A stretch of DNA of 64,000 bases. Source: Oscillospiraceae bacterium. GTDB taxonomy: Bacteria; Bacillota; Clostridia; Oscillospirales; Ruminococcaceae. This document shows positions 1-64,000 of the stretch, piece by piece; position 1 is the stretch's first letter, and every line of letters begins with the position of its first letter. The notes beneath the pieces are model-generated. The model was given only the letters and a program-made list of their open reading frames with translations. It did not search any database and was not told where the DNA came from. The stretch lies in assembly GCA_009777415.1 (NCBI GenBank), contig WRLX01000002.1:231-64230 (forward strand). The letters are read 5' to 3'. The position numbers were made by a program, and so were the translations under genes.

Positions 1-15
1 GTGAAAGCGTTATAA
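1..15 (+). CDS. rplC: 3' end of upstream gene, probably 50S protein L3 (partial)
   Basis: GTG AAA GCG TTA TAA directly before rplD; assignment from S10 operon gene order only. Confidence 0.5.
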   Translation: MKAL

Positions 16-79
16 AAGCGTTATGAGGGAATAGGGGCTAATCCATTCTTGAGGAACTATGAGGGGAGAGCATACTAAA

Positions 80-703
80 ATGGCAGATGTTAAGGTTTAC
101 GATATGTCGGGGAACGAAATTTCCGCGATTACGCTTGACGATGCAGTGTTCGGAGTTGAGCCAAATAGAGAGCTGATGCACGCGGCAGTTGTTAATTACC
201 TTGCCAATCAAAGGCAGGGGACACAATCGACATTAACGAGGACTGAGGTTCGCGGCGGCGGCAAAAAACCATGGAGGCAAAAAGGGACGGGGCGTGCAAG
301 GCACGGTTCGACCAGAAGCCCGATATGGAGGCACGGCGGAGTTGCACTTGCACCTAAGCCGAGGAGTTACCGCTACTCGCTTAATAAAAAGGTTAGGCGG
401 ATTGCCATGAAGTCGGCTTTGTCGGCGAAAGTGGCGGCAAGTGAAATGTTAGTTCTTGACGGGTTGAAAATGGACGAGTATAAAACAAAAAATGTTGTAA
501 AAATGCTCGGGGCTTTGAATGTAGACAGGAAAGCGTTGATAGTCCTTGATGCGGTTGATAAAAAGATTATTAAGAGTGCGGCGAACATTCCGGGAATTAA
601 GACTACACAAGTGAATACGCTTTGCGTTTATGATATTCTTAACCATGATAAGCTGATTGTTGTCAAAGATGCAGTTGCTAAAATCGAGGAGGTGTACGCA
701 TAA
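80..703 (+). CDS. rplD: 50S ribosomal protein L4
   Basis: RQGTQSTLTRTEVRGGGKKPWRQKGTGRAR motif; SD GAGGGGAG before ATG 80. Confidence 0.97.
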   Translation: MADVKVYDMSGNEISAITLDDAVFGVEPNRELMHAAVVNYLANQRQGTQSTLTRTEVRGGGKKPWRQKGTGRARHGSTRSPIWRHGGVALAPKPRSYRYSLNKKVRRIAMKSALSAKVAASEMLVLDGLKMDEYKTKNVVKMLGALNVDRKALIVLDAVDKKIIKSAANIPGIKTTQVNTLCVYDILNHDKLIVVKDAVAKIEEVYA

Positions 704-1002
704 TGCAGTTTATACCGCAGGATATTATCATAAGCCCGGTTATTACCGAGCGTTCAACTGATAATCTTACACAAGGCAAGTACACTTTTAAAGTAGATAA
801 ACGCGCGAACAAAATCGAAATCAAAAAAGCCGTTGAGGCATTGTTTGCGGGAGTTAAAGTCGCTAAAGTCAACACTATGAACGTCAAAGGTCAACTGAGA
901 CGTCAAAGAATGAAGCAAGGCTATACGGCAAGTTGGAAAAAAGCGATTGTGACTTTGGCTGAAGGTTCTAAGACTATTGAGTTTTTTGACGGAATGGTTT
1001 GA
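703..1002 (+). CDS. rplW: 50S ribosomal protein L23
   Basis: PVITERS...YTFKVDKRANKIEIKKAVE...WKKAIVTL; operon order. Confidence 0.97.
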   Translation: MQFIPQDIIISPVITERSTDNLTQGKYTFKVDKRANKIEIKKAVEALFAGVKVAKVNTMNVKGQLRRQRMKQGYTASWKKAIVTLAEGSKTIEFFDGMV

Positions 1003-1007
1003 TTTAT

Positions 1008-1103
1008 CAGAAAGGGTAAGGGTAAAATTTTGAAAGTGAATCTGCGTAAATGCGGAAAACGAAACTTTCAAAAGACGCTTATTCAGAAAGGGCAAGGGTA
1101 AAA
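1008..1103 (+). repeat. RBS-associated repeat family A (box-core-box, period 76)
   Basis: CAGAAAGGG(T/C)AAGGGTAAAA at 1008 and 1084 flank core TTTTGAAAGT-GAATCTGCGTAAATGCGGAAAACGAA-ACTTTCAAAA; ends 2 nt before rplB ATG. Confidence 0.95.
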
Positions 1104-1105
1104 AA

Positions 1106-1939
1106 ATGGCAATCAAATTTTATAAGCCAACTACGCCGGGACGCAGAGGTATGTCGGTTGTGGACTATTCGGGTCTTTCCAAGGTTAAGCCCGAAAAAAG
1201 CCTTTTGACACCTGTAAAAAAACATTCGGGACGCAGTGCGGGCGGTGAGATTACCGTAAGGCACAAGGGCGGCGGGAACAGAAGAAAATATAGAATCATT
1301 GATTTTAAGCGCAATAAATTGGATATGAATGCAACGGTTCTCACTTTGGAGTATGACCCTAATCGCACTTCGTTTATCGCTTTGGTAGAATACGAAGACG
1401 GCGAACGGCGATATATAATCGCACCCGATAAGTTGCAAGTAGGCGATATTGTACGCGCGGGAGCGGGTTCGGACATTAAAATCGGAAATGCGATGAAATT
1501 AATGGATATGCCTTTGGGTACCGTTGTTCACAATGTTGAGCTTTATCCGGGCAAAGGTGCTCAGTTGGTACGCAGTGCCGGAAACTCGGCACAGCTTATG
1601 GCGAAGGAAAATAACATGGCGTTGCTCAGACTGCCCAGCGGTGAGTTGCGGAATGTATCGGCTAAGTGTATGGCCACTATTGGGGTGGTGTCGAATCCCG
1701 ACCACGGGAACGTCAACCTCGGTAAAGCTGGAAGAGTTCGCCATATGGGTATTAAGCCTACTGTACGCGGCTCGGTAATGAATCCCTGTGACCACCCGCA
1801 TGGTGGCGGTGAGGGAAAATCACCTGTCGGCAGACCGGGACCTGTAACTCCGTGGGGTAAACCTGCGCTGGGATACAAAACCCGTAAATCCAACAAAAGT
1901 TCCGACAAGCTGATTGTTAAACGTCGCGGCAAGAAATAA
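1106..1939 (+). CDS. rplB: 50S ribosomal protein L2
   Basis: EYDPNR and [13 protein letters not shown] motifs. Confidence 0.98.
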
Positions 1940-1947
1940 CTGAAAAT

Positions 1948-1967
1948 TGCGGAAAGGGCATAGGTAA
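1948..1967 (+). repeat. Family A box only (no core) before rpsS
   Basis: TGCGGAAAGGGCATAGGTAA resembles the SD box of the family. Confidence 0.55.
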
Positions 1968-1973
1968 TTCATT

Positions 1974-2249
1974 ATGAGCAGAAGTGTTAAAAAAGGACCG
2001 TATGTTCAAGAAGCGTTGATTAAACGCGTTCGGGCGATGAATGAAAAGCAAGAGAAAAAAGTCATTAAAACATGGAGTCGTGCAAGCACTATATTCCCTG
2101 ATTTTATTGAACATACTTTTGCCGTTCACGATGGGAGAAGGCACGTTCCCGTGTATGTGACCGAAGACATGGTGGGTCATAAATTAGGCGAATTTGCGCC
2201 GACGAGGACTTACAGGGGTCATGCGGGCAGCAAGACGACCAAGAAATAG
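1974..2249 (+). CDS. rpsS: 30S ribosomal protein S19
   Basis: MSRSVKKGP...[14 protein letters not shown]. Confidence 0.98.
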
Positions 2250-2296
2250 GGTTGCAGGCCTTTTTTCAGAACTTATTTATTGAGGAGAATGTAGAA

Positions 2297-2638
2297 ATGG
2301 AAGCAAGAGCTGAACTTAAATATATTCGCATCAGTCCCCGAAAAGTCAAGATTGTTCTTGACTTAATAAGGAACAAAAAGTGTGTTGAGGCTATGGCTAT
2401 ATTGAGACATACCCCGAAATCTGCGAGCGAGCCTTTGCAGAAACTTCTTAAATCGGTTATGGCTAATGCGGAGAACAACCATGAGATGGATTTGTCCGAA
2501 TGTTATGTTTCCGAGTGCTATTGCGGACCGGGGGTTATTCTCAAGAGAATTAGACCTAAAGACCACGGACGCGCACACAGAATCTATAAGAGAACATCTC
2601 ACGTTGTTTTAGTTTTAAGAGAAGGGGAGAATGCATAA
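2297..2638 (+). CDS. rplV: 50S ribosomal protein L22
   Basis: [14 protein letters not shown]...ANAENN; ATG 2297 follows GAGGAG. Confidence 0.96.
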
Positions 2639-3561
2639 TGGGTCAGAAGGTAAATCCGCACGGACTTAGAGTTGGCGTTATAAAGGACTGGGATTCACGT
2701 TGGTTCGTGGGCAAAAGGGAATTCGGCGATACTTTAGTTGAGGATTTTATGATTCGCAAGTATTTGCTTGGAAAAACCTACACTAATGAGAAATCGCCCG
2801 TTCCGATGAAACCGGGTATTGCTAATGTTGAAATTGAACGCGATGCGACGAGGATAAAGATTTTTGTCCATACCGCCAAACCGGGGCTGTTAATCGGGCA
2901 AAAAGGTTCTGAAATTGAGAAAATCCGGGTAGCGATTGAGAAAATTACTAAAGGCAAGCCGGTTAATTTGAATATAGTTGAAGTTAAAGATGTTGACCTT
3001 ACGGCACAGTTGGTTGCCGAGGACATTGCGAAACAGCTTGAATCGCGTGCATCGTTTAGGCGTGCAATGAAACTCAGCATTAAGAAGACAATGGATGCCG
3101 GGGCACACGGAATCAAGACTATGGCATCGGGAAGACTCGGCGGGGCGGAGATTGCCCGTTCCGAGAGCTATCATGAGGGTACTATTCCTTTGCATACAAT
3201 CCGCGCTGATATTGACTATGCGACTGCGGAAGCTAATACCACCTACGGGATTATCGGTGTTAAGGTGTGGATTTATAAAGGCGAGGTTCTTAAAGGCGAA
3301 GCAGGTGCGAAACAGCGTCAAATCGCCGACAGGAGCAAAAAACGCCGCGAAGACCGCCCGCGCAATGACAGAGACAGGGGTGACCGTCGTGAACGCCGTG
3401 ACTTTAACAGAGGTGACAGACCGGGTGGCGACCGTCGTTTCGGCGGACGTGGCGGAAGAGATGACAGACCTGCAGGGCCGAAACCGCAAGGCGGGGTCAG
3501 AAGTGCTCCCGCGCCGAGACCGACAGCACCTGCTCCTGAGCAAACAACAGCATCAGAATAA
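2638..3561 (+). CDS. rpsC: 30S ribosomal protein S3 with long R/D/G- and P-rich C-terminal tail
   Basis: [11 protein letters not shown]...[13 protein letters not shown]...[10 protein letters not shown]. Confidence 0.97.
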
Positions 3562-3632
3562 TAGAACTTATCCCGGCAATTATAGGTATATTTGTTAAAA
3601 TTTCCTGTGAGAAGCCTATGAGGAGGACTAAA

Positions 3633-4079
3633 ATGTTAATTCCCAAGAGAGTTAAATATAGAAGGCAACATCGCGGACGTATGAAAGGAAAAGCAACACG
3701 CGGAAATGTGGTTAGTAACGGCGAATTTGGTTTGCAGGCATTAGAGCCATCGTGGATTACGTCTAATCAAATTGAGGCTGCGCGTATTGCTATGACACGC
3801 TACATCAAGCGTGGCGGTCAAGTTTGGATTAAAATTTTCCCGCATAAACCTGTTACCGAAAAACCCGCTGAAACGCGCATGGGTTCAGGTAAAGGCTCGC
3901 CCGAATATTGGGTAGCGGTTGTAAAACCCGGCAGAGTTATGTTTGAGATTGCCGGAGTTTCCGAGGAAACGGCACGTGAAGCTATGCGTTTGGCAATGCA
4001 TAAGTTGCCTGTTAAATGCAAGTTTATTAAAAAAGAGGACACGGTTGACGAGGCGGCGGCTAAGGAGGTCAGTGAATAA
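3633..4079 (+). CDS. rplP: 50S ribosomal protein L16
   Basis: [15 protein letters not shown]...RMGSGKG. Confidence 0.98.
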
Positions 4080-4300
4080 TGAAAAAGAATGTAAATGAAT
4101 TCAGAGACCTTTCCGAGTTGGAGCTTGATAAAAAGGTTGTTGATTTAAAACAAGAGCTTTTTAACCTCCGTTTTCAGCTTGCAGTAAACCAGCTTGATAA
4201 TCCGATGAGAATAAAAGCGGTTAAAAAGCAGATTGCCATAATCAAGACAATACAGCGTGAGCGTCAACTTGCGAGCGCGGTAAGCGTTAGGGAGGCGTGA
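4079..4300 (+). CDS. rpmC: 50S ribosomal protein L29
   Basis: [11 protein letters not shown]...LDNP. Confidence 0.96.
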
Positions 4301-4305
4301 GGGAA

Positions 4306-4572
4306 ATGAGTGATACTATTATTAGAAATCTGAGAAAAACGAGAGTCGGCTTGGTTTCGAGCAATAAAATGGATAAAACTATTGTTGTTGAAATCGAGGA
4401 CAAGGTTCGCCATCCGTTATATAAGAAAATCGTGAAGCGTACAATTAAGTTTAAGGCGCATGACGAAGAAAACAGTTGTAACATCGGCGATAAAGTTGAA
4501 ATTATGGAAACACGCCCGCTTTCTAAGGACAAACGGTGGAGACTTGTAAAAATCCTTGAGAGAGTGAAATAA
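4306..4572 (+). CDS. rpsQ: 30S ribosomal protein S17
   Basis: KMDKTIVV...HPLYKK...[11 protein letters not shown]. Confidence 0.97.
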
Positions 4573-4605
4573 GGTATATTGACAGAGCGAATTATCGGAA
4601 TTTAA

Positions 4606-4684
4606 GAGTTTGAAAATTAAGAAAGGGCGAACACCGTGTGCAAACGATTCATTGTTGTGCAGGGTAGGCGCATGGTCATAAAAG
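4606..4684 (+). repeat. Repeat family B copy 1, before rplN
   Basis: GTTTGAAAATTAAGAAAGGGCGAACACCGTGTGC...TTGTGCAGGGTAGGCGCATGGTCATAAAA; aligns by eye with 50974-51058 and 53201-53284. Confidence 0.7.
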
Positions 4685-5053
4685 ATGATACAGATGCAAT
4701 CGCGGTTAAAGGTTGCCGATAATACTGGTGCTAAGGAAATTATGTGCATTAGGGTATTAGGCGGAACACGCAGAAAATATGCCAATATCGGAGACGTGAT
4801 TGTTGCGTCGGTTAAAAAAGCCAGTCCGGGCGGTACTGTGAAAAAGGGCGAAGTGGTGAGATGCGTTGTTGTGCGTTCCGCTACGGGAGTCCGCAGAGCT
4901 GACGGCACGTATATTCGCTTTGATGAAAATGCGGCGGTTATAATAAAAGAAGATAAAAATCCGAGAGGAACACGTATTTTCGGGCCGGTGGCGAGGGAAC
5001 TCCGCGAAAAAGAATACATTAAGATTCTTTCATTGGCTCCCGAGGTTTTGTAA
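4685..5053 (+). CDS. rplN: 50S ribosomal protein L14
   Basis: VADNTGAKE...[12 protein letters not shown]. Confidence 0.98.
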
Positions 5054-5135
5054 GAAGCGGGCTTTTATACTTTCGCCCGGTCTGCCGACCGTTGCAAAAT
5101 TATCTAATAAGTGAAAGGAACTCTTTGTAAAAATT

Positions 5136-5486
5136 ATGAATAGTTTACACGTTAAAAAAGGCGATACCGTTGTTCTTAAAACCGGGAAATACTCCGACAA
5201 GTTTTCTAAGCCCGGTGTCCGCAGAACAGGGAAGGTTGTCGCAGTAAGCCCTAAAGAGGGCAAGGTCATAGTTGAAGGAATAAACAAGGTTAAAAAACAC
5301 GTTAAACCCAAGCAAATGGGGCAGCCGGGCGGAATAATTGATGCCGAAGCTCCGATTTACGCTTGTAAAGTGCAGGTGGTTTGCCCGAAATGTGATAAAC
5401 CGACCCGCATCGGTCACAGCTTTAAGGAAATTAAAGGCGAGACAAAAAAAGTCAGAGTCTGCAAAAAATGCGGGGCGACACTGTAG
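5136..5486 (+). CDS. rplX: 50S ribosomal protein L24
   Basis: VKKGDTV KOW motif, [10 protein letters not shown]. Confidence 0.96.
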
Positions 5487-5568
5487 GGGGCGGCATTTAA
5501 GGCTTATAGTAACAGGAGCGGTAAAAAGGATTTGACTTTTTGCTTCCTAAAAGGAGAGTAATCAAAAA

Positions 5569-6108
5569 ATGGCAAGATTAAAGGCTTATTATAAGGAAAC
5601 TGTTCTTCCCGCACTTTTTAAAAAATTTGGGTATAAGAGCGTAATGCAGGTTCCTAAATTAGAGAAAATTACGATAAACGTGGGTTGCGGCGAGGCTAAG
5701 GACAATCCTAAGGTTATCGACAGCATTATGAACGATTTGAAAGCAATTACCGGGCAAAAACCCGTTATTTGCAAAGCAAAGAAGTCGGTTGCTAACTTCA
5801 AATTGCGCGAAGGCAATGTAATCGGTGTTAAGCTTACGCTTAGGGATAAAATTATGTATGAATTCCTTGACAGGCTGTTTAATGTTGCGTTGCCCCGTGT
5901 AAGAGACTTTCGGGGGATTAGCCCCAACTCTTTTGACGGACGCGGCAATTATTCAGTGGGCATTAAAGAGCAGTTGATTTTTCCGGAAATTGAATATGAT
6001 AAAATCGACACAATCAGAGGAATGGACATAAACTTTGTTACCACGGCGAAAACCGATGAAGAGGCGAAGGAATTGCTCACCTTAATGGGTGCACCGTTTG
6101 CTAAATAA
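5569..6108 (+). CDS. rplE: 50S ribosomal protein L5
   Basis: LPRVRDFRG...FDGRGNY...IFPEI. Confidence 0.98.
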
Positions 6109-6177
6109 AATCTAACTAAAAACACCTAATAAAACAAAGTGTATCAGCTTTGATACTCTAATAATGGGGAGATAAAA

Positions 6178-6387
6178 ATGGCGAAGAAATCTATGATTGC
6201 TAAACAGCAACGCGCTATAATTGCTAAACAGCTCGGCAAACCGAAGGCATCTACCCGCGCCTACAATCGTTGCAAACTTTGCGGCAGACCGCACGCTTAT
6301 TTGCGCAAGTTTGGAGTTTGCAGGATTTGTTTCAGGGAATTAGCATATAAGGGGCATATCCCCGGTGTGAGAAAATCATCGTGGTAA
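6178..6387 (+). CDS. rpsN: 30S ribosomal protein S14, zinc type, with 8-aa internal duplication
   Basis: RCKLCGRP...CRICFRE. Confidence 0.97.
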
Positions 6388-6459
6388 TAGTTTGGGTGTT
6401 GCACCCTACTAACAACTAATTAACTATTTACTAACAACTATCAGGGGAGGAAAAAAATA

Positions 6460-6858
6460 ATGCACGTTACCGACACTATCGCAGATATGCTGACGAGAAT
6501 ACGTAATGCCAATTCGGCAAAGCATCCGATTGTTGATATTCCGTGTTCTAACGAAAAAAAGCAGATAGCGCAGATTCTTCAAGACGAAGGGTATATAAAA
6601 AATTACAGAATTATTGAAGATAATAAGCAGGGCATACTCCGAATTGTATTGAGGTACACCGAAAACAGAGCTCAAGTTATTACCGGATTGCGCAGGGTTT
6701 CTAAGCCGGGGCTTAGGATTTATTCGAACTCGCGCGAAATGCCGAAAGTAATGAAAGGGCTTGGAATCGCTATTGTGTCTACCTCTAAGGGGATTATGAC
6801 CGACAGGCGGGCAAGAGCCGAGCAAGTCGGTGGCGAAGTCCTTGCGTTTGTTTGGTGA
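6460..6858 (+). CDS. rpsH: 30S ribosomal protein S8
   Basis: [13 protein letters not shown]...SKPGLRIY...GGEVL. Confidence 0.98.
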
Positions 6859-6946
6859 ATTTTGCCGTGAAGAACTGACTAAACACAGGAGTTACTGAGT
6901 CGGTTAGGCAGAATTAGATAGTATAACGATTTATACGGGGATAACG

Positions 6947-7027
6947 AAGTTTGAAAGTAAATCTGCGTAAATGCGGAAAACGAGGCTTTCAACGGCACAT
7001 TTGTGCAGAAGGGGCATGGGTAAAAAA
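6947..7027 (+). repeat. Family A single unit before rplF
   Basis: AAGTTTGAAAGTAAATCTGCGTAAATGCGGAAAACGAGGCTTTCAACGGCACATTTGTGCAGAAGGGGCATGGGTAAAAAA then ATG. Confidence 0.95.
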
Positions 7028-7573
7028 ATGTCGAGAATTGGTAAATTGCCTATTTCTGTTCCTGCGGGAGTGGATGTAAATATTGATGGTTACTCTGTGA
7101 CTGTAAAGGGTCCTAAGGGGACTCTTTCGAGGGAGTTTAAGCCGTCTATGAAAATAACGCTCGATAACGGGGTACTCGCTGTTACTCCCGAAACAGAGAG
7201 CAAGACTGACCGTTCACTTCACGGTTTGACGAGAACTCTTTTAAACAACATGGTCACGGGAGTCACCGTTGGGTTTAAAAAAGAGCTTGAAATTCATGGT
7301 GTTGGGTATCGTTGTCAGAAAAAGGGGAAAGAACTTGATTTGACGCTGGGTTTTTCGCACCCTGTAGTTGTTTCCGATACTGAGGACATAACCATTGAAG
7401 CACCCGCCCCCAATAAGATTATTATCAACGGGATTGACAATCAAAAGGTGGGGCAGTTTGCCGCCGAGGTGAGGGGACTGCGTCCTCCCGAACCGTATAA
7501 AGGCAAAGGCATACGTTACGTAGATGAAGTCGTCAGACGTAAAGAGGGTAAAGCAGGTAAAGGCAAAAAATAA
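7028..7573 (+). CDS. rplF: 50S ribosomal protein L6
   Basis: MSRIGK...PEPYKGKGI; the longer ORF-track start reads through the repeat. Confidence 0.97.
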   Translation: MSRIGKLPISVPAGVDVNIDGYSVTVKGPKGTLSREFKPSMKITLDNGVLAVTPETESKTDRSLHGLTRTLLNNMVTGVTVGFKKELEIHGVGYRCQKKGKELDLTLGFSHPVVVSDTEDITIEAPAPNKIIINGIDNQKVGQFAAEVRGLRPPEPYKGKGIRYVDEVVRRKEGKAGKGKK

Positions 7574-7589
7574 TCTAAGGACAAATGAT

Positions 7590-7668
7590 AAAAGTTTGAA
7601 CTCAATCCGTTGTGAATTGTGAAAATTAACTTTTATGGCGAATTTGTGTAGGAGGTCATTGGTAAATT
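7590..7668 (+). repeat. Degenerate family A unit before rplR
   Basis: AAAAGTTTGAA...GAAAATTAACTTTTATGGCGAATTTGTGTAGGAGGTCATTGGTAAA colinear with the consensus. Confidence 0.65.
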
Positions 7669-8028
7669 ATGATAAAACCTATTAATAAAAACGAAAACAG
7701 ACTGCGCAGGCATAAGCGCGTGAGAGGTAAAATCAGCGGCACTGCCGAACGTCCGCGTTTGAACGTGTTTCGTTCCGCTAACCATATGTACGCTCAGTTG
7801 ATTGACGATGTTAAAGGTGTAACTATTTGCTCTGCGTCGACTACTGAAAAGGCTTTTACCGAATTTGGCGGAAATGTTGCGGCGGCGAAAAAAATCGGAC
7901 TGTCAATTGCCGAAAAAGGCAAAAGCGCGGGGATTACCGATGTTGTATTTGACCGTTCGGGCTATGTCTATCACGGGAGAGTTGCGGCGGTTGCCGAAGG
8001 CGCACGCGAGGGCGGACTTAAATTCTGA
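7669..8028 (+). CDS. rplR: 50S ribosomal protein L18
   Basis: RPRLNVFRS...[14 protein letters not shown]. Confidence 0.98.
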
Positions 8029-8059
8029 GTTATAAATTCTATACTGGGAGATATATACG

Positions 8060-8569
8060 ATGGCATTATTAAACGCATCTGATTACAAGCTCACCGAAAA
8101 GGTGGTAAATATTAAAAGGGTATCTAAGACCGTTAAAGGCGGACGGATTATGAAAATTTCCGCACTCGTAGTTATCGGTGACGGTAACGGTGTTGTCGGA
8201 TTCGGGATGGGAAAATCCAACGAAGTCCCCGATGCAATACGCAAAGCAATTGAGGACGCTAAGAAAAGCTTGGTGCAAATCACCCTTAAAGATACCACTA
8301 TTCCCCATGAATTTGTCGGCAAGTACGGCGCGGGTGAGGTTTTGCTTAAACCTGCCCCCGAAGGTACCGGTGTTATTGCCGGCGGTCCTGTTCGTGCGGT
8401 TGTTGAGGCGGCAGGGATTAAAAACATTCGTACAAAATCATTGCGTTCGAACAACCCGTGTAATGTGGTAAGAGCGACTATGCAGGGGTTGTTGGCGATG
8501 AGAAGCGCGGAAGAAGTCGCACAGCTCAGGGGTAAGTCTGTTAAACAGATTTTGACTTCTAAGGCGTAA
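8060..8569 (+). CDS. rpsE: 30S ribosomal protein S5
   Basis: KTVKGGR...[12 protein letters not shown]. Confidence 0.98.
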
Positions 8570-8606
8570 AATTAGTGTGTTGACTAAACATTAACCGAGT
8601 TATTTC

Positions 8607-8687
8607 AAGGTTTGGAAGTGGAATTTGCGTAAGTGCGGAAAACGAAACTTTCATGATGTTTTTGTGCAGGAAGGGAATGGGTGAAAA
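8607..8687 (+). repeat. Family A single unit before rpmD
   Basis: AAGGTTTGGAAGTGGAATTTGCGTAAGTGCGGAAAACGAAACTTTCATG...TTTGTGCAGGAAGGGAATGGGTGAAAA. Confidence 0.9.
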
Positions 8688-8692
8688 TTATT

Positions 8693-8860
8693 ATGAGGAT
8701 TAAACTTGTGAAGTCCTTAATTGGGCGTAAGGATTCGCATATAGCGACTGCTAAGTCTTTGGGCTTAAAAAAAATCGGCGATGTTACCGAGCAACCGGAC
8801 AACGCTGCCACTAATGGGAAAATAAAAGAAATTTCGTATTTAATAGAGGTGTTGTCATGA
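8693..8860 (+). CDS. rpmD: 50S ribosomal protein L30 (not in ORF track)
   Basis: Manual translation [55 protein letters not shown]; lies between rpsE and rplO; alternative GTG start at 8681. Confidence 0.93.
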
Positions 8861-9399
8861 AACTTCACGAATTATCACCTGCAAAGGGTTCAAACAGGGA
8901 AAGTAAGCGCATCGGTCGTGGTCACGGCTCCGGTTGGGGTAAGACTTCCGGAAAAGGACACAAGGGTCAATGGGCGCGTGCGGGCGGCGGTGTCAGACCG
9001 GGCTTTGAGGGCGGTCAGACTTCTCTTGCGCGTCGTATGCCTAAAAGAGGGTTTAACAATGTTTTCAAAACCGAATATGCCATTGTTAATATCCGCGATT
9101 TGGAAAAACGCTTTGAGTCGGGCGATGTGGTTGACGAACAGGCTATTATTGCGTCGGGGCTGATAAAAAAGCCGTTAGACGGAATAAAAGTTCTCGGTAT
9201 GGGTGACCTCACAAAAAAGCTGAATGTTAAAGTGACTAAAATTTCCGAATCGGCTAAACAGAAGATTCAAGGCGCAGGCGGGCAGGCGGAAGAGCTTCCC
9301 GAAAAAGCCAAGTTTCTTCCTAACAATCAAAATGCCAGAAATCGCGCCGAAAAAGCCAAAAATGGCGGTGTCGGTTCTGTGGCAAAGTCAAAGAAATAA
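8857..9399 (+). CDS. rplO: 50S ribosomal protein L15 with C-terminal extension
   Basis: RIGRGHGSG...GFEGGQ. Confidence 0.97.
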
Positions 9400-9438
9400 A
9401 ACTTTGAGAGTTAAAGCTTTTCAAGAAAGGATGACAAG

Positions 9439-10830
9439 ATGTTCGGTGTATTCATAAACGCATGGAAAATAGCCGATTTACGTAGGAAGATTCTTTTTAC
9501 GATTTTCATTATAATAATTTTCCGTTTAGGTTCACATATATTCATTCCGTTTATTTCTCCCGGTGCGATGGAGGATTTGATGGGGTTGGGCGAAGGTGCG
9601 GGTACGTTAATGGCTTTCTTCAACTCGATTACGGGTGGCGGTCTCGGCAGAGGTGCATTGTTTGCAATGTCAATTACCCCTTATATTAACGCCTCGATTA
9701 TAACCCAGTTGCTTACCGTGGCGATCCCCGCTCTTGAGCGAATGCAAAAAGAGGGCGAGGAGGGGCAGAAGAAAATCAACAGGATAGTTAAGTTTTTGGC
9801 GTTGGGAATCGGTTTGTTTCAGGCAACTGCGTTTTATTTCGCGCTTGCGGGTGCTCCTCCGACCAATGGCGTTCCCGTACTGACGCACACAACAGGAATC
9901 GGCGGTGTCCTTGCTATGATTACCATTATCGGGTGTTTTACTGCGGGTGCATCACTTATTATATGGTTAGGCGAGCAGATTACCGATAAGGGAATAGGGA
10001 ACGGAATTTCGATGATACTCTTTGCGGGTATAATTTCGTCTATACCGAGTGAAATATACACCCTTGTTCAACAGCTTACTGTCGGTGCGACTGCGGGCGA
10101 GCGCGCATTGAATGCAATCTTTGTTCCTTTGACATTGTTGATTTATATCGCAATGATTGGATTTGTTGTGTTGATGACGAATGCCGAACGCAGAATTCCC
10201 GTACAGTATGCGAAACGTCAAGTAGGGCGCAAAATGTACGGTGGTCAAAGTTCGCACATTCCTATTAAAGTCGCAATGTCGGGTGTAATGCCGATTATCT
10301 TTGCAATGTCGATAATGAGTCTCCCGCAGACGATTTTGCACTTTTTCGGAATTACCGGGGAAAGCGGGCTTATGGCGGATTCTTCGGCTGCTGACAGGTT
10401 TTGGGGTGCATTTTTGCGGGCGTTTAATATGCAGACATGGATTTACGCTTTCTTCTATTTCATCTTGATTATAGGGTTTAATTACTTCTATGTGGCGGTA
10501 CAGTATAATCCCGTGGAAATCGCCAACAACTTAAAGAAAAACAACGGTGCGATTCCGGGGTATCGTCCGGGCAAACCAACATCGGATTTCATCAACAATT
10601 CTCTTTCGAAGATTACTTTTATAGGCGCGATATTCCTTGGTATAATTGCGGTATTCCCGATTGCGTTTACAAAAATTACCGGTTATATCGGAGCAAACGG
10701 CGGTCAAGGCATTATAGGCTTGTCGCTCGGCGGTACTACAATCTTAATCGTGGTCGGTGTTGCGCTTGAAACAATGAGGACTCTTGAAAGCCAAATGATG
10801 ATGCGTCACCATAAAGGATTCTTGGAATAG
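9439..10830 (+). CDS. secY: Preprotein translocase SecY
   Basis: ITPYINASII, GIGNGIS, IPGYRPG motifs; multiple TM segments. Confidence 0.98.
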   Translation: MFGVFINAWKIADLRRKILFTIFIIIIFRLGSHIFIPFISPGAMEDLMGLGEGAGTLMAFFNSITGGGLGRGALFAMSITPYINASIITQLLTVAIPALERMQKEGEEGQKKINRIVKFLALGIGLFQATAFYFALAGAPPTNGVPVLTHTTGIGGVLAMITIIGCFTAGASLIIWLGEQITDKGIGNGISMILFAGIISSIPSEIYTLVQQLTVGATAGERALNAIFVPLTLLIYIAMIGFVVLMTNAERRIPVQYAKRQVGRKMYGGQSSHIPIKVAMSGVMPIIFAMSIMSLPQTILHFFGITGESGLMADSSAADRFWGAFLRAFNMQTWIYAFFYFILIIGFNYFYVAVQYNPVEIANNLKKNNGAIPGYRPGKPTSDFINNSLSKITFIGAIFLGIIAVFPIAFTKITGYIGANGGQGIIGLSLGGTTILIVVGVALETMRTLESQMMMRHHKGFLE

Positions 10831-10878
10831 ATTTATTTTAAGTTGTTCCTTGATTCGACAGGATTATTGATTTGAATG

Positions 10879-10887
10879 TGTTATAAT
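10879..10887 (+). promoter_or_regulatory. Extended -10 promoter element upstream of adk
   Basis: TG-T-TATAAT. Confidence 0.45.
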
Positions 10888-10890
10888 TGC

Positions 10891-10918
10891 TAAATGCGGA
10901 AAGGGCAAGAGTAAAATA
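10891..10918 (+). repeat. Family A remnant (core fragment fused to box) before adk
   Basis: TAAATGCGGAAAGGGCAAGAGTAAAA then ATG. Confidence 0.65.
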
Positions 10919-11551
10919 ATGAATCTTATATTTTTGGGTGCACCCGGTTCGGGTAAGGGGACTCAAGCTGAGTTTGTGAGCGAGAAAAAATCAATTCCGC
11001 CGATTTCTACAGGAAATATGTTGCGTGAAGCGGTCAAGAACGGTACACCTGCGGGACTTGCCGCGAAAGAATATATGGACAGGGGCGACCTTGTGCCGGA
11101 CGAAACGGTTATAGGGATTCTTAAAGAGAGAATAGCCAAAGATGATGCCCAAAACGGATTTATCTTGGACGGATTTCCGAGGACTGTCGAACAGGCGAAA
11201 GCTCTTGAGGATATGGGCGTAAACATTGACTTAGCGGTTGAGATTTATGTTCCCGATGAAAGAATTTGTGCCAGAATGGGCGGCAGACGTGTATGCGATG
11301 CTTGCGGAGCGTCTTACCACCTTGAATATAAGCCGACTGCTGTTGAGGGAAAATGCGATGCCTGTGAAGGAAATGCGGTTCAGCGGGTTGACGATAAGCC
11401 CGAAACAGTGTTATCGCGCCTCAAGACTTACCATGAAAAAACTGCACCGCTGAGAGATTTTTACTCTGAACGCGGTAAACTCAAAACGGTTGAGGGTCAG
11501 GAAGAAATTGCCGACACTACTCGTCTCACGTTTGAAGCTATTGGTTGCTGA
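10919..11551 (+). CDS. adk: Adenylate kinase (Zn-lid type)
   Basis: GAPGSGKGTQ, LDGFPRT, CxxC...CxxC lid. Confidence 0.98.
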   Translation: MNLIFLGAPGSGKGTQAEFVSEKKSIPPISTGNMLREAVKNGTPAGLAAKEYMDRGDLVPDETVIGILKERIAKDDAQNGFILDGFPRTVEQAKALEDMGVNIDLAVEIYVPDERICARMGGRRVCDACGASYHLEYKPTAVEGKCDACEGNAVQRVDDKPETVLSRLKTYHEKTAPLRDFYSERGKLKTVEGQEEIADTTRLTFEAIGC

Positions 11552-12351
11552 TGTACGGCTTTCCTAAGAGAAGAGTCGGTTCAAGAGGGCGGATTATCAT
11601 AAAAACTCCGCGGGAAATTGACTTCATGATGAGAGCCGGAGAGGTCGCGGCTTTGGCGTTAAATCACGTAGGCGAAATGATAACTCCTGGAATAAGCACA
11701 TGGGAGCTTAACAGAGTAATCGGTGATTTTATCAAGAGAAAAGGTGCAAGAGCTTCATTTAAAGGGTTGTACGGCTTTCCGGGAAACGCTTGTATTTCAA
11801 TCAATTCCGAGCTAATACACGGGATTCCCTCACGCAAACGCTTTATCAGGGCGGGGGATATTGTGACGATTGATATTGGTGCGAATAAAGACGGGTATCA
11901 CGGTGATGTTTCTAAAACTTTTGCTTGTAGCGGTTTTGATAATCTTAACGAAAACGCCCAAAAGTTATTACGGACTACCGAACAGGCGTTGCGGGATGCA
12001 ATTTGTCAGTGTATGGCGGGGAACAGGATTGGGGATATATCCAATGCCATTCAAACTCAAATAGAGGGTAGCGGTTATTTTATTCCCGATGATTACCTCG
12101 GACATGGAGTAGGCAGGGATTTGCACGAAGACCCTAATGTCCCGAATACCGGACCTCCAGGGAGAGGAGCAAGGCTTACACCGGGGATGACGCTTGCGAT
12201 TGAGCCAATGGCAAATTCCACTACTAAGAAAACCGAGATACTCCGAGATGAGTGGACGGTTGTTGAGGCAAATGGAAATTTGTCGGCGCATTTCGAGCAT
12301 ACAGTGCTGATTACAAGCGGAAGCCCTGTCGTAATGACTTTACTGAAATAA
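11551..12351 (+). CDS. map: Methionine aminopeptidase type I
   Basis: HGIP, DIG...GYHGD, GHGVG..LHEDP, AIEPM, SAHFEHT. Confidence 0.96.
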   Translation: MYGFPKRRVGSRGRIIIKTPREIDFMMRAGEVAALALNHVGEMITPGISTWELNRVIGDFIKRKGARASFKGLYGFPGNACISINSELIHGIPSRKRFIRAGDIVTIDIGANKDGYHGDVSKTFACSGFDNLNENAQKLLRTTEQALRDAICQCMAGNRIGDISNAIQTQIEGSGYFIPDDYLGHGVGRDLHEDPNVPNTGPPGRGARLTPGMTLAIEPMANSTTKKTEILRDEWTVVEANGNLSAHFEHTVLITSGSPVVMTLLK

Positions 12352-12357
12352 CAGTAA

Positions 12358-12618
12358 ATGGAAAATTTAGAATATATTGTTGCAAAAAGCACGGCGGGAC
12401 ACGACAAAGGGAGTTGGTATGCTATTGTATGTGGCAATTCGGACTTGTCGGGATTTGCGTACATTGCCGATGGCAGACGGCGAAAACTCGGTACTCCCAA
12501 GAAAAAAAACATAAAGCATCTTGAAATAACCAATAAAACTGTTAAGTTGGATTATTTTACTGATAAATCCTTAAGAAAAGCCTTGTGGGAATTAAATTTC
12601 GGAAGTAAAAACCAATAA
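12358..12618 (+). CDS. KOW-domain / L14e-like RNA-binding protein
   Basis: STAGHDKG...ADGRRRKLGTPKKKNIKHL; usual position between map and infA. Confidence 0.85.
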   Translation: MENLEYIVAKSTAGHDKGSWYAIVCGNSDLSGFAYIADGRRRKLGTPKKKNIKHLEITNKTVKLDYFTDKSLRKALWELNFGSKNQ

Positions 12619-12667
12619 TTGTTCATGATAGCGATTAATTGAGAAAATACGAAAGGTGGGGAGGTTT

Positions 12668-12886
12668 TTGGCAAAGGACGATGTAATTGAGGTTGAGGGT
12701 GTAATCCTTGAAGCGTTGCCGAATGCGATGTTTAAGGTTGAGCTTTCTAATGGGCATAAAATCCTCGCCCACGTAAGCGGAAGGCTTAGGATGAATTTTA
12801 TACGGATACTTCCGGGAGACAAGGTGACAATTGAAATGTCGCCCTATGATTTGACTAAGGGACGCATCACATGGCGCGCAAAATAA
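12668..12886 (+). CDS. infA: Translation initiation factor IF-1 (TTG start)
   Basis: [10 protein letters not shown]...LPNAMF...[10 protein letters not shown]. Confidence 0.97.
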
Positions 12887-12914
12887 ATTTGTCGTTGCTT
12901 GGATTTATAAAGTG

Positions 12915-13004
12915 TTTGTGCAGAAAAAATTTGGAAAAAATTGAAAGTAAATCTGTGTAAATGCTTTCAGTCGCACGTTTGTGCAGAAAGGGCATGGGAA
13001 AGAA
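12915..13004 (+). repeat. Family A unit with internal deletion before rpmJ
   Basis: TTTGTGCAGAAA...TTGAAAGTAAATCTGTGTAAATGC[del]TTTCAGTCGCACGTTTGTGCAGAAAGGGCATGGG. Confidence 0.88.
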
Positions 13005-13118
13005 ATGAAAGTTAAACCATCTGTAAAGCCTATTTGCGATAAATGTAAGATTATCAAACGTCATGGCAAGGTTATGGTTATATGTAAAGAACCTAAGCAT
13101 AAGCAAACTCAAGGATGA
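13005..13118 (+). CDS. rpmJ: 50S ribosomal protein L36 (not in ORF track)
   Basis: Manual translation [37 protein letters not shown]. Confidence 0.97.
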
Positions 13119-13150
13119 TAACTTGTTCTTAATATTAGGAGGAAATTTCT

Positions 13151-13522
13151 ATGGCGAGAATTGCCGGTGTGGATTTGCCGAAAGCGAAACGTATTGAAAT
13201 TGGGTTGACCTACGTTTTTGGAATTGGCAGAAAAACTTCAAACGATATTTTAGCGGCGGCGGGAGTGAATCCCGACACACGTGTTAAAGACCTTACCGAT
13301 GCCGAGGAGGCGAAAATCCGTGAAGCGATTGATGCTAACGGCTATTTGGTGGAAGGTGACCTTCGGCGTGAAACCGCGCTCAACATAAAGCGGTTAATTG
13401 AGATTAACTGTTACCGCGGGATTCGTCACCGTAAGGGATTACCGGTACGCGGACAACGGACAAAGACCAATGCAAGAACCAGAAAAGGGCCGAGAAAGAC
13501 AATCGCTAATAAGAAGAAGTAG
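13151..13522 (+). CDS. rpsM: 30S ribosomal protein S13
   Basis: [10 protein letters not shown]...[18 protein letters not shown]. Confidence 0.98.
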
Positions 13523-13547
13523 CGCGGACTTTCTACGGGGATATTAT

Positions 13548-13608
13548 AAGGTTTGAAAGCATGCGGCTTTCAAACGCACGTCTGTGCAGAAAGGGCATGG
13601 GTAAAAAA
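13548..13608 (+). repeat. Minimal family A unit before rpsK
   Basis: GTTTGAAAGC-ATGCG-GCTTTCAAAC perfect 10-bp hairpin, then GCACGTCTGTGC and the box. Confidence 0.9.
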
Positions 13609-14013
13609 ATGGCAGCAACCAAGGGCGGCAAAAAGCCGGTTATTCGCAGAAGGCGGGAACGTAAGAATATCGAGAATGGTTCCGCTCATATTCAATCGAC
13701 ATTTAATAATACAATAGTCACCATTACCGATTTGCGCGGCAACGCTCTTTCGTGGGCATCGGCCGGCGGATTGGGGTTTAGAGGCTCACGGAAATCGACC
13801 CCGTTTGCGGCATCGTCTGCTGCTGAAACGGCGGCTAAGTCTGCGATGGAACACGGTCTTAAAACTGTAGAGGTTTATGTAAAAGGTCCCGGTTCGGGAA
13901 GGGAGGCGGCAATCCGCGCATTACAAACGGCGGGTCTTGAAGTCAGAATGATTAAAGATGTTACTCCGATTCCCCACAATGGTTGCAGACCTCCTAAACG
14001 CAGGCGTGTATAG
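13609..14013 (+). CDS. rpsK: 30S ribosomal protein S11
   Basis: STFNNT...KSTPFAA...[12 protein letters not shown]. Confidence 0.98.
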
Positions 14014-14111
14014 TGCTTAATGAGGGTGTGCTTAACGCAGATGTGTGTAGTGTTTAGCGCGGGTATGTCATAGTTAAGATTGTTTTAATAAAACGGGGAA
14101 GGCGGTAGCTT

Positions 14112-14801
14112 GTGGAACAGCAAAGAGTTTTTTATTCTAAATTCTTAGAGTTCATGGAAGAATGCGGCGCATTGCTTTTTGGGGATTTTACATTGAAAAG
14201 CGGTCGCAAGTCGCCTTATTTTATCAACACAGGCGAGTATAGTCTCGGCAGTCAGCTTGGCAGATTGAGCGAGTTTTACGCCGAAATGATAACCCGGAGC
14301 ATTAACGAGGGTAATGCCGCGAAATTCGATGTACTGTACGGACCTGCCTATAAGGGAATATCGTTGGCGGTTACTGCGGCGGTTGCGTTATCGCGGAATG
14401 TTCGTAATCCTATGGATGTAAGAGTTTCGTATAATCGCAAGGAAGCCAAAGACCACGGTGATGCAAAATCAATTTTGGGGTATACTCCGACTAAAGCCGA
14501 TAAAATTGCTATTATTGAAGATGTGACAACTGCAGGAACGTCAATACGGGAAACAATTGCGTTGTTTGAGGGGCTTGGTATAGCCAATCCCGCCGAGAAT
14601 ATTACTTCTTTGTATATTTCGGTTGACCGTATGGAGCGGGGGACGGACAGTATAAGTGCGACTAAGCAAATTGAGCGTGATTATGGGATTCCTGTTTATT
14701 CAATTGCCACGGCGCATGATATTATAGATTATCTTGAGAGTCACAAAAAGTCTGATTACGCGGCAAAAATGAGGGAGTATCTGAATGAGTACGGAGTTTA
14801 G
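14112..14801 (+). CDS. pyrE: Orotate phosphoribosyltransferase
   Basis: FGDFTLKSGRKSPYF, GPAYKGI, RKEAKDHG, IIEDVTTAGTS. Confidence 0.95.
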   Translation: MEQQRVFYSKFLEFMEECGALLFGDFTLKSGRKSPYFINTGEYSLGSQLGRLSEFYAEMITRSINEGNAAKFDVLYGPAYKGISLAVTAAVALSRNVRNPMDVRVSYNRKEAKDHGDAKSILGYTPTKADKIAIIEDVTTAGTSIRETIALFEGLGIANPAENITSLYISVDRMERGTDSISATKQIERDYGIPVYSIATAHDIIDYLESHKKSDYAAKMREYLNEYGV

Positions 14802-14858
14802 GGAATTCTGCCCTAACGTCGAGAAAAGCTCGATATTTATTTATTAAAGGAGAAGAAA

Positions 14859-15467
14859 ATGGCAGTTTACAGAGAACCTATTTCTAAAAAATGTAAATCC
14901 TTGGGAATCAGCCCGGCGGTGTTGGGTTATACCCATAAAAAGGAAACAAGGCGCAAATTCGGGGCGGGCAGCAATACTCGTAAAAAGGTTTCGGAATACG
15001 GATTGCAGCTCAAGGAAAAGCAGAAGCTTAAATTTATATACGGTGTGTTGGAAAAGCAGTTCTATCGCTACTATGAAATTGCGATTAGAGAAGAAGGCGT
15101 TACCGGTGAGAACCTGTTGTTGTTGCTTGAATCGCGGCTTGATAATGTGGTTTACAGAATGAACATGGCTATCACAAGGCGTGAAGCGCGTCAGTTGGTG
15201 GGTCACGGGCATTTTACTGTCAACGGCAAGCGGGTAGACATCCCCTCTTATAGGGTTAAGGTCGGCGATGTTGTGGCACTTCATGAGGGAAGCAAGAAGA
15301 GTGCTAAGTTTGAGCAGATTATTGAACTGACTCACGGCAGAACTGCGCCGCAATGGTTGGATGTCAACAGAGAAGCGCGAACCGCAACGGTAGTGAGGAA
15401 GCCTCAGCGTGATGAGCTTGATTTTGAAATTCAAGAGAATTTGGTTATAGAGTTGTATTCTAAGTAA
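14859..15467 (+). CDS. rpsD: 30S ribosomal protein S4
   Basis: SEYGLQLKEKQK...LESRLDNVVYR...IELYSK. Confidence 0.98.
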   Translation: MAVYREPISKKCKSLGISPAVLGYTHKKETRRKFGAGSNTRKKVSEYGLQLKEKQKLKFIYGVLEKQFYRYYEIAIREEGVTGENLLLLLESRLDNVVYRMNMAITRREARQLVGHGHFTVNGKRVDIPSYRVKVGDVVALHEGSKKSAKFEQIIELTHGRTAPQWLDVNREARTATVVRKPQRDELDFEIQENLVIELYSK

Positions 15468-15471
15468 TTAG

Positions 15472-15742
15472 CGAATTTCTACGGTTTATCGATGCAATAT
15501 TGGAAAGGGTTCAACACTGAATACCAATCCTTGTGCGAGCGGAAAACGAATTTCTGCGGTTTATTGACACAATATTGGAAAGGGTTCAACACTGAATACC
15601 AATCCTTGTGCGAGCGGAAAACGAATTTCTGCGGTTTATCGACACAATATTGGAAAGGGTTCAACACTGAATACCAATCCTTGTGCGAGCGGAAAACGAA
15701 TTTCTGCGGTTTATTGACACAATATTGGAAAGGGGTAAATGT
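15472..15742 (+). repeat. 75-bp tandem array (~3.5 copies) before rpoA; divergent family A variant
   Basis: CGAATTTCT recurs at 15472, 15547, 15622, 15697; each unit has GCGGAAAACGAA and GGAAAGGG; the last box serves as the rpoA SD. Confidence 0.93.
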
Positions 15743-16717
15743 ATGCTTGAAAGAATAGAGAAGTCTGAAATTGAAACGATTAAGCTGAAACCCGATGGAA
15801 CTTATGGGATGTTTTGTCTTGAACCGCTTGAATGCGGGTTTGGCAACACCCTTGGTAACAGTTTAAGGCGAGTTTTGCTCTCATCCCTGCCGGGAGTGGC
15901 AGTTACCTCGATAAAAATCTCCGGCTCGGACGGGCAAATTGAACACGAATTTTCTACGATTCCGGGAGTTAAGGAAGATGTAACCGAAATTATCCTCAAC
16001 GTCAAAGGACTTTTGGCGAAAATGCACGGCGATTGCCCGAAGACGGTTTATATTAATGCCGAGGGCGAGTGTGAAGTAAAAGCCGGAGATATAGAAACAG
16101 ACAGCGAGATTGAGATTATTGACCCTAACATTCATATAGCCTCATTGGGACCCGGAGCGGTATTGTCTATGGAGCTTACATTTGACAATGGGCGAGGTTA
16201 TATCGGTGCTGAAAAAAATAAGCAATATATGCAGCAACAGATAATTGGAGTAATCCCTATTGACAGCATTTATACGCCTGTTTTAAAGGTCAATTACTCG
16301 GTTGAAAACACCCGTGTCGGTCAAAGAACGGATTTTGATAAGCTTACGATTGAAGTTTGGACTGATGGTACTATGTCGGCAAAAGAGGCGGTTTCGTATG
16401 CGGCGAAGCTGTTGTGTGAGCATTTGATGCTGTTTGTGGGATTGTCCGATGAGATAAATCAGCCTGAGTTGATGTCGGAAAAAGAAGATAGGAGTAAGGA
16501 TAAGATTCTTGAGATGACTATTGAAGATTTGGATTTATCGGTGCGTTCGTTTAATTGCTTGAAGCGTGCCGGAATAAATACAGTTGATGATTTAATTAAC
16601 AGGTCGCCCGAAGATATGATGAAAGTGCGGAACTTAGGTAAAAAATCCTTTGATGAAGTCCGCGAAAAGCTGTTATCATTGGGGTTTGACTTAGCACCGA
16701 GCGATTTGGATATGTAA
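15743..16717 (+). CDS. rpoA: RNA polymerase alpha subunit
   Basis: [25 protein letters not shown]...[14 protein letters not shown]. Confidence 0.98.
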
Positions 16718-16738
16718 GAATATCGCCGGGTGCATTTC

Positions 16739-16785
16739 GAAAAATCAGTTTATGGCACTTTTGTGCAGAAAGGGCATGGTTAAAC
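16739..16785 (+). repeat. Partial family A unit before rplQ
   Basis: TTTATGGCACTTTTGTGCAGAAAGGGCATGGTTAAAC then ATG. Confidence 0.85.
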
Positions 16786-17124
16786 ATGGCAATGAGGAAA
16801 TTGGGGCGACCTACCGCGCATAGAAAAGCGATGTTACGTGGCATGGTAACGCATTTTTTGGAAAACGAAAGAATGGAAACAACGATTACACGCGCGAAAG
16901 AATTGCGCAGTGTTGTTGAAAAAATTATCACAACGGGCAAAAAAAGTGATTTACATTCCAAAAGACAGGTATACGCTGTTGTCACTAAGGAAGATGTTTC
17001 TAAGAAACTGTTTGACGAAATCGCGCCTCGTTATGCCGACAGGAATGGCGGATACACTCGTATAATCCGCATCGGTCCGCGCAGGGGTGATGCTGCGGAA
17101 ATGGCTATAATTGAGTTTGTATAG
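16786..17124 (+). CDS. rplQ: 50S ribosomal protein L17
   Basis: RKLGR...RNGGYTRI...RRGDAAEM. Confidence 0.98.
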
Positions 17125-17169
17125 GTCTTTGAGACTTTCAATTTGAGAGAATTTTTTAAAGCATTTAAA

Positions 17170-17207
17170 GCAATAGAGCGGGATTGGTTAAAATCCCGCT
17201 CTATTGC
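17170..17207. terminator. Hairpin between convergent rplQ and ferredoxin (probable bidirectional terminator)
   Basis: GCAATAGAGCGGGATT / AATCCCGCTCTATTGC 16-bp inverted repeat. Confidence 0.8.
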
Positions 17208-17236
17208 AGTTGCATTACAATTTAGAGTAACCTGTG

Positions 17237-17404
17237 TTAATCGCCCGCGTTAATTGCGTCCACCGGGCAACTGCCGGCGCAAGCACCACAGTCAATGCAG
17301 TCGGCGTTGATACTGTACTTTTCGCCGTCCTCTTTAATTGCGTCAACGGGGCAGTCTGCCGCACAAGCACCGCAGTTAATGCAACTGTCATTGATTACAT
17401 ACAT
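17237..17404 (-). CDS. 2[4Fe-4S] clostridial-type ferredoxin (not in ORF track)
   Basis: MYVINDSCINCGACAADCPVDAI...CIDCGACAGSCPVDAINAGD; two CxxCxxCxxxCP motifs; SD AGGAGG. Confidence 0.95.
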   Translation of the reverse strand: MYVINDSCINCGACAADCPVDAIKEDGEKYSINADCIDCGACAGSCPVDAINAGD

Positions 17405-17630
17405 GAACATTTCCTCCTGTAAAATTAATTTATTCGTTTAATATTATAACACGGAATTTTTAAAAATGCAATAGCGAAACGAATACAGTAAAAAAAATTT
17501 TTTTGTTATACTGCGGAGTAGTATTAAGTGGTTGATACCCGTCATTTCCACACGAAATAGTTGTATTTCAAACAAAAAGAAAAAACGATAAACCTTGAAA
17601 ATCAAAAGTTTATCGCTTTTTCTTTTGCTA

Positions 17631-17703
17631 CTCCCCAAGCTGGACTCGAACCAGCGACCCTTCGGTTAACAGCCGAATGCTCTACCGACTGAGCTATTGA
17701 GGA
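17631..17703 (-). tRNA. tRNA-Asn (GTT)
   Basis: TCCTCAATAGCTCAGTCGGTAGAGCATTCGGCTGTTAACCGAA...GGTTCGAGTCC; cloverleaf. Confidence 0.96.
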
Positions 17704-17746
17704 ACATTTTTACAAATTACAACCATACAAAAACCTAACTGTCATA

Positions 17747-17817
17747 AGGCGTCACCCGGATTTGAACCGGGGATCAAGGTGTTGCAGACCTATGCCTTAC
17801 CACTTGGCTATGACGCC
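17747..17817 (-). tRNA. tRNA-Cys (GCA)
   Basis: GGCGTCATAGCCAAGTGGTAAGGCATAGGTCTGCAACACCT...GGTTCAAATCC. Confidence 0.96.
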
Positions 17818-17837
17818 ACTCTCATAAACCATTATCC

Positions 17838-17866
17838 ATTATAACAGCTCTTTTTTACTTTGTCAA
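17838..17866 (-). promoter_or_regulatory. sigma-A promoter of tRNA-Cys/Asn
   Basis: TTGACA-17-TATAAT on the minus strand. Confidence 0.8.
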
Positions 17867-17873
17867 GTGTTTT

Positions 17874-19199
17874 TTAAAAATTTTTAGAAAAAATTTTTAA
17901 AAACTTATCGGGGACAAAATTGTCACTGTCAAAAAAGCCCATCAAATCAGAACACGACGGGATTGTTCCTCCTTTGAAACGCCTCAACAAAATCGGCAAA
18001 TCGGGTTCGCGTCTTTTAATTGCCGCAAAAAGCGCGCAGTTGACTTCATCGCGCGTTCCTACACACTCAAAAGGTTTATCCTGCTGAGGGTCAATCAGCG
18101 CGGCGAGTAAAGCCGCCAACTCTTGATTGTTAAGCAAATTTTCGCCAAAAATCGAAATTAACGCATTATCATCTAAAAATGTCGCCAACATTATATAAAC
18201 ATACAGGCACTTCGCGCATTTACAGCACCATGTATTTGATTTTGTCCCCGCGTTGCAGGATTGGAACACGGGGAAATATTGCGGAAATTGCGTGAACTTG
18301 CGGGTGATTTGCAGTTCGTTCCACGGGCGTAACAAACTGAAATAATTCGGCAAGCCCCGCCCCATCTTGCCGACGTATTCCCTGAAATCGCGTTCAAACT
18401 CGGTGCTTTTACTGTACTGGTGATTAATGTCCGCGCCGCCGACATTCCCTTCATTCGCGCTGCTCTCGTTTGAGAGGACTACATATTCCTTGCCCGTAAG
18501 ATAGGCGAAAAGCAATGATGAAAAGGCTATTACAGCCGAAAACGGGGTATGCCCGTTGAGGTAGCCTTTTTTGTTTAGTTGAAGCAAAGTCGGGTCAATT
18601 GTGCGCTCCACTGTGATAATGCGCGAATCGGGGTAGCCCGCCGTTTTTGCCGAATCGTAGGCGCGTTTTATATCGCCGACTATGTAACAACAGTCATGGG
18701 CGTTCTCACAGTCCGGTTCGTTTCTCGATTTTAACAGCTCAAGTGTAACAATGCTGTCCTTGCCGCCGCCAACGGGAATGAGACAGCCGTTAAGTCCTCC
18801 GCAATGCAAGCGATTGCTCGGTAGGGTGTCGTTTTGATGCGCATTGGGGGTCGTAATCGTCATAAAGTCATCATCGGGGGCAATGTTATTCACGTAAAAG
18901 AACTCGCCCAACCCGTTTTTATAAAGCTTTTTCCACCAGTTGATTTGCCAATCGTCAAGACTGCCGCATTTAACCTCAACAAATGCGGGGCAAGCCGACT
19001 TCCAATAGCTGACAAGCTCAACCATGCCGAGGCTGAACACAAGCTTATGCAAAAGCTCGTCTTCTTTATGATTGTCTTTTACGGGAAGCGCGAAAGTCCA
19101 CCTCGGGCGAAACTCATATTCGTCCATACTGAAGTGGTATTCAAACCCGTTTTCTTCTATAGTGTAACCATGATAAATAAATTTTGTATGCTCTCTCAT
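17874..19199 (-). CDS. murL: MurL-like UDP-MurNAc-L-Ala-L-Glu epimerase family protein
   Basis: GGGKDS PP-loop, NGHTPFSA, SNESSA, NHQYSKS, FSLLRP..ELQI, WCCKCAKC, KPFECVG; start chosen from promoter position. Confidence 0.75.
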   Translation of the reverse strand: MREHTKFIYHGYTIEENGFEYHFSMDEYEFRPRWTFALPVKDNHKEDELLHKLVFSLGMVELVSYWKSACPAFVEVKCGSLDDWQINWWKKLYKNGLGEFFYVNNIAPDDDFMTITTPNAHQNDTLPSNRLHCGGLNGCLIPVGGGKDSIVTLELLKSRNEPDCENAHDCCYIVGDIKRAYDSAKTAGYPDSRIITVERTIDPTLLQLNKKGYLNGHTPFSAVIAFSSLLFAYLTGKEYVVLSNESSANEGNVGGADINHQYSKSTEFERDFREYVGKMGRGLPNYFSLLRPWNELQITRKFTQFPQYFPVFQSCNAGTKSNTWCCKCAKCLYVYIMLATFLDDNALISIFGENLLNNQELAALLAALIDPQQDKPFECVGTRDEVNCALFAAIKRREPDLPILLRRFKGGTIPSCSDLMGFFDSDNFVPDKFLKIFSKNF

Positions 19200-19206
19200 A
19201 CTCATT

Positions 19207-19235
19207 ATTATACAGCAGTAGCTCTCAATTGTCAA
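19207..19235 (-). promoter_or_regulatory. sigma-A promoter, probably leaderless transcript
   Basis: TTGACA-17-TATAAT, ATG 7 nt downstream, no SD. Confidence 0.75.
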
Positions 19236-19329
19236 TATTCACACACAATAAAATTCCGCAAAGCCCGCATTTTATGATATTTTATGACTTTTTTCGGCTA
19301 ATGCGCAAATTTCGGGGAATACTGCATTT

Positions 19330-20346
19330 ATGAGAATTGCTTTTTATGATGTAAAACCTTATGACAAACCGTGGTTTGACCGCCTTGCTCCCGAGTACGG
19401 TTGTGAAATTAAGTATCTTGATTATCACCTCAATGCCGACACTGCCCGATTTTCAGAAGGGTGCGGCGTTGCCTGTGCTTTTGTTAATGATGTTATAGAC
19501 AAAGACACGCTTGATGCACTTGCCGAAACAGGCGTTAAGCTTATTGCGATGCGCTGTGCCGGGTACAACAATGTTGACTTAAAGGCGGCTTGCTACATGG
19601 GATTCAAAGTTGTGCGTGTACCCGAGTATTCCCCTGCGGCTGTCGCGGAGCATACAATGGCGTTATTGCTCTGTGTCAACAGGAAGATTCACAGGGCATA
19701 CTCCCGAACGCGCGAAAACAATTTCAGCATTAACGGTCTGATAGGATTCGATATGCGCGGCAAAACCGCTGGAATAATAGGCACGGGTAAGATTGGGCGG
19801 GTTTTTGCGGAAATATGCGGCGGGTTTGGCATGAAAGTAATCGCCTATGACCCGTATCCGTCTGATAGTTTTAATGGCGAGTATAAGCCGATTGACAGCG
19901 TTTACCGCGAATCGGACGTTATATCGCTTCATTGCCCGCTTATTCCCGCAACGAGGCACATGATTAACAAGGACAGCATTGCCTTGATGAAAGACGGCGT
20001 AGTAGTCGTAAACACATCGCGGGGCGGGTTAATCGACACCCCGGCATTGATTGATGCACTCAAGTCAAAGAAGTTTTACGGCGCGGGGCTTGACGTTTAT
20101 GAGGAGGAAGCCGATTATTTCTTCAGCGATTATTCCGCGGAAATAATCACTGATGACGATTTGGCGCGTTTGCTGTCGTTCCCAAATGTAGTCCTGACCT
20201 CGCACCAAGCTTTTTTTACCGAGGAAGCAACAAGGGAAATAGCAGAAACGACTCTAAAAAACATACAAGAGTTCAACACTCTGAAAGAGGGAAGAACTCT
20301 TGTAAATGAGATTTGCTGTGATAATGTCAAGCGGTTGCCCGATTAG
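19330..20346 (+). CDS. ldhA: D-lactate / D-2-hydroxyacid dehydrogenase
   Basis: RCAGYNNVD, YSPAAVAEH, GTGKIG, SLHCPL, NTSRG, GLDVYEEE, SHQAF. Confidence 0.9.
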   Translation: MRIAFYDVKPYDKPWFDRLAPEYGCEIKYLDYHLNADTARFSEGCGVACAFVNDVIDKDTLDALAETGVKLIAMRCAGYNNVDLKAACYMGFKVVRVPEYSPAAVAEHTMALLLCVNRKIHRAYSRTRENNFSINGLIGFDMRGKTAGIIGTGKIGRVFAEICGGFGMKVIAYDPYPSDSFNGEYKPIDSVYRESDVISLHCPLIPATRHMINKDSIALMKDGVVVVNTSRGGLIDTPALIDALKSKKFYGAGLDVYEEEADYFFSDYSAEIITDDDLARLLSFPNVVLTSHQAFFTEEATREIAETTLKNIQEFNTLKEGRTLVNEICCDNVKRLPD

Positions 20347-20903
20347 ACGGGGCTGAAAAGTGTGCGAACATGAGGTGTTTTAAGGAGAAAAATCGCTCCG
20401 AGCATTGTGAAAATCAATTCGGGCAGCATATATGCCCCGTTGTATACGAGCGAATACAGCGCAACATTCCAATCTTCCGGTGCCCATTGCCCGAATATGA
20501 TTATGCCTGATGTAAAATGCCCTGCAAAACGCAATACCATTACAACAGCAATCCCTGCACACCAACCGGGCAACTTTTTATAACGGAACACCCCCGCCAA
20601 CCCCAGCCCCGTAAAAGGGATTAGATAGTCCAAAACGCTCATTCCCACAATTGCACCGGGAGTCATTCCCCATGTCATAACCTCGCCTATGTCAACCCCG
20701 AATTGAAACCCCGCATAGAGAAATGCCACAGGCAGACCGATTTTTATGCCGTACTTAACAGAAATAAGTATAAGAGGGAGCATTGACAAGAGCGTAACTG
20801 AACCGCCCATGGGCATTTTCCAAACCTTGACAAAGCTCAGGGCTATTGACAGCCCGAGCATGATTGCGCATTCCGCGAGAACGAGAACTTTTGTGTTTTT
20901 CAT
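20343..20903 (-). CDS. thiT: ECF thiamine transporter S component
   Basis: MPMGGSVT, LDY, SLVYNGAYM motifs; downstream of a TPP riboswitch. Confidence 0.92.
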   Translation of the reverse strand: MKNTKVLVLAECAIMLGLSIALSFVKVWKMPMGGSVTLLSMLPLILISVKYGIKIGLPVAFLYAGFQFGVDIGEVMTWGMTPGAIVGMSVLDYLIPFTGLGLAGVFRYKKLPGWCAGIAVVMVLRFAGHFTSGIIIFGQWAPEDWNVALYSLVYNGAYMLPELIFTMLGAIFLLKTPHVRTLFSPV

Positions 20904-20909
20904 ACAGAA

Positions 20910-20943
20910 AAACCTCCTTATAAATAATTATACAAGGAGGTTT
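20910..20943 (-). promoter_or_regulatory. Riboswitch expression platform: hairpin sequestering the thiT SD
   Basis: AAACCTCCTT ... AAGGAGGTTT inverted repeat that includes the SD. Confidence 0.75.
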
Positions 20944-20954
20944 GCACGACAAAA

Positions 20955-21048
20955 GCTATTTCCCTACGGCGGCATTATCCGCATCAGGTCATAGGTCGAA
21001 ACGTCAATCCGTTTCCTCTCAGCCGAAACATCAGCTCCCTGTAATTGT
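20955..21048 (-). ncRNA. TPP riboswitch
   Basis: GGGAGCTG...GGCTGAGAGG...GACCTGATGCGGATAATGCCGCCGTAGGGAA. Confidence 0.93.
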
Positions 21049-21104
21049 TATTTTAACACACTTTTGGCAGCTTGTCAAGCGTTTTTTACAAATTTTCACA
21101 AAAT

Positions 21105-22424
21105 TCACGAAAGATACTCATTAATAATTCTAATCAGCATTTCGTTGAGCTTTTCGACTTGGTACGCGCCGATTGTCGGCTCGGCGTGCGGATTGCCTAC
21201 TCCCGAATGGTCAGTCAAAAATGTAAACGTCCCGCCTGTCATTACCGCAAAGGTGCGTAACAGGAATTCGGTATCAAGGTCGTAGTTACTGCCGTTGCCA
21301 CTCGCCATAACAGGGACTATGCGGATTCCATTGCTTGCCGCGCCTGCAATTGCGTTTTGCAGGTTTTGGATTGCATCTTGTCTTTCATGCGCAGGTGCAT
21401 CAAGCACTAACAGCATAATTTTAACCGAATCATCCTGCCATTCTTTTTCATATACCGCATCGATTAAAGCTTCATCAAGTGCTTCGGGCCAGTCGCCCCC
21501 GCCCGCCGCACTTTGCTCATTGAGGATTCTGATTGCTTGCGGTATATCGTTCGTGAATTCATGCGGTAAAATTACATATTGGTCATCGTGGTCACGGTAA
21601 AAATTCACCGAAAGCCGAGTGGGAATATTTGCGTTTCCCCTCCGAACGGTATTAATAACGTCCTCAAGCTCCGCCTGTAAATACCTCAACTCATCTCCCA
21701 TTGAACCCGTAGTATCGAACACGAGCATTAAGTCAAGCGTTTTGTCGGGCGAATTGGCAGAGGAATGAGCCGCGTTAATCTCCATAAACTCCGAGTCAAC
21801 TCTTATGAGGTTGTCGGAATTGACTTTGATGTAATCGTCCCCGGTAATTGGCGTGTCGCTGAACAAATACGCCAGCCCTTCATGGTCGGTACGCGCGTTC
21901 CACAATACAGCCTCCGTCTGTGAGCCCGGAGCGGGCTGCCTCACAAGTGTCACCGCCTCGTTACGGACAGGAACGCCGTTTCGCGTAACCCTGACTGTTA
22001 CTCGGTTGAGCGGCTGAAGCTGCCAACGATTAATCATGTTTTGCCATGCCGAGTTGCCGCGTGATTGATTTTGCTCAAACAGCTTAACCCAGTCATCCCA
22101 GTTCCTGTTGTCGCGCCATTCACCTGCGGTAAGCGTTCCCGCGGGGAGCATTGTGACTTGCTCCGCGTTACCGCCGCCCATAGTATGCCCGCCGTCGCTG
22201 TCATCGGCGAGAATTGGGCGGTGTGCAAAGTAGTCCGCATCATCGACCACTCCTACGTCTGCATCATTGTGTACAACCGCTTCTTGCACTTCTTCGCCAC
22301 CATCCCGCGCCATATTCCCGGTCGGGGAGGAGGCAAATTCGTTTAGCCCGCCGCATGAAGTTGCCAACAAAAGCAACCCCGCAATCAACACCAATGCCGC
22401 CAATGTTTTAGTTAAACTTTTCAT
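21105..22424 (-). CDS. Lipoprotein with C-terminal vWA domain
   Basis: Lipobox LATSC; MIDAS DTTGSM; GGGDWPEA; VLDAPAH. Confidence 0.85.
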   Translation of the reverse strand: MKSLTKTLAALVLIAGLLLLATSCGGLNEFASSPTGNMARDGGEEVQEAVVHNDADVGVVDDADYFAHRPILADDSDGGHTMGGGNAEQVTMLPAGTLTAGEWRDNRNWDDWVKLFEQNQSRGNSAWQNMINRWQLQPLNRVTVRVTRNGVPVRNEAVTLVRQPAPGSQTEAVLWNARTDHEGLAYLFSDTPITGDDYIKVNSDNLIRVDSEFMEINAAHSSANSPDKTLDLMLVFDTTGSMGDELRYLQAELEDVINTVRRGNANIPTRLSVNFYRDHDDQYVILPHEFTNDIPQAIRILNEQSAAGGGDWPEALDEALIDAVYEKEWQDDSVKIMLLVLDAPAHERQDAIQNLQNAIAGAASNGIRIVPVMASGNGSNYDLDTEFLLRTFAVMTGGTFTFLTDHSGVGNPHAEPTIGAYQVEKLNEMLIRIINEYLS

Positions 22425-22538
22425 ATCGCACCTCGCTCTTAATTTGAATTATTTTTTCGGAAGAACCGACTATATCAATAAAACAACTCAGACGGCAAAA
22501 AGGTTGCAAAAAAGTTTATTACAAATTGGTTACAAAAT

Positions 22539-22569
22539 AGACCTCCTCGGAAATTCCCGTGGAGGTCTA
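22539..22569. terminator. Hairpin downstream of the NPXTG micro-ORF
   Basis: TAGACCTCC...GGAGGTCTA inverted repeat, T-rich run on the minus strand. Confidence 0.65.
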
Positions 22570-22588
22570 ATGTTAATTGCAAATCGGG

Positions 22589-22699
22589 TTATCTTTTTTT
22601 CTTAATCATGCCCCAAATAAAGAGACCGACTAATACCACAAACGCAACTCCGGCGGCGACTATCGCGCCCCAAAAGTCAACACCTGTTACAGGATTCAT
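22589..22699 (-). CDS. 36-aa micro-protein consisting only of an NPXTG sorting-signal-like sequence
   Basis: MNPVTGVDFWGAIVAAGVAFVVLVGLFIWGMIKKKR; SD AGAAGGAG upstream. Confidence 0.7.
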   Translation of the reverse strand: MNPVTGVDFWGAIVAAGVAFVVLVGLFIWGMIKKKR

Positions 22700-22771
22700 G
22701 AAACACACACTCCTTCTAAAGAATAAGGAACAATGAACAGCTCATTATTCCTTATTCATCATTTTTCTCAA

Positions 22772-23743
22772 TTATTGCGCATCAACTTGGACAACTCTGT
22801 CAATCGCGCCGGGAGACATTTCAATCCCGGTTGTCGCAGTGACTTCCGCTACAAACTCGTTAAACAAGTCTAAGTCGTAAACATAAATAGTAACATCAGT
22901 CCAAATAATTCTTGCGGTAATGTCATTAACCGGGCTGTCTGTTTTTACCTGCAATCCGAATTTAAGGATTCCGCCGCCTTCTTTATCGCTTTCTTCGTCT
23001 TCCGGGTCTTTCGGGACAGGAGGTGAGCTGAAAAGTTCCCTGTCTCTTCCCACGTTTTCAACACGATGCTCTACATAGAAAGGAATATCCCAAACAGCAG
23101 TCATCCTGTCGCCCCAGTGAAAACCGTCTCCGCCATTGTCTTCGTCGAACTGTTTAAGGAGATTGTCGCCTGTATTCCACCAGTCGTGACTCCAAAGTGC
23201 TCCGCCCTGCATGAAGACCTCAACATTGCTGATAGCTTCCGATTCGATTCCGCCAACGCCTTCAAAGTAAAATTCGGCTTCGATACGCTCTACATTTTCC
23301 CAAAACTCCCCGTTTTGTGAAATGAGGTCTTGCCATGTGCTATCGAGACCATCGGGGAATCCGCCGTCAGGCTCTCTATAGCCTTGGAAACCGACGATTC
23401 TGATTGCATCGGATGCGCCTCCGCCTTCACCGCTACCCGGGCCGTTGTTGCCGCCGATGTTAATGTTCATGCCGGCGGGGATTGTGAATTCACGTTGGTT
23501 AAATGCCATTACTGCGAAGTCAACAAAGGGTTCGTTTACAAAGTCATCTTCGCTGTTGTCGTCATTGTTGTCATTTTGCTCATCGTTGGTGTTGTCGTCG
23601 CCACCGGCAGTGTCATCGGTAACTACAGGGTCTTGCTGTGCGGGGGGTTCGTCACCATTGTCGTTGTTGCACGCCGCGAGCGTGAGGGTCAGTGCCATAG
23701 CCATTGCTGCAAAAATTGCCAAAAGCCTTTTGGATAAATTCAT
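22772..23743 (-). CDS. Acidic lipoprotein of unknown function
   Basis: Signal peptide with LAAC lipobox, D/N-rich linker; SD GGAGGA before ATG 23743. Confidence 0.8.
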   Translation of the reverse strand: MNLSKRLLAIFAAMAMALTLTLAACNNDNGDEPPAQQDPVVTDDTAGGDDNTNDEQNDNNDDNSEDDFVNEPFVDFAVMAFNQREFTIPAGMNINIGGNNGPGSGEGGGASDAIRIVGFQGYREPDGGFPDGLDSTWQDLISQNGEFWENVERIEAEFYFEGVGGIESEAISNVEVFMQGGALWSHDWWNTGDNLLKQFDEDNGGDGFHWGDRMTAVWDIPFYVEHRVENVGRDRELFSSPPVPKDPEDEESDKEGGGILKFGLQVKTDSPVNDITARIIWTDVTIYVYDLDLFNEFVAEVTATTGIEMSPGAIDRVVQVDAQ

Positions 23744-23914
23744 AATTGTGTATCCTCCATTTAATTTTATTTGATGCAAATAGTAAGAAACAGTTCTCGT
23801 ATTTACACCTTACTAAATAATATACATTAATTTTTGCCGTTAGTCAATGTGCAAACTTACTAAATATTTACTTATTTTTTAGCTAATTTTTACAAAACTG
23901 CTCTAAAATACAGT

Positions 23915-25717
23915 TTAAACGCCGATTAACCTCGTAAAATCTTCCTTTACGCGCTTTTGAACATTTACAGATTCGCTCATGCTTAATCCAATGCTCGTAT
24001 AGTAAATCTTGAGTTTAGGCTCAGTCCCCGACGGGCGTACTATTATTACAGAGTCATCCTCCAAAACAAGCTTTAGGACGTTAGATTTAGGCAAGCCCGT
24101 GCTTTTCGGTCCGGTACGCGGATTCCTAAAATCAACGACAGTCTTGTTAAGGTAATCGGAAAAGCCGACAACTTCAATTTTCCCAACCTGTTTAGGGCAA
24201 GAGCGGCGCAGATTGTCCATAATCTTCTTCATTTGAGCTGCTCCCGCTTGTCCCTCAAAGCGGATATTTTGGGTGTCATGGTAGTAATATCCATAGTCTT
24301 TGTACATTTGCTCACGCGCATCTACAAGAGTTTTCCCTGTTCGGCGGTAAAAAGCCGCCATTTCGCAAATAAGCATAGAAGCACACACTGCATCTTTATC
24401 GCGGACATAGCTTCCCGCTAAATATCCGATGCTTTCCTCAAATCCAAAGATGAATCTGTCCTGCTCACCTTTTTTTTCGAGATTGCCTATTATTTCGCCG
24501 ATAAATTTAAATCCGGTAAGCACGTCAAAAAGCTGAACATTATACTTTTCGGCAATTTTTGCGGCAATATCAGTAGTAACAATTGTTTTGACCGCAATGG
24601 GATTCAAGGGCATACTTTCGCTCACCCTGCGTTCGCGGCAAATGTATTCGAGCATCATCGCGCCGACTTCGTTCCCGCTGAAAAGCGCGAATCCTCCCAC
24701 AGCGGATTCATCACGAACCGCAAGCCCCACACGGTCACAGTCGGGGTCGGTGGCAATCAACAAGTCCGCATTTTCCTCTTTTGCAAGTTTAAGCCCCAAT
24801 TCCAACGCTTCTTTAAACTCCGGGTTAGGGTAGGGGCAGGTGGGAAAAGAGCCGTCGGGGCGTTCCTGCTCGGGAACTATTACAACATCTGCAACGCCCG
24901 TTTCTTTAAAAATACGGCGAACAGGTTTGTTGCCCGCGCCGTTGAGCGGCGTGAATACAACTTTGAGTCCCGAGCCGCCGCATATATTACGGTGAATCGA
25001 ACGCGCTTTAACGCTTTTGAAATAATCATCGATTACATCGCTGTCAATGCCGGTAATAAGCCCTTTTTCGTAAGCCTCATCAAAATCGGCAAGCTCAACA
25101 TCGTTAAACAAATCTAACTTATTAATACGGTTAATAATGACTTCCGAATCGCTGAGGTTTAATTGGCAACCATCGCTTCCATATGCTTTGTATCCGTTGT
25201 ATTGCGACGGATTATGGCTCGCGGTAATAACGATTCCCGCACTGCATTTAAGCCGCCTCACGGCAAAACTCAGCATGGGAGTCGGCGTTATATCCTTATA
25301 AACGTGGCATTTTATACCGTTTGCCGCCAAGACCTGCGCCGCAACTCTTGCAAAATAGGAGGATTTGTGGCGGCTATCGAATGCGACCGCTACCGATGCT
25401 GTACCCGGTTTATTAAATGAGGGATTGCGCGATTTTACAAAATCGGCGAGCCCCTGAGTTGCGCGGGCAACGGTATAGTGGTTAATGCGGTTAGTCCCCG
25501 CGCCGATTATGCCGCGAAGCCCCCCTGTCCCGAACTCAAGCTCGCAATAAAATCGGTCGTCTAAATCGGCTTCTATTTTTTTTCGCGCTTCCGAGTCGTT
25601 ATTTTTCTTGGCTTCCTCAAGCTTTTTTGCGATTTTCCTCAGCTCATTTGCCAAATCGGCGTCGCCGGACGCATTTTTCAGCCAATATTCAAATTTTTCG
25701 GTTATAGCCTTATTCAT
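23915..25717 (-). CDS. pgm: Phosphoglucomutase / phosphomannomutase
   Basis: FGTGGLRG, TASHNP, DPDCDR, GFEESIG, RPSGTEPKLK. Confidence 0.93.
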   Translation of the reverse strand: MNKAITEKFEYWLKNASGDADLANELRKIAKKLEEAKKNNDSEARKKIEADLDDRFYCELEFGTGGLRGIIGAGTNRINHYTVARATQGLADFVKSRNPSFNKPGTASVAVAFDSRHKSSYFARVAAQVLAANGIKCHVYKDITPTPMLSFAVRRLKCSAGIVITASHNPSQYNGYKAYGSDGCQLNLSDSEVIINRINKLDLFNDVELADFDEAYEKGLITGIDSDVIDDYFKSVKARSIHRNICGGSGLKVVFTPLNGAGNKPVRRIFKETGVADVVIVPEQERPDGSFPTCPYPNPEFKEALELGLKLAKEENADLLIATDPDCDRVGLAVRDESAVGGFALFSGNEVGAMMLEYICRERRVSESMPLNPIAVKTIVTTDIAAKIAEKYNVQLFDVLTGFKFIGEIIGNLEKKGEQDRFIFGFEESIGYLAGSYVRDKDAVCASMLICEMAAFYRRTGKTLVDAREQMYKDYGYYYHDTQNIRFEGQAGAAQMKKIMDNLRRSCPKQVGKIEVVGFSDYLNKTVVDFRNPRTGPKSTGLPKSNVLKLVLEDDSVIIVRPSGTEPKLKIYYTSIGLSMSESVNVQKRVKEDFTRLIGV

Positions 25718-25793
25718 AAGTTTCTAAGACCTCCTCCTGAAAATAAATCAGCAGTCGGCAGTTACCAATCACGAACTGCTAACTGCTGAAGAG

Positions 25794-25865
25794 CAGGGGC
25801 GTAGGGACTCGAACCCTGAACAACGGTTTTGGAGACCGTCATGTTACCAATTACACCACGCCCCT
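25794..25865 (-). tRNA. tRNA-Trp (CCA)
   Basis: AGGGGCGTGGTGTAATTGGTAACATGACGGTCTCCAAAACCGT...GGTTCGAGTCC. Confidence 0.96.
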
Positions 25866-26018
25866 ATCTATGTGCTTTATATATAATAACACATCAAATA
25901 TCGGTTTGTCAAGCAAAAAATGAAAAAAGACTTGCAAAATTTTATTTTTTTTGTTATTATTGATTTTAGAGGCGAATTTAAGGTGTAATTTAAGGTGTAG
26001 AATTAAGAAAAAGAACAA

Positions 26019-26191
26019 AGAAAGGGCAAGGGTAAAACTTTGAGAATCAGTCCATGGTAAATGGGAAAACGAAACTTTAATAAAGAAATTGTATAGAAAG
26101 GGCAAGGGTAAAACTTTGAGAATCGGTCCATGGTAAATGGGAAAACGAAACTTTGATAAAGAAATTGTATAGAAAGGGCAAGGGTAAAAAT
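26019..26191 (+). repeat. Family A array (2 cores, 3 boxes, period 76) before recA
   Basis: AGAAAGGGCAAGGGTAAAA at 26019, 26095, 26171. Confidence 0.95.
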
Positions 26192-27406
26192 ATGGCTAAG
26201 GCTAAGACGGTTAAATCCGCTCCTACAAAGGCGGCGACCGGAGAAGAACGGCAAAAGGCACTCGCATCGGCAATCGCCCAGATTGAAAAAGATTTCGGCG
26301 AGGGGGCGGTAATGTTCATGAATTCCAAGAACCGCATGAATGTCGAATCCACGCCGACGGGTTCGCTGAATTTAGATTTGGCACTCGGAATAGGCGGACT
26401 CCCTAAGGGAAGGATAATAGAAATATACGGGCAAGAGTCGGGCGGGAAAACTACGGTATCACTCCACGCGATTGCCGAAGCGCAAAAAAAAGGGGGGACT
26501 GCGGCATTTGTTGACGTTGAACACGCATTAGACCCGATTTATGCAAAAAAACTCGGCGTTAATGTAGATGAACTAATCGTGTCACAACCCGATACAGGCG
26601 AACAGGCTCTTGAAATAATGGAACGGCTTGTCCGTTCGGGTGCGGTTGATATAATAGTGCTTGACTCGGTAGCTGCAATGGTTACACGCGCGGAAATAGA
26701 AGGCGAAATGGGCGATTCTCATGTAGGGCAGCAGGCGCGGCTGATGTCGGCGGCGATGCGCAAACTCACCAGTATTATTTCCAAAACGGGAACGGTTGCG
26801 ATTTTTATAAACCAAGTGCGTGAGAAAATCGGCGGCTACGGCAACCCCGAAACAACTCCGGGCGGCCGCGCATTGAAATTTTATGCATCTGTGAGGATTC
26901 AAGTGAGCAAAACGAGCGAAAAAATCATGGACGGGAGCGAGCAAATAGGAGTACGTACCAAATGCAAGGTTGTCAAAAATAAGGTAGCCCCGCCGTTTAA
27001 AACCTGTGAATTTGATATGATTTACGGAGTAGGCATATCTAAGGTAGGCGAAATTCTTGATTTAGCTGCTGATTTGGCAGTCTGCAAAAAAAGCGGCGCA
27101 TGGTATTATCACGGCGATATGCGATTGGGTCAAGGGCGGGAAAACGCCAAAAAATACCTGCTTGAAAATCCCGATTTAATGGACGAGATTGAAGAAAAAA
27201 TCCGCGATAAGGTCGCCGATTCAACTGTTTTTGACGATGTTGACTCTTCCGAAAAGACTGAAAAGCTTGATAAAAAGGCTGACAGTGCGGAGGTTTTGCC
27301 GCCGACTGAAGAGCCTGTGCCGAAAAAATCCGCGAAAAAGACCAAGAAGGCTATACTTATAGAAGGAGATGAGAGCTTCGAGGAGTTTTCGCCTGATGAG
27401 TTATGA
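26192..27406 (+). CDS. recA: Recombinase RecA
   Basis: GQESGGKTT Walker [38 protein letters not shown]. Confidence 0.98.
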
Positions 27407-28776
27407 TAGACAAGAATAAAGCCGGAACGGCAAAAATAGCGATGGTATCGCTTGGTTGCCCCAAAAATCAGTGTGATGCAGAACTAATGCTTGCCAAAAT
27501 TGCAAAAGCGGGTTATCGCCTTGTCGCCGAGCCGGGGTTGGCGGATGTTGTTATAATCAACACCTGCTGTTTTATCCAATCCGCTAAGGAGGAGGCGATT
27601 GAGGAAATTCTCGAGACAGCCTCCCGCAAAAATGACGGGATTAACAAGAAAATAATTGTTACCGGTTGCCTTTCGCAAAGGTATAAGCAACAAGTTGCGG
27701 ATGAATTTCCGGAAGTGGACGGGGTACTCGGTCTCGGCGGCAATGATAATATAGTCGAGGCAATTAACACGGTATTAACCGACAAAAAGCTCGCTTTATT
27801 CGGCGAAAACGACAATGGCATAAACCACAATATGGAGGGTGAACGCCTGCTTTCCACAATGCCGCATTATGCCTATATGCGGATTGCAGATGGTTGTGAC
27901 AATCGGTGTTCTTATTGTGCGATTCCGCTTTTCAGAGGGGGTTACCGCTCGCGTACGATTGAGAATATAGTCGAGGAGGCACGCGGGCTTGCCGAAAACG
28001 GAGTCCGTGAGCTTATTCTTGTGGCGCAGGATGTTACTAATTACGGTAAGGATTTGTACGGAAAAGTCGAGTTGAAAAAACTTTTAAAGAAGCTGACCGA
28101 AATCGACAAACTAAAATGGATTCGTCTGTTATACTGTTATCCACAGCGCATTACCGACGAGCTTATTGAAGTTATTAAATCCGAGCCGAAAATTGTCAAA
28201 TACCTCGACCTCCCCATTCAGCATTGTAACGATGAAATAATCAAGGCGATGAACAGAACGGGCGGGCGCAAGTCGCTTACCGAATTGATTAAAAAGCTGA
28301 GAAACGAGATTCCCGGAATAATCCTGAGGACAACCTTGATTACCGGATTCCCGGGGGAAACAGAGGAACAGTTCACCGAATTGGCGGAGTTTGCCCACGA
28401 AATGCGATTTGAACACCTCGGCTGTTTCGCTTACTCGGAAGAGGAGGGAACTGCCGCCGCTGAATTTCCCGACCAAATTGAGCAGTGTGAACGCGAACGG
28501 CGCAGTGAAATTATCGCCGAACAGCAGGATGTCCGCACAGGAGAATGGACTAACGGGTTAATCGGGCGGGAGTTTGAGGTGGTTGTTGAGGGGTTTGACA
28601 AATATGCCGAGTTATATTTCGGGCGAAGTTATATGCAAGCTCCCGAAATTGATTCAATGGTGTATTTCGCCTTAAATCCAAGAGAAACGGGCAATTCAAA
28701 GCCGAAAACGGGACAATTTGTGAACGTACAAATCACAGAGGTTGTCGATAATAACTTAATAGGAGAAATAGTGTGA
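27403..28776 (+). CDS. rimO: Ribosomal protein S12 methylthiotransferase
   Basis: [25 protein letters not shown] radical SAM motif, TRAM domain with APEID. Confidence 0.95.
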
Positions 28777-29447
28777 AAAAACTTATGGCAATGGCCGATG
28801 CTGTTAATTCGCTAAAATCGCTGAATTTGGCAAACAAACTGACTATATTGCGAATCTTACTTACGCCGCTGTTTGTCATCGCGCTGATAACCGACGGGAT
28901 TCCGCATAACCTCTTAGTTGCTTTAATAATCTTTGCGGCGGCAAGTATCACCGATTTTTTTGATGGATACATTGCGAGGACACGCATGATGGTGACAAAA
29001 CTCGGCAAGTTTCTTGACCCCATTGCCGACAAGATTCTTGTTATGAGTGCGCTGGTTTGTTTTGCGGGAATGCAGCCTCGCCCTTGGATAAGCGCGTGGA
29101 CTGTTGTGGTAATCCTTGCGCGTGACTTTGTTGTGTCGGCGGTAAGGCTTGCGGCAGTTGAGAGCGAAGAAAAAATTGTAATCCCTGCGCGAACATCGGG
29201 AAAAGTCAAGACTGTTATTACAATGGTTACGATTTGCACAATTTTGTTTTTGTGGATATTAGAGAGTTACGGTATAATTACCTATGAGGTTGAGTTTGCA
29301 ATGACTGTTATAAACAGCCCCGACCGATTGCTCGTGCCGATTGGAAACGCTTTTATGTACATTTGCGTTGCACTTACGGTATTTTCGGGGGTACAGTATT
29401 TATGGGATGCCCGCGATATACTGCGGAAGGTTTCCGAGAACAGTTGA
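28773..29447 (+). CDS. pgsA: CDP-diacylglycerol-glycerol-3-phosphate phosphatidyltransferase
   Basis: TDFFDGYIAR...GKFLDPIADK. Confidence 0.93.
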   Translation: MKKLMAMADAVNSLKSLNLANKLTILRILLTPLFVIALITDGIPHNLLVALIIFAAASITDFFDGYIARTRMMVTKLGKFLDPIADKILVMSALVCFAGMQPRPWISAWTVVVILARDFVVSAVRLAAVESEEKIVIPARTSGKVKTVITMVTICTILFLWILESYGIITYEVEFAMTVINSPDRLLVPIGNAFMYICVALTVFSGVQYLWDARDILRKVSENS

Positions 29448-29448
29448 T

Positions 29449-29588
29449 TGTGTAAATACGGAAAACGAAACTTAAAAAGCATACTTGCTTAGAAAGGAAA
29501 AGGGTAAAAACCTGTAAAGAAAATCTGCGTAAATGCGGAAAACGAAGCTTAAAAAGCATACCTGATTAGAAAGGAAAAGGGTAAAAGA
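29449..29588 (+). repeat. Family A array (~1.7 units, period 77)
   Basis: AGAAAGGAAAAGGGTAAAA at 29491 and 29568; core AAATCTGCGTAAATGCGGAAAACGAA. Confidence 0.92.
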
Positions 29589-30806
29589 ATGAGTCATTAT
29601 TGTACACAATGCGGAGCTAAGGTAGCCAACGACGATGCTTTATTTTGCCATAAATGCGGCGCGGCACTTGCACACGCTTTTTTGGACAAGCCCGACAACA
29701 CGGAAGAAGCGGACTCTCCGGCATTTGCCGAACCTGTTGCGGAGGGAGTTGATGATGTTGAGGAAGTTGCGGAGTGCGTGTCCGAACGGGAATTGTTTGA
29801 AACAGAACCGATTGAGGAAGATGTAATTGCGACGAAGCCCCAAAAGAGGATTCGCCCCGCATCTGTTTTGTCGGTAGCGGCGCAGGTATTGCTTTCGATT
29901 GTATTTTTTGCGGTGGTGACTGCGGGGCAATCATGGTTCGTTTTGCAAAAAGGAATAAATAATCACACGGTTAAGACTGCGGCGCGTGCTGTAGTAGACG
30001 AGGTTGACTTTTCGGAAATAACCGTCCCGGGTTTTGTAAATGACAACGATGTTTCAATCCCGGGGGTTTCGGCGAGGACCGCCTTGCCTGAAGCAATATA
30101 TAACACAATTGATGATTATTACCGCGAAGTCTTCGGCGTTGAAAAAGACCATATAAGGGAACTTCTCGAAAGCGATATGTTCAGAAGTTTTTTCGGGAAA
30201 ATTATAGATGACGGCGTTGATTACATTATGGGAGCAGACGATGCGAACGTGATTGTCTCTTCCGACAAAATAGTCGAGCTTATCGAAGAGAACAAAGACG
30301 AAATTGAGGGAATTACCTCTTATTCCCTTGTTGAATCTGACTTTGATGACATAAAAAAAGTCCTCAAAAACTCGGGGATTGATAATCTTACATGGGATTC
30401 GGCAACAGGAAGCACTCACGATGCGTATTTGATTAGGCGGGCATTTTCCCTGCTTGAGCGTCATTCATTGCTGTCGATTATTGTTATAAGTGTCGCCGCA
30501 GTTTTGCTTATTGCCGTATTCGCCGTTTTAAACCGCCGCCGAATTTCAAATACTTTGCTTTATTTTGGGATTCCTTGCATCTTTTCGGGCGGGGCTTTTG
30601 TGGCGGGCTGGCTAATAGGCGCGGACTTGTTGTTCCGGTGGGCAACGCGCGAACTCGGAATAGGCACACAGCAGATAAACGCAGTAAGGGATGCTTTTTC
30701 GGGGACGGGTGAGGTTATAATGTATTCGGGTTTTGCCGTGCTTGGAATCGGGGGGGCAGCAATTACCGTAAAGGCTCTTACCTCTTTTTCTCGATTCTCT
30801 CGATAA
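29589..30806 (+). CDS. Zinc-ribbon membrane protein, unknown function
   Basis: N-terminal CTQCG...FCHKCG; about 4 hydrophobic segments. Confidence 0.75.
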   Translation: MSHYCTQCGAKVANDDALFCHKCGAALAHAFLDKPDNTEEADSPAFAEPVAEGVDDVEEVAECVSERELFETEPIEEDVIATKPQKRIRPASVLSVAAQVLLSIVFFAVVTAGQSWFVLQKGINNHTVKTAARAVVDEVDFSEITVPGFVNDNDVSIPGVSARTALPEAIYNTIDDYYREVFGVEKDHIRELLESDMFRSFFGKIIDDGVDYIMGADDANVIVSSDKIVELIEENKDEIEGITSYSLVESDFDDIKKVLKNSGIDNLTWDSATGSTHDAYLIRRAFSLLERHSLLSIIVISVAAVLLIAVFAVLNRRRISNTLLYFGIPCIFSGGAFVAGWLIGADLLFRWATRELGIGTQQINAVRDAFSGTGEVIMYSGFAVLGIGGAAITVKALTSFSRFSR

Positions 30807-31632
30807 TGTGTTCCCATTCGGGGAAATCGTTGCGGATTCTGTTTCGGCATTTTTTGCAAAACCTTTCCAGCTCTGTGGGATTGTTTTGCATGAATTGTTT
30901 TGCCCCCCATGTATGGGTGTAGCGTTTTTGCGGCAAAGAAAGCTGATTGTATTCGAGAATTGCCTTGACTTTAATCCCTTTGTGTTCGGCAAGCACTGCG
31001 AGCAGCCTTTGTTCCGCATAGACCATATACGTAAGATAATCATCGCAAGGCAATGCCGATTTCATAAATTCCATAGAACATCCGATGTAGTATTGCTTAA
31101 ATTCATTGTCGTTCATGTATAAAAACGCAGTGTTCAGCGGTTGCACAGTGAAATTTAACGCGGTATCAAATGAGTAATCCGGCGTTGTTTTAAAATGCGA
31201 TATATCGGGATAGTTTCTCGGCGACAGCGGTTCTCTGTGTGCGGCAACTATGCAGCTTGCCTCTGACATCCCCGGCAATTCGGGAAGTTGCCACGCGATA
31301 AAATCGGTGTCCAACATTAAAACGGGGCAATCGGTTTCGCGAAGCGCGAACAATTTCCCCGCCGCCCAAAACATTTTCGGGTTGATTCCGTCTAAATCGG
31401 TCGGGATAGTGATTACCATCTCGTTCCACAAGTCGGACAACCCCATTTTGCAAAAGTATTCCGCGCCGCCCGTGTCACAGTGCATGATTGTAGTGTTCCC
31501 CGCCCGCCTTCTGACAAGCGATGAAATGGCAGCGGTATAAAGCTCAAAACGCTCCATTGAAAATCGCCCGTTCGGATTTTTAGCAAAATAAGGGAGCGTG
31601 GACAACGAGTACATTACAGTAAGCCCTTCCAT
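30778..31632 (-). CDS. DUF6734-like protein (GT-A glycosyltransferase-like, DxD motif)
   Basis: FWAAGKLFAL...PVLMLDTDFI...LNTAF...YAEQRLL...THTWG; family recalled from motifs; start follows the repeat box. Confidence 0.65.
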   Translation of the reverse strand: MEGLTVMYSLSTLPYFAKNPNGRFSMERFELYTAAISSLVRRRAGNTTIMHCDTGGAEYFCKMGLSDLWNEMVITIPTDLDGINPKMFWAAGKLFALRETDCPVLMLDTDFIAWQLPELPGMSEASCIVAAHREPLSPRNYPDISHFKTTPDYSFDTALNFTVQPLNTAFLYMNDNEFKQYYIGCSMEFMKSALPCDDYLTYMVYAEQRLLAVLAEHKGIKVKAILEYNQLSLPQKRYTHTWGAKQFMQNNPTELERFCKKCRNRIRNDFPEWEHIIERIEKKR

Positions 31633-31732
31633 TCTTTTTACCCTTGCCCTTTCTGCACAAATGTGCCGTTGAAAGCTTCGTTTTCCGCATTTACGCAGAT
31701 TTACTTTCAAACTTTTTACCTTTGCCCTTTCT
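31633..31732 (-). repeat. Family A unit (box-core-box, period 78)
   Basis: Reverse complement is nearly identical to the rplF copy. Confidence 0.95.
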
Positions 31733-31767
31733 TCATAAAAATAAAGTGTTAAAACAAAAATAAAGTG

Positions 31768-32049
31768 TCAAACTAAATCAATTCCGTAACCGTAATAATT
31801 AAGCGGCTCTCTTAGTGGCGGGTGGTTTAAAATTGCCGATTGTTGTTCATGTGAACCAAAATATGGCTCGAATGAACCCATGTTATATGAACCCGGGTAC
31901 GAACCCATATAATATGAGCCGTACAAGTTAAACGAGCCGTTAAAGCTTAACCCGAACAAGCCCGACTGAAAATCACAATTCAGCGGTTCGGTATTTCCTG
32001 CTTTTTCATGCATCAAATCAATGTAATCTAACCAATGATAACTGTTCAT
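31768..32049 (-). CDS. Small GS[YF]-repeat peptide ending GYGIDLV
   Basis: GSF-GSY-GSY-GSY-GSF-GSH repeats; preceded by a repeat box with SD. Confidence 0.75.
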   Translation of the reverse strand: MNSYHWLDYIDLMHEKAGNTEPLNCDFQSGLFGLSFNGSFNLYGSYYMGSYPGSYNMGSFEPYFGSHEQQSAILNHPPLREPLNYYGYGIDLV

Positions 32050-32056
32050 TTTTAAA

Positions 32057-32304
32057 CTTTTTACCCATGCCCTTTCTGTATGAATGTGTTAAGAAATCTT
32101 CGTTTTCCGCATTTCCGCAGATTTATTTTCAGGCTTTTTACCCATGCCCTTTCTGTATAAATGCGTTAAGAAATCTTCGTTTTCCGCATTTCCGCAGATT
32201 TATTTTCAGGCTTTTTACCCATGCCCTTTCTGTATAAATGCGTTAAGAAATCTTCGTTTTCCGCATTTCCTCAGATTTATTCTCAGGCTTTTTACCCATG
32301 CCCT
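32057..32304 (-). repeat. Family A array (3 cores, 4 boxes, period 77)
   Basis: TTACCCATGCCC on + at 32061, 32138, 32215, 32292. Confidence 0.96.
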
Positions 32305-32312
32305 ATTCGGGA

Positions 32313-33407
32313 TTAGAAGCCTTTTGATAGCTCTTTAAACTTCATGGAGGCTTTGTCGTTAGAAACTGCTCTGTAAACTGCCGAATTAAAAAGCAGAAGC
32401 AGTTTAAGCAATCCGAGCGGAAAACTTTCCCGTAAATCGAGTATGTTGTCCTCGCTTGCGTGTAAGACTTTTTGGTAGTTTTCAATAATATACGAAACTT
32501 CCTTAATTTCATCAGGGGGGCAACCCATGCGTGTCATTATGCGGACTGCGTAAATCCTTGCGCGTTCGGCGTGTCCGTAGTAAAACTCCTGCCCCGAGGG
32601 AGTTTTTGAATAACAGTCCGGCTTGCCCAACTCATGGAACAGCAACGCATAACGCAGACTTAAAATCGGAGCAGAGCAACTGACGCACTTAAAAGTGTGT
32701 TTGGCGGAATACGGCGGACGCAACAACATTTGCAATTCAGGGATAATTGCGGTAAAGACATCGCTGTACTCTGCCAAAACTGCACCCGCGTTTCGTTCGA
32801 TAAGCACGTTTTTCAAGTTTTTTGCATCTTGGCTTTCCGCAGAGTAGGCAGGACGTGCCATATCACGAATATTGTTCTTAATCAGCCGCTTTGCCGTATC
32901 GCTTATGGTAAACTCGCCGCTTGACTGCCATGCCAACGCCGGAAGAATATCGTGGTAATTAAAGCTGCGATTTTTCCCGATTATAAAGTTTAGTCTGCCG
33001 CTGTTCAAGTCATCTAACCCGTTGAACGGGTCAAACACGGCTTTATCGGCTTTAGGGCTGTACGCGATTCCGTCAAAGGTGAATGCGTGTTCGTTTGCAA
33101 GCTCGGATTCAAGCTCGGCAAAGCTCGTTATGCTAACCGCTACTCCCAGTATAGTCACGATTAGCTCACCTTTGTCCAGATTGTCCTCCATACAGTTATA
33201 GCCATCGAAAATCGCGCAAATCCGCGGCATTTCCGCATTAGTCATTACATCAAAGTCAAATGCTTTTATCTCGTCAAGATGAGTTTGCCCCTTTATCAGC
33301 ACTCGTACACATTCACCGTGAATATATGATTCATAACCATGCTCACTTAGCCTGTCTAATATTTCATTAACCTGTTTCGGCAAATTGAGGTTCATCGGCT
33401 TCTCCAT
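32313..33407 (-). CDS. Degenerate tRNA nucleotidyltransferase / poly(A) polymerase-HD family protein
   Basis: YIHGECVRV..DFDVMTNA, DPFNGLDDL, IIPEL, LLFHELGKP, FYYGH; start uncertain (33407 or 33395). Confidence 0.7.
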   Translation of the reverse strand: MEKPMNLNLPKQVNEILDRLSEHGYESYIHGECVRVLIKGQTHLDEIKAFDFDVMTNAEMPRICAIFDGYNCMEDNLDKGELIVTILGVAVSITSFAELESELANEHAFTFDGIAYSPKADKAVFDPFNGLDDLNSGRLNFIIGKNRSFNYHDILPALAWQSSGEFTISDTAKRLIKNNIRDMARPAYSAESQDAKNLKNVLIERNAGAVLAEYSDVFTAIIPELQMLLRPPYSAKHTFKCVSCSAPILSLRYALLFHELGKPDCYSKTPSGQEFYYGHAERARIYAVRIMTRMGCPPDEIKEVSYIIENYQKVLHASEDNILDLRESFPLGLLKLLLLFNSAVYRAVSNDKASMKFKELSKGF

Positions 33408-33543
33408 ATTTTTTTGTATAGCAGACCTCCGCAAAAATACGCTCGTGTTTAGTTTTCGCGGAGGTCTATTATATACTATATCACGCTTTCAAATAAATTT
33501 CAACATATTTTCTGTAAAAAATAAGAAAATTAAAAAATCGCTT

Positions 33544-34074
33544 CTAACAGTTCATTCCAAGCTCAATCGCTTTGACATTAGCTTCAAGCAAATCAGCTTT
33601 TTTTGCCGATACCGACTCCTCAATAGCTTTCCTTACCGTTGCCATATCTGAAACACCGGATTCCTTAATCATCTTGCCGAGCATGACGATAATCCCGAAA
33701 TTGGTTGACAAGTCGTTTTCTGTGGCAAGTCTTGTTGCGGGAACGTAATGGCAGGTAATGTCGTCACTGTCGTACTTTTGGTCAATGATAGAGCAGTCAA
33801 TATATGCCGTGCCGCCTTTTTTGACAGCGGGGACAAACTTGTCAAAGCTCGGCCCGTTCATGCAAATAAGGGTTTTAGGGTGGTGGACTACAGGCGAGCC
33901 TATCAGCGAATCGCTTATACACACCGAGCAGTTGCAGACCCCGCCGCGCATTGCCGGCCCGTAAGAAGGCATCCATGTAACCTGTTTACCGCTGACTAAT
34001 CCTATGTTGGCGAGAAGTTTCCCTGTAAACAATACCCCCTGCCCGCCAAATCCCGCAATTAAATAATCTCTCAT
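33544..34074 (-). CDS. 2-oxoacid:ferredoxin oxidoreductase gamma subunit
   Basis: AGFGGQGVL...PSYGPAMRGG. Confidence 0.92.
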   Translation of the reverse strand: MRDYLIAGFGGQGVLFTGKLLANIGLVSGKQVTWMPSYGPAMRGGVCNCSVCISDSLIGSPVVHHPKTLICMNGPSFDKFVPAVKKGGTAYIDCSIIDQKYDSDDITCHYVPATRLATENDLSTNFGIIVMLGKMIKESGVSDMATVRKAIEESVSAKKADLLEANVKAIELGMNC

Positions 34075-34823
34075 CTTTGTGTGACCCCTTTCTCGGCATC
34101 CTTATAGACCCCCAACGGGTAATACGGCACCATATTTTCTTTAATCCATTTGAGGGAATCGGGCGGAGTCATTGCCCAGTTAGTCGGGCAGTTTGAAAGA
34201 AGCTCGACTATTGAAAACCCTTTGCCTTCCATTTGGATTTCAAAAGCTTTCTTAATAGCTTTTTTTGCGGCATTGATATGCTTAACATCGTGGAGCGAGA
34301 CACGCTCGGCATACGCAACTCCGTCAAGGGTTGACAACAGTTCGCATATACGAATCGGGAAACCTACCTTATCGGTATCTCTTCCGAAAGGCGATGTTTG
34401 TGTTTTTTGCCCCGGAAGAGTAGTCGGCGCCATTTGCCCGCCTGTCATTCCGTATATTGTGTTGTTTACAAAAATAGTAGTGATATTCTCGCCCCTTGCG
34501 GCGGCGTGTACAACCTCCCCGGTTCCGATTGCCGCCAAGTCCCCGTCACCTTGATAGGTGAAGACAAGCCTGTCGGGTTTTGCTCTTTTAATTCCCGTTG
34601 CCGCAGCGGGAGCGCGCCCATGTGACGCTTGCACTCCGTCAAATTTGACGTATTGATAGCCCAACACGGCACAGCCCACCGGGAACACGCCTACTGTGTT
34701 GCCCTCAATATCCATTTCGTCAATAACTTCTGCAATTAACCTGTGGATAACTCCGTGAGTACATCCGGGGCAATAGTGAGTCTGCTTATCTTCTAAAGCT
34801 TTTGCTCTTGTGAATTTCGGCAT
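34071..34823 (-). CDS. 2-oxoacid:ferredoxin oxidoreductase beta (TPP-binding) subunit
   Basis: YCPGCTHG, HGRAPA, YQGDGD, NNTIYGMTGGQ. Confidence 0.93.
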   Translation of the reverse strand: MPKFTRAKALEDKQTHYCPGCTHGVIHRLIAEVIDEMDIEGNTVGVFPVGCAVLGYQYVKFDGVQASHGRAPAAATGIKRAKPDRLVFTYQGDGDLAAIGTGEVVHAAARGENITTIFVNNTIYGMTGGQMAPTTLPGQKTQTSPFGRDTDKVGFPIRICELLSTLDGVAYAERVSLHDVKHINAAKKAIKKAFEIQMEGKGFSIVELLSNCPTNWAMTPPDSLKWIKENMVPYYPLGVYKDAEKGVTQR

Positions 34824-34976
34824 TATTTTACCCATGACCTTTCTGCACAAACGTGCCATAAAGTTTTATTTTCCCATTTACGTAGATTTATTTTCAAACT
34901 TTTACCCATGACCTTTCTGCACAAACGTGCCATAAAATTTCATTTTCCCATTTACGTAGATTTGTTTTCAAACTTT
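34824..34976 (-). repeat. Family A array (2 units, period 74); 5' end overlaps the upstream stop codon
   Basis: Fills the whole alpha-beta intergenic space; AAAGTTTGA reads K-V-stop of the alpha gene. Confidence 0.93.
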
Positions 34977-36023
34977 CATCCCCCTTATCTTTTCAAGTAT
35001 TTCTTCGGGTCCCGGTACAAATCCGCCTTGTCTTCCGTAAAACTCTATGGGTAATTTGTATTCGAGAGCCATTTTTACATCGTCTATCATCTGCCCCATT
35101 GACATTTCAACAACAAGGACTTTTTTTGCGACTTTGCAGGCTTCGCGAAGTGCCTTCTCGGGGAACGGCGACACTGTAATCGGGCGGAAAGTTCCGACTT
35201 TTATTCCCTCTGACCGCGCCATTTCCATCGCAGACTGTACAACTCTCGATGCAGAGCCGTATGCCGCAACGACTATATCCGCATCATCGCAGTTTACAGC
35301 TTCCGCACGAGTGTGGTTCTCTTTAAACTTTTCAAATCGGGCGAACCTTTTATTGACACTTTCCTCCAATTCCTCCGAGTAAAGCCTGAGCGATGTGATT
35401 TCATTTTTTTCGCGTTTCCCCATATGCCCGTCCGCCGCCCAAGAGAAGGATTTGCCGGGTTTTTCGGAGTTGTCGTCGCCGAAACTGACCGGTTCCATCA
35501 TCTGACCGAGCAATCCGTCGGCGAGAATAATTACGGGGGTGAGATATTCCTCCGCCAGTTCAAACGCCTCGGTAGTCATGTCAACCATTTCCTGCACCGA
35601 ATACGGCGCGAAAACGGGTAATCGCAAGTCACCGTGACCCATTGCGCGTGTGCTTTGATAATAGTCTGCCTGTGACGGCTGAATAGTCCCCAACCCGGGA
35701 CCTCCCCGCTGAACACTTACGATAACAGCGGGCAAGTCCGCCCCCGCTATGTAAGAGATTCCCTCCGTCTTGAGCGAAATTCCGGGCGATGACGACGAAG
35801 TCATACAACGTGTTCCCGTAGCGGCACACCCGTAAATCATGTTAATCGCGCCGATTTCGGATTCCGCTTGTAAAAACACTCCGCCCCTCTTATGGATTCT
35901 TGCCGACATATATGCCCCCACCTCGTTTTGCGGAGTAATCGGGTAGCCGAAATAGCATTTACAGCCCGCGCGGATTGCCGCCTCCGCAACTGCCTCATTG
36001 CCTTTCATTAAAGTTTTCTTCAT
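34968..36023 (-). CDS. 2-oxoacid:ferredoxin oxidoreductase alpha subunit (VorB-like)
   Basis: MKGNEA, GYPITPQ, QAESE, TSSSSPGISLK, QRGGPGLG. Confidence 0.93.
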   Translation of the reverse strand: MKKTLMKGNEAVAEAAIRAGCKCYFGYPITPQNEVGAYMSARIHKRGGVFLQAESEIGAINMIYGCAATGTRCMTSSSSPGISLKTEGISYIAGADLPAVIVSVQRGGPGLGTIQPSQADYYQSTRAMGHGDLRLPVFAPYSVQEMVDMTTEAFELAEEYLTPVIILADGLLGQMMEPVSFGDDNSEKPGKSFSWAADGHMGKREKNEITSLRLYSEELEESVNKRFARFEKFKENHTRAEAVNCDDADIVVAAYGSASRVVQSAMEMARSEGIKVGTFRPITVSPFPEKALREACKVAKKVLVVEMSMGQMIDDVKMALEYKLPIEFYGRQGGFVPGPEEILEKIRGMKV

Positions 36024-36075
36024 TATTTTACCCTTGTCCTTTCTGCACAAATGTGCTAAAAAATTTCATTTTCCT
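36024..36075 (-). repeat. Partial family A unit
   Basis: GGAAAATGAAA...GCACATTTGTGCAGAAAGGACAAGGGTAAAATA then ATG. Confidence 0.85.
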
Positions 36076-36095
36076 ACATAATAAATAATAAATCG

Positions 36096-36296
36096 TCAAG
36101 CTATCTCAATAGCACAATCGGGACATATTACGGCACAAAGCGCGCAACTTAAGCAAGCATCTTGGTCTTTACACTCCGCAGTGAAATAACCGCTTTTGTT
36201 CAGCCGTTCTGACTGCATCTCAATGATTCCTTTGGGACACACGTTAATGCACAGTGTACAGCCTTTACAGCGTTCAAAGTTAAGATTAAATTTCAT
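36096..36296 (-). CDS. Ferredoxin-like delta subunit
   Basis: CKGCTLCINVCP and CLSCALCAVICPD. Confidence 0.93.
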   Translation of the reverse strand: MKFNLNFERCKGCTLCINVCPKGIIEMQSERLNKSGYFTAECKDQDACLSCALCAVICPDCAIEIA

Positions 36297-36329
36297 TCCT
36301 CGATATTTCCTTTCTAAAAAATTATCTTT

Positions 36330-36971
36330 TTATAGTTCCCATATAGGTTTGACATAGACTTTTACGGGAAATTCCAACAGAGGAAGACCCGTGAGCCTTG
36401 AAACCTCCTCCGCAAAGGGGATTGACTCTTCGATTACCTCTTTTGTTGTTTCTTTCCCTAAGTGAGAGTTGTTAAAAAGCTTTGTAACTCTCAATCCGCC
36501 CGATGATTTTTCAATTTCCCTCATTAAAGCCACAGCTTGTCCGGCAGTCTCGGTTAGATAACGGCGGCAATTAATAACGTAAATCATTTCGTAGTCAAAT
36601 TGTCGGATAATCGGCGAAAATCTTCCCAACACCCTTGCGCCTTCGGGGTCGCCGCCTACATCTATAATAAGCCGCTCACTTTGGCTCAGTGCGGCACGCA
36701 TATCAAGGTTTAACGCAGGGACATCAAGACTCCCGTTCGCGAAATCGGAAACAGCGAGCCTTATTCCCGAATCGGCAAACAGCTTTTTGAAGTCGGCAGT
36801 CCTGAAATAAGGGTTGACTATATCAAGGTCGGCAATAGTGATTAAATCATCGCGGGCATTCTCCTTTAAATAAAGAGCCAAATTAACGGCGAAATTTGTC
36901 TTCCCCGCACCGTAATGTCCCGTGACAATCGTGAGCCTTGAATTGCTCACAGTTTCGTTTTTAATATACAT
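36330..36971 (-). CDS. P-loop ATPase (MinD/ParA-like) associated with vor operons
   Basis: GHYGAGKT, DLDIVNPYFR, DVGGD. Confidence 0.8.
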   Translation of the reverse strand: MYIKNETVSNSRLTIVTGHYGAGKTNFAVNLALYLKENARDDLITIADLDIVNPYFRTADFKKLFADSGIRLAVSDFANGSLDVPALNLDMRAALSQSERLIIDVGGDPEGARVLGRFSPIIRQFDYEMIYVINCRRYLTETAGQAVALMREIEKSSGGLRVTKLFNNSHLGKETTKEVIEESIPFAEEVSRLTGLPLLEFPVKVYVKPIWEL

Positions 36972-36977
36972 TTATTT

Positions 36978-37006
36978 ATTATAGCGCAAAATTGTTTATT
37001 TGTCAA
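36978..37006 (-). promoter_or_regulatory. sigma-A promoter, probably leaderless transcript
   Basis: TTGACA-17-TATAAT, ATG 6 nt downstream. Confidence 0.75.
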
Positions 37007-37135
37007 CAAAAAAATTTTTACACAAAATATAAAAAAGTATTGAAATGTTAAATAAATTATGTTATAATGTACATAATTTACATAAATTATTTAAATGTAT
37101 GTTATAACATACCAAAATTTAGGAGGATACTCACC

Positions 37136-40100
37136 ATGAAAACAATGAAAAAAAGATTAATCTCGGTTATGCTGACCTGCGCTGTGTTCCTGTCGGTTTT
37201 GCCCGCAATTACGGGCTTTTCCGAAGTCGGGGGCGTTTCGGATTCGCCGTCGGCGACTCTATTGTCGGAGTCGTTGCCGTTCCGTTGCGGTGACTTAGAC
37301 GGAAACGGCACTGTTGACATTTTCGACACGCTTGAAACTTTGAAGTACATTGTAAACATGAACTCGACCATCACCCACATCCTCGCAACGTGGGACGGGG
37401 TTGACAATCGCGCAAAATCAAGACGCGCATCGATTCTCACGACTGCGAAGCGTGAAGGTCTTGACCCGGACGACATTCCGGACACTGTCGGCCCGGACAT
37501 ATTCGACACGCTGGAAACTCTGAAGTACATCGTAAACATGGATACACAGGAAATGTGCGAAAACGGCTGTGATTGGGACAGTCCCGACGAAAACGGATGC
37601 ACTGCCATCGGCTGTAACAACAGTGACTGCCTTGAACCCGTAGTGGTTGATTTGGGTACTGTATTGCCGCCACCGACCGGGGAGGTTTCGAGCGATTTCA
37701 GAAACTTGACCGCCAAGCAGTTAGTCAGCGAGATGCGGGCAGGGTGGAATCTCGGCAACACCTTTGATGCACACCGCGGCGGGCAGGAAATCGGTCACTC
37801 ACTCGTTACAATAAACGGAACTGCGGGAGGAGTCCGCGCTGTTGAGACAATGTGGCTTCCCGAAGAAATACAGATTCCGGGGCAGACGGCGGGAAGAATC
37901 GCCAATGCGACAACCCGCACTCTTATTCGAGAAGTCAGGCGGCAAGGTTTTGACACTATAAGAATACCCGTGTCATGGTATAAAGCCGTTGACCCCAATG
38001 ATGATTATAAGATTCACCCAAGTTTCATGGCGCGTGTTAAAGAGGTTGTGGACTGGGCAGTTAACGAGGATATGTATGTAATCCTCAATGTTCACCACGA
38101 TGATTACATTATGCCGATTTCTTTCGTTGACATGGAGGCTGCCGCAAATCCGCAAGGGCGGAGACCCGCGCAGCCAATTAAAGCCGAGGACAAGGAATTC
38201 ACCGAGATGTACCTAAGGCGGATTTGGGAGCAGATTTCCGAAGTATTTAACAATGATTACAATGAAAAGCTGATTTTTGAAGGGGTCAACGAACCCCGTA
38301 CTATCGGTTCAATCGGCGAATGGTCGGGCGGAACTGACCATGAACGCGAAATGGTAAACCGTTTAGGCGAGGTTTTTGTAGAGACTGTGAGAGATTCGGG
38401 CGGAAATAACGCTTACAGAATCTTAATGGTGCCTACTTATGCGGCGGCATCGAGCGATTCGGCATTCAACGGGTTCAGAATCCCTGCCGATACTGAAGAA
38501 AACACATCCGAATACACTTATACAAGCCCCACGGGAGTTGTTACCGAAAGTGAATCATCGCACAAAATTGCGATTTCTGTCCATGCTTATGTACCAGGTC
38601 CGTTTGCGTTAGCCGCGACTACCGTGCATTGGAGAGCTGATGTCCCGTCGGACACCGGGCCGATAGATGCCGCACTCAACCGAGTCAGAAATAATGCCGA
38701 CAGAATGGGCGCCGCGGTTATTCTCGGTGAATGGGGTTCTCCGAATCAATGTTTAGGCGAGGGTGCTTGTGCTGATAGCGAGGGCGGATGCAAGCGCGTA
38801 AACTGTGTACGAAGCAATACCGAGGCGCGGGCGGCTCATGCAAGGTATTACGTCAGAGCGGCACGTGAACGCGGAATGGTGACATCATGGTGGGATAACG
38901 GAGCGATTATTCCCGCCGAAAAAACAACCAATCCTTCCCACACATACGCATTGTTTACCAGACAGTCTATCGCGCCTAATATGCAGGGTGTTCACGTTTC
39001 ACCCCGCCTTAACCTCCCTTGGATAATAGAATCAATCCTCTGCGGCGCAGGGCCGGAACGCGATAAGCTTGACACGGGAAACACCCTGTCTAATCAGTTT
39101 AACACTGATGCCGTATTAGGTGACTATTCTGCTTCCGCCGCGCAGGCTTATGACATTTTCGATGTTTTGGAGATTCTTAAATCTATAGTCGGCATGAGCG
39201 AGCTTACCGATTTTGAAAAAGAAGTGTACACTTTTAACGGAAATGAAGGCTCACCCAACATTTTTGACGCACTTGAGATTCTGAAAGACATTGTGGGTAT
39301 GCTGAATCCGCCGTTAGTACGCAATATGCCTAAAATCCCGCCTACCGAGTCTGACGGGCTTGCAACTTCAAAGGCAGGCGGGGCATGGATTGAAACCGAT
39401 GGACGGTGGAGACCGATGTCCGATGAATGGAATCGCGATATACACTGGAATCCCCCGGGAGCGGGCATGGACTGGGTTGAAAACGAAGACGGCACATGGG
39501 AATCCCCTAACGGCGATATAACCACCACGTCTGCGGCGACTTCTGCCGCTACACCCGCTTCGTCTTCTCAGGCAACAATCCAAACAACACCTGTTTCGAC
39601 TACCATTTTGACTACTACTACACCTGTTACGGTTACTACGAATAATGCGACACCTCCGCCTGTGCCGACTTCTGCGGCAACTACCGTATCGGCGACATTC
39701 CCCAATACCACAACCGTGACAACAGTGCTTACTCCGACTACGACAACAAGTATACCGATAGTTACAACCGCTCATTCGACAACTCTTGCAATTACCCCTA
39801 CCTCGCCGCCGATAACAACAACTCCGTTTACTCCGACTTCTACTCCGTCGGTGACGACTGTAGTCACTCCTGCCGTGACGACAACAATCACTCCCGCTGT
39901 AACAACAACGATTGTACAAACTACGGTTAATCCCGTAGTTACCACAACTGCACCCACATCCGCAACAACTGCGGCGGGGACGACTGTGTCTGCAATTGCA
40001 ACCACTTCTACGGGTGCTGTTACAACAGGCGCGATTAATCCCACGGGAGTTCTCTATGATATGCAAAATGACCCGGATTTGGACAAAGCACGTTCGGGCG

Positions 40101-42253
40101 GCGGCTCAATGTCGTTCCTGCAAGGCTCAAGCGGCGAGCGTTCTGTTCAGATGAGCGCAAACCCGCGGACTATAACGATTATCCAAAGCGGAAACAGCAA
40201 CGGCATGGATATTAAGTTAGCGGATTTGAACGCAAAACCTAACCACTCATACACGTTTGAAATTGGCGGAACGTACAGCGGCTCACAATTGAGGTTTACT
40301 AAAGAAGGCGGCACTGCAAGGGCTTTGACAACCAATCCCGCTACCGTTTCGGGCGGCACTTTCTCATTTACTCATACTGCCGATTATGCTACGATTGTTT
40401 CGGACCTTGCCGATAATGCTCAGGCAAGATACCGAATAAGCAGCCCTTCGGGAATTATCGGTACAATGGTGATTAACAAGATTATAGTTACCGAAATACC
40501 TTTAGGGGGCGGAACAACTCCCGCAGTGACCACCGTAACTCCCGCGGTGACTACAGCAACTCCCGCAATAACTACAACCGTGCCCGTCACAATCACAACC
40601 GTGCCTGTGACAACTTCATCATCGGTTGTAACGACTGCTGCGACTACGACTGCACAAACGAGATTTACGATTACTTTTAACCATAACTACTCGGGAAGCC
40701 CCTCAAGCTTTAACGTGCAGACAAACGGAACAGGCAGGATTAACTCTGCCGACTTCCCCGCCGCACCTACGAGAACAGGGTATACCTTTGCAGGTTGGTT
40801 TGATACCTCGTCTTCAAGCGGAGGAAACCAAATAATCGCCGGTTCATCAACGGGAACGCAGTTTAACTCTAATACGACTGTTTTTGCGAGATGGACTGCT
40901 GTATCGGCTACAAGGTATACAATCACGTTAAATCCGCAAAGCGGGGCTGTTTCACCGACAACAATACAAACTCGTGACGCTAATGCAAACGGAGTTGCCA
41001 CTCTTCCGACGGGCGAACTCCCTATTCCTACAAGAAACGGATACACTTTTGTAGGTTGGTTCACGTCTGCGAGCGGCGGAACTCAAATAACAGACGGTTC
41101 GGGGGGTTCTACTTTTACCGCTAATACCACTATTCATGCGAGATGGGTTGATAATTCCACCGGGGGCGGGTTTAGGGACATTACCGCTTCGCAGTTAGTT
41201 AGTGAAATCGGTGTCGGTTGGAATTTGGGTAACACCCTTGACGCATATCCGAATGAGTCTTCATGGTCAGTACCGAATACTACAAAAGCGACTATTGACG
41301 GAGTAAAAGCCGCCGGATTCAATACAATCAGAATCCCGATTACATGGCATCCGCATATTAGCGGGAGCGGCTCAAGCGCGACTATCAGCTCTTCCAGAAT
41401 GAACCGCGTTAAACAAATTGTGGACTGGGCAGTTGCAAACGATATGTATATCATAATCAACACTCACCATGATGAAGACATTTTCTCAGTTACCACAAGT
41501 AGCTCTACCCCTGCGAATACTTTGTCCGCTGTTTGGACACAGATTGCGAACACATTTAAGGATTATAACGAGAAGTTGATTTTTGAGGGGCTTAATGAGC
41601 CGCGCGACACTAAAGGCACAAAGGATAACAGCGACGATGACTGGTACGGCACTACTACGCTGCACGAAAGACTTAATACTCTTAATCAGGCTTTTGTTTC
41701 CGCAGTAAGAGCTACAGGCGGCAACAACGCGAGAAGAGTTCTTATGGTTCCCACTTATGCGGCAAGCGGGCAGGCGTGGAATAATCAAAGCCCTTTCCAC
41801 GGTTTCAAAAAGCCTACCGATACTGTTGCAAACAAATTGGTTCTTTCGGTTCACAGGTATGAGCCTAATGAATTCACATTGTATGCGCAGAGCAGAACGT
41901 GGTCGGAATCAGGTGTAAGAACCGCTCTCGAGCTTATTGCAAATGCATCTAAAACAAGCTCGACAAACGTAAATCTCGGCAATTACAGTATTACAATGCC
42001 TGGATTGGGTATGCCGATAATTCTCGGCGAATGGGGTGCGACTAACCAAAACAACGAGGCAGAAAGAGCGAGATATGCCGAGTTTTATGTCAAAGAGGCG
42101 ACAAGGCTCGGAATGAGAACGGTTCTGTGGGATAACGGCGTTTCGGCAACCGCAACGGGCAGTGAAATGCACGCGTATATTAACAGGAGTAACGGCAATA
42201 TTCACTCAAATGCTGTGTCGATTATTGAGGCGATTAAAAAAGGTCGCGGATAA
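37136..42253 (+). CDS. Secreted multimodular double-GH5 (GH5_4-like) endoglucanase with two dockerin-like modules, Thr-rich linkers and two InlB B-repeat-like domains
   Basis: Two sets of GWNLGNT/IRIP/HH/NEP/GEWG/WDNG; GDLDGNGTVDIFD dockerin-like pair; PTRxGYTFxGWF twice; SD AGGAGG before ATG 37136. Confidence 0.9.
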   Translation: MKTMKKRLISVMLTCAVFLSVLPAITGFSEVGGVSDSPSATLLSESLPFRCGDLDGNGTVDIFDTLETLKYIVNMNSTITHILATWDGVDNRAKSRRASILTTAKREGLDPDDIPDTVGPDIFDTLETLKYIVNMDTQEMCENGCDWDSPDENGCTAIGCNNSDCLEPVVVDLGTVLPPPTGEVSSDFRNLTAKQLVSEMRAGWNLGNTFDAHRGGQEIGHSLVTINGTAGGVRAVETMWLPEEIQIPGQTAGRIANATTRTLIREVRRQGFDTIRIPVSWYKAVDPNDDYKIHPSFMARVKEVVDWAVNEDMYVILNVHHDDYIMPISFVDMEAAANPQGRRPAQPIKAEDKEFTEMYLRRIWEQISEVFNNDYNEKLIFEGVNEPRTIGSIGEWSGGTDHEREMVNRLGEVFVETVRDSGGNNAYRILMVPTYAAASSDSAFNGFRIPADTEENTSEYTYTSPTGVVTESESSHKIAISVHAYVPGPFALAATTVHWRADVPSDTGPIDAALNRVRNNADRMGAAVILGEWGSPNQCLGEGACADSEGGCKRVNCVRSNTEARAAHARYYVRAARERGMVTSWWDNGAIIPAEKTTNPSHTYALFTRQSIAPNMQGVHVSPRLNLPWIIESILCGAGPERDKLDTGNTLSNQFNTDAVLGDYSASAAQAYDIFDVLEILKSIVGMSELTDFEKEVYTFNGNEGSPNIFDALEILKDIVGMLNPPLVRNMPKIPPTESDGLATSKAGGAWIETDGRWRPMSDEWNRDIHWNPPGAGMDWVENEDGTWESPNGDITTTSAATSAATPASSSQATIQTTPVSTTILTTTTPVTVTTNNATPPPVPTSAATTVSATFPNTTTVTTVLTPTTTTSIPIVTTAHSTTLAITPTSPPITTTPFTPTSTPSVTTVVTPAVTTTITPAVTTTIVQTTVNPVVTTTAPTSATTAAGTTVSAIATTSTGAVTTGAINPTGVLYDMQNDPDLDKARSGGGSMSFLQGSSGERSVQMSANPRTITIIQSGNSNGMDIKLADLNAKPNHSYTFEIGGTYSGSQLRFTKEGGTARALTTNPATVSGGTFSFTHTADYATIVSDLADNAQARYRISSPSGIIGTMVINKIIVTEIPLGGGTTPAVTTVTPAVTTATPAITTTVPVTITTVPVTTSSSVVTTAATTTAQTRFTITFNHNYSGSPSSFNVQTNGTGRINSADFPAAPTRTGYTFAGWFDTSSSSGGNQIIAGSSTGTQFNSNTTVFARWTAVSATRYTITLNPQSGAVSPTTIQTRDANANGVATLPTGELPIPTRNGYTFVGWFTSASGGTQITDGSGGSTFTANTTIHARWVDNSTGGGFRDITASQLVSEIGVGWNLGNTLDAYPNESSWSVPNTTKATIDGVKAAGFNTIRIPITWHPHISGSGSSATISSSRMNRVKQIVDWAVANDMYIIINTHHDEDIFSVTTSSSTPANTLSAVWTQIANTFKDYNEKLIFEGLNEPRDTKGTKDNSDDDWYGTTTLHERLNTLNQAFVSAVRATGGNNARRVLMVPTYAASGQAWNNQSPFHGFKKPTDTVANKLVLSVHRYEPNEFTLYAQSRTWSESGVRTALELIANASKTSSTNVNLGNYSITMPGLGMPIILGEWGATNQNNEAERARYAEFYVKEATRLGMRTVLWDNGVSATATGSEMHAYINRSNGNIHSNAVSIIEAIKKGRG

Positions 42254-42275
42254 TTGGCTGTGAATACGGCTTTTA

Positions 42276-42450
42276 AGAAAGGAATGGGGTAAAAGTTTGA
42301 AAATAAATCTGCGTGAGTGCGGAAAACGAAACTTTAAGTGGCACATTTGTGCAGAAAGGTATGGTGTAAAAGTTTGAAAATAAATCTGCGTGAGTGCGGA
42401 AAACGAAACTTTAAGTGGCACGATTGTGCAGAAAGGTATGGTGTAAAAAT
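42276..42450 (+). repeat. Family A array (2 cores, 3 boxes, period 77)
   Basis: AGAAAGG at 42276, 42353, 42430. Confidence 0.96.
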
Positions 42451-43011
42451 ATGAATTATGATATTAAGGATGTGTCATTGAGGCTTAAGGCTACGCGGGA
42501 ATATCTTGATATTTCTGCAGAGGAATTAGCCGAAAAGACCAAGACCGACATTGCCGAATACCGCGCACTTGAAAACGGGGAGAAGGACTTTTCGCTGTCG
42601 TTCTTACACGATTGTGCGGTGGCACTCGGCATGGATGTAATTGAGCTTCTCACGGGGAACACCCCGACTTTGAAGAAATATTCACTTGCCAAAAACGGCA
42701 AAGGGCTTCCGATTAAACGCCGGGAGGGGCTGAGTTATCAGCATATGGCGCACTTGTTTAAGAACAAAAAGGCAGAGCCGTTTGTGGTGACTGCGCCGTA
42801 TTCTGCCGAGGAGCAGTCTAAGCCAATCCCGTTGTCATCACACGATGGGCAGGAAATGGATTTTGTAATTTCCGGGAGACTTAAATTTATAATAGGCGAG
42901 CATACCGTGTTTCTTGACGAGGGGGATTGCATTTATTTCGATGCGGCAAACCCTCACGGAATGATTGCCGTTGACGGACAGGATTGTAAATTTTTCGCGG
43001 TATTAATATAA
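42451..43011 (+). CDS. XRE-family HTH-cupin transcriptional regulator
   Basis: N-terminal HTH; cupin H.GQE...EGDCIYFDA..PHGM. Confidence 0.9.
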   Translation: MNYDIKDVSLRLKATREYLDISAEELAEKTKTDIAEYRALENGEKDFSLSFLHDCAVALGMDVIELLTGNTPTLKKYSLAKNGKGLPIKRREGLSYQHMAHLFKNKKAEPFVVTAPYSAEEQSKPIPLSSHDGQEMDFVISGRLKFIIGEHTVFLDEGDCIYFDAANPHGMIAVDGQDCKFFAVLI

Positions 43012-43030
43012 GAAGAAAGGACGTAGCTTA

Positions 43031-44701
43031 ATGAAAGTAACGGATTATTATAAGCAATATGTGAAAGAGGGATTTGACAAAAGCGGGGTGCTTAACGAGT
43101 TTTCGGTAAATCCTCCCGATGATTTTAACTTCGCCTATGACATAATTGATAAGTTTGCCGAGCTTGAACCGAACAGGGCCGCATTACAGTGGGTTGATAT
43201 TAACGGCAACGATAAAATGCTGACTTACGGCGAATTGTCGAAGCTTTCAAGCCAAGCCGCAAACGCTCTTGTTAAAAACGGGGTGAAAAAAGGCGACAAA
43301 ATCATGCTCGTGCTAAAGCGGAATTACCAGTTTTGGTACACCATAATTGCACTCCATAAAATAGGAGCTGTGGGCATTCCCGCCACGCATTTGCTGACGA
43401 CTAAGGATTATGTTTACCGTTTTGAACAGGCGGAAATAACCGGGGTGGTAATAACTGCGTTAAACCCGGAGGTTGCCGAAAGAATCAACGAGGCGGATAG
43501 CGAAACGGGAAACAAAATAAAGACGAAATGTATAGTAAACTTAAAGAACGGGGAAGCTGCGCCGAGAGGTTTTGCGGATTTTGATGCGGCAATTGAGGCG
43601 GAGGACGGCAATTTTGCGCGAGTCGCCACTAAGGCTACCGACATGATGTTGCTTTACTTTACATCGGGGACTACCGGCTATCCTAAAATGGTAACTCATA
43701 ATTTCCGATACGCCCTTGCCCATATTTTGACTGCGAAATATTGGCTTAATGTTCAACCGGACGGAAGGCATTTTACCGTTGCCGACACGGGTTGGGCAAA
43801 GTCGGCTTGGGGTTGTCTTTACGGGCAGATGGCATTGGGTGCTTGCGTTTTTGTATACGATTTTGACAGATTTGTCCCCGCCGAGCTTTTGAAAGTCATA
43901 CAGGATTATAAGGTTACGTCTTTTTGCGCCCCGCCTACTATGTACAGACTTTTCATAAAGGAAGGGCTAAAGGAATACGACCTGTCAAATTTGAAATACT
44001 GCTGTATCGCAGGTGAGGCACTTAATCCCGAAGTGTTTGAACGGTGGAAAGAATTTACCGGGCTTAAACTCATGGAGGGGTTCGGGCAAACCGAAAGTGT
44101 TGTAATGCTCGCGAACCTCGTGGGAATGACACCGATTCCGGGTTCAATGGGGAAGCCTGTTCCTTTTTATGATATGGATATTGTTGATGATGACGGCAAT
44201 TCTGTCCCGACAGGTGAAGTCGGCGAAATAGTAGTCCGCTGTGAACGCGGTGCCGACGGAATGTTCGGCGGGTATTTTAATAACGATGAATTGACCGTTT
44301 CGGTTTGGAGCGATGGAATATACCACACAGGTGACACCGCTTACCGTGATGAAGACGGGTATTACTGGTATGTCGGGCGAAATGACGACTTAATCAAAGC
44401 CTCCGGCTACAGAATAGGGCCGTTTGAGATTGAAAGCGTGTTGATTACTCATCCCGCAGTCCTTGAATGTGCAGTGACAGGCGCACCCGACCCAATCAGA
44501 GGGCAGGTGGTTAAGGCGACTATCGTCTTGACTAAGTCCTATGAGCCGTCTGACGCGCTTGCACGCGAATTGCAGGAACACGTCAAGAAAAATACCGCGC
44601 CTTACAAATACCCGCGTATAATTGAATTTACTGCGGAATTACCAAAGACAATAAGCGGCAAAATCAAAAGAACCGATATTCGCAAGGGGGACGGCAAATA
44701 G
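43031..44701 (+). CDS. Acyl-CoA synthetase (AMP-binding, medium/short chain)
   Basis: YFTSGTTGYPK, EGFGQTE, YHTGD, LPKTISGKI. Confidence 0.92.
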   Translation: MKVTDYYKQYVKEGFDKSGVLNEFSVNPPDDFNFAYDIIDKFAELEPNRAALQWVDINGNDKMLTYGELSKLSSQAANALVKNGVKKGDKIMLVLKRNYQFWYTIIALHKIGAVGIPATHLLTTKDYVYRFEQAEITGVVITALNPEVAERINEADSETGNKIKTKCIVNLKNGEAAPRGFADFDAAIEAEDGNFARVATKATDMMLLYFTSGTTGYPKMVTHNFRYALAHILTAKYWLNVQPDGRHFTVADTGWAKSAWGCLYGQMALGACVFVYDFDRFVPAELLKVIQDYKVTSFCAPPTMYRLFIKEGLKEYDLSNLKYCCIAGEALNPEVFERWKEFTGLKLMEGFGQTESVVMLANLVGMTPIPGSMGKPVPFYDMDIVDDDGNSVPTGEVGEIVVRCERGADGMFGGYFNNDELTVSVWSDGIYHTGDTAYRDEDGYYWYVGRNDDLIKASGYRIGPFEIESVLITHPAVLECAVTGAPDPIRGQVVKATIVLTKSYEPSDALARELQEHVKKNTAPYKYPRIIEFTAELPKTISGKIKRTDIRKGDGK

Positions 44702-44778
44702 GTTTCGGTTTGGCTTTTGTAAAATTCTATGGTGTTTTTGCACAAAAATTCCTTAGATAATTTTAACAATTTGCACAG

Positions 44779-44807
44779 TTGACACATACGCTGAAATATG
44801 GTATACT
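44779..44807 (+). promoter_or_regulatory. sigma-A promoter of the VTC operon
   Basis: TTGACA-17-TATACT with TG extension. Confidence 0.7.
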
Positions 44808-44886
44808 GTAAATAATAGGCAAAGTCTTTTTGATTTTGGCGTAAAGTTCGTAATAATATTTTCTTAAAAAAGGAGGTGTGAATTGT

Positions 44887-45699
44887 ATGGCTATAGAAGT
44901 GTTTGCGAGGAAAGAAATGAAGTATGTCATGGACGCGGAGAGATATAAGCACATAACCCAATTTCTCTTAAAGTACATGAACTACGATGAACACAACCAC
45001 GGCGGTAAGCATTATACAATTGCCAACATTTACTACGATACCGATAACCATGACATTATCCGCGAATCGGTGGCAAAACCCAAGTATAAAGAGAAGCTGA
45101 GGCTTCGCGCATACGGAATCCCCGATATGGACAGCAAAGTCTATCTCGAAATTAAAAAGAAGTACCTCGGAGTTGTTTACAAGCGCAGGGTTACTCTAAG
45201 GCTTGAAGAAGCGTATGAGTTTATCAAGACTAAGGAAATCCCGCCGGAAGACTCCAAGAGACCCAAGTATGTTAAAACGCAGGTTATGAAAGAATTAAAG
45301 GAATCCCTGCTGTTTTACAATCCTGTGCCGATGATTTATTTAGCGTATGACAGGATTGCGTTCTTCGGGAAAGACCCGTCAGAGGGCGGACCTGGAAGAG
45401 AACTCAGAATCTCGTTTGATTTTAATGTGAGAACAAGGCGGGAAAATACGGGGCTTGAACTCGGCGACCATGGCGAACAGCTTTTAAGAGACGGATGGTA
45501 TGTAATGGAAGTGAAGGCGGGGAATACGTTGCCGCGTTGGTTGCTCGATTATTTTGCGGAGCATGGTTTGAGGCGGGGAAGTATTTCCAAATACGGTGCA
45601 GAGTATAAACGGTTTTTGCGCCGAAAAATTATATCGGAAGCGAACGATGAAAAATCGCTCAACCTTCCGCCCGTGATTGCGGAACATTTAACTACTTAA
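44887..45699 (+). CDS. VTC-domain (polyphosphate polymerase-like) protein
   Basis: RKEMKY, IYYDT, KEKLRLRAY, LEIKKK, YDRIA, MEVK, SKY. Confidence 0.88.
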   Translation: MAIEVFARKEMKYVMDAERYKHITQFLLKYMNYDEHNHGGKHYTIANIYYDTDNHDIIRESVAKPKYKEKLRLRAYGIPDMDSKVYLEIKKKYLGVVYKRRVTLRLEEAYEFIKTKEIPPEDSKRPKYVKTQVMKELKESLLFYNPVPMIYLAYDRIAFFGKDPSEGGPGRELRISFDFNVRTRRENTGLELGDHGEQLLRDGWYVMEVKAGNTLPRWLLDYFAEHGLRRGSISKYGAEYKRFLRRKIISEANDEKSLNLPPVIAEHLTT

Positions 45700-45723
45700 G
45701 GCGGAGCAGGAAAACCCAACTGT

Positions 45724-45778
45724 CAAAGGCGAAAACCCACGTAAACAAAGGCGAAAACTCGCGTAAACAAGGCGAAAA
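45724..45778 (+). repeat. ~22-bp tandem repeat (2.5 copies)
   Basis: CAAAGGCGAAAACCCACGTAAA / CAAAGGCGAAAACTCGCGTAAA / CAAGGCGAAAA. Confidence 0.8.
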
Positions 45779-45809
45779 TTAAATGTAAATTTTAAGGAGA
45801 ACAATTACC

Positions 45810-46856
45810 ATGGTATCAAGAACACTTGCAAAGGCTTTAACTTTAGTTATGATTCTCGCTATAGCGGCGTCTATGGCAATTACGGCAGCGGCATCCGACT
45901 TATCAGACTTCGGCATAACTTCCGGCGGTGATGTCGGTTTTGGAGGCACAGATACTCGCACAGTCCTTTTGGTAGAACCGGGTGCGTCAAACTGGAAATC
46001 CGCAAACTGGAAATGTAACAATTGCAGTTGGGGCTATTTAAATGACACAACAAACAAACCTTCGTTTTATATCCAAAGTTTAGAACGCAGCGTAGATTGC
46101 TTCGTTTGCGAAACGGACAATGTGGTAAGAACATCGGGCGGCTGGGTGAGATTTTTAGTGGGCAATATCCGCCCCATTCCGGACGCTTTCGGCAGACCCA
46201 CCGACACTGCGGGAACTTTCTTTGTACTTATAGCTTCCGCGCTTGTATTGGGCTTTGTCATGAGCTTACTTTACAAAGCGGTTACAAGGAAAGGGCAGCC
46301 GTCATCGGCGAACTTCGCGACTACTCTTGTTATGCTTCCGCCCGTAATCACGATGGTTGTGTTTGTTATCGGGCAGAACTTAGCGGCGGCATTCGGTCTT
46401 GCGGGGGTTTTCGCAATGACACGTTTCCGCAATTCCACCAATAACTCAAAAGACCTCGCTTTTGTGTTCGTATCTGTAGCGTTGGGGCTTTCATGCGCTA
46501 TGGGCTTTGTGTTCTACGCTTTCGCAATCGCCGCTGTGCTTTGTATAGTCCTTCTTATTTTAAGCACTATCGGCTACGGCGAACTTAAAAGCCCGCCTAA
46601 AATTTTGCGTATTAACGTGCCTGAAAGTATCAGCTACAATGAAATTTTCGATTCGATATTGGAAAAGTACGCTTACTCTTGGGATGTAACAAGAGTAAAA
46701 ACAATCGACCTCGGGGCTACGTTTGAGATTACCTACTCCTTGATGACTAAACCCCAAATCAACGAGAAAGAGTTTATTGACGAACTGCGAACTCGTAACG
46801 GTAACTTAAACATTATCCTCAGGTTAGATACTCGACGAGAAGGGGAGAGTAGATAA
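45810..46856 (+). CDS. DUF4956 membrane protein with extra N-terminal signal/CxxC-containing domain
   Basis: NLAAAFGLAGVFAMTRFRN...KDL.FVF...GLSCAMG...FIDELRTRNGNLNI. Confidence 0.8.
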   Translation: MVSRTLAKALTLVMILAIAASMAITAAASDLSDFGITSGGDVGFGGTDTRTVLLVEPGASNWKSANWKCNNCSWGYLNDTTNKPSFYIQSLERSVDCFVCETDNVVRTSGGWVRFLVGNIRPIPDAFGRPTDTAGTFFVLIASALVLGFVMSLLYKAVTRKGQPSSANFATTLVMLPPVITMVVFVIGQNLAAAFGLAGVFAMTRFRNSTNNSKDLAFVFVSVALGLSCAMGFVFYAFAIAAVLCIVLLILSTIGYGELKSPPKILRINVPESISYNEIFDSILEKYAYSWDVTRVKTIDLGATFEITYSLMTKPQINEKEFIDELRTRNGNLNIILRLDTRREGESR

Positions 46857-48571
46857 TGAACTTTATTAAAGAAATTCTTGCAAAATGCAAGGGATTCTTT
46901 GTAGACTGCTTTACAAAAGTCAAAGATTCCATTAGCAATTGCAATCCGAAAGTTTTGAAAATTTCCGCCATTTCGGGCGGAGGCGCACTCATTGTGACAA
47001 TCGGGCTTATTGTTTGGTTTTCCGTAGGGGGAAATGAAACATTAGACATTGTTCCCGCTGTTCGCCCTACGGGAACAAACGGAGGCGGTGGGGCGGTGAA
47101 TCGTGGCGATGAAGAAAATCCCAGAGATGCGGGTTTTTATGATGACGGTCATGAAACCGCTTATGAGGTATCGTTCACGGATGAAGCGGGTGACACAATA
47201 GTAATCGGGACTCCCGGTTCGCCGTCTGCTACTACAGCCGCACGGACTACTGCGGCGCGAACCGGAAACAGCACTACGTCTGCCGGGGGAACTCAAGCCA
47301 CTCAGCAGCAGACTACTTCGGGGGGGGCAACTACACCGGGTCAGCAAACGACTACGCCTCCTCAAGATGACGGCGAGACTTTTGTGCGAATCACTTTGAA
47401 CGGAAGCTCTGCTACAAGCACTACCGCAATTGGCGGCGCGGTGGCGGAGATTGGGACACGGAGCATTACAATTAATCACCCGGGTGAATATTTAGTCACC
47501 GGGACTATCCACGATGGAAGTATTGTTGTTGCGGCACAAGGTGATGTGACCTTGAGGCTTGCCGGGGTTAATATTACCCGTTCCGACGGGCCGGCAATTC
47601 GTACTACAAGGGAAATGGAAGGTTACAAGCTGACGATTATACTTGAAGGCGATAACACACTTAGGGACGGTCGCCCATGGTCTCCGCCGCGCGACGGGAT
47701 TGAAGACCCGGATGCGGACGGGGAGGCCGAAGACACCCCCGCGACACGTAACGGCGCGATTTTCAGCCGTGCGATTGAGCTTGTTATAACAGGCAGCGGA
47801 AAGCTTAATATACACGGCGGTCACGGTCACGGAATTAACTCGCGTAACGCGCTTACGCTCCTTTCCACAAATGTGGAGGTAGATGCGCCGACACATGGGT
47901 TGCGTTCCAGAATACAGACGACTATTGTTAATTCAAATGTAACAATAAGGGCCGGCAGTAAAGGAATCCGCGGCGCAGGAGCAAACCACGGTCATGTTAA
48001 TGTTATGGGTTCAACTTTGAACATTAACTCTACCCGTGACGCAATTCATTCTGAAGCGGGCATTTCCTTGGAACACACAAATTATACCGCGACTGTTCAC
48101 GGCGGATGGACTTCGGGTAGGTCGGAAGAAACAATGAGAGGTCTGCGTTCGGGCGGGAATGTAACTATTAACGGCGGAATGATTGTTCTCAACTGCGCGG
48201 AGGATGCGATAAGTGCGTCGAATGAAGTCTTTATCAACGGAGCTACTTTAGACCTTCACTCATCACGTCGCGCAATTCGCGGACAATTCGGCGTGACCGT
48301 GAACAGCTCTGATGTAACTGTTCATGTCAGCAATCACGGATTCCGCGGGCTTAATGTGTTCATTAACGGCACCAGCTTGAATATCCATTTTGTAGGGAAG
48401 TTTGTTGAAACGGGGTATTCGGGTAATCAGGCAAGAGGCATACCTCCGCAAACGGGCGGTGCGTTTCTTGACGGGCAGGATGTACAACAATTGCCGATAG
48501 ATGTGTTGGCATCTATGATGTCGCGTTGTGCCGGATGTCACACGCTGACTATTAACCATTCGGACGACTAA
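46856..48571 (+). CDS. Membrane-anchored carbohydrate-binding beta-helix protein (DUF4353/Cthe_2159-like)
   Basis: TM, Thr-rich linker, ITINHPGEYLVTG..DGSIVV, NTLRDG, GAIFS, DAIHS, ITINGG-type repeats; usual partner of VTC-DUF4956. Confidence 0.75.
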   Translation: MNFIKEILAKCKGFFVDCFTKVKDSISNCNPKVLKISAISGGGALIVTIGLIVWFSVGGNETLDIVPAVRPTGTNGGGGAVNRGDEENPRDAGFYDDGHETAYEVSFTDEAGDTIVIGTPGSPSATTAARTTAARTGNSTTSAGGTQATQQQTTSGGATTPGQQTTTPPQDDGETFVRITLNGSSATSTTAIGGAVAEIGTRSITINHPGEYLVTGTIHDGSIVVAAQGDVTLRLAGVNITRSDGPAIRTTREMEGYKLTIILEGDNTLRDGRPWSPPRDGIEDPDADGEAEDTPATRNGAIFSRAIELVITGSGKLNIHGGHGHGINSRNALTLLSTNVEVDAPTHGLRSRIQTTIVNSNVTIRAGSKGIRGAGANHGHVNVMGSTLNINSTRDAIHSEAGISLEHTNYTATVHGGWTSGRSEETMRGLRSGGNVTINGGMIVLNCAEDAISASNEVFINGATLDLHSSRRAIRGQFGVTVNSSDVTVHVSNHGFRGLNVFINGTSLNIHFVGKFVETGYSGNQARGIPPQTGGAFLDGQDVQQLPIDVLASMMSRCAGCHTLTINHSDD

Positions 48572-48597
48572 ACCGGGTAAAATTCAATAATAGGTTT

Positions 48598-48633
48598 CAA
48601 AGGTTCGCTCGACCGTTGGGCGAACCTTTGTTT
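48598..48633 (+). terminator. Rho-independent terminator
   Basis: CAAAGGTTCGCTCGA / TTGGGCGAACCTTTG followed by TTT. Confidence 0.75.
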
Positions 48634-48644
48634 AACTTGACTTA

Positions 48645-48698
48645 GAGCCTGTTTAGAATCTCGCTCACGGCGGATTTTCGGAGAATCTAAACAGGCTT
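48645..48698. mobile_element. 54-bp MITE-like relic with TTA flanks
   Basis: TTA-GAGCCTGTTTAGAATCTC...GAGAATCTAAACAGGCTT-TTA; 16/18 terminal inverted repeat. Confidence 0.6.
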
Positions 48699-48722
48699 TT
48701 AGGAAAGAAATTAATTTAAGTA

Positions 48723-48823
48723 TGTGCGGGAAGGGTATAGGTAAAAACATTGAAAATAAATCTGAGGTTGTGCGGGAAACGCACTTTTATGGCTATTCAA
48801 CGCCGGAAGGGAATGGTGTAAAA
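48723..48823 (+). repeat. Family A unit (box-core-box, period 76)
   Basis: GGAAGGG at 48729 and 48805; core TTGAAAATAAATCTGAGGTTGTGCGGGAAACGCACTTT resembles the 55228 variant. Confidence 0.88.
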
Positions 48824-50683
48824 ATGGAGAAATTCAAGTTTACAAGCGATGTAATGGAAATTTTGAATAATTGTAAGGGGGTTACGATTCCCGAAACGCG
48901 AAAAGAGTTGATAGAGCTTGCGCTGAACGGGACTGACGAGTTTACGGTCAGTTATGAAGTTGACGGAAAAATGCGGGATGAAGCGATTGTGACCCGCTGT
49001 AAAAACGGCGTGGTAATTAATTATACCGACCCGTATATGCGCAGAAGAGACCCCGACTGCCTTATTGTAGGCGATGACAAGGCGACTGACAAGCCGCGGT
49101 ATTCCGAGATGTTCGGCAAGGATTTCGGCGAGCTTAGGAAAGAAACTTTTGAATGGCTTAAACAGCAGGAACTGCTTGTTGTCCCGGTAATGGTCGGCGG
49201 CGATGAATACGGTTATCCTGTGGTTTTGATTGCGCCGAAAAATGCGGGATTTTTCGCCTGCGGATTGAGCGATTTGCAATATTTTACGAATATTGCCGAG
49301 TACGACGGTGTTTTTGAGCCTGTGGTTAATATTTACCTTGTTCCGCCGTTTAGACACACACACTTTGACGGAAAGCAGATAGTCGTACATAATCGACTTG
49401 ACGAGGTTTACGAGCTGCTTTCTTATAATCTTTATCCCGGGCCGAGTGCGAAAAAGGGACTTTACGGATTCCTGCTTGATGTCGGCGAACGTGAAGGGTG
49501 GATTACTGCACACACCTCCGCAGTTAAAATTGTAACACCTTATGAAAATGAAATTGTTATGATGCATGAGGGTGCGTCCGGCGGCGGGAAAAGCGAAATG
49601 AGCGAACACGTTCACCGTGAACCCGACGGAAGAATCCATGTGGGGACAAACATAGTGACTAAAGAGGATTTTTACCTCCGATTGGAAGAACCATGTGAAT
49701 TGCATCCAATTGCCGATGACATGGCAATGTGCCATCCGAAAATGCAAAACGACAGCAAGAAGTTAGTTATTAAGGACGTTGAGGCGGGCTGGTTCGTGCG
49801 GGTTGACCATATCAAGGAGTATGGGACTGACCCGCATTTGGAAAAGTCTTGCATTCAGCCGGATGAACCGCTTGTATTTATGAGTATGCAAGCACAGCCG
49901 AACTCCACCGTGCTTATTTGGGAGCATACAATTGATGAAGACACCAATAAACCCTGCCCTAATCCGCGCGTAATTTTGCCGCGCAGAATGATTCAAAATA
50001 TAATCGATGCGCCCGCCGAAGTCGATATAAGGAGCTTTGGCGTGAGGACACCGCCGTGTACAATGGAAGTCCCCACATACGGGATTATGGGGTTAATGCA
50101 CATTTTGCCGCCCGCTTTGGGGTGGTTGTGGCGGTTGGTTGCGCCGAGGGGACACGCTAACCCAAGTATAGTCGATAAGGGCGGAATGACAAGCGAGGGA
50201 ATCGGCTCATATGGGTATTTCTTAACGGGTTCGGTAGTAAAACAAGCGAATTTGCTTTTGGAACAGGTATTGAACACTTTGAACACCCGCTATGTTCTAA
50301 TCCCCAATCAGCATATCGGCTGTTACGATGTCGGATTCAAGCCCCAGTGGATTGCCCGCGAATACATTGCAAGACGAGGGAGCGCGCGATTCCGCAGAGA
50401 GAGTTTGATTGAGGCGCGTTGCCCGTTATTGGGGTACGGTTTGAGCAAACTCAAGGTTGACGGGCAGCTTGTGAGAAAAGCATTCCTGCAACCTGAAACG
50501 CAATCGGAAATAGGGCTTGAAGGCTATGACAAGGGGGCGAAAATCCTTTCCGACTTCTTTAAATCGGAGCTGAAAAAGTTTGACACTCCCGAGCTTGACC
50601 CGTTGGGTAAGAAAATCCTCGATTGTTGTATGAATGATGGTTCGCTTGAGGATTATATCGCATTGATTCCTATAAAGTTGTAG
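48824..50683 (+). CDS. DUF4914 family protein (PEP carboxykinase-like P-loop)
   Basis: YMRRRDP, NLYPGPSAKKG, HEGASGGGKSEM, DDMA, CPNPRVI. Confidence 0.8.
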   Translation: MEKFKFTSDVMEILNNCKGVTIPETRKELIELALNGTDEFTVSYEVDGKMRDEAIVTRCKNGVVINYTDPYMRRRDPDCLIVGDDKATDKPRYSEMFGKDFGELRKETFEWLKQQELLVVPVMVGGDEYGYPVVLIAPKNAGFFACGLSDLQYFTNIAEYDGVFEPVVNIYLVPPFRHTHFDGKQIVVHNRLDEVYELLSYNLYPGPSAKKGLYGFLLDVGEREGWITAHTSAVKIVTPYENEIVMMHEGASGGGKSEMSEHVHREPDGRIHVGTNIVTKEDFYLRLEEPCELHPIADDMAMCHPKMQNDSKKLVIKDVEAGWFVRVDHIKEYGTDPHLEKSCIQPDEPLVFMSMQAQPNSTVLIWEHTIDEDTNKPCPNPRVILPRRMIQNIIDAPAEVDIRSFGVRTPPCTMEVPTYGIMGLMHILPPALGWLWRLVAPRGHANPSIVDKGGMTSEGIGSYGYFLTGSVVKQANLLLEQVLNTLNTRYVLIPNQHIGCYDVGFKPQWIAREYIARRGSARFRRESLIEARCPLLGYGLSKLKVDGQLVRKAFLQPETQSEIGLEGYDKGAKILSDFFKSELKKFDTPELDPLGKKILDCCMNDGSLEDYIALIPIKL

Positions 50684-50694
50684 TGCAATACAAG

Positions 50695-50729
50695 GGCTAA
50701 AATGAGGGAATTCATTTCCCTCATTTTAG
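50695..50729 (+). terminator. Terminator hairpin interrupted by a MITE
   Basis: GGCTAAAATGAGGGAA / TTCCCTCATTTTAG; the stem continues (GCC) on the far side of the MITE. Confidence 0.75.
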
Positions 50730-50887
50730 AAGCTGTGTTCATAGTCAATCGCACCGCATAAACGGCAAATTTTCCGCCATACTGCGTTGAAATTTTATTA
50801 AATATCAGTGGATATTCGCAAAAATTTCGCCTTGTCTGACGAAAAATTTGCTCGTTTCTACGGCACACCGCCTATGAACACAGCTTC
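50729..50887. mobile_element. 159-bp MITE with 16-bp TIRs and TTA target duplication
   Basis: TTA-GAAGCTGTGTTCATAG...CTATGAACACAGCTTC-TTA; nested internal inverted repeats. Confidence 0.85.
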
Positions 50888-50973
50888 TTAGCCTGACGAA
50901 GACACATTGTTTGGCAAAACAACTTCCAAGTTTTTAGTGGTAATGGAGTAGTAGGCTCTGCAACCCGCTGTAT

Positions 50974-51058
50974 AAGTTTGAAAAATAAGAAAGTAAGAAC
51001 CACCATGCCGCGAGTTTAATTGGGTTTTGTGCAAGGTTGGGCGGCATGGTCATAAAAA
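50974..51058 (+). repeat. Repeat family B copy 2 (no downstream gene)
   Basis: AAGTTTGAAAAATAAGAAAG...CACCATGCCGC...TTGTGCAAGGTTGGGCGGCATGGTCATAAAA. Confidence 0.7.
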
Positions 51059-51093
51059 CGGACAATAGGCATTTGACTATTGTCCGTTTTTAT
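51052..51093. terminator. Hairpin overlapping the xerC stop codon
   Basis: ATAAAAACGGACAATAG / CTATTGTCCGTTTTTAT 17-bp inverted repeat. Confidence 0.7.
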
Positions 51094-52117
51094 CGGTTTT
51101 GTTCACATCAGACAGTGGATTATTATTTATTGCCTGTCTCATTTGTTCATTCGCCACATGAGTATAAATTTGGGTAGTGCCGAGGTTCTCATGACCGAGG
51201 ACTTCTTTTAATACACGAATGTCCACGCCGTTGCGATACATTAAAGTCGCGGCGGTGTGTCTTAATTTATGAACCGAGAATCCGAGACCGTCCAATCCGC
51301 AGACTCGGAGCTTTTCGGCAATAATCTGCTCGACCCGCCTCCCGGTAATGCGGGTGTACCGTTTGCTCAGGAACAACGCCTTTTCATGTCTTGCTCTCTC
51401 GTTCTCGTCGCAAAGCTGATTCCGCTTATCAATATATTTTTCATGGGATAATGCGCAGGCGGAATTAAGGTAAACAATCCGCTCTTTGTTCCCCTTGCCT
51501 GTTACCCTTATGTAATACAACGGCTCACCCGTAATCGCACAAAGCTCTTTCTTATAGTCCTGCAAATTAAGTCCCACAAGCTCATTGAGCCTCATCCCGC
51601 AGTTGAGAAAAAAAGTCATAATGCAATAGTCGCGTACAGCCATCCAGTTCTCGCTGTCATAGTCGCAGGTTGAAAGCAATTGCATCGCTTGCTCCAAAGT
51701 GAGCGATTTTGGGAGGGGCGGTTTTGCACCGGGCATTTCAAGGTTTTGCGCAGGGCTGACCTCAAACCATTGCTTGTTATTTGTCAGGTATTTGAAAAAC
51801 TGCCGAATTGCAACGGCTCTGCGCGCTCTTGCTTTGAGCGTATTGCTCCTTTCCCCTGCAAGATAATGCAGAAATTCAAGAACATCGTAAAGCACGACGC
51901 CTTTAATAAGCTCGGCGGGAAAGTCGTCAACCTCAATTTCCTCAAAGTCCACATCTTTTGGCGCGAGATTGTGCTTGACCTTCAAAAAACGCAAAAAGGA
52001 CTTTAAATCATGAAAGTAGCTTATTACAGTGTTTTGAGAACGCCCCTTTATAGTCGAAAAATAATCGAGGAATTCCCGCAGAAATTGAGGAATCTCGTTT
52101 TTATTATAATTATACAA
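51077..52117 (-). CDS. xerC: Tyrosine recombinase, XerC/XerD-like
   Basis: RD...GMRLNEL, GKGNKER, HKLRHT, LGHENLGTTQIY. Confidence 0.85.
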   Translation of the reverse strand: MYNYNKNEIPQFLREFLDYFSTIKGRSQNTVISYFHDLKSFLRFLKVKHNLAPKDVDFEEIEVDDFPAELIKGVVLYDVLEFLHYLAGERSNTLKARARRAVAIRQFFKYLTNNKQWFEVSPAQNLEMPGAKPPLPKSLTLEQAMQLLSTCDYDSENWMAVRDYCIMTFFLNCGMRLNELVGLNLQDYKKELCAITGEPLYYIRVTGKGNKERIVYLNSACALSHEKYIDKRNQLCDENERARHEKALFLSKRYTRITGRRVEQIIAEKLRVCGLDGLGFSVHKLRHTAATLMYRNGVDIRVLKEVLGHENLGTTQIYTHVANEQMRQAINNNPLSDVNKTDKNGQ

Positions 52118-52147
52118 TTTTTTACCAACCCTTTCCGCCTTTCCTAC

Positions 52148-52176
52148 ATTTTATCAAAGTTATACGAAATTGTCAA
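52148..52176 (-). promoter_or_regulatory. sigma-A promoter of xerC
   Basis: TTGACA-17-TAAAAT with TG extension. Confidence 0.65.
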
Positions 52177-52182
52177 GCAAAT

Positions 52183-52319
52183 AAAAAGCTCCCCTCTTTT
52201 TAATTACAAAAAGAGGGGACAAATCAAACCAAAAAATTCGCGGAACAAAAGAAAGGAGACAACAAAAATATCGAAATTGTAAAAATTAGTGGTAGCGTCA
52301 ACACGCTCCGTATGTCATT
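52183..52319 (-). ncRNA. Candidate ~135-nt sRNA with anti-SD tract
   Basis: TTGACA-17-TATTAT promoter at 52326-52354, TCTCCTTTCT tract, terminator TCCCCTCTTTTT/AAAAAGAGGGGA followed by T-run; no ORF. Confidence 0.55.
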
Positions 52320-52473
52320 AACAATATAATAGCACGTCTTAATCGATTTGTCAACAGTTAATAATAGTTTTTCAAAAAATTGGTAAAATTTTATGAAAAA
52401 TGCACAATTATATTGTGTAAATTGTATAGAAAGTGTTAAAATACCGCAGTGGACAATAAATTTTCAATAATAT

Positions 52474-52502
52474 TTGACATAAAACCAAAACTATGCTATA
52501 AT
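52474..52502 (+). promoter_or_regulatory. sigma-A promoter of the uppS operon, probably leaderless
   Basis: TTGACA-17-TATAAT with TG extension; ATG 8 nt downstream, no SD. Confidence 0.78.
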
Positions 52503-52510
52503 AACACATT

Positions 52511-53197
52511 ATGGATAAAATAAACAAGCTACCCGAGCATATCGGAATTATAATGGACGGCAATCGCCGTTGGGCGCGGAAACGTATGCTCCCTGTCGCA
52601 ATGGGTCATAAAAAGGGGGCAGAGGTATTCCGCGAAAGAGTACACGACTTTGCGTCAATGGGAATCCGTCATGCGACATTTTACGCGCTTTCCACCGAAA
52701 ATCTGAGCCGTGAGGAAAGTGAAGTAAAAAAATTAATGGAGCTTTTTGAATCACAGTTAGATGAATTGGAAAGAATAACTAATGAAGATGATGTTAAATT
52801 AGTATTTATCGGGGATTTATCGGCTTTCCCCAATAAGCTCGCCGAGAAAATGAAAAAGGCGGAGTGCGGTTCTGTCAATAATGGCGGAATGGTTTGCCGA
52901 TTGGCGGTTAATTACGGGGCGAAGGCTGAGATTGTGAGGGCGGCAAAATTGGCGGCGGAGGGGAATCGAGATGTTACCGAAGCTGATTTCGGCGAGTTTT
53001 TGTATACTAAGAGTACACCCGATGTAGACTTAATTATACGCACGGGCGGGGAAAGACGGCTTTCAAATTTCCTGCTGTGGCAGGCGGCATACGCCGAGCT
53101 GTACTTCACCGATACGCTATGGTGCGACTTTTCAAAAGAAGAGCTGAACAAAGCTTTGGAAGATTACTCAAAACGGAACAGGCGGCACGGTAAATAA
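52511..53197 (+). CDS. uppS: Undecaprenyl diphosphate synthase
   Basis: IIMDGNRRWA, STEN, IRTGGERRLSNFLLWQ. Confidence 0.96.
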   Translation: MDKINKLPEHIGIIMDGNRRWARKRMLPVAMGHKKGAEVFRERVHDFASMGIRHATFYALSTENLSREESEVKKLMELFESQLDELERITNEDDVKLVFIGDLSAFPNKLAEKMKKAECGSVNNGGMVCRLAVNYGAKAEIVRAAKLAAEGNRDVTEADFGEFLYTKSTPDVDLIIRTGGERRLSNFLLWQAAYAELYFTDTLWCDFSKEELNKALEDYSKRNRRHGK

Positions 53198-53200
53198 TCA

Positions 53201-53284
53201 AAAGTAAAAATTCAAGGATCGGCGAACACCATGTGCGGATTTTCCGGTGAGATTTGTGCAGGGTTGTGAGGCAAGGGTAAAAGA
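53201..53284 (+). repeat. Repeat family B copy 3, ending in a family A type box, before cdsA
   Basis: GGCGAACACCATGTGC...TTTGTGCAGGGTTGTGAGGCAAGGGTAAAAGA then ATG. Confidence 0.7.
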
Positions 53285-54139
53285 ATGGTTAGAAGGTTAA
53301 TTTCGGCGGGTGTAGGAATTGTAATAGGGGTTTTAATCCTGTGGTTGGACATGAAAGAGTTGGTCTTGATTGCCGTTGCGGCTTTATCGGCAACGGCTGT
53401 CTATGAAATACTCATTGCGACAAAATATATAAAAAACCGCGCGGGGGCTGCCGTGAGCTTGGTTTTTGTATTTGCCGTGCCTTTTATTGTAGGCTATGAT
53501 ACAACAAGAGGATTTATGAATGCCCGATATGTTTCGTTTGCTTTTATAATCGGCTTGTTTATAATCATGCTGTTTAACCACAAGCGGGTTAAATTTGCCG
53601 AAGTCGCGCTGATGACATTTGTATCGCTGTGTATACCCTTTTCTCTTTCGTGTATAGTCTTTATGTACAACAGTTTTCCGCTTCACAGGACTTTTGTGTT
53701 GGTTTACGCGCTGACTGTCACATGGATAAGCGACTCGGGCGCGTATTTCACGGGGACTTTTTTAGGCAAACATAAAATGTCGCCCGGTATAAGCCCTAAA
53801 AAAACATGGGAAGGATTTGCCGGGGGGGTGGCAAGCGCGGCATTGTTCGGTTTTTTATTGGGAAAAGGCTATGAATGGTCGGCGATTTTGTTCTTTAGCG
53901 AAGGATTGACTTTTAAAGTAGACGTGTTGTTTCTCGCACTGTTGGCAGTTCCATGCTCAGTGTTGGGTGCGTTGGGGGATTTTTCAGCATCTATCCTAAA
54001 GCGGGAATGTGCGGTAAAGGATTTCGGAAGTATAATGCCGGGTCACGGCGGGGTTCTTGACAGATTTGACAGCATTTTGTTTGTAATCCCGTTTGTCTAC
54101 TTGAGCTTTGAACAATACTTCCCTATTGTAAATTTATGA
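53285..54139 (+). CDS. cdsA: Phosphatidate cytidylyltransferase
   Basis: SPKKTWEG, KDFGSIMPGHGGVLDRFDS. Confidence 0.95.
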   Translation: MVRRLISAGVGIVIGVLILWLDMKELVLIAVAALSATAVYEILIATKYIKNRAGAAVSLVFVFAVPFIVGYDTTRGFMNARYVSFAFIIGLFIIMLFNHKRVKFAEVALMTFVSLCIPFSLSCIVFMYNSFPLHRTFVLVYALTVTWISDSGAYFTGTFLGKHKMSPGISPKKTWEGFAGGVASAALFGFLLGKGYEWSAILFFSEGLTFKVDVLFLALLAVPCSVLGALGDFSASILKRECAVKDFGSIMPGHGGVLDRFDSILFVIPFVYLSFEQYFPIVNL

Positions 54140-55218
54140 AAGAAAAACAAATTGTATTACTCGGCTCAACGGGTTCAATCGGCGCACAGACATTAAGCGT
54201 TGCGAAAGCGCATAACATTAAAGTAGTTGCTTTGTCCGTGCATTCTAATACGGCACTTTTAGAAGAATTAAGACGTCAATACAATGTTGAACCCGACAAC
54301 ACTTGCGTATCAAGCGAAAACCCCGATAAGTTATGTGAGTTGGCGGCGATAAAAGACTGTACTGTAGTAAACGCAATTGTGGGAAGCGCGGGACTTAAAC
54401 CGACCCTTGCCGCGATTGAAGCCGGAAACCCGGTTGCCCTCGCCAATAAGGAAGCGTTGGTGGCGGGCGGCGAGATTGTTATGGCTTTGGCGAACGTGAA
54501 CAATGTCCCCGTGATTCCCGTGGACTCGGAACATTCGGCGATTATGCAGTGTTTATCGGGAACAACGAACAAAATTCATAAAATAATACTCACCGCGTCC
54601 GGCGGGGCATTTTACGGCTATACTAAAGAGCAGTTGAAAACTGTTACAAAAGAGCAAGCGTTACAGCACCCTAATTGGAGCATGGGGGCGAAAATCACGG
54701 TTGACTCGGCAACAATGATGAATAAGGGGCTTGAGTTAATTGAGGCTATGCACTTGTTTAACACCGATGAGTCACAAATTGAGGTTGTAATTCACCCGCA
54801 AAGTATAATTCACTCGGCAGTGGAGTTCACTGATGGCACTGTAATTGCGCAATTAAGTGTTCCCGATATGCGGTTGCCCATCCAATACGCGCTGACTTAT
54901 CCGGAAAGGTTGCCATCGCCCGCTAAACGGCTGTCATTCGCTGAATTGGGGAAATTGAGCTTTGCCGCACCCGATTATGACACTTTTCCGTTGCTCCGCT
55001 TGGCGAGGGAGGCGGCGAGACTCGGCGGCAATGCACCCTGCGCACTTAATGCGGCGAATGAAGCTGTAGTATCGCTGTTTTTAAACAGTGATGACAAAAT
55101 CGCGTTCCACGAAATCCCGCAAACGGTTGAAGAAATCTATAATAAAATTGAAAAGACCGAGAATATCAGCCTTGACATAATTGAAAAAACCGAAAACGAA
55201 GCTGTGGCACGCCTTTGA
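54136..55218 (+). CDS. dxr: 1-deoxy-D-xylulose 5-phosphate reductoisomerase
   Basis: LGSTGSIG, LANKE, PVDSEH, HPNWSMGAKITVDSA. Confidence 0.97.
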   Translation: MKEKQIVLLGSTGSIGAQTLSVAKAHNIKVVALSVHSNTALLEELRRQYNVEPDNTCVSSENPDKLCELAAIKDCTVVNAIVGSAGLKPTLAAIEAGNPVALANKEALVAGGEIVMALANVNNVPVIPVDSEHSAIMQCLSGTTNKIHKIILTASGGAFYGYTKEQLKTVTKEQALQHPNWSMGAKITVDSATMMNKGLELIEAMHLFNTDESQIEVVIHPQSIIHSAVEFTDGTVIAQLSVPDMRLPIQYALTYPERLPSPAKRLSFAELGKLSFAAPDYDTFPLLRLAREAARLGGNAPCALNAANEAVVSLFLNSDDKIAFHEIPQTVEEIYNKIEKTENISLDIIEKTENEAVARL

Positions 55219-55227
55219 AAGCGTGTT

Positions 55228-55550
55228 AGGAAGGAATGGTGTAAAAGTTTGAAGATAAATCTGAGGTTGCGCGGAAAACGCACTTTCACGGCTCGTTGGA
55301 GCAGGAAAGGAATGGTGTAAAAGTTTGAAGATAAATCTGAGGTTGCGCGGAAAACGCACTTTCATGGCTCATTGGAGCAGGGAAGGAATGGTGTAAAAGT
55401 TTGAAGATAAATCTGAGGTTGCGCGGAAAACGCACTTTCACGGCTCATTGGAGCAGGGAAGGAATGGTGTAAAAGTTTGAAGATAAATCTGAGGTTGCGC
55501 GGAAAACGCACTTTCATGGCTCATTGGAGCAGGGAAGGAATGGTGTAAAA
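55228..55550 (+). repeat. Family A array (4 cores, 5 boxes, period 76) before rseP
   Basis: GGAATGGTGTAAAA at 55233, 55309, 55385, 55461, 55537. Confidence 0.97.
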
Positions 55551-56630
55551 ATGTCTGTGTTGATAGCTATTGTGGTATTGTGCGTAATAATCCTTGTGCA
55601 TGAATTGGGGCATTTCGGGGCGGCAAAGCTCTTTAAGATGAATGTCCCGCAGTTTAACTTAGGAATGGGACCGCTTTTATTAAAAAAGAATTACAAAGGA
55701 ACACAATACGGGCTGAGACTGTTTCCAATCGGTGGCTCGGTCTTGCTTGGCGAGGACGATACCGAAGAGAGCGACGACCCCAATGACTTTCGCAATAAAC
55801 CTGTTTGGCAAAGGATAATAGTAATCGGCGCGGGTGCGTTCCTTAATTTGGTGCTGGGGCTGATTTTATGTATAATTATTTACTCGGTTGAACCAATTCC
55901 CACTACTGTTGTGTCGGCATTCGGGGAGGAAGCGGTCAGCAATACGGGTACAAGTGCATTGAGGGTGGGCGACCGCATTGTTAAAGTCAACGGCATGAAC
56001 ATTGTTTCGGCATCGGAGATATTCTACAGGATGGATAACTCTTTGGCAAAAGAAGGTGCAAGCGGCAATTTCGCCGTATATGAATTTGTTGTAATCCGGA
56101 ACAAAGAAAGGGTGTTATTGCCCGAGGTAAAATTTGCGGCATCGCCCAACCCGTCCGACAGAGGGGGGATGGTCTACACGCGGGACTTTTGGATTGAACC
56201 CGCCGAAAAGACTTTCCTTAATGTTTTAAACTACTCGGCGCGAAACGCAATCGGTATGGGCAGGATTATTTGGCTTTCGCTCATTGATATAATTATGGGG
56301 ACTTACGGGCTTAACGAAATATCCGGCCCGGTCGGGATTGCGGGGGTTGTCGGCGATTTAACTGCACAGGCGGTAAATATTAAGGAAGCGGTTATGACAG
56401 TTGTGTCACTGTCCGCGCTTATTACGATTAATTTGGGAATGGTAAACCTCTTGCCGATTCCCGCGCTTGACGGGGCGAGGATTTTGTTCTTGAGTGCGGA
56501 GGGGATTCGCCGAAAACCCGTAAATCCCGCCGTTGAGGGAATGATTCACTTTGTAGGGTTCGCGCTTTTAATGCTGTTAATCCTTGTTGTGACCTTTAAT
56601 GATGTAAGGAAGATGATTGTCGGTGGATAA
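55551..56630 (+). CDS. rseP: RIP metalloprotease RseP (M50)
   Basis: HELGH, GPVGI, NLLPIPALDG. Confidence 0.93.
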   Translation: MSVLIAIVVLCVIILVHELGHFGAAKLFKMNVPQFNLGMGPLLLKKNYKGTQYGLRLFPIGGSVLLGEDDTEESDDPNDFRNKPVWQRIIVIGAGAFLNLVLGLILCIIIYSVEPIPTTVVSAFGEEAVSNTGTSALRVGDRIVKVNGMNIVSASEIFYRMDNSLAKEGASGNFAVYEFVVIRNKERVLLPEVKFAASPNPSDRGGMVYTRDFWIEPAEKTFLNVLNYSARNAIGMGRIIWLSLIDIIMGTYGLNEISGPVGIAGVVGDLTAQAVNIKEAVMTVVSLSALITINLGMVNLLPIPALDGARILFLSAEGIRRKPVNPAVEGMIHFVGFALLMLLILVVTFNDVRKMIVGG

Positions 56631-57642
56631 ACGTATTGTTAAAGTCGGGGATTTGAATTTCGGCGGCGGCGAGATTTTTGTGCAATCCATGCTGAGTCTC
56701 CCCGTTGATGACATTGAGGGCAATGTATTACAGGCGGTGAGATTAGCCGAGGCGGGATGTGACGTAATAAGGCTCGCAATCCCTACGATAGCCGATGTGC
56801 GGTTGCTCCCCGCATTAAAACAAGCTGTACAAGCTCCGATAGTCGCCGATATACATTTTGACTACAAAATCGCGGTAGAATCGGTTATAGCAGGTGCGGA
56901 CAAAATTCGGATTAATCCGGGGAATATCGGCGATGCCGACCGTGTAAAGGCGGTTGTCACCGCTTGCAAAAACGCGGGAATCCCTATCAGAGTCGGCGTT
57001 AATTCGGGTTCGCTGAAAGGCGGAAGTATTGCTGAATCGGCGATTGAAAATGTCAGACTTCTTGAGAGGTTTGATTTTAATGATATAGTCGTATCGGTTA
57101 AATCATCGAGCGTTACCGCGACAATTGCGGCTTACCGTGAATTATTCGGGCGTATTCCTTACCCGTTGCACTTGGGAGTTACCGAAGCGGGTACGTATAA
57201 AAAAGGTGTAATTAAATCGGCAATCGGGATAGGCGCGCTTTTATGCGACGGAATAGGTGACACTATCAGAGTTTCGCTGAGTGCCGACCCTGTATTTGAG
57301 GTTGAGACGGCGATTGATATATTAAAAGCAGTGGGCAAGCGCAAAGGAGTAGAGATTATCTCCTGCCCCACCTGCGGCAGATGTAAAATAGATGTAGTTT
57401 CGTTAGCCGAGAAAGCGGAACAGATTGTTCAAGGCATAGACAAGCCGCTTAAAATTGCCGTAATGGGCTGTGCAGTAAACGGCCCGGGTGAATGTAAGGA
57501 TGCTGATTTCGGAATTACCGGCGGCGACGGAGTTGGACTGATATTTAAAAAAGGCGCAATAGTACGCAAGGTTGAGGAATCCGGGTTATTGCTTGAATTG
57601 ATGGAAATTTTAGAAGAGGAAAGGGCAAGGGTAAAAGAATGA
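56617..57642 (+). CDS. ispG: HMBPP synthase
   Basis: VADIHF, RINPGN, HLGVTEAG, GDTIRVSL, SCPTCGR, MGCAVNGPGE. Confidence 0.96.
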   Translation: MSVDKRIVKVGDLNFGGGEIFVQSMLSLPVDDIEGNVLQAVRLAEAGCDVIRLAIPTIADVRLLPALKQAVQAPIVADIHFDYKIAVESVIAGADKIRINPGNIGDADRVKAVVTACKNAGIPIRVGVNSGSLKGGSIAESAIENVRLLERFDFNDIVVSVKSSSVTATIAAYRELFGRIPYPLHLGVTEAGTYKKGVIKSAIGIGALLCDGIGDTIRVSLSADPVFEVETAIDILKAVGKRKGVEIISCPTCGRCKIDVVSLAEKAEQIVQGIDKPLKIAVMGCAVNGPGECKDADFGITGGDGVGLIFKKGAIVRKVEESGLLLELMEILEEERARVKE

Positions 57643-57720
57643 GATTAATTCGAAGTGAATGGGAAAACGAGTTTTTATGGCACGTTTGTGCAGAAAGGGC
57701 AAGGGTAAAAGAATGAGATT
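57619..57720 (+). repeat. Family A unit with a 28-bp direct repeat that includes the polC ATG (period 74)
   Basis: GAAAGGGCAAGGGTAAAAGAATGAGATT at 57619 and 57693. Confidence 0.93.
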
Positions 57721-60700
57721 AAGTCACTTTTTTGAGAGAGTTTCGCCGCAAATCGGCGATTGCGAACTGTCATCGGTGCTTTTTGATAAAAGGAAAGGTG
57801 TATTAACACTTTATGTAAAAGCGGAAGACAAAATAGACTTTTCACAGCTTACACTTGCGGAAAACACGATTAAGTTTTTCCTCGGCATTTCCGATGTGCG
57901 GATAATTCATGAGCAAAATCAAAGTCAAGAGCAAGCGGGATCGAGTAGTATACCGGGCAAAAGACCTGCCGAGAATGTAGTGGTAATCACCGAGAAAGCT
58001 CCGCCGCCGAAATCCGAACCCGTTTCGGGTGAATCGACTGCGGCAATAGACGGGAATATATTGCTCGGCAAAAAAATCACAATCGCGCCGATTCCGATGG
58101 AAAATCTCGCCGCACAGTCGGAGGTGGTTGTATCGGGAGAAGTATTCGGGAAAGACAGCCGTGTACTTAAAAACGGCAAAACGCTTACAATAATCAGCTT
58201 TACCGATAAGACTTCGTCTGCAATGATGAAATTCTTTACCGATTCAAAAAAGAAAACAGAAGCCGAAAAGATTATTAAATCGGGAATGACGCTGTTAGTG
58301 CATGGCAAATATGTTTTTGATGACTTTGAAAAAACAAGCATAATTGAACCTGTTTCAATTATGCAGGTTGAACCTGAGCTGAAAACCGATGATTATGACG
58401 GCGAAAAGCGCATTGAACTTCACCTGCACACCAAAATGTCGGATATGGATGCGACAAATACCGCCGCCGAATATGTCAAGCGCGCCTATAAATGGGGACA
58501 TAAGGCAGTCGCGATTACCGACCACGGTAATGTTCAGGCGTATCCGGAGGCGATGTATACATACGAGGGGATTATGAAATCCGAACCCGATGCTGACTTT
58601 AAAGTTATTTACGGGATGGAAGCCTATTTTGTCAACGACGGCAAGCCGCTTATTTCAGAGGGGGGGAGATTCCCTTTTTCGGGCGAGTTTATTGTGTTTG
58701 ATGTTGAAACAACGGGTTTAAGCCCGGGCGATTGCAGAATAACCGAGATAGGCGCGGTAAAACTGCGAGACATGGAGATAGTTGAGGAATTTTCAACTTT
58801 TGTCAACCCCGATGTGCCAATCCCGGATGAGGTCATCAAAATCAACGGGATTACCAATGATATGGTAAAAGACGCGCCTTATGAGAAGGAAGCTTTTGAA
58901 AAGTTGATTGAGTTTTGCGGCGGGACAAGCGATGCCGCGCTTATCGCACATAATGCGGGATTTGATACCGGATTCCTGCGTTCCGGGTTCGCGCGTTGCG
59001 GCTTGGATTACAACTTCGCCGCAATTGACACTCTCGCGTTGAGCCGCGCCGCTACCCCCGATTTAAAAAAGCACAGCCTTGACAGCATGGTAAATCACTA
59101 CAAACTCGGCAGTTTTAATCATCATCGCGCTCTTGACGATGCAAGAGTAACCGCGCTTTTGTTTAAAAGAATCGTTTCCGATGCGGCTAAAGGCAGGGTA
59201 TTGGGTAGAGTAGCCGACTTAAATACGGTATTCGGCGGGATTGATGTCAAAAAAGATAAGTATTATCACTTGATTATTTTAGTCAAGAATAAGACAGGTC
59301 TTAAAAACTTGTACAAGCTTATATCATATTCAAACCTGTACTATTTTCACTCTAAGCCGCGTATTCCGCTTTCGGAGCTTGTCAAACACAGGGAAGGGCT
59401 GCTCATCGGCTCGGCGTGTGAGCAGGGGGAATTGTACCAAGCGGCTTTGGTGGGGAGGTCTAAGCAAGATTTAGCCGAAATTGCCGCCCTTTATGACTTT
59501 TTGGAGATTCAGCCGACGGGGAACAACGCATTCTTAGTGAGAAACGGGGAAATCGATTCCGAGTTTAAATTGCAATTGTTAAATAAAAAAATCTATGATT
59601 TGGGCAAGGAATTGGACAAGCCCGTAGTCGCAACAGGCGATGTGCATTTTATGAATGCGGACGATTCTGTTTTCCGTGAGATTCTTCAAACGGGTCAGGG
59701 TTATAAGGATGCGGATAATCAGGCACCGCTGTTTTTCAGGACGACTGCCGAAATGCTTTCCGAGTTTGACTACTTGGGCGAAGACGGCGCGAGAGAGGTC
59801 GTAATCGACAATCCGCATAAGGTCGCCGCGATGATTTGCCACGAGGAAATCAGACCAATCCCCAAAGGCGAATACCGCCCTTACATTGAGGGTGCTGAGG
59901 AAGAGTTGGTGAGCCTTTGCCGTAACCGCGCAAACGCACTCTATCAAAGTGAGGGGCAACCGCTGAACAATCTTATCTCGGCACGAATGAAAAGGGAATT
60001 GGACTCAATTATTAAGCATAAGTTTTCGGTGCTTTATATAATTGCGCATAAATTAGTCAAAAAGTCGGAGGAGGACGGCTATTTGGTTGGCTCAAGAGGT
60101 TCGGTAGGTTCTTCATTTGCGGCATTTCTGTCGGGAATTTCCGAGGTTAATCCTCTTCCGCCGCATTACCGTTGCCCCAAATGCAGATACACCGAGTTTC
60201 CCGGTTTGCCTGAAATAGGCTCGGGATTTGATTTGCCCGAAAAACAATGCCCTCAATGCGGCGAAATGTTGGCGCGGGACGGGCATGACATCCCGTTTGA
60301 GACTTTCTTGGGATTTGACGGGGATAAGGCCCCCGATATTGATTTGAATTTCAGCGGGGAGTATCAAGCGCAGGCGCATAAATACACCGAGGAACTTTTC
60401 GGCAAGGACAATGTATTCAAGGCGGGGACTATTTCAGCAATTCAAGATAAGACGGCGTTCGGGTTCGTCAAGAAATTCCTTGAGGGACGCGGAGTGACCC
60501 CAAATAAAGCCGAGATTAACCGTCTTGTTGCGGGTTGTGTAGGTGTAAAAAAGACCACGTCACAGCATCCGGGGGGAATGTTGGTAGTCCCTGTCGGTCA
60601 TGAAGTTTATGATTTTACGCCTATTCAGCACCCCGCAGAAAAAACCGAGGGCAATATAATCACAACGCACTTTGACTATCGCGCGCTTCATGATACTATT

Positions 60701-61765
60701 ACAAAGCTTGACGAGTTGGGGCATGACGTTCCCACCCTGTACAAGCATTTGGGCGATATGACGGGGATTAAGATTGCCGATGTCCCTACCTCGGATGAAA
60801 AGGTAATGAAGCTGTTCACAAGCGCAAAGCCTTTGGGTTTATCCGAGGAATCCCCCCTGTTTCCGACAGGCACATACGGATTGCCCGAAATGGGGACTCC
60901 GTTTGTTATACAAATGCTTAAAGAAGCCAAGCCCAAGACATTCGCCGATTTATTACAAATATCGGGGCTTTCGCACGGAACTGACGTTTGGATAGGCAAT
61001 GCGCGGGACTTAATCGCATCGGGGCAGTGTACCATCTCCGAAGTTATCGGGACTCGCGATAATATCATGGTTTATTTAATGCAAAAAGGGATGCAACCCT
61101 CTTTGGCGTTTAAAATCACCGAGATTACCCGTAAGGGCGGAGCGGCAAAGGCCTTTAACGACGACATTTATGCGGCATTTAAAGAACACGATGTTCCCGA
61201 CTGGTATGTCGAGGCTTGTAAAAAAATCAAGTATATGTTCCCGAAAGCACACGCCGCCGCTTATGTAATGGGGGCGGTCAAGCTCGGTTGGTTCAAGGTC
61301 TACCGCCCTAAGGAGTTTTACTCCGCGGCTCTCATGCGGCACACCGAGAATATAGACGCGCCTGTTGTAATTAAAGGCAAGGAAGCGGTAAAAAAACGCT
61401 TGCTCGGGATTGAGTCATCGCCCGAAAAAACGCCTAAGGAAAGTGCCACCTATGACGCGCTGTTAATGGTTTATGAAATGCAGTTGCGCGGGATAAACCT
61501 GCTCCCCGCGTACTACAAGACTTCGCACCCCACACGTTATATTATTGAAGGTGACGGACTGCGCTTGCCTTATTCGGCTATTGACGGCTGCGGCGAGAAT
61601 GCGGCGAGGCGGCTGTACGAAGTCATTCAAAGCGGCGATTTTATCTGCATTGACGACATCGGCTCAAAATCGGGTCTTAATAAAACAGTTTTGGAAAAAC
61701 TTGTCCAAACAGAATTTTTCGGAGATTTACCCCAATCTGCGCAAATATCCTTGTTTGAACTTTGA
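57713..61765 (+). CDS. polC: DNA polymerase III PolC-type
   Basis: ELHLHTKMS PHP domain, DVETTG exonuclease, SRGSVGSS, PDIDLNFSGE, YMFPKAHA. Confidence 0.97.
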   Translation: MRLSHFFERVSPQIGDCELSSVLFDKRKGVLTLYVKAEDKIDFSQLTLAENTIKFFLGISDVRIIHEQNQSQEQAGSSSIPGKRPAENVVVITEKAPPPKSEPVSGESTAAIDGNILLGKKITIAPIPMENLAAQSEVVVSGEVFGKDSRVLKNGKTLTIISFTDKTSSAMMKFFTDSKKKTEAEKIIKSGMTLLVHGKYVFDDFEKTSIIEPVSIMQVEPELKTDDYDGEKRIELHLHTKMSDMDATNTAAEYVKRAYKWGHKAVAITDHGNVQAYPEAMYTYEGIMKSEPDADFKVIYGMEAYFVNDGKPLISEGGRFPFSGEFIVFDVETTGLSPGDCRITEIGAVKLRDMEIVEEFSTFVNPDVPIPDEVIKINGITNDMVKDAPYEKEAFEKLIEFCGGTSDAALIAHNAGFDTGFLRSGFARCGLDYNFAAIDTLALSRAATPDLKKHSLDSMVNHYKLGSFNHHRALDDARVTALLFKRIVSDAAKGRVLGRVADLNTVFGGIDVKKDKYYHLIILVKNKTGLKNLYKLISYSNLYYFHSKPRIPLSELVKHREGLLIGSACEQGELYQAALVGRSKQDLAEIAALYDFLEIQPTGNNAFLVRNGEIDSEFKLQLLNKKIYDLGKELDKPVVATGDVHFMNADDSVFREILQTGQGYKDADNQAPLFFRTTAEMLSEFDYLGEDGAREVVIDNPHKVAAMICHEEIRPIPKGEYRPYIEGAEEELVSLCRNRANALYQSEGQPLNNLISARMKRELDSIIKHKFSVLYIIAHKLVKKSEEDGYLVGSRGSVGSSFAAFLSGISEVNPLPPHYRCPKCRYTEFPGLPEIGSGFDLPEKQCPQCGEMLARDGHDIPFETFLGFDGDKAPDIDLNFSGEYQAQAHKYTEELFGKDNVFKAGTISAIQDKTAFGFVKKFLEGRGVTPNKAEINRLVAGCVGVKKTTSQHPGGMLVVPVGHEVYDFTPIQHPAEKTEGNIITTHFDYRALHDTITKLDELGHDVPTLYKHLGDMTGIKIADVPTSDEKVMKLFTSAKPLGLSEESPLFPTGTYGLPEMGTPFVIQMLKEAKPKTFADLLQISGLSHGTDVWIGNARDLIASGQCTISEVIGTRDNIMVYLMQKGMQPSLAFKITEITRKGGAAKAFNDDIYAAFKEHDVPDWYVEACKKIKYMFPKAHAAAYVMGAVKLGWFKVYRPKEFYSAALMRHTENIDAPVVIKGKEAVKKRLLGIESSPEKTPKESATYDALLMVYEMQLRGINLLPAYYKTSHPTRYIIEGDGLRLPYSAIDGCGENAARRLYEVIQSGDFICIDDIGSKSGLNKTVLEKLVQTEFFGDLPQSAQISLFEL

Positions 61766-61849
61766 GAAATATCAAAAAAATACCAAAGGTGGGAAATTAA
61801 ATTTTTAAAAAGAGTTTACTTTTGTGAAAATATATGATATATTAATATA

Positions 61850-63061
61850 ATGAGGTTAGCGGAATGGGTTTTTGAACCACATGAGGAAAATGAGAGTCTT
61901 GATATTTTTTTGCAAATAGTCCGCCTTTTACACGATTTGGGGAAAGGGGCGGGGACTGTTTCACCTGCGTTTTACGAGATTGACGATGACAACGATGTGA
62001 CTTTTGTTGACTCAAAGTCATTCGGGGAGTTTGAGTCGCCAGAGGATTACTCCGCGCCGGAAAGCGCGAACAAGAATGTGGGAGGCAATGGCGAAAAGCG
62101 AGATGTATTTTCGCTCGGCATACTGTTGCACTTTATTCTTTACCAAAAACTCTGCCCGATTGACAGGAATGTTGCTTTTACAGGTAAGTCTTTCTTAAAA
62201 TCCCGCAAAAAAGTTATCGAAACCTCGGCAATTAAAGCAGACGACTCAAAACAGGCATCGCTGTTAATGGAGCGTATGAGCTCTTATAATCCCGAATCTC
62301 GGCCAACATTAAAGGAAATTTTGGCAGTTTTGCAGTCAAATATGTGCAGATTTGGGATTGTCCGCGAAAATGTCCTGTCTAAGGAGCGGTACACCGAAAT
62401 AATCCGCTGTTTTTCCGAGAGAGATTCTTACAGATATACTCCCGAAAAAGAATATACCGTTGACTTGGTGACAATCGCGCCGCTTTCGTGCGAACCGTTG
62501 TTAATCCCGTTTAGGTTGGTCAAAAAGCAATATATACTCCCGGTGGCATACGGCAGTGAGGGGCGTTGGCACTGTGCCGAAAAAAAATCCGACGCACCCG
62601 ATTTCGAGGATTTTGCAAGCCCGGCAAACCATGAGAGTGCTTCCGATTTAGCGGGAGTCCATAAAGCGACTGCGGCATTGTACTTTTGCGACGCGGTTTA
62701 CGGGATTGAAGGGCATACTCTTTTTTGCGAGACTGACGGATATGCCTATCAAATGGGGCTTTATGTGCATAGCTACGGCAACGAGAGCAAAGTGATAAGC
62801 ATTTTTAAAGGGGGGGAGGTAGTCGTCCCCGAAAGGCTTGAAGCGCGAATCCTTTCGATATTGAGGGCGGGTTCCAAGGCTGTGTATGACTTGTTTTGCT
62901 TTGTATTATACGGCAAAAGCAATCCCGCCGTTATTAAGACAATCAATGACCTGTTCCCTGAGGCAGTACGCATTTATCATTTAGACGACAATGATATACT
63001 AAAAGGCGCGTCACTGTATTTGAACAGCCAAGGCAATAAAAAGAATCCGCTTTATAAATAA
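61850..63061 (+). CDS. Hypothetical protein with a degenerate protein-kinase C-lobe
   Basis: YSAPE...DVFSLGILL...RPT subdomains VIII-XI present; no GxGxxG, VAIK, HRD or DFG. Confidence 0.55.
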   Translation: MRLAEWVFEPHEENESLDIFLQIVRLLHDLGKGAGTVSPAFYEIDDDNDVTFVDSKSFGEFESPEDYSAPESANKNVGGNGEKRDVFSLGILLHFILYQKLCPIDRNVAFTGKSFLKSRKKVIETSAIKADDSKQASLLMERMSSYNPESRPTLKEILAVLQSNMCRFGIVRENVLSKERYTEIIRCFSERDSYRYTPEKEYTVDLVTIAPLSCEPLLIPFRLVKKQYILPVAYGSEGRWHCAEKKSDAPDFEDFASPANHESASDLAGVHKATAALYFCDAVYGIEGHTLFCETDGYAYQMGLYVHSYGNESKVISIFKGGEVVVPERLEARILSILRAGSKAVYDLFCFVLYGKSNPAVIKTINDLFPEAVRIYHLDDNDILKGASLYLNSQGNKKNPLYK

Positions 63062-63065
63062 TTAT

Positions 63066-63238
63066 CAGAAAGGGCAAGGAACAAACTTTGAGAATAAATC
63101 TAACAAATGCGGAAAACGAGGCTTTTAAAGTTACGTTTGTGCAGAAAGGGCAAGGAACAAACTTTGAGAATAAATCTAATAAATGCGGGAAACGAGGCTT
63201 TTAAAGTTACGTTTGTGCAGAAAGGGCAAGGGTAAAAG
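63066..63238 (+). repeat. Family A array (2 cores, 3 boxes, period 76)
   Basis: CAGAAAGGGCAAGG at 63066, 63142, 63218. Confidence 0.95.
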
Positions 63239-64000
63239 ATGAAGTATGATGTTTTTATGAGAACCTGTACCCATGACGGCGATTATGACTGGGTAAACCG
63301 ACCGGATTATATGCCGGAAAATTTACACGAGGCTTTCGGCAGTGTACTTGCGCTGTGCGAAAATCCGGCATTTGATGAGCTGAGTTGGGATGACTGGGGT
63401 TCTAATTTCTTTTATGCGAGAACCGACAGGTGTTGTTTTTTGGCGAGAATTGTCAAAACAAAATACATCGGCTCAAATAACCAAAGCATAATTTCGTTTG
63501 AGGGAATATCGGTCAAGGCGCAAAACGAAAACTATTTGTTTTACAACATCCCGAGCTTGATTAACGACCTGCTTCCCCCCGCGAAAAGTTTTCGCGCCAC
63601 GTTTGAGGAGGAAGGGTTTGTGTCGGAGGTTTTTGAGGCTGACCCGCTTTTGAACCCGTTTGACGGCTACAGGATTCCCGCCGAGGTTCACCCTGCGGTG
63701 ATGAATAATGCCGCCTACCGCAATCTTCTTAAATTTACAGCTTTTACCGAAAAGCCGACAGGGTTTATTTTCGGGAAAAATGCGAAAGCCTTTTCCGATT
63801 ATTTGGATATTGATAAATTGGGGATGAGTTATGTTTTCGATTTCCAAAACCCGGATTCGCCCGATGTAAACGAGAATGCGTTTTATGATAATTATACGCC
63901 GCTTGTCTGCGAATACAAAAAGCCTGTTCCGACCGGCTCTGATAAAGTCACTATTTGTCTTTTTGTACAGGAAACAAAAAATAACCACCATAAGTACAGA
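63239..64000 (+). CDS. Hypothetical protein, runs off the window end (not in ORF track)
   Basis: ATG directly after the repeat box; open frame MKYDVFMRTCTHDGDYDWVNRPDYMPE... to the end of the window. Confidence 0.75.
   Translation, partial: MKYDVFMRTCTHDGDYDWVNRPDYMPENLHEAFGSVLALCENPAFDELSWDDWGSNFFYARTDRCCFLARIVKTKYIGSNNQSIISFEGISVKAQNENYLFYNIPSLINDLLPPAKSFRATFEEEGFVSEVFEADPLLNPFDGYRIPAEVHPAVMNNAAYRNLLKFTAFTEKPTGFIFGKNAKAFSDYLDIDKLGMSYVFDFQNPDSPDVNENAFYDNYTPLVCEYKKPVPTGSDKVTICLFVQETKNNHHKYR

Follow-up and report, generated by a model that had tools for sequence, protein, structure and literature searches.

Doran et al. (1997) reportedly described IS900, going by the title of their paper, as targeting translation initiation signals. 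This IS110-family element of Mycobacterium avium subsp. paratuberculosis has the target motif CATG-N6-TCTCCTT, located at translation starts, and carries its transposase antisense to the host gene; its hed ORF uses the host ribosome-binding site (RBS), and the available text of the source describes neither a replacement Shine-Dalgarno (SD) sequence nor a miniature family (PMC8141618). The elements presented here share the target and the antisense transposase, whereas IS900 is given in the text available as 16-22 full-length copies per genome and the copies described below are short derivatives that occur in hundreds, in arrays and in essential operons. IS621-type elements resemble the full-length partners of the repeat in their DEDD and Tnp domains, in the 2-nt core and in the target and donor guides carried by the non-coding end, as far as the accessible parts of the sources go (PMC11208160; PMC11187229), and mini-elements reduced to the two ends are mobile if recombinase and RNA are supplied in trans (PMC11187229). 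In comparison with the same parts, the core is AA here and CT in IS621, the target here consists of SD and start codon with a variable SD spacing of 0-5 nt, and two positions of the guides differ strongly among close elements, the last two features also differing from IS621; a word search of the main text of PMC11208160 and PMC11187229 gave no mention of SD targets. The ssr9 passenger of ISPpu9 is, according to the sections available, a natural non-autonomous element with IS110 end boxes, minicircles and some tandem copies, but only a few copies of it exist, it codes for an sRNA, and its targets are REP sequences, with no tie to start codons (PMC12288879).

A literature search found no IS110-type miniature family at the scale reported below. 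Targeting of translation starts by IS110 was already known from IS900, and the addition made here is a miniature family hundreds of copies strong. REP, BOX and RUP repeats are likewise short, dispersed, high-copy and intergenic; to our knowledge, they are not located at start codons with a fixed polarity, and their mobilisers differ.

Distribution and polarity of the repeat

The window, which is the whole 64-kb stretch of DNA analysed here, belongs to a draft genome (G000) that is 87% complete. A preliminary description of this DNA had named 21 loci with copies co-oriented with the downstream gene on either strand; a box or a unit was present near the expected place at all 21, the orientation held at each of them, and the gene identities of recA, rseP and polC were confirmed. 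That list had omitted the rplN site, one of two further copies in the window, both of a sister family (Table 1). The other is an exception to the start-codon rule. The first 12 bases of the polC unit duplicate the start of polC, a sign of local slippage.

Table 1. Copies of the repeat and of its sister family B in the window (positions count from the first letter of the window).
Site	Position	Strand	ATG	Composition
rplB	1007..1103	+	1106	solo box and one full unit
rpsS	1952..1967	+	1974	box only
rplN	4606..4681	+	4685	sister family B copy, exact IS110 left-end tip
rplF	6947..7025	+	7028	one full unit after native G-rich SD
rplR	7592..7665	+	7669	degenerate unit
rpmD	8608..8686	+	8693	one unit
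adk	10895..10916	+	10919	box only
rpmJ	12937..13002	+	13005	unit with internal deletion
rpsK	13548..13606	+	13609	shortened unit
rpoA	15472..15739	+	15743	array of diverged but mutually near-identical units, period 75
rplQ	16732..16784	+	16786	5'-truncated unit
recA	26019..26189	+	26192	box and two units
	29449..29586	+	29589	partial and full unit
	31636..31739	-	31632	box and one near-consensus unit
	32059..32307	-	32049	box and three units
2-oxoacid oxidoreductase beta-like gene	34826..34975	-	34823	two units after native G-rich SD
VorB	36026..36074	-	36023	5'-truncated unit
	42276..42447	+	42451	box and two units
	48729..48821	+	48824	box and one variant-subfamily unit
	50974..51055	+		sister family B copy, exact IS110 left-end tip; followed by ACG, no start codon
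rseP	55228..55548	+	55551	box and four units
polC	57619..57710	+	57713	box and one unit
	63067..63237	+	63239	box and two units

A profile search (HMM) of G000 with the 76-base repeat revealed 585 matches of at least 15 bits, against none on the reversed genome, which group into 376 arrays, 342 of them directly followed by a start codon. The 3' box of the repeat occurs in 587 copies with at most two mismatches. Within 15 nt downstream of 297 of the 343 terminal boxes lies a start codon that opens at least 50 codons, as compared to 7% in a random-position control that counted ATG only, and one fixed spacing between box and start accounts for 203 of the 297; the tie to gene starts seen in the window is thus found throughout the genome. 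The 3' junction is constant at 2 nt 5' of ATG, as predicted by the core geometry of IS110. The box is present at 130 of 289 conserved gene starts (45%) and the repeat makes up about 2% of the assembly, a scale far above the copy number of IS900. A loose motif was discarded (1268 matches against 586 in the control), and stricter motifs were used instead.

Of 376 first units, 222 appear to be 5'-truncated. The median identity of units was 0.974 within arrays and 0.882 between loci, indicating that arrays arose at least in part by local duplication. A counterpart with 97% identity at a different locus exists for only 12% of the units. Local duplication and deletion seem to have shaped both arrays and solo boxes.

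Full-length IS110 elements and their relation to the repeat

The end motifs of the repeat led to full-length IS110 transposons, with a transposase between the two ends, in relatives of the same genus (G489 and G475) and in phage contigs. The transposase passes the NF033542 model (239 bits; cut-off 140) and contains the PF01548 and PF02371 domains (DEDD RuvC and Tnp recombinase). The full copies are inserted between the native SD and NN-ATG, antisense to the host gene, each end carrying an AA core. On the strand of that gene they read SD-N(0-5)-AA-G(T/G)TTGAAA ... TTTCA-N-TT(T/G)GTGC-N-GAAAGG-N(8-9)-AA-NN-ATG. At one site, the core could be followed from empty to filled: 12 of 12 matching phage contigs have a single AA and share their NN with the filled L357, and a second empty-site search for the full element found nothing.

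The non-coding end contains bridge-RNA-like guides, one of which reads GGAGG. The right target guide corresponds to the element's own pre-ATG NN in 19 of 22 copies, compared with a mean of 2.6 after shuffling; this count leaves out six loci without a readable end or loop, and in two further IS copies of G003 the guide mismatches their own NN. The donor guide, read for several copies directly from the sequences, tracks the right-end tip across four tip variants. The agreement of the guides with SD and pre-ATG bases gives the start preference of the IS900 type a testable bridge-RNA basis, and the elements supply a large natural collection of guide-target pairs. In RNA contigs, examined for expression of a bridge RNA, no more than short and diverged pieces turned up.

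The repeat occupies the same target position with the same polarity as the autonomous element. Its 5' tip in the window is identical to that of the autonomous element, while the 3' tip is exact in the sister families and in some copies with the main core and has drifted in most main copies. The sister families have other cores between the same two ends, and short elements of G000 and of other genomes carry the IS110 end motifs in the same order. An HMM trained on IS left ends alone found 43 matches of at least 10 bits in G000 (reversed control, 1), of which 41 are followed by ATG or by another unit; among them are cores of the main family with the exact IS tip at their end. Overlap with main units is limited to 10 of the 43, and the main-unit HMM reaches only about 3 bits on the IS ends, so the likeness between main unit and IS ends is one of motifs.

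Searches for a cognate transposase or bridge-RNA region found none in G000 (best match 29% identity), nor in the element-rich relatives G445, G450, G447 and G024; the IS110 genes that were found in G000, G445 and G024 belong to other lineages and were rejected as partners. The 3' tip of the main family differs from that of every full element seen, no autonomous element with this tip being found. An exact-motif scan gave two single main-family matches in genome contigs, taken as chance, and none in viral contigs. A metagenome scan gave 43 main-family loci, at which the units listed are short copies and a bridge-RNA profile found nothing. The IS110 copies of relatives collapse at contig ends, and absence from a draft genome is therefore weak evidence. 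G003 and the nearest relative, G449, carry pieces of the non-coding end at the ends of contigs, and the G475 element lies directly before a main-family unit.

Predicted ribosome-binding sites and orthologous starts

The repeats are predicted to supply a replacement RBS for roughly a quarter to half of the genes. The 16S rRNA was not assembled in G000, and the anti-SD was taken from a relative of the genus: pairing of the box with this 16S tail was estimated at -11.2 kcal/mol, compared to -10.8 for native SDs, and the SD of the box is predicted to be more open (0.72 unpaired versus 0.48). The preliminary description had regarded the GAAAGG box as the only SD of each gene; it is the only one in range and not the only one present, since in many cases the native SD is preserved, shifted to about 80 nt upstream of ATG. 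An altered anti-SD was rejected, as the relative has a standard 16S tail and native genes keep GGAG-type SDs.

The description of the repeat as structured found little support (mean MFE z of -0.77, with values under -2 in 12% of 60 sampled units, and little sign of covariation). RNAalifold hinted at an SD-sequestering switch, but the SD stays open in individual ensembles. A conserved leader peptide of 23 amino acids was rejected because the TTG frame of the main unit varies, with spacings of 54, 55, 56 and 57 in 61, 31, 107 and 86 of 301 units. A frame of the bicistronic leader type is kept by family B alone, whose mini-ORF in most copies stays in frame up to a stop codon located 2 nt upstream of the gene. 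The features of a riboswitch or another structured cis-regulatory RNA (covariation, fixed gene association, an Rfam match) were not observed. The repeat had been called an unrecognised family, which agrees with the lack of an Rfam match, but the principle of its placement is known, IS900 having a reverse-complement SD/ATG target motif. A GGAAAACG motif is conserved in the repeat, and its source could not be traced in the IS ends. RNA contigs (three runs of one study) included exact window pieces of 200-460 nt; none of those listed bridges an element, so they are uninformative on expression of the repeat.

Comparison of orthologous intergenic regions revealed both filled and empty sites, with patchy occupancy that differs between relatives. 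In filled and empty orthologues of rplF, rplP and rplO, the TTG of the element sits where the native ATG was, and the same was observed in a paralogue pair. TTG stands where G449 has ATG in nine genes, and the reverse holds in five. Where the G449 orthologue of an occupied gene is empty, AA at -4/-3 showed no significant enrichment (27/121 versus 23/150, p = 0.16), positions -8 to -1 showed no conservation with G449, and spacers are strongly diverged. Left junctions are often located at purine microhomologies, and native C-termini are replaced. Genes with solo boxes showed no excess of AAAGG-type native SDs (15/38 versus 36/83 and 54/150), so the deletion step proposed below is drawn from individual examples.

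Origin and spread of the repeat

The shared IS110 ends and the insertion site between SD and start codon indicate that the repeat is most likely a non-autonomous IS110 derivative. Judged on these sequence features, a transposase-less IS110 miniature, probably moved in trans and with a left end that acts as a predicted replacement RBS, is given a probability of about 0.8. This favours the suggestion, made in the preliminary description, of a non-autonomous element that targets or supplies translation-initiation regions, the probable mobiliser being a transposon of the IS110 family that shares the end motifs. An IS110 recombinase and a bridge RNA supplied in trans would place the miniature at an AA that lies four bases upstream of ATG, and the left end would then rebuild SD-AA-NN-ATG, by which the site would stay a target. 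Replication slippage between direct repeats may expand the arrays, and deletion from the native SD to the GAAAGG of the element could leave a solo box, which may overwrite the last part of the preceding gene. The repeat would then be a selfish element able to saturate essential operons by bringing its own replacement RBS, and its partner a natural source of a recombinase able to deliver cargo to start codons without depriving the downstream gene of an SD. A wider proposal is tentative and on balance doubtful: an RNA-guided transposon programmed for SD and start codon would, by means of self-retargeting miniatures, have rewritten the initiation of up to half of the core genes and the C-terminal ends of dozens of proteins, the host now depending on the end of the element as a standard, portable RBS cassette.

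The IS110-derived ends would also be compatible with an immobile main 76-bp family that spreads by short-patch recombination or gene conversion via microhomology of SD and start codon. A 76-bp circle should be hard to bend, which counts against transposition of the miniature, and the drifted 3' tip, the frequent 5' truncation, the purine microhomologies with replaced C-termini, the nine TTG-for-ATG genes against five and the small share of units with a near-identical copy elsewhere fit such a process. The enzyme missing from G000 fits as well, although the collapse of IS110 at contig ends weakens this point. The fixed 3' junction, as set by IS110 core geometry, and family A copies that are near-identical across many loci argue for the miniature, and we hold spread by recombination to be unlikely.

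A cis-regulatory RNA cassette that coordinates housekeeping translation under host selection, be it riboswitch-like, protein-binding or a bicistronic leader, corresponds to the other suggestion of the preliminary description and has a very low probability: occupancy differs between relatives, folding and covariation are weak, the SD is predicted to be open, the TTG frame of the main unit is not conserved, Rfam gives no match, and unrelated cores carry the same ends. These observations outweigh the strict polarity and spacing, the occupancy of conserved starts, the untraced conserved motif and the frame kept in family B, which such a cassette would explain. Movement by a reverse transcriptase (RT) or an HUH (IS200/RAYT) enzyme would explain the fixed 3' and variably truncated 5' ends and is in line with small hairpins near the 3' end, yet it is hardly credible, as RVT_1 and Y1_Tnp are absent from G000, G445, G450, G447 and G449, and 30 RT and 30 Y1 loci of the genus lack the element ends that IS110 loci have. 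Neither a Y1 transposase gene flanked by the repeat, as in REP/RAYT or IS200 PATE systems, nor an RT gene bounded by its ends, as in group II introns and retroelements, was found. RT, Y1/RAYT, TnpB and tyrosine recombinase loci were rejected as mobilisers, with no element ends alongside them. The sole exception beside recombinase loci is the window's own family B copy, which is located next to an Xer-like gene.

Distribution of the repeat and its occupancy in relatives

The main unit, a ~76-bp repeat preceding start codons, was searched in the genome holding the window (G000; 1.78 Mb, 162 contigs, 87% complete, with the window in contig C2) using a profile derived from 236 distinct unit sequences. 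The repeat was found at every locus named in the preliminary description, always co-oriented with the gene that follows, and G000 gave 585 matches of at least 15 bits, against none in the reversed genome. At a threshold of at least 12 bits, 376 arrays of 1-5 tandem units were delimited, totalling 40,075 bp; a start codon lay directly 3' of 342, four met a contig edge and 30 had no start codon directly following, many of these being followed by a sister element instead. The strict motif of the box, the 3' GAAAGG end that resembles a Shine-Dalgarno (SD) sequence, occurred 843 times versus 25 in the reversed control, and was present at 130 of the 289 gene starts confirmed by an orthologue in the nearest relative, G449 (292/1324 with crude gene calls). 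Rfam gave no match for the repeat, in keeping with the initial view of an unrecognised family. RNA data from one study labelled termite gut metagenome contained exact 200-460 nt pieces of the window in two of three runs. PolC and the general character of the proteins point to a probable clostridial host. In G000, some box arrays had cores that depart from the consensus, as well as half-length periods (38-44 nt; contigs C24, C10, C33, C93, and C105).

Judged by its occurrence in relatives, the repeat acts like a mobile insertion. Among 400 genomes of the family, the exact box was nearly missing (two genomes only, with 1-2 matches each). The main unit was detected in 8 of the 107 relatives from the genus; G450, G445, and G447 have many copies of it, and none was found in 1.58 Mb of sequence from G449. 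The preliminary description had called for a comparison of filled and empty orthologous sites, and occupancy indeed differed between relatives in the ribosomal-protein operon (26 genes), where profile matches preceded 8 genes in G000, 13 in G450, 5 in G445, and none in eight other genomes. In the filled rplF, rplP, and rplO, the element's own TTG takes the position of the native ATG of the short empty orthologues, behind GGGGG in rplF and at stop-start overlaps in the other two. A G000 paralogue pair likewise had the TTG at the native ATG position, with the two bases before ATG (NN) kept, and the G-rich peak 5' of first units had the same relative position as for native ATGs. One G000 protein family comprises a protein of contig C65 and six paralogues with a common signal-peptide-like N-terminus, one of which has the element at its start.

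Copies truncated at the 5' end appear to overwrite native sequence. In G000, 48 ORFs of at least 80 codons terminated inside a loosely defined box, and in the 22 with a G449 orthologue the C-terminus was mostly replaced, often at purine microhomology; examples are what we take, by sight of the sequence, to be cysE-, gatB-, and recO-like genes. A deletion model, in which deletion leads to the overwritten ends, tested negative genome-wide in G000. In dozens of G000 proteins (C13, C27, C120, C4, C67, and others), the TAA of the element has become the stop codon, which gives them the C-terminal residues KGQG, KGHG, or KGMV.

IS110 elements with the same ends

Two sister families with unrelated cores were present in G000 (29 and 26 copies listed), and further ones in G449, G446, G018, G014, and other genomes. 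All families start with AAGTTTGAA and end in GAAAGG-N-ATGGTCATAA-NN-ATG or a variant. At the genus level 34 of 108 genomes had this 3' end, as did 39 of 301 at the level of the order (reversed-pattern controls, 0); it also occurred in 29 viral contigs. The probable counterpart of the long, transposase-bearing copy suggested for search is an IS110 element, found with the common ends in viral and order-level loci, but not in G000. In 12 such loci an IS110 element has the common 3' end as its left end, and its transposase gene begins ~310 nt further in, on the opposite strand; the other end, AA-G(T/G)TTGAAA, is located behind a native SD. Related elements have this placement in G489 and G475, two members of the genus, and on plasmids of Roseburia and Clostridium. 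One phage site had the empty form SD-AA-AG-ATG in 12 contigs, and the filled contig showed the core dinucleotide AA at both element ends, with AG retained.

The IS110 non-coding end carried guide-like segments, the order of guides within bridge RNAs being in part general background. The first segment is GGAGGTGA. The next is complementary to AA-NN-AT; of 22 distinct copies, counted after dropping six loci, 19 had a segment equal to the NN of the element itself (shuffle mean 2.6; 19 reached in 0 of 20,000 shuffles, a significance overstated because the copies are related); in two further copies of G003 it did not match. The third tracks the right-end tip through AACC, AAAC, AATC, and AGAC variants. 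The guide layout described for bridge RNAs (PMC11208160) is that of the non-coding end here.

Two guide positions took at least 10 different values among closely related elements (L344, L356, L358, L361, L370, L377, L379, L384, L395, L403, L404, L406, L407, L411, L416, L417, L421, L422, L424, L425, L429, and L435) and nearly always equalled the own target, even at atypical cores (L395, L417); in G561, all 13 copies listed had one common NN. This diversity fits diversifying selection on the guide, and copying between target and guide would be another route to it.

Origin of the repeat and proposed mechanism

The main repeat is real and large, and is best explained, with a probability of roughly 0.8, as a family of non-autonomous IS110 elements that targets translation starts. 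The IS110 motifs occur in the short elements in the same order, and an HMM trained solely on IS left ends recovered 43 sites in G000, 41 of them before ATG or another unit, including main-family cores whose tip is exactly that of the IS. A complete IS in G475 stands directly before a main-family unit. End motifs, position, and polarity support the earlier proposal of a non-autonomous element at translation-initiation regions. Against the link, however, the main-family tip has drifted and overall similarity to IS ends is at motif level only; neither the cognate transposase nor the bridge-RNA region was found in the 87% complete G000. Since fragments of the non-coding end were located at the termini of contigs in G449 and G003, and 13 copies break contigs in G561, loss of the cognate IS110 from G000 during assembly is plausible.

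The proposed mechanism starts from the geometry and guides demonstrated for the full element and the position, polarity, and ends demonstrated for the miniature, its putative transposase-less derivative. Insertion of the miniature at the AA core would depend on functions supplied in trans. The left end of the miniature is predicted to pair with the 16S tail of a genus relative as well as native SDs do, via a bulged duplex, and its SD is predicted to be unpaired; the gene would therefore stay translated, with the left end as replacement SD, and insertions in essential operons would survive. The rebuilt SD-AA-NN-ATG would remain a target for further insertion. In 155 of 191 cases, units resembled others of their own array more closely than units at other loci, and the unit at the polC site opens with a duplicate of the polC start, which suggests that arrays also grow by local duplication. 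Because the junction between tandem units is identical to the donor junction formed in a circle, circles of 152 or 228 bp, in place of a 76-bp circle that would be too stiff, could arise from arrays.

Among known systems, IS900 reportedly targets translation initiation signals, to judge by the title of a 1997 report by Doran. Its target motif is CATG-N6-TCTCCTT (PMC8141618). Other sources describe ssr9, a naturally occurring IS110 passenger that is non-autonomous and shows minicircles as well as copies in tandem (PMC12288879), and mini-elements mobile when helped in trans (PMC11187229). A 2026 preprint groups IS110 non-coding ends and, in the main text, mentions neither start codons nor MITEs (10.64898/2026.10.21.760802); PMC7823733 and PMC4607514 gave nothing further for comparison. 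The literature searched did not describe the repeat family or SD-supplying IS110 miniatures, and bridge-RNA supplements may list the lineage.

Family B and other features

In family B of G000, an internal SD and ATG open an ORF of 6-33 codons with its stop codon 2 nt ahead of the host ATG, the frame being kept in most length variants; translational coupling with the host gene is possible. A 10-bp inverted repeat of this family pairs with the box. The XerC/XerD-like gene adjoins a family B copy without a start codon, and the repeated units of the 1728-aa ORF are presumably dockerins.

Coordinates of family B examples and other features (window positions unless a contig is named)
Feature	Position	Strand	Remark
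Family B copies (examples)	4606-4681; 50974-51055		
Three tRNAs	17631-17817 and 25794-25865	-	Rfam
TPP riboswitch	20944-21052	-	Rfam
1728-aa ORF	37067-42253		Repeated DIFD(T/A)LE..KYIV.M units
XerC/XerD-like tyrosine recombinase	51077-52117	-	Below curated XerC and XerD cut-offs
IS110 transposase	G000 C153:330-1527		Other lineage (29% to the cognate one); 2.9-kb contig

Other short palindromic repeats fill intergenic spacers and nest inside miniatures (L083-L095, L122, and G000 contigs C57 and C88), and no Y1 transposase was found in five genomes tested; the repeats comprise GTAG-led hairpins, hairpins ending in GCTTGAC, and ACAATTG and TAATTAT runs.

What the first reader, a model, noticed from the sequence alone, without database searches (positions are those of the whole stretch)
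55228..55550. n cores between n+1 SD boxes, amplified in tandem with locus-specific sequence
Seen: arrays start and end with the ~20-bp box: 1 core/2 boxes (1008, 31633, 48723, 57619), 2/3 (26019, 42276, 63066), 3/4 (32057) and 4/5 (55228). Copies within a locus are near-identical, but loci carry private variants (for example CTGAGGTTGCGCGG at rseP and TCCATGGTAAATGGG at recA). Unit length stays at 74-78 bp despite this divergence. Inference: the geometry fits either integration of a small circle at a box, or target duplication followed by local expansion and contraction through the direct repeats. Copy number could vary in the population and tune expression of downstream genes.
Basis: partly seen in the sequence, partly recalled or inferred. 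Interest (0 to 1): 0.8.

Follow-up and report, generated by a model that had tools for sequence, protein, structure and literature searches.

The report
Start-codon-seeking tandem repeat family
A roughly 76-base repeat sits directly in front of about one gene in five in this uncultured Clostridia-type bacterium and ends in a ribosome-binding-like box; it is likely a selfish element that copies itself into start codons and then duplicates locally, much like the MIRU repeats of mycobacteria, whose way of moving appears to be unresolved.

Summary
The array is real: 4 cores and 5 boxes at 55228-55550, ending at the rseP ATG. It belongs to a genome-wide family (283 core-bearing loci) found only in some genomes of one genus, and orthologous sites are filled or empty between species. 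Two corrections. The n/n+1 geometry holds for 9 of 20 window loci and 64 of 189 arrays genome-wide: the 3' end is fixed at the start codon, while the 5' end is cut at many points. The 'private' variants are subfamily marks shared with other loci. Each unit junction mimics a translation start (box, 2 nt, TTG). In 24 listed cases that TTG opens the downstream frame; at cysS 4 of 4 relatives have ATG there. No reciprocal products were seen, which argues against simple circle integration. Best reading: a MIRU-like cassette copied in one direction from a tandem or circular template, primed at the start codon (inferred), then duplicated and patch-converted locally. No mobilising enzyme was found. 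Copy-number variation and expression tuning are untested. This scan has reported MIRU-like start-codon repeats in at least 10 other genomes, so this is a new variant of a known kind with unusually informative junctions.

The parts
55228..55550 (+). rseP array: 4 cores between 5 boxes, period 76; the last box abuts the ATG
55249..55548 (+). chain of four 23-codon TTG mini-ORFs, one per unit, each stopping inside the next box; the last stop ends 2 nt before the rseP ATG (translation not shown)
54136..55218 (+). dxr, upstream gene; its last ~27 nt resemble a decayed partial unit (55192-55227), which may be chance
   Evidence: 5 of 150 controls extend this far
55551..56630 (+). rseP, target gene; no array in 29 of 29 orthologous loci of relatives
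1008..1103 (+). 1 core, 2 boxes, before rplB
6938..7025 (+). 1 core, 1 box; starts at the unit start after native leader sequence (ATG 7028)
7591..7667 (+). diverged single unit before ORF 7669
8607..8686 (+). 1 core, 1 box
10895..10916 (+). solo box before ATG 10919
12936..13003 (+). internally shortened unit, 1 box
13555..13606 (+). 5'-truncated unit (0.64) before ATG 13609
15472..15740 (+). diverged array of 3.5 periods (75 bp) before rpoA, C/T/C/T dimer pattern
16749..16785 (+). 5'-truncated unit (0.49) before ATG 16786
26019..26189 (+). 2 cores, 3 boxes, before recA (ATG 26192)
29449..29586 (+). 1.8 units, starts inside a core
31636..31739 (-). 1 core, 2 boxes plus a few upstream bases; near-consensus young copy
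32059..32308 (-). 3 cores, 4 boxes (first box weak)
34826..34976 (-). 2 cores, 2 boxes (74-bp subfamily)
36026..36074 (-). 5'-truncated unit (0.66)
42276..42448 (+). 2 cores, 3 boxes
48723..48823 (+). 1 core, 2 boxes (first weak); same subfamily as the rseP units
57618..57710 (+). 1 core, 2 boxes before polC; the unit begins with the gene's own first 12 nt, and the ispG stop lies inside it
63066..63237 (+). 2 cores, 3 boxes
4608..4684 (+). sister cassette (F3 type): same GTTTGAA start and a box-like end, different core, before ATG 4685
50976..51058 (+). sister cassette (F3 type) with no ATG after it; an exception

Best explanation
This is a dispersed ~76-bp cassette family that ends at start codons in a Shine-Dalgarno-like box and is likely a non-autonomous, MIRU-like selfish element that is copied into start codons in one direction and then duplicated locally. 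Shown: each unit runs from GTTTGAA to the box; the box plus the next unit's TTG has the same spacing as box plus ATG; the 3' junction is fixed at the start codon and the 5' junction is variable; orthologous sites are filled or empty; arrays are locally homogeneous but sometimes mosaic. Inferred step 1: a DNA end at the target's start codon anneals to the unit junction of a tandem or circular template, which mimics 'SD, spacer, ATGAA'. Inferred step 2: copying runs upstream through box and core and stops at variable points, preferring short matches to the native SD or spacer. This keeps or replaces the native SD and sometimes overwrites ATG with TTG. Inferred step 3: the new box (and often a coupled mini-ORF) keeps the gene translated, so insertions are tolerated even in essential genes, and the site can be hit again. 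Inferred step 4: slippage or unequal exchange builds arrays, and short conversion tracts mix subfamilies. Whether the template is RNA or DNA, and which enzyme acts, is not shown.
For: Position: of 283 core-bearing loci, 258 end at a start codon, 8 run into a sister cassette, 4 hit a contig end, 8 lack a 3' box and 5 were scored as having no start. 173 of 294 loci other than solo boxes have exactly 2 nt to the start. By a stricter rule 76 of 3000 random positions pass. Polarity: 5' ends of 189 arrays are box start 64, last hairpin 48, core interior 42, unit start 19, inside box 16, plus 112 sub-unit loci. An SD word lies just upstream of 9 of 19 unit-start arrays against 23 of 154 that start at the box or further upstream (p=0.002). 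The upstream gene's stop lies inside the array in 38 of 189. Start overwrite: 24 long ORFs begin with the unit's TTG, 6 of them behind a box with no core; at cysS 4 of 4 relatives have ATG at that codon. Mobility: 4 sites are filled in a relative and empty here, one (L027) with the native SD replaced; rseP is empty in 29 of 29 relatives; subfamily clusters of 25, 13 and 5 loci exist; 55 of 377 units have a match of 95% or more at another locus. Repeat use and conversion: 14 of 103 multi-unit arrays are mixed. Sister cassettes share the ends. Box genes rise from 28 of 240 to 73 of 240 across codon-adaptation quintiles, with no strand-proxy bias (p=0.49). Analogy: MIRUs insert at start codons with a coupled ORF (PMC12548453, passage).
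Against: No mobiliser: RVT_1 is in 2 of 9 carriers and absent from G000, Y1 in 1 of 6 tested, weakly, and the TnpB-type domain in 1 of 9. 5' truncation could partly be later decay rather than incomplete copying, and boundaries are noisy: 22 of 150 controls extend 5 nt or more by chance. No nucleotide-level empty site from a very close strain was available; the best pair has 86% protein identity. One of the 24 TTG cases (C23) is probably a sister cassette read in frame, and only 3 were checked against relatives: guaA gave ATG in 1 of 2, and folD gave an ATG 1-2 codons upstream in 4 of 5. The codon-adaptation trend may reflect gene age rather than expression. Newer units are not significantly on the 3' side (10 against 4, p=0.18). 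SD function of the box is predicted only.
Confidence: 0.65

Rival explanations
1. One reading: a small circle carrying one core and one box integrates by a single crossover at a resident box or SD, giving n cores between n+1 boxes, with later local expansion.
For: The box start is the commonest single 5' boundary (40 of 301 at exactly 19 columns). The two boxes of single-core loci share private bases (82 of 121, 27.8 expected). Foreign cores sit between locally typed boxes in mixed arrays such as C25 and C147. Junction-containing inserts need a circular or tandem donor.
Against: 125 of 189 arrays do not start at a box and 112 loci are shorter than a unit. No reciprocal junctions were seen (0 of 18; 0 of 6 loci). 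Box sharing is not significantly above the nearest-core locus (62 shared, p=0.08). Naive genes have ordinary SDs, not boxes. A 76-bp double-stranded circle is very strained (general knowledge). The 5 tyrosine recombinases in G000 were not examined for a link.
Confidence: 0.15
2. A conserved cis-regulatory RNA leader (riboswitch-like or protein-binding) that hides or frees the SD and was kept by selection as a global translation control, tuned by copy number.
For: Strict co-orientation and spacing. A weak consensus hairpin pairs a pyrimidine run with the SD. G-U exceeds A-C in candidate stems, e.g. 127 against 38 in the last hairpin. Enrichment at high codon-adaptation genes.
Against: No Rfam match. 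No consensus fold for 242 units, and top covarying columns are subfamily marks, not pairs. None in the cross-genome alignment. Double-sided changes are no more than in shuffles (354 of 500). Targets differ between species and are functionally unrelated. 112 loci are fragments. The G-U excess can come from C-to-T bias on the sense strand (inference).
Confidence: 0.1
3. A conventional MITE or REP-type element moved in trans by a transposase, with start-codon placement arising by purifying selection.
For: The genome is rich in real MITEs (209 hits for one TIR family), has two IS110 genes, and the element is patchy across the genus.
Against: No terminal inverted repeats and no constant length. Neutral intergenic landings should be common but at most 13 of 283 loci lack a start or box. 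The IS110 loci show no repeat at their flanks by eye. The TIR MITE inserts into the unit rather than carrying it. Y1 is absent from G000 and 4 of 5 other carriers.
Confidence: 0.07
4. The tandem copies are an assembly artefact of short reads.
For: The genome is a 162-contig assembly, and no reads could be laid, so exact copy numbers are unverified.
Against: Copies differ by patterned SNPs. Tandem arrays occur in other assemblies, e.g. L011, L014, L030, L047 and G051. Mixed arrays combine unlike units.
Confidence: 0.03

Closest known systems
MIRU / MIRU-VNTR (mycobacterial interspersed repetitive units; Supply et al. 1997, not held; read through passages of PMC12548453 and PMC3184786)
   Same: 40-100 bp dispersed unit, apparently mobile, inserted at start codons in operons, with an internal ORF coupled to the target gene; empty and filled sites exist. 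Tandem copy arrays of MIRUs are recalled, and implied by the MIRU-VNTR typing citation.
   Different: No homology shown. About 280 loci against 40-50. Carries a strong SD-like box. No 4-nt direct repeats and no imperfect TIRs. Fixed 3' and ragged 5' junction. Overwrites ATG with TTG. The -4 overlap occurs in only 67 of 289 units. Several unrelated cores share the ends.
Neisseria REP2 and Borrelia IR-A/IR-B (passages of PMC3184786)
   Same: TIR-less repeat immediately upstream of genes that supplies a ribosome-binding site.
   Different: REP2 is 120-150 bp, has 23-26 copies, carries a promoter and ATG, and is tied to a co-regulated gene set. Here no promoter was found at rseP, the arrays are tandem, and the ATG is the gene's own.
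STAR elements of Staphylococcus (PMC3532100, abstract and outline only)
   Same: Interspersed intergenic direct repeats that expand and contract with locus-specific sequence; abundance does not follow species relatedness.
   Different: The abstract describes no lock to start codons and no SD. Here cores are homologous and fall into subfamilies shared between loci.
Pneumococcal BOX elements (PMC3049150, passages)
   Same: Dispersed repeat with a variable tandem module that can affect downstream expression.
   Different: BOX has boxA/boxC ends with TIR similarity to ISSpn2; the paper reports repeats over-represented between convergent genes. This element is confined to gene starts.

Membership tests
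MIRU | Unit of about 40-100 bp, dispersed in many intergenic copies | tested here: met
   Periods 73-81; 283 core-bearing loci
MIRU | Inserts at start codons; empty and filled orthologous sites | tested here: met
   258 of 283 at starts; 4 filled/empty pairs; rseP empty in 29 of 29
MIRU | Internal ORF coupled to the target gene with -4 spacing | tested here: inconclusive
   215 of 289 mini-ORFs reach the box, 67 of 289 overlap as NTGA; omega 0.71-1.68, stop-creating changes 13 against 21.2 and 1 against 3.5 expected
MIRU | Tetranucleotide direct repeats flanking filled sites; imperfect TIRs | tested here: not met
   5' junctions are variable; the two ends show no inverted repeat
MIRU | Sequence homology to mycobacterial MIRUs | not tested
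   No MIRU sequence was compared; the family was found only within one genus
MIRU-VNTR | Copy number varies between strains | not testable with these tools
   One genome per species; no run listed
MITE | Terminal inverted repeats and a fixed target-site duplication | tested here: not met
   contrast with the true TIR family
REP/BIME with RAYT | Y1 (HUH) transposase in the host | tested here: not met
   0 in G000 (87% complete); 1 weak hit in 5 other carriers
Riboswitch / structured cis-RNA | Rfam match or compensatory base pairs | tested here: not met
CRISPR array | Unique, unrelated spacers between repeats | tested here: not met
   Cores are homologous: 97% within and 70% between loci
Retroelement (SINE-like, target-primed) | Fixed 3' end, variable 5' truncation, junction microhomology | tested here: met
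Retroelement (SINE-like, target-primed) | A reverse transcriptase co-occurring with the element | tested here: not met
   RVT_1 in 2 of 9 carriers and 36 of 108 genomes
IS91 / IscB-type HUH elements | Y2 transposase or IscB in carriers | tested here: inconclusive
   0 of 5 each, but the control genomes did not ring either

The most novel reading that the evidence does not exclude
A bacterial SINE-like system: short cassette RNAs (several unrelated cores sharing the same ends) are copied into DNA primed at the start codon of actively translated genes, without a dedicated element-encoded reverse transcriptase. This rewrites the ribosome-binding site of a fifth of the genome, and sometimes the start codon, and would also explain how MIRU-type repeats move.
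Probability: 0.17. Interest if true: 0.85.

Novelty: new variant of a known kind. Interest (0 to 1): 0.5.

Why it matters
[quoted passage not shown] This family offers about 300 junctions in one genome, with a fixed 3' end, ragged 5' ends, overwritten start codons and mosaic arrays, so rival mechanisms make different, testable predictions. It also shows a selfish repeat replacing translation-initiation regions at scale: 238 of 1197 genes and 32 kb, including rplB, recA, polC and rseP. Practically, units read in frame give false N-terminal extensions in gene calls (ORFs 55524, 26153, 30778-31710 and 57659).

Tried and rejected
Rfam: no match for the repeat at gathering scores; one chance hit outside the arrays at E up to 10. 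Conserved RNA fold: rejected as unproven. Functional peptide: omega near 1 in all frames. Promoter or terminator at rseP: none. Mobilisers: RVT_1, Y1 (17, 63), TnpB-type (109) and IS110 (18-22) show no link; Y2 (75) and RRXRR (108) were blank with silent controls; 5 integrases (64) were not followed up; paralogue clustering of 2709 ORFs showed no transposase-like family among the first 40 of 59 clusters by eye. The 165-bp TIR MITE was considered as a parent and rejected. Sequencing runs: none was listed. L041 was not used as an allele pair, because it looks joined at a MITE. Earlier notes: none for this genome or sequence. Papers: 10 searches found no description of this family; subscription papers, including Supply 1997, are not held, and no supplements were read. 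The outputs were cut, so only the visible parts are used. One search crashed in its last block, which was rerun.

Full report
Observation. The window is C2:231-64230 of a 1.78-Mb, 162-contig, 87% complete genome. PolC and the gene content point to a Clostridia-type Firmicute (the class is my inference). The array at 55228-55550 lies between dxr (stop at 55218) and rseP (ATG at 55551), with 4 cores and 5 boxes, period 76 and 97% matches. The other eight listed loci also have the stated counts. The window holds 11 more loci that do not fit n/n+1, so 9 of 20 fit.

A genome-wide family. A refined profile finds 542 hits. Boxes number 687 against 1 in the reversed genome. They group into 435 loci: 141 solo boxes, 74 box-core-box, 70 core-box, 61 with 2 cores and 3 boxes, 18 with 2 cores and 2 boxes, and rarer forms. 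The unit runs from GTTTGAA to a 19-nt box with consensus AGAAAGGGCAAGGGTAAAA. Of 283 core-bearing loci, 258 end at a start codon, 8 at a sister cassette and 4 at a contig end; 8 lack a 3' box and 5 were scored as having no start. 173 of 294 loci other than solo boxes have exactly 2 nt to the start. A box marks 238 of 1197 non-overlapping long ORFs, and loci ending at an ATG cover 32,069 bp. Predicted pairing with a recalled 16S tail motif is stronger for box genes (median -11.2 against -7.0 kcal/mol). That is a prediction, not proof of use.

Polarity. The 3' end is fixed and the 5' end is not. Among 189 arrays with at least one unit, 64 begin at the box start, 48 in the last hairpin, 42 inside the core, 19 at the unit start and 16 inside the box; 112 further loci are shorter than one unit (2 of 303 dropped at contig ends). 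Noise is limited but real: 128 of 150 planted controls extended 4 nt or less and 5 extended 30 or more. When a unit starts cleanly, a native SD tends to survive just upstream (9 of 19), whereas box-start and deeper starts rarely have one (23 of 154; p=0.002). A separate count gave 30 of 61 against 121 of 1203 controls. In 38 of 189 arrays the upstream gene's stop lies inside the array.

The junction mimics a translation start. After each inner box comes a TTG at the spacing of the final ATG (272 of 289 units). In 24 listed cases the last box is followed by this TTG running into a long ORF, 6 of them with no core at all; one (C23) is probably a sister cassette. At cysS, 4 of 4 relatives have ATG at the same codon. 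At guaA 1 of 2 do, and at folD 4 of 5 have an ATG one or two codons upstream (these three gene names, and rpsC, trmD and dut below, are my labels from the translations). Conversely, 8 of 231 inner boxes (6 loci, including polC at 57618) are followed by the gene's own first 7-12 nt. The two classes never occur together as a reciprocal pair (0 of 18 and 0 of 6), although later homogenisation could hide that. I infer non-reciprocal copying from a tandem or circular template, primed at the start codon.

Local amplification and mixing. Within-locus identity has a median of 97% against 70% between loci, and 207 of 237 units are closest to a neighbour. The rseP array and the 15472 array show C/T/C/T columns, which fits a 1-2-4 duplication. 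The variants are subfamily marks: the rseP and recA motifs each recur at two other loci, and clusters of 25, 13 and 5 loci exist. Older-looking loci have slightly more copies (rho -0.17, p=0.018). 14 of 103 multi-unit arrays are mixed, some with breakpoints inside a unit or a foreign core between local boxes; the newer part is 3' in 10 and 5' in 4 (p=0.18). In 59 single-core loci the two boxes share 82 of 121 non-consensus bases (27.8 expected), but not significantly more than with the nearest-core locus (62; p=0.08). This fits contraction from longer arrays, a tandem donor or box duplication alike.

Mobility and range. No array precedes rseP in 29 of 29 relatives. rpsC (G046), trmD (G045), dut (G046) and L027 (G046) are filled in a relative and empty here; at L027 the native SD is replaced and the insert starts mid-unit. 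In the ribosomal operon of 11 genomes, hits were 16 in G051, 10 in G000, 4 in G046, 2 in G077, 1 each in G024 and G003, and none in five others; rplB is filled in G000, G046 and G051 with lineage-typical sequences. Profile searches hit 16 of 108 genus genomes at E 0.001 and 11 of 108 at 1e-4, seven of them with 32 or more capped matches, and 0 of 150 genomes in a family-wide draw. The closest relatives by RecA (G050 87%, G047 86%, G052 84%) mostly lack the core, while most carriers are at 65-72%. On a RecA tree of 21 chosen genomes (20 of the 107 relatives), well-supported branches force at least 3 changes. Horizontal spread is plausible, but G012 carries a sister cassette (22 matches), and G047 and G050 show box-like ends, so an ancestral system with lineage-specific bursts is not excluded.

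Sister cassettes. At least three other cores share the GTTTGAA start and a box-like end, and sit at start codons or chain with this unit: F3 (14 hairpin matches in G000, 68 in G024), F4 (27 regex hits) and F5 (8). The ends, not the core, seem to define the system (inference).

What it is not. No Rfam family matches. 242 units give no consensus fold, and their covariation is subfamily signal. A weak SD-pairing hairpin appears in one alignment (-0.78 kcal/mol) without excess double changes and vanishes across genomes. G-U exceeds A-C in candidate stems, which suits an RNA phase but also strand-biased mutation. Mini-ORFs mostly stay open (215 of 289) with a mild stop deficit but no protein-level selection; at rseP they form four 23-codon ORFs, the last ending 2 nt before the ATG. 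Predicted unpairing of the last box is 0.52-0.53 for 1-4 units, so folding gives no support for tuning. Box genes rise with codon adaptation (28 to 73 of 240 per quintile; p=5e-7) and show no strand-proxy bias, which hints at a link to expression. No mobiliser co-occurs with carriers.

Comparison. It works like a MIRU: PMC12548453 (passage) says MIRUs appear mobile, insert at start codons and couple an ORF to the target. PMC3184786 (passages) gives 40-100 bp, 40-50 copies, 4-nt direct repeats and imperfect TIRs, and describes REP2. The direct repeats and TIRs were tested and not met, so I do not file it as a MIRU member. STAR (PMC3532100, abstract and outline) shares locus-specific expansion, and BOX (PMC3049150, passages) shares a variable tandem module. 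PMC3110155 (passages) added nothing. Ten paper searches found no account of this family. Unchecked notes of this scan report MIRU-like start-codon repeats in at least 10 other genomes.

Verdict. Real, partly as described. A new variant of the MIRU-like kind, notable for its scale and its mechanistic junctions. Interest 0.5.

Noticed in passing
window 50725-50892; G000-wide: A ~165-bp MITE with long terminal inverted repeats and TA flanks (209 profile hits, including related variants) inserts into the 76-bp unit at TA on C116, C157 and C114.
   Followed up: partly
window 4608-4684 and 50976-51058; G024, G012: Sister start-codon cassettes F3, F4 and F5 share the unit's ends but have unrelated hairpin cores; some carry nested palindromic modules.
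   Followed up: partly
G000 C9 near 7528 (dnaK-like gene): A truncated unit holds tandem 23-bp sub-repeats; the G014 orthologue also has a truncated unit.
   Followed up: no
window 37067-42253: 1728-aa protein with two GH5 cellulase stretches, Listeria-Bacteroides repeats and Thr/Pro-rich linker repeats.
   Followed up: no
window 51077-52117: Tyrosine recombinase with an N-terminal SAM-like domain, next to the MITE and an F3 copy; a link was not tested.
   Followed up: no
window 20343-21052: TPP riboswitch (20944-21052, minus strand) upstream of a thiamine transporter; ordinary.
   Followed up: no
window 29589-33434 and 61850-63991: Clusters of poorly annotated ORFs (zinc ribbon, DUF6734, weak kinase domain), several preceded by arrays.
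   Followed up: no
L006 (G000 C141) and L007 (C153): Two IS110-family transposase genes; the one in L006 is split across frames.
   Followed up: partly
G000 C65, C22, C58, C89, C51, C36, C4: An 11-member paralogous family of large, probably secreted proteins; C17, C21, C102 and others hold prophage-like genes.
   Followed up: no
L157-L166 (G050, G046, G051, G053 ribosomal operons): Heptamer-like tandem repeats fill several intergenic gaps in relatives.
   Followed up: no
L041: This metagenome contig matches G000 C54 and C57 in separate parts around a MITE and may be mis-joined.
   Followed up: partly
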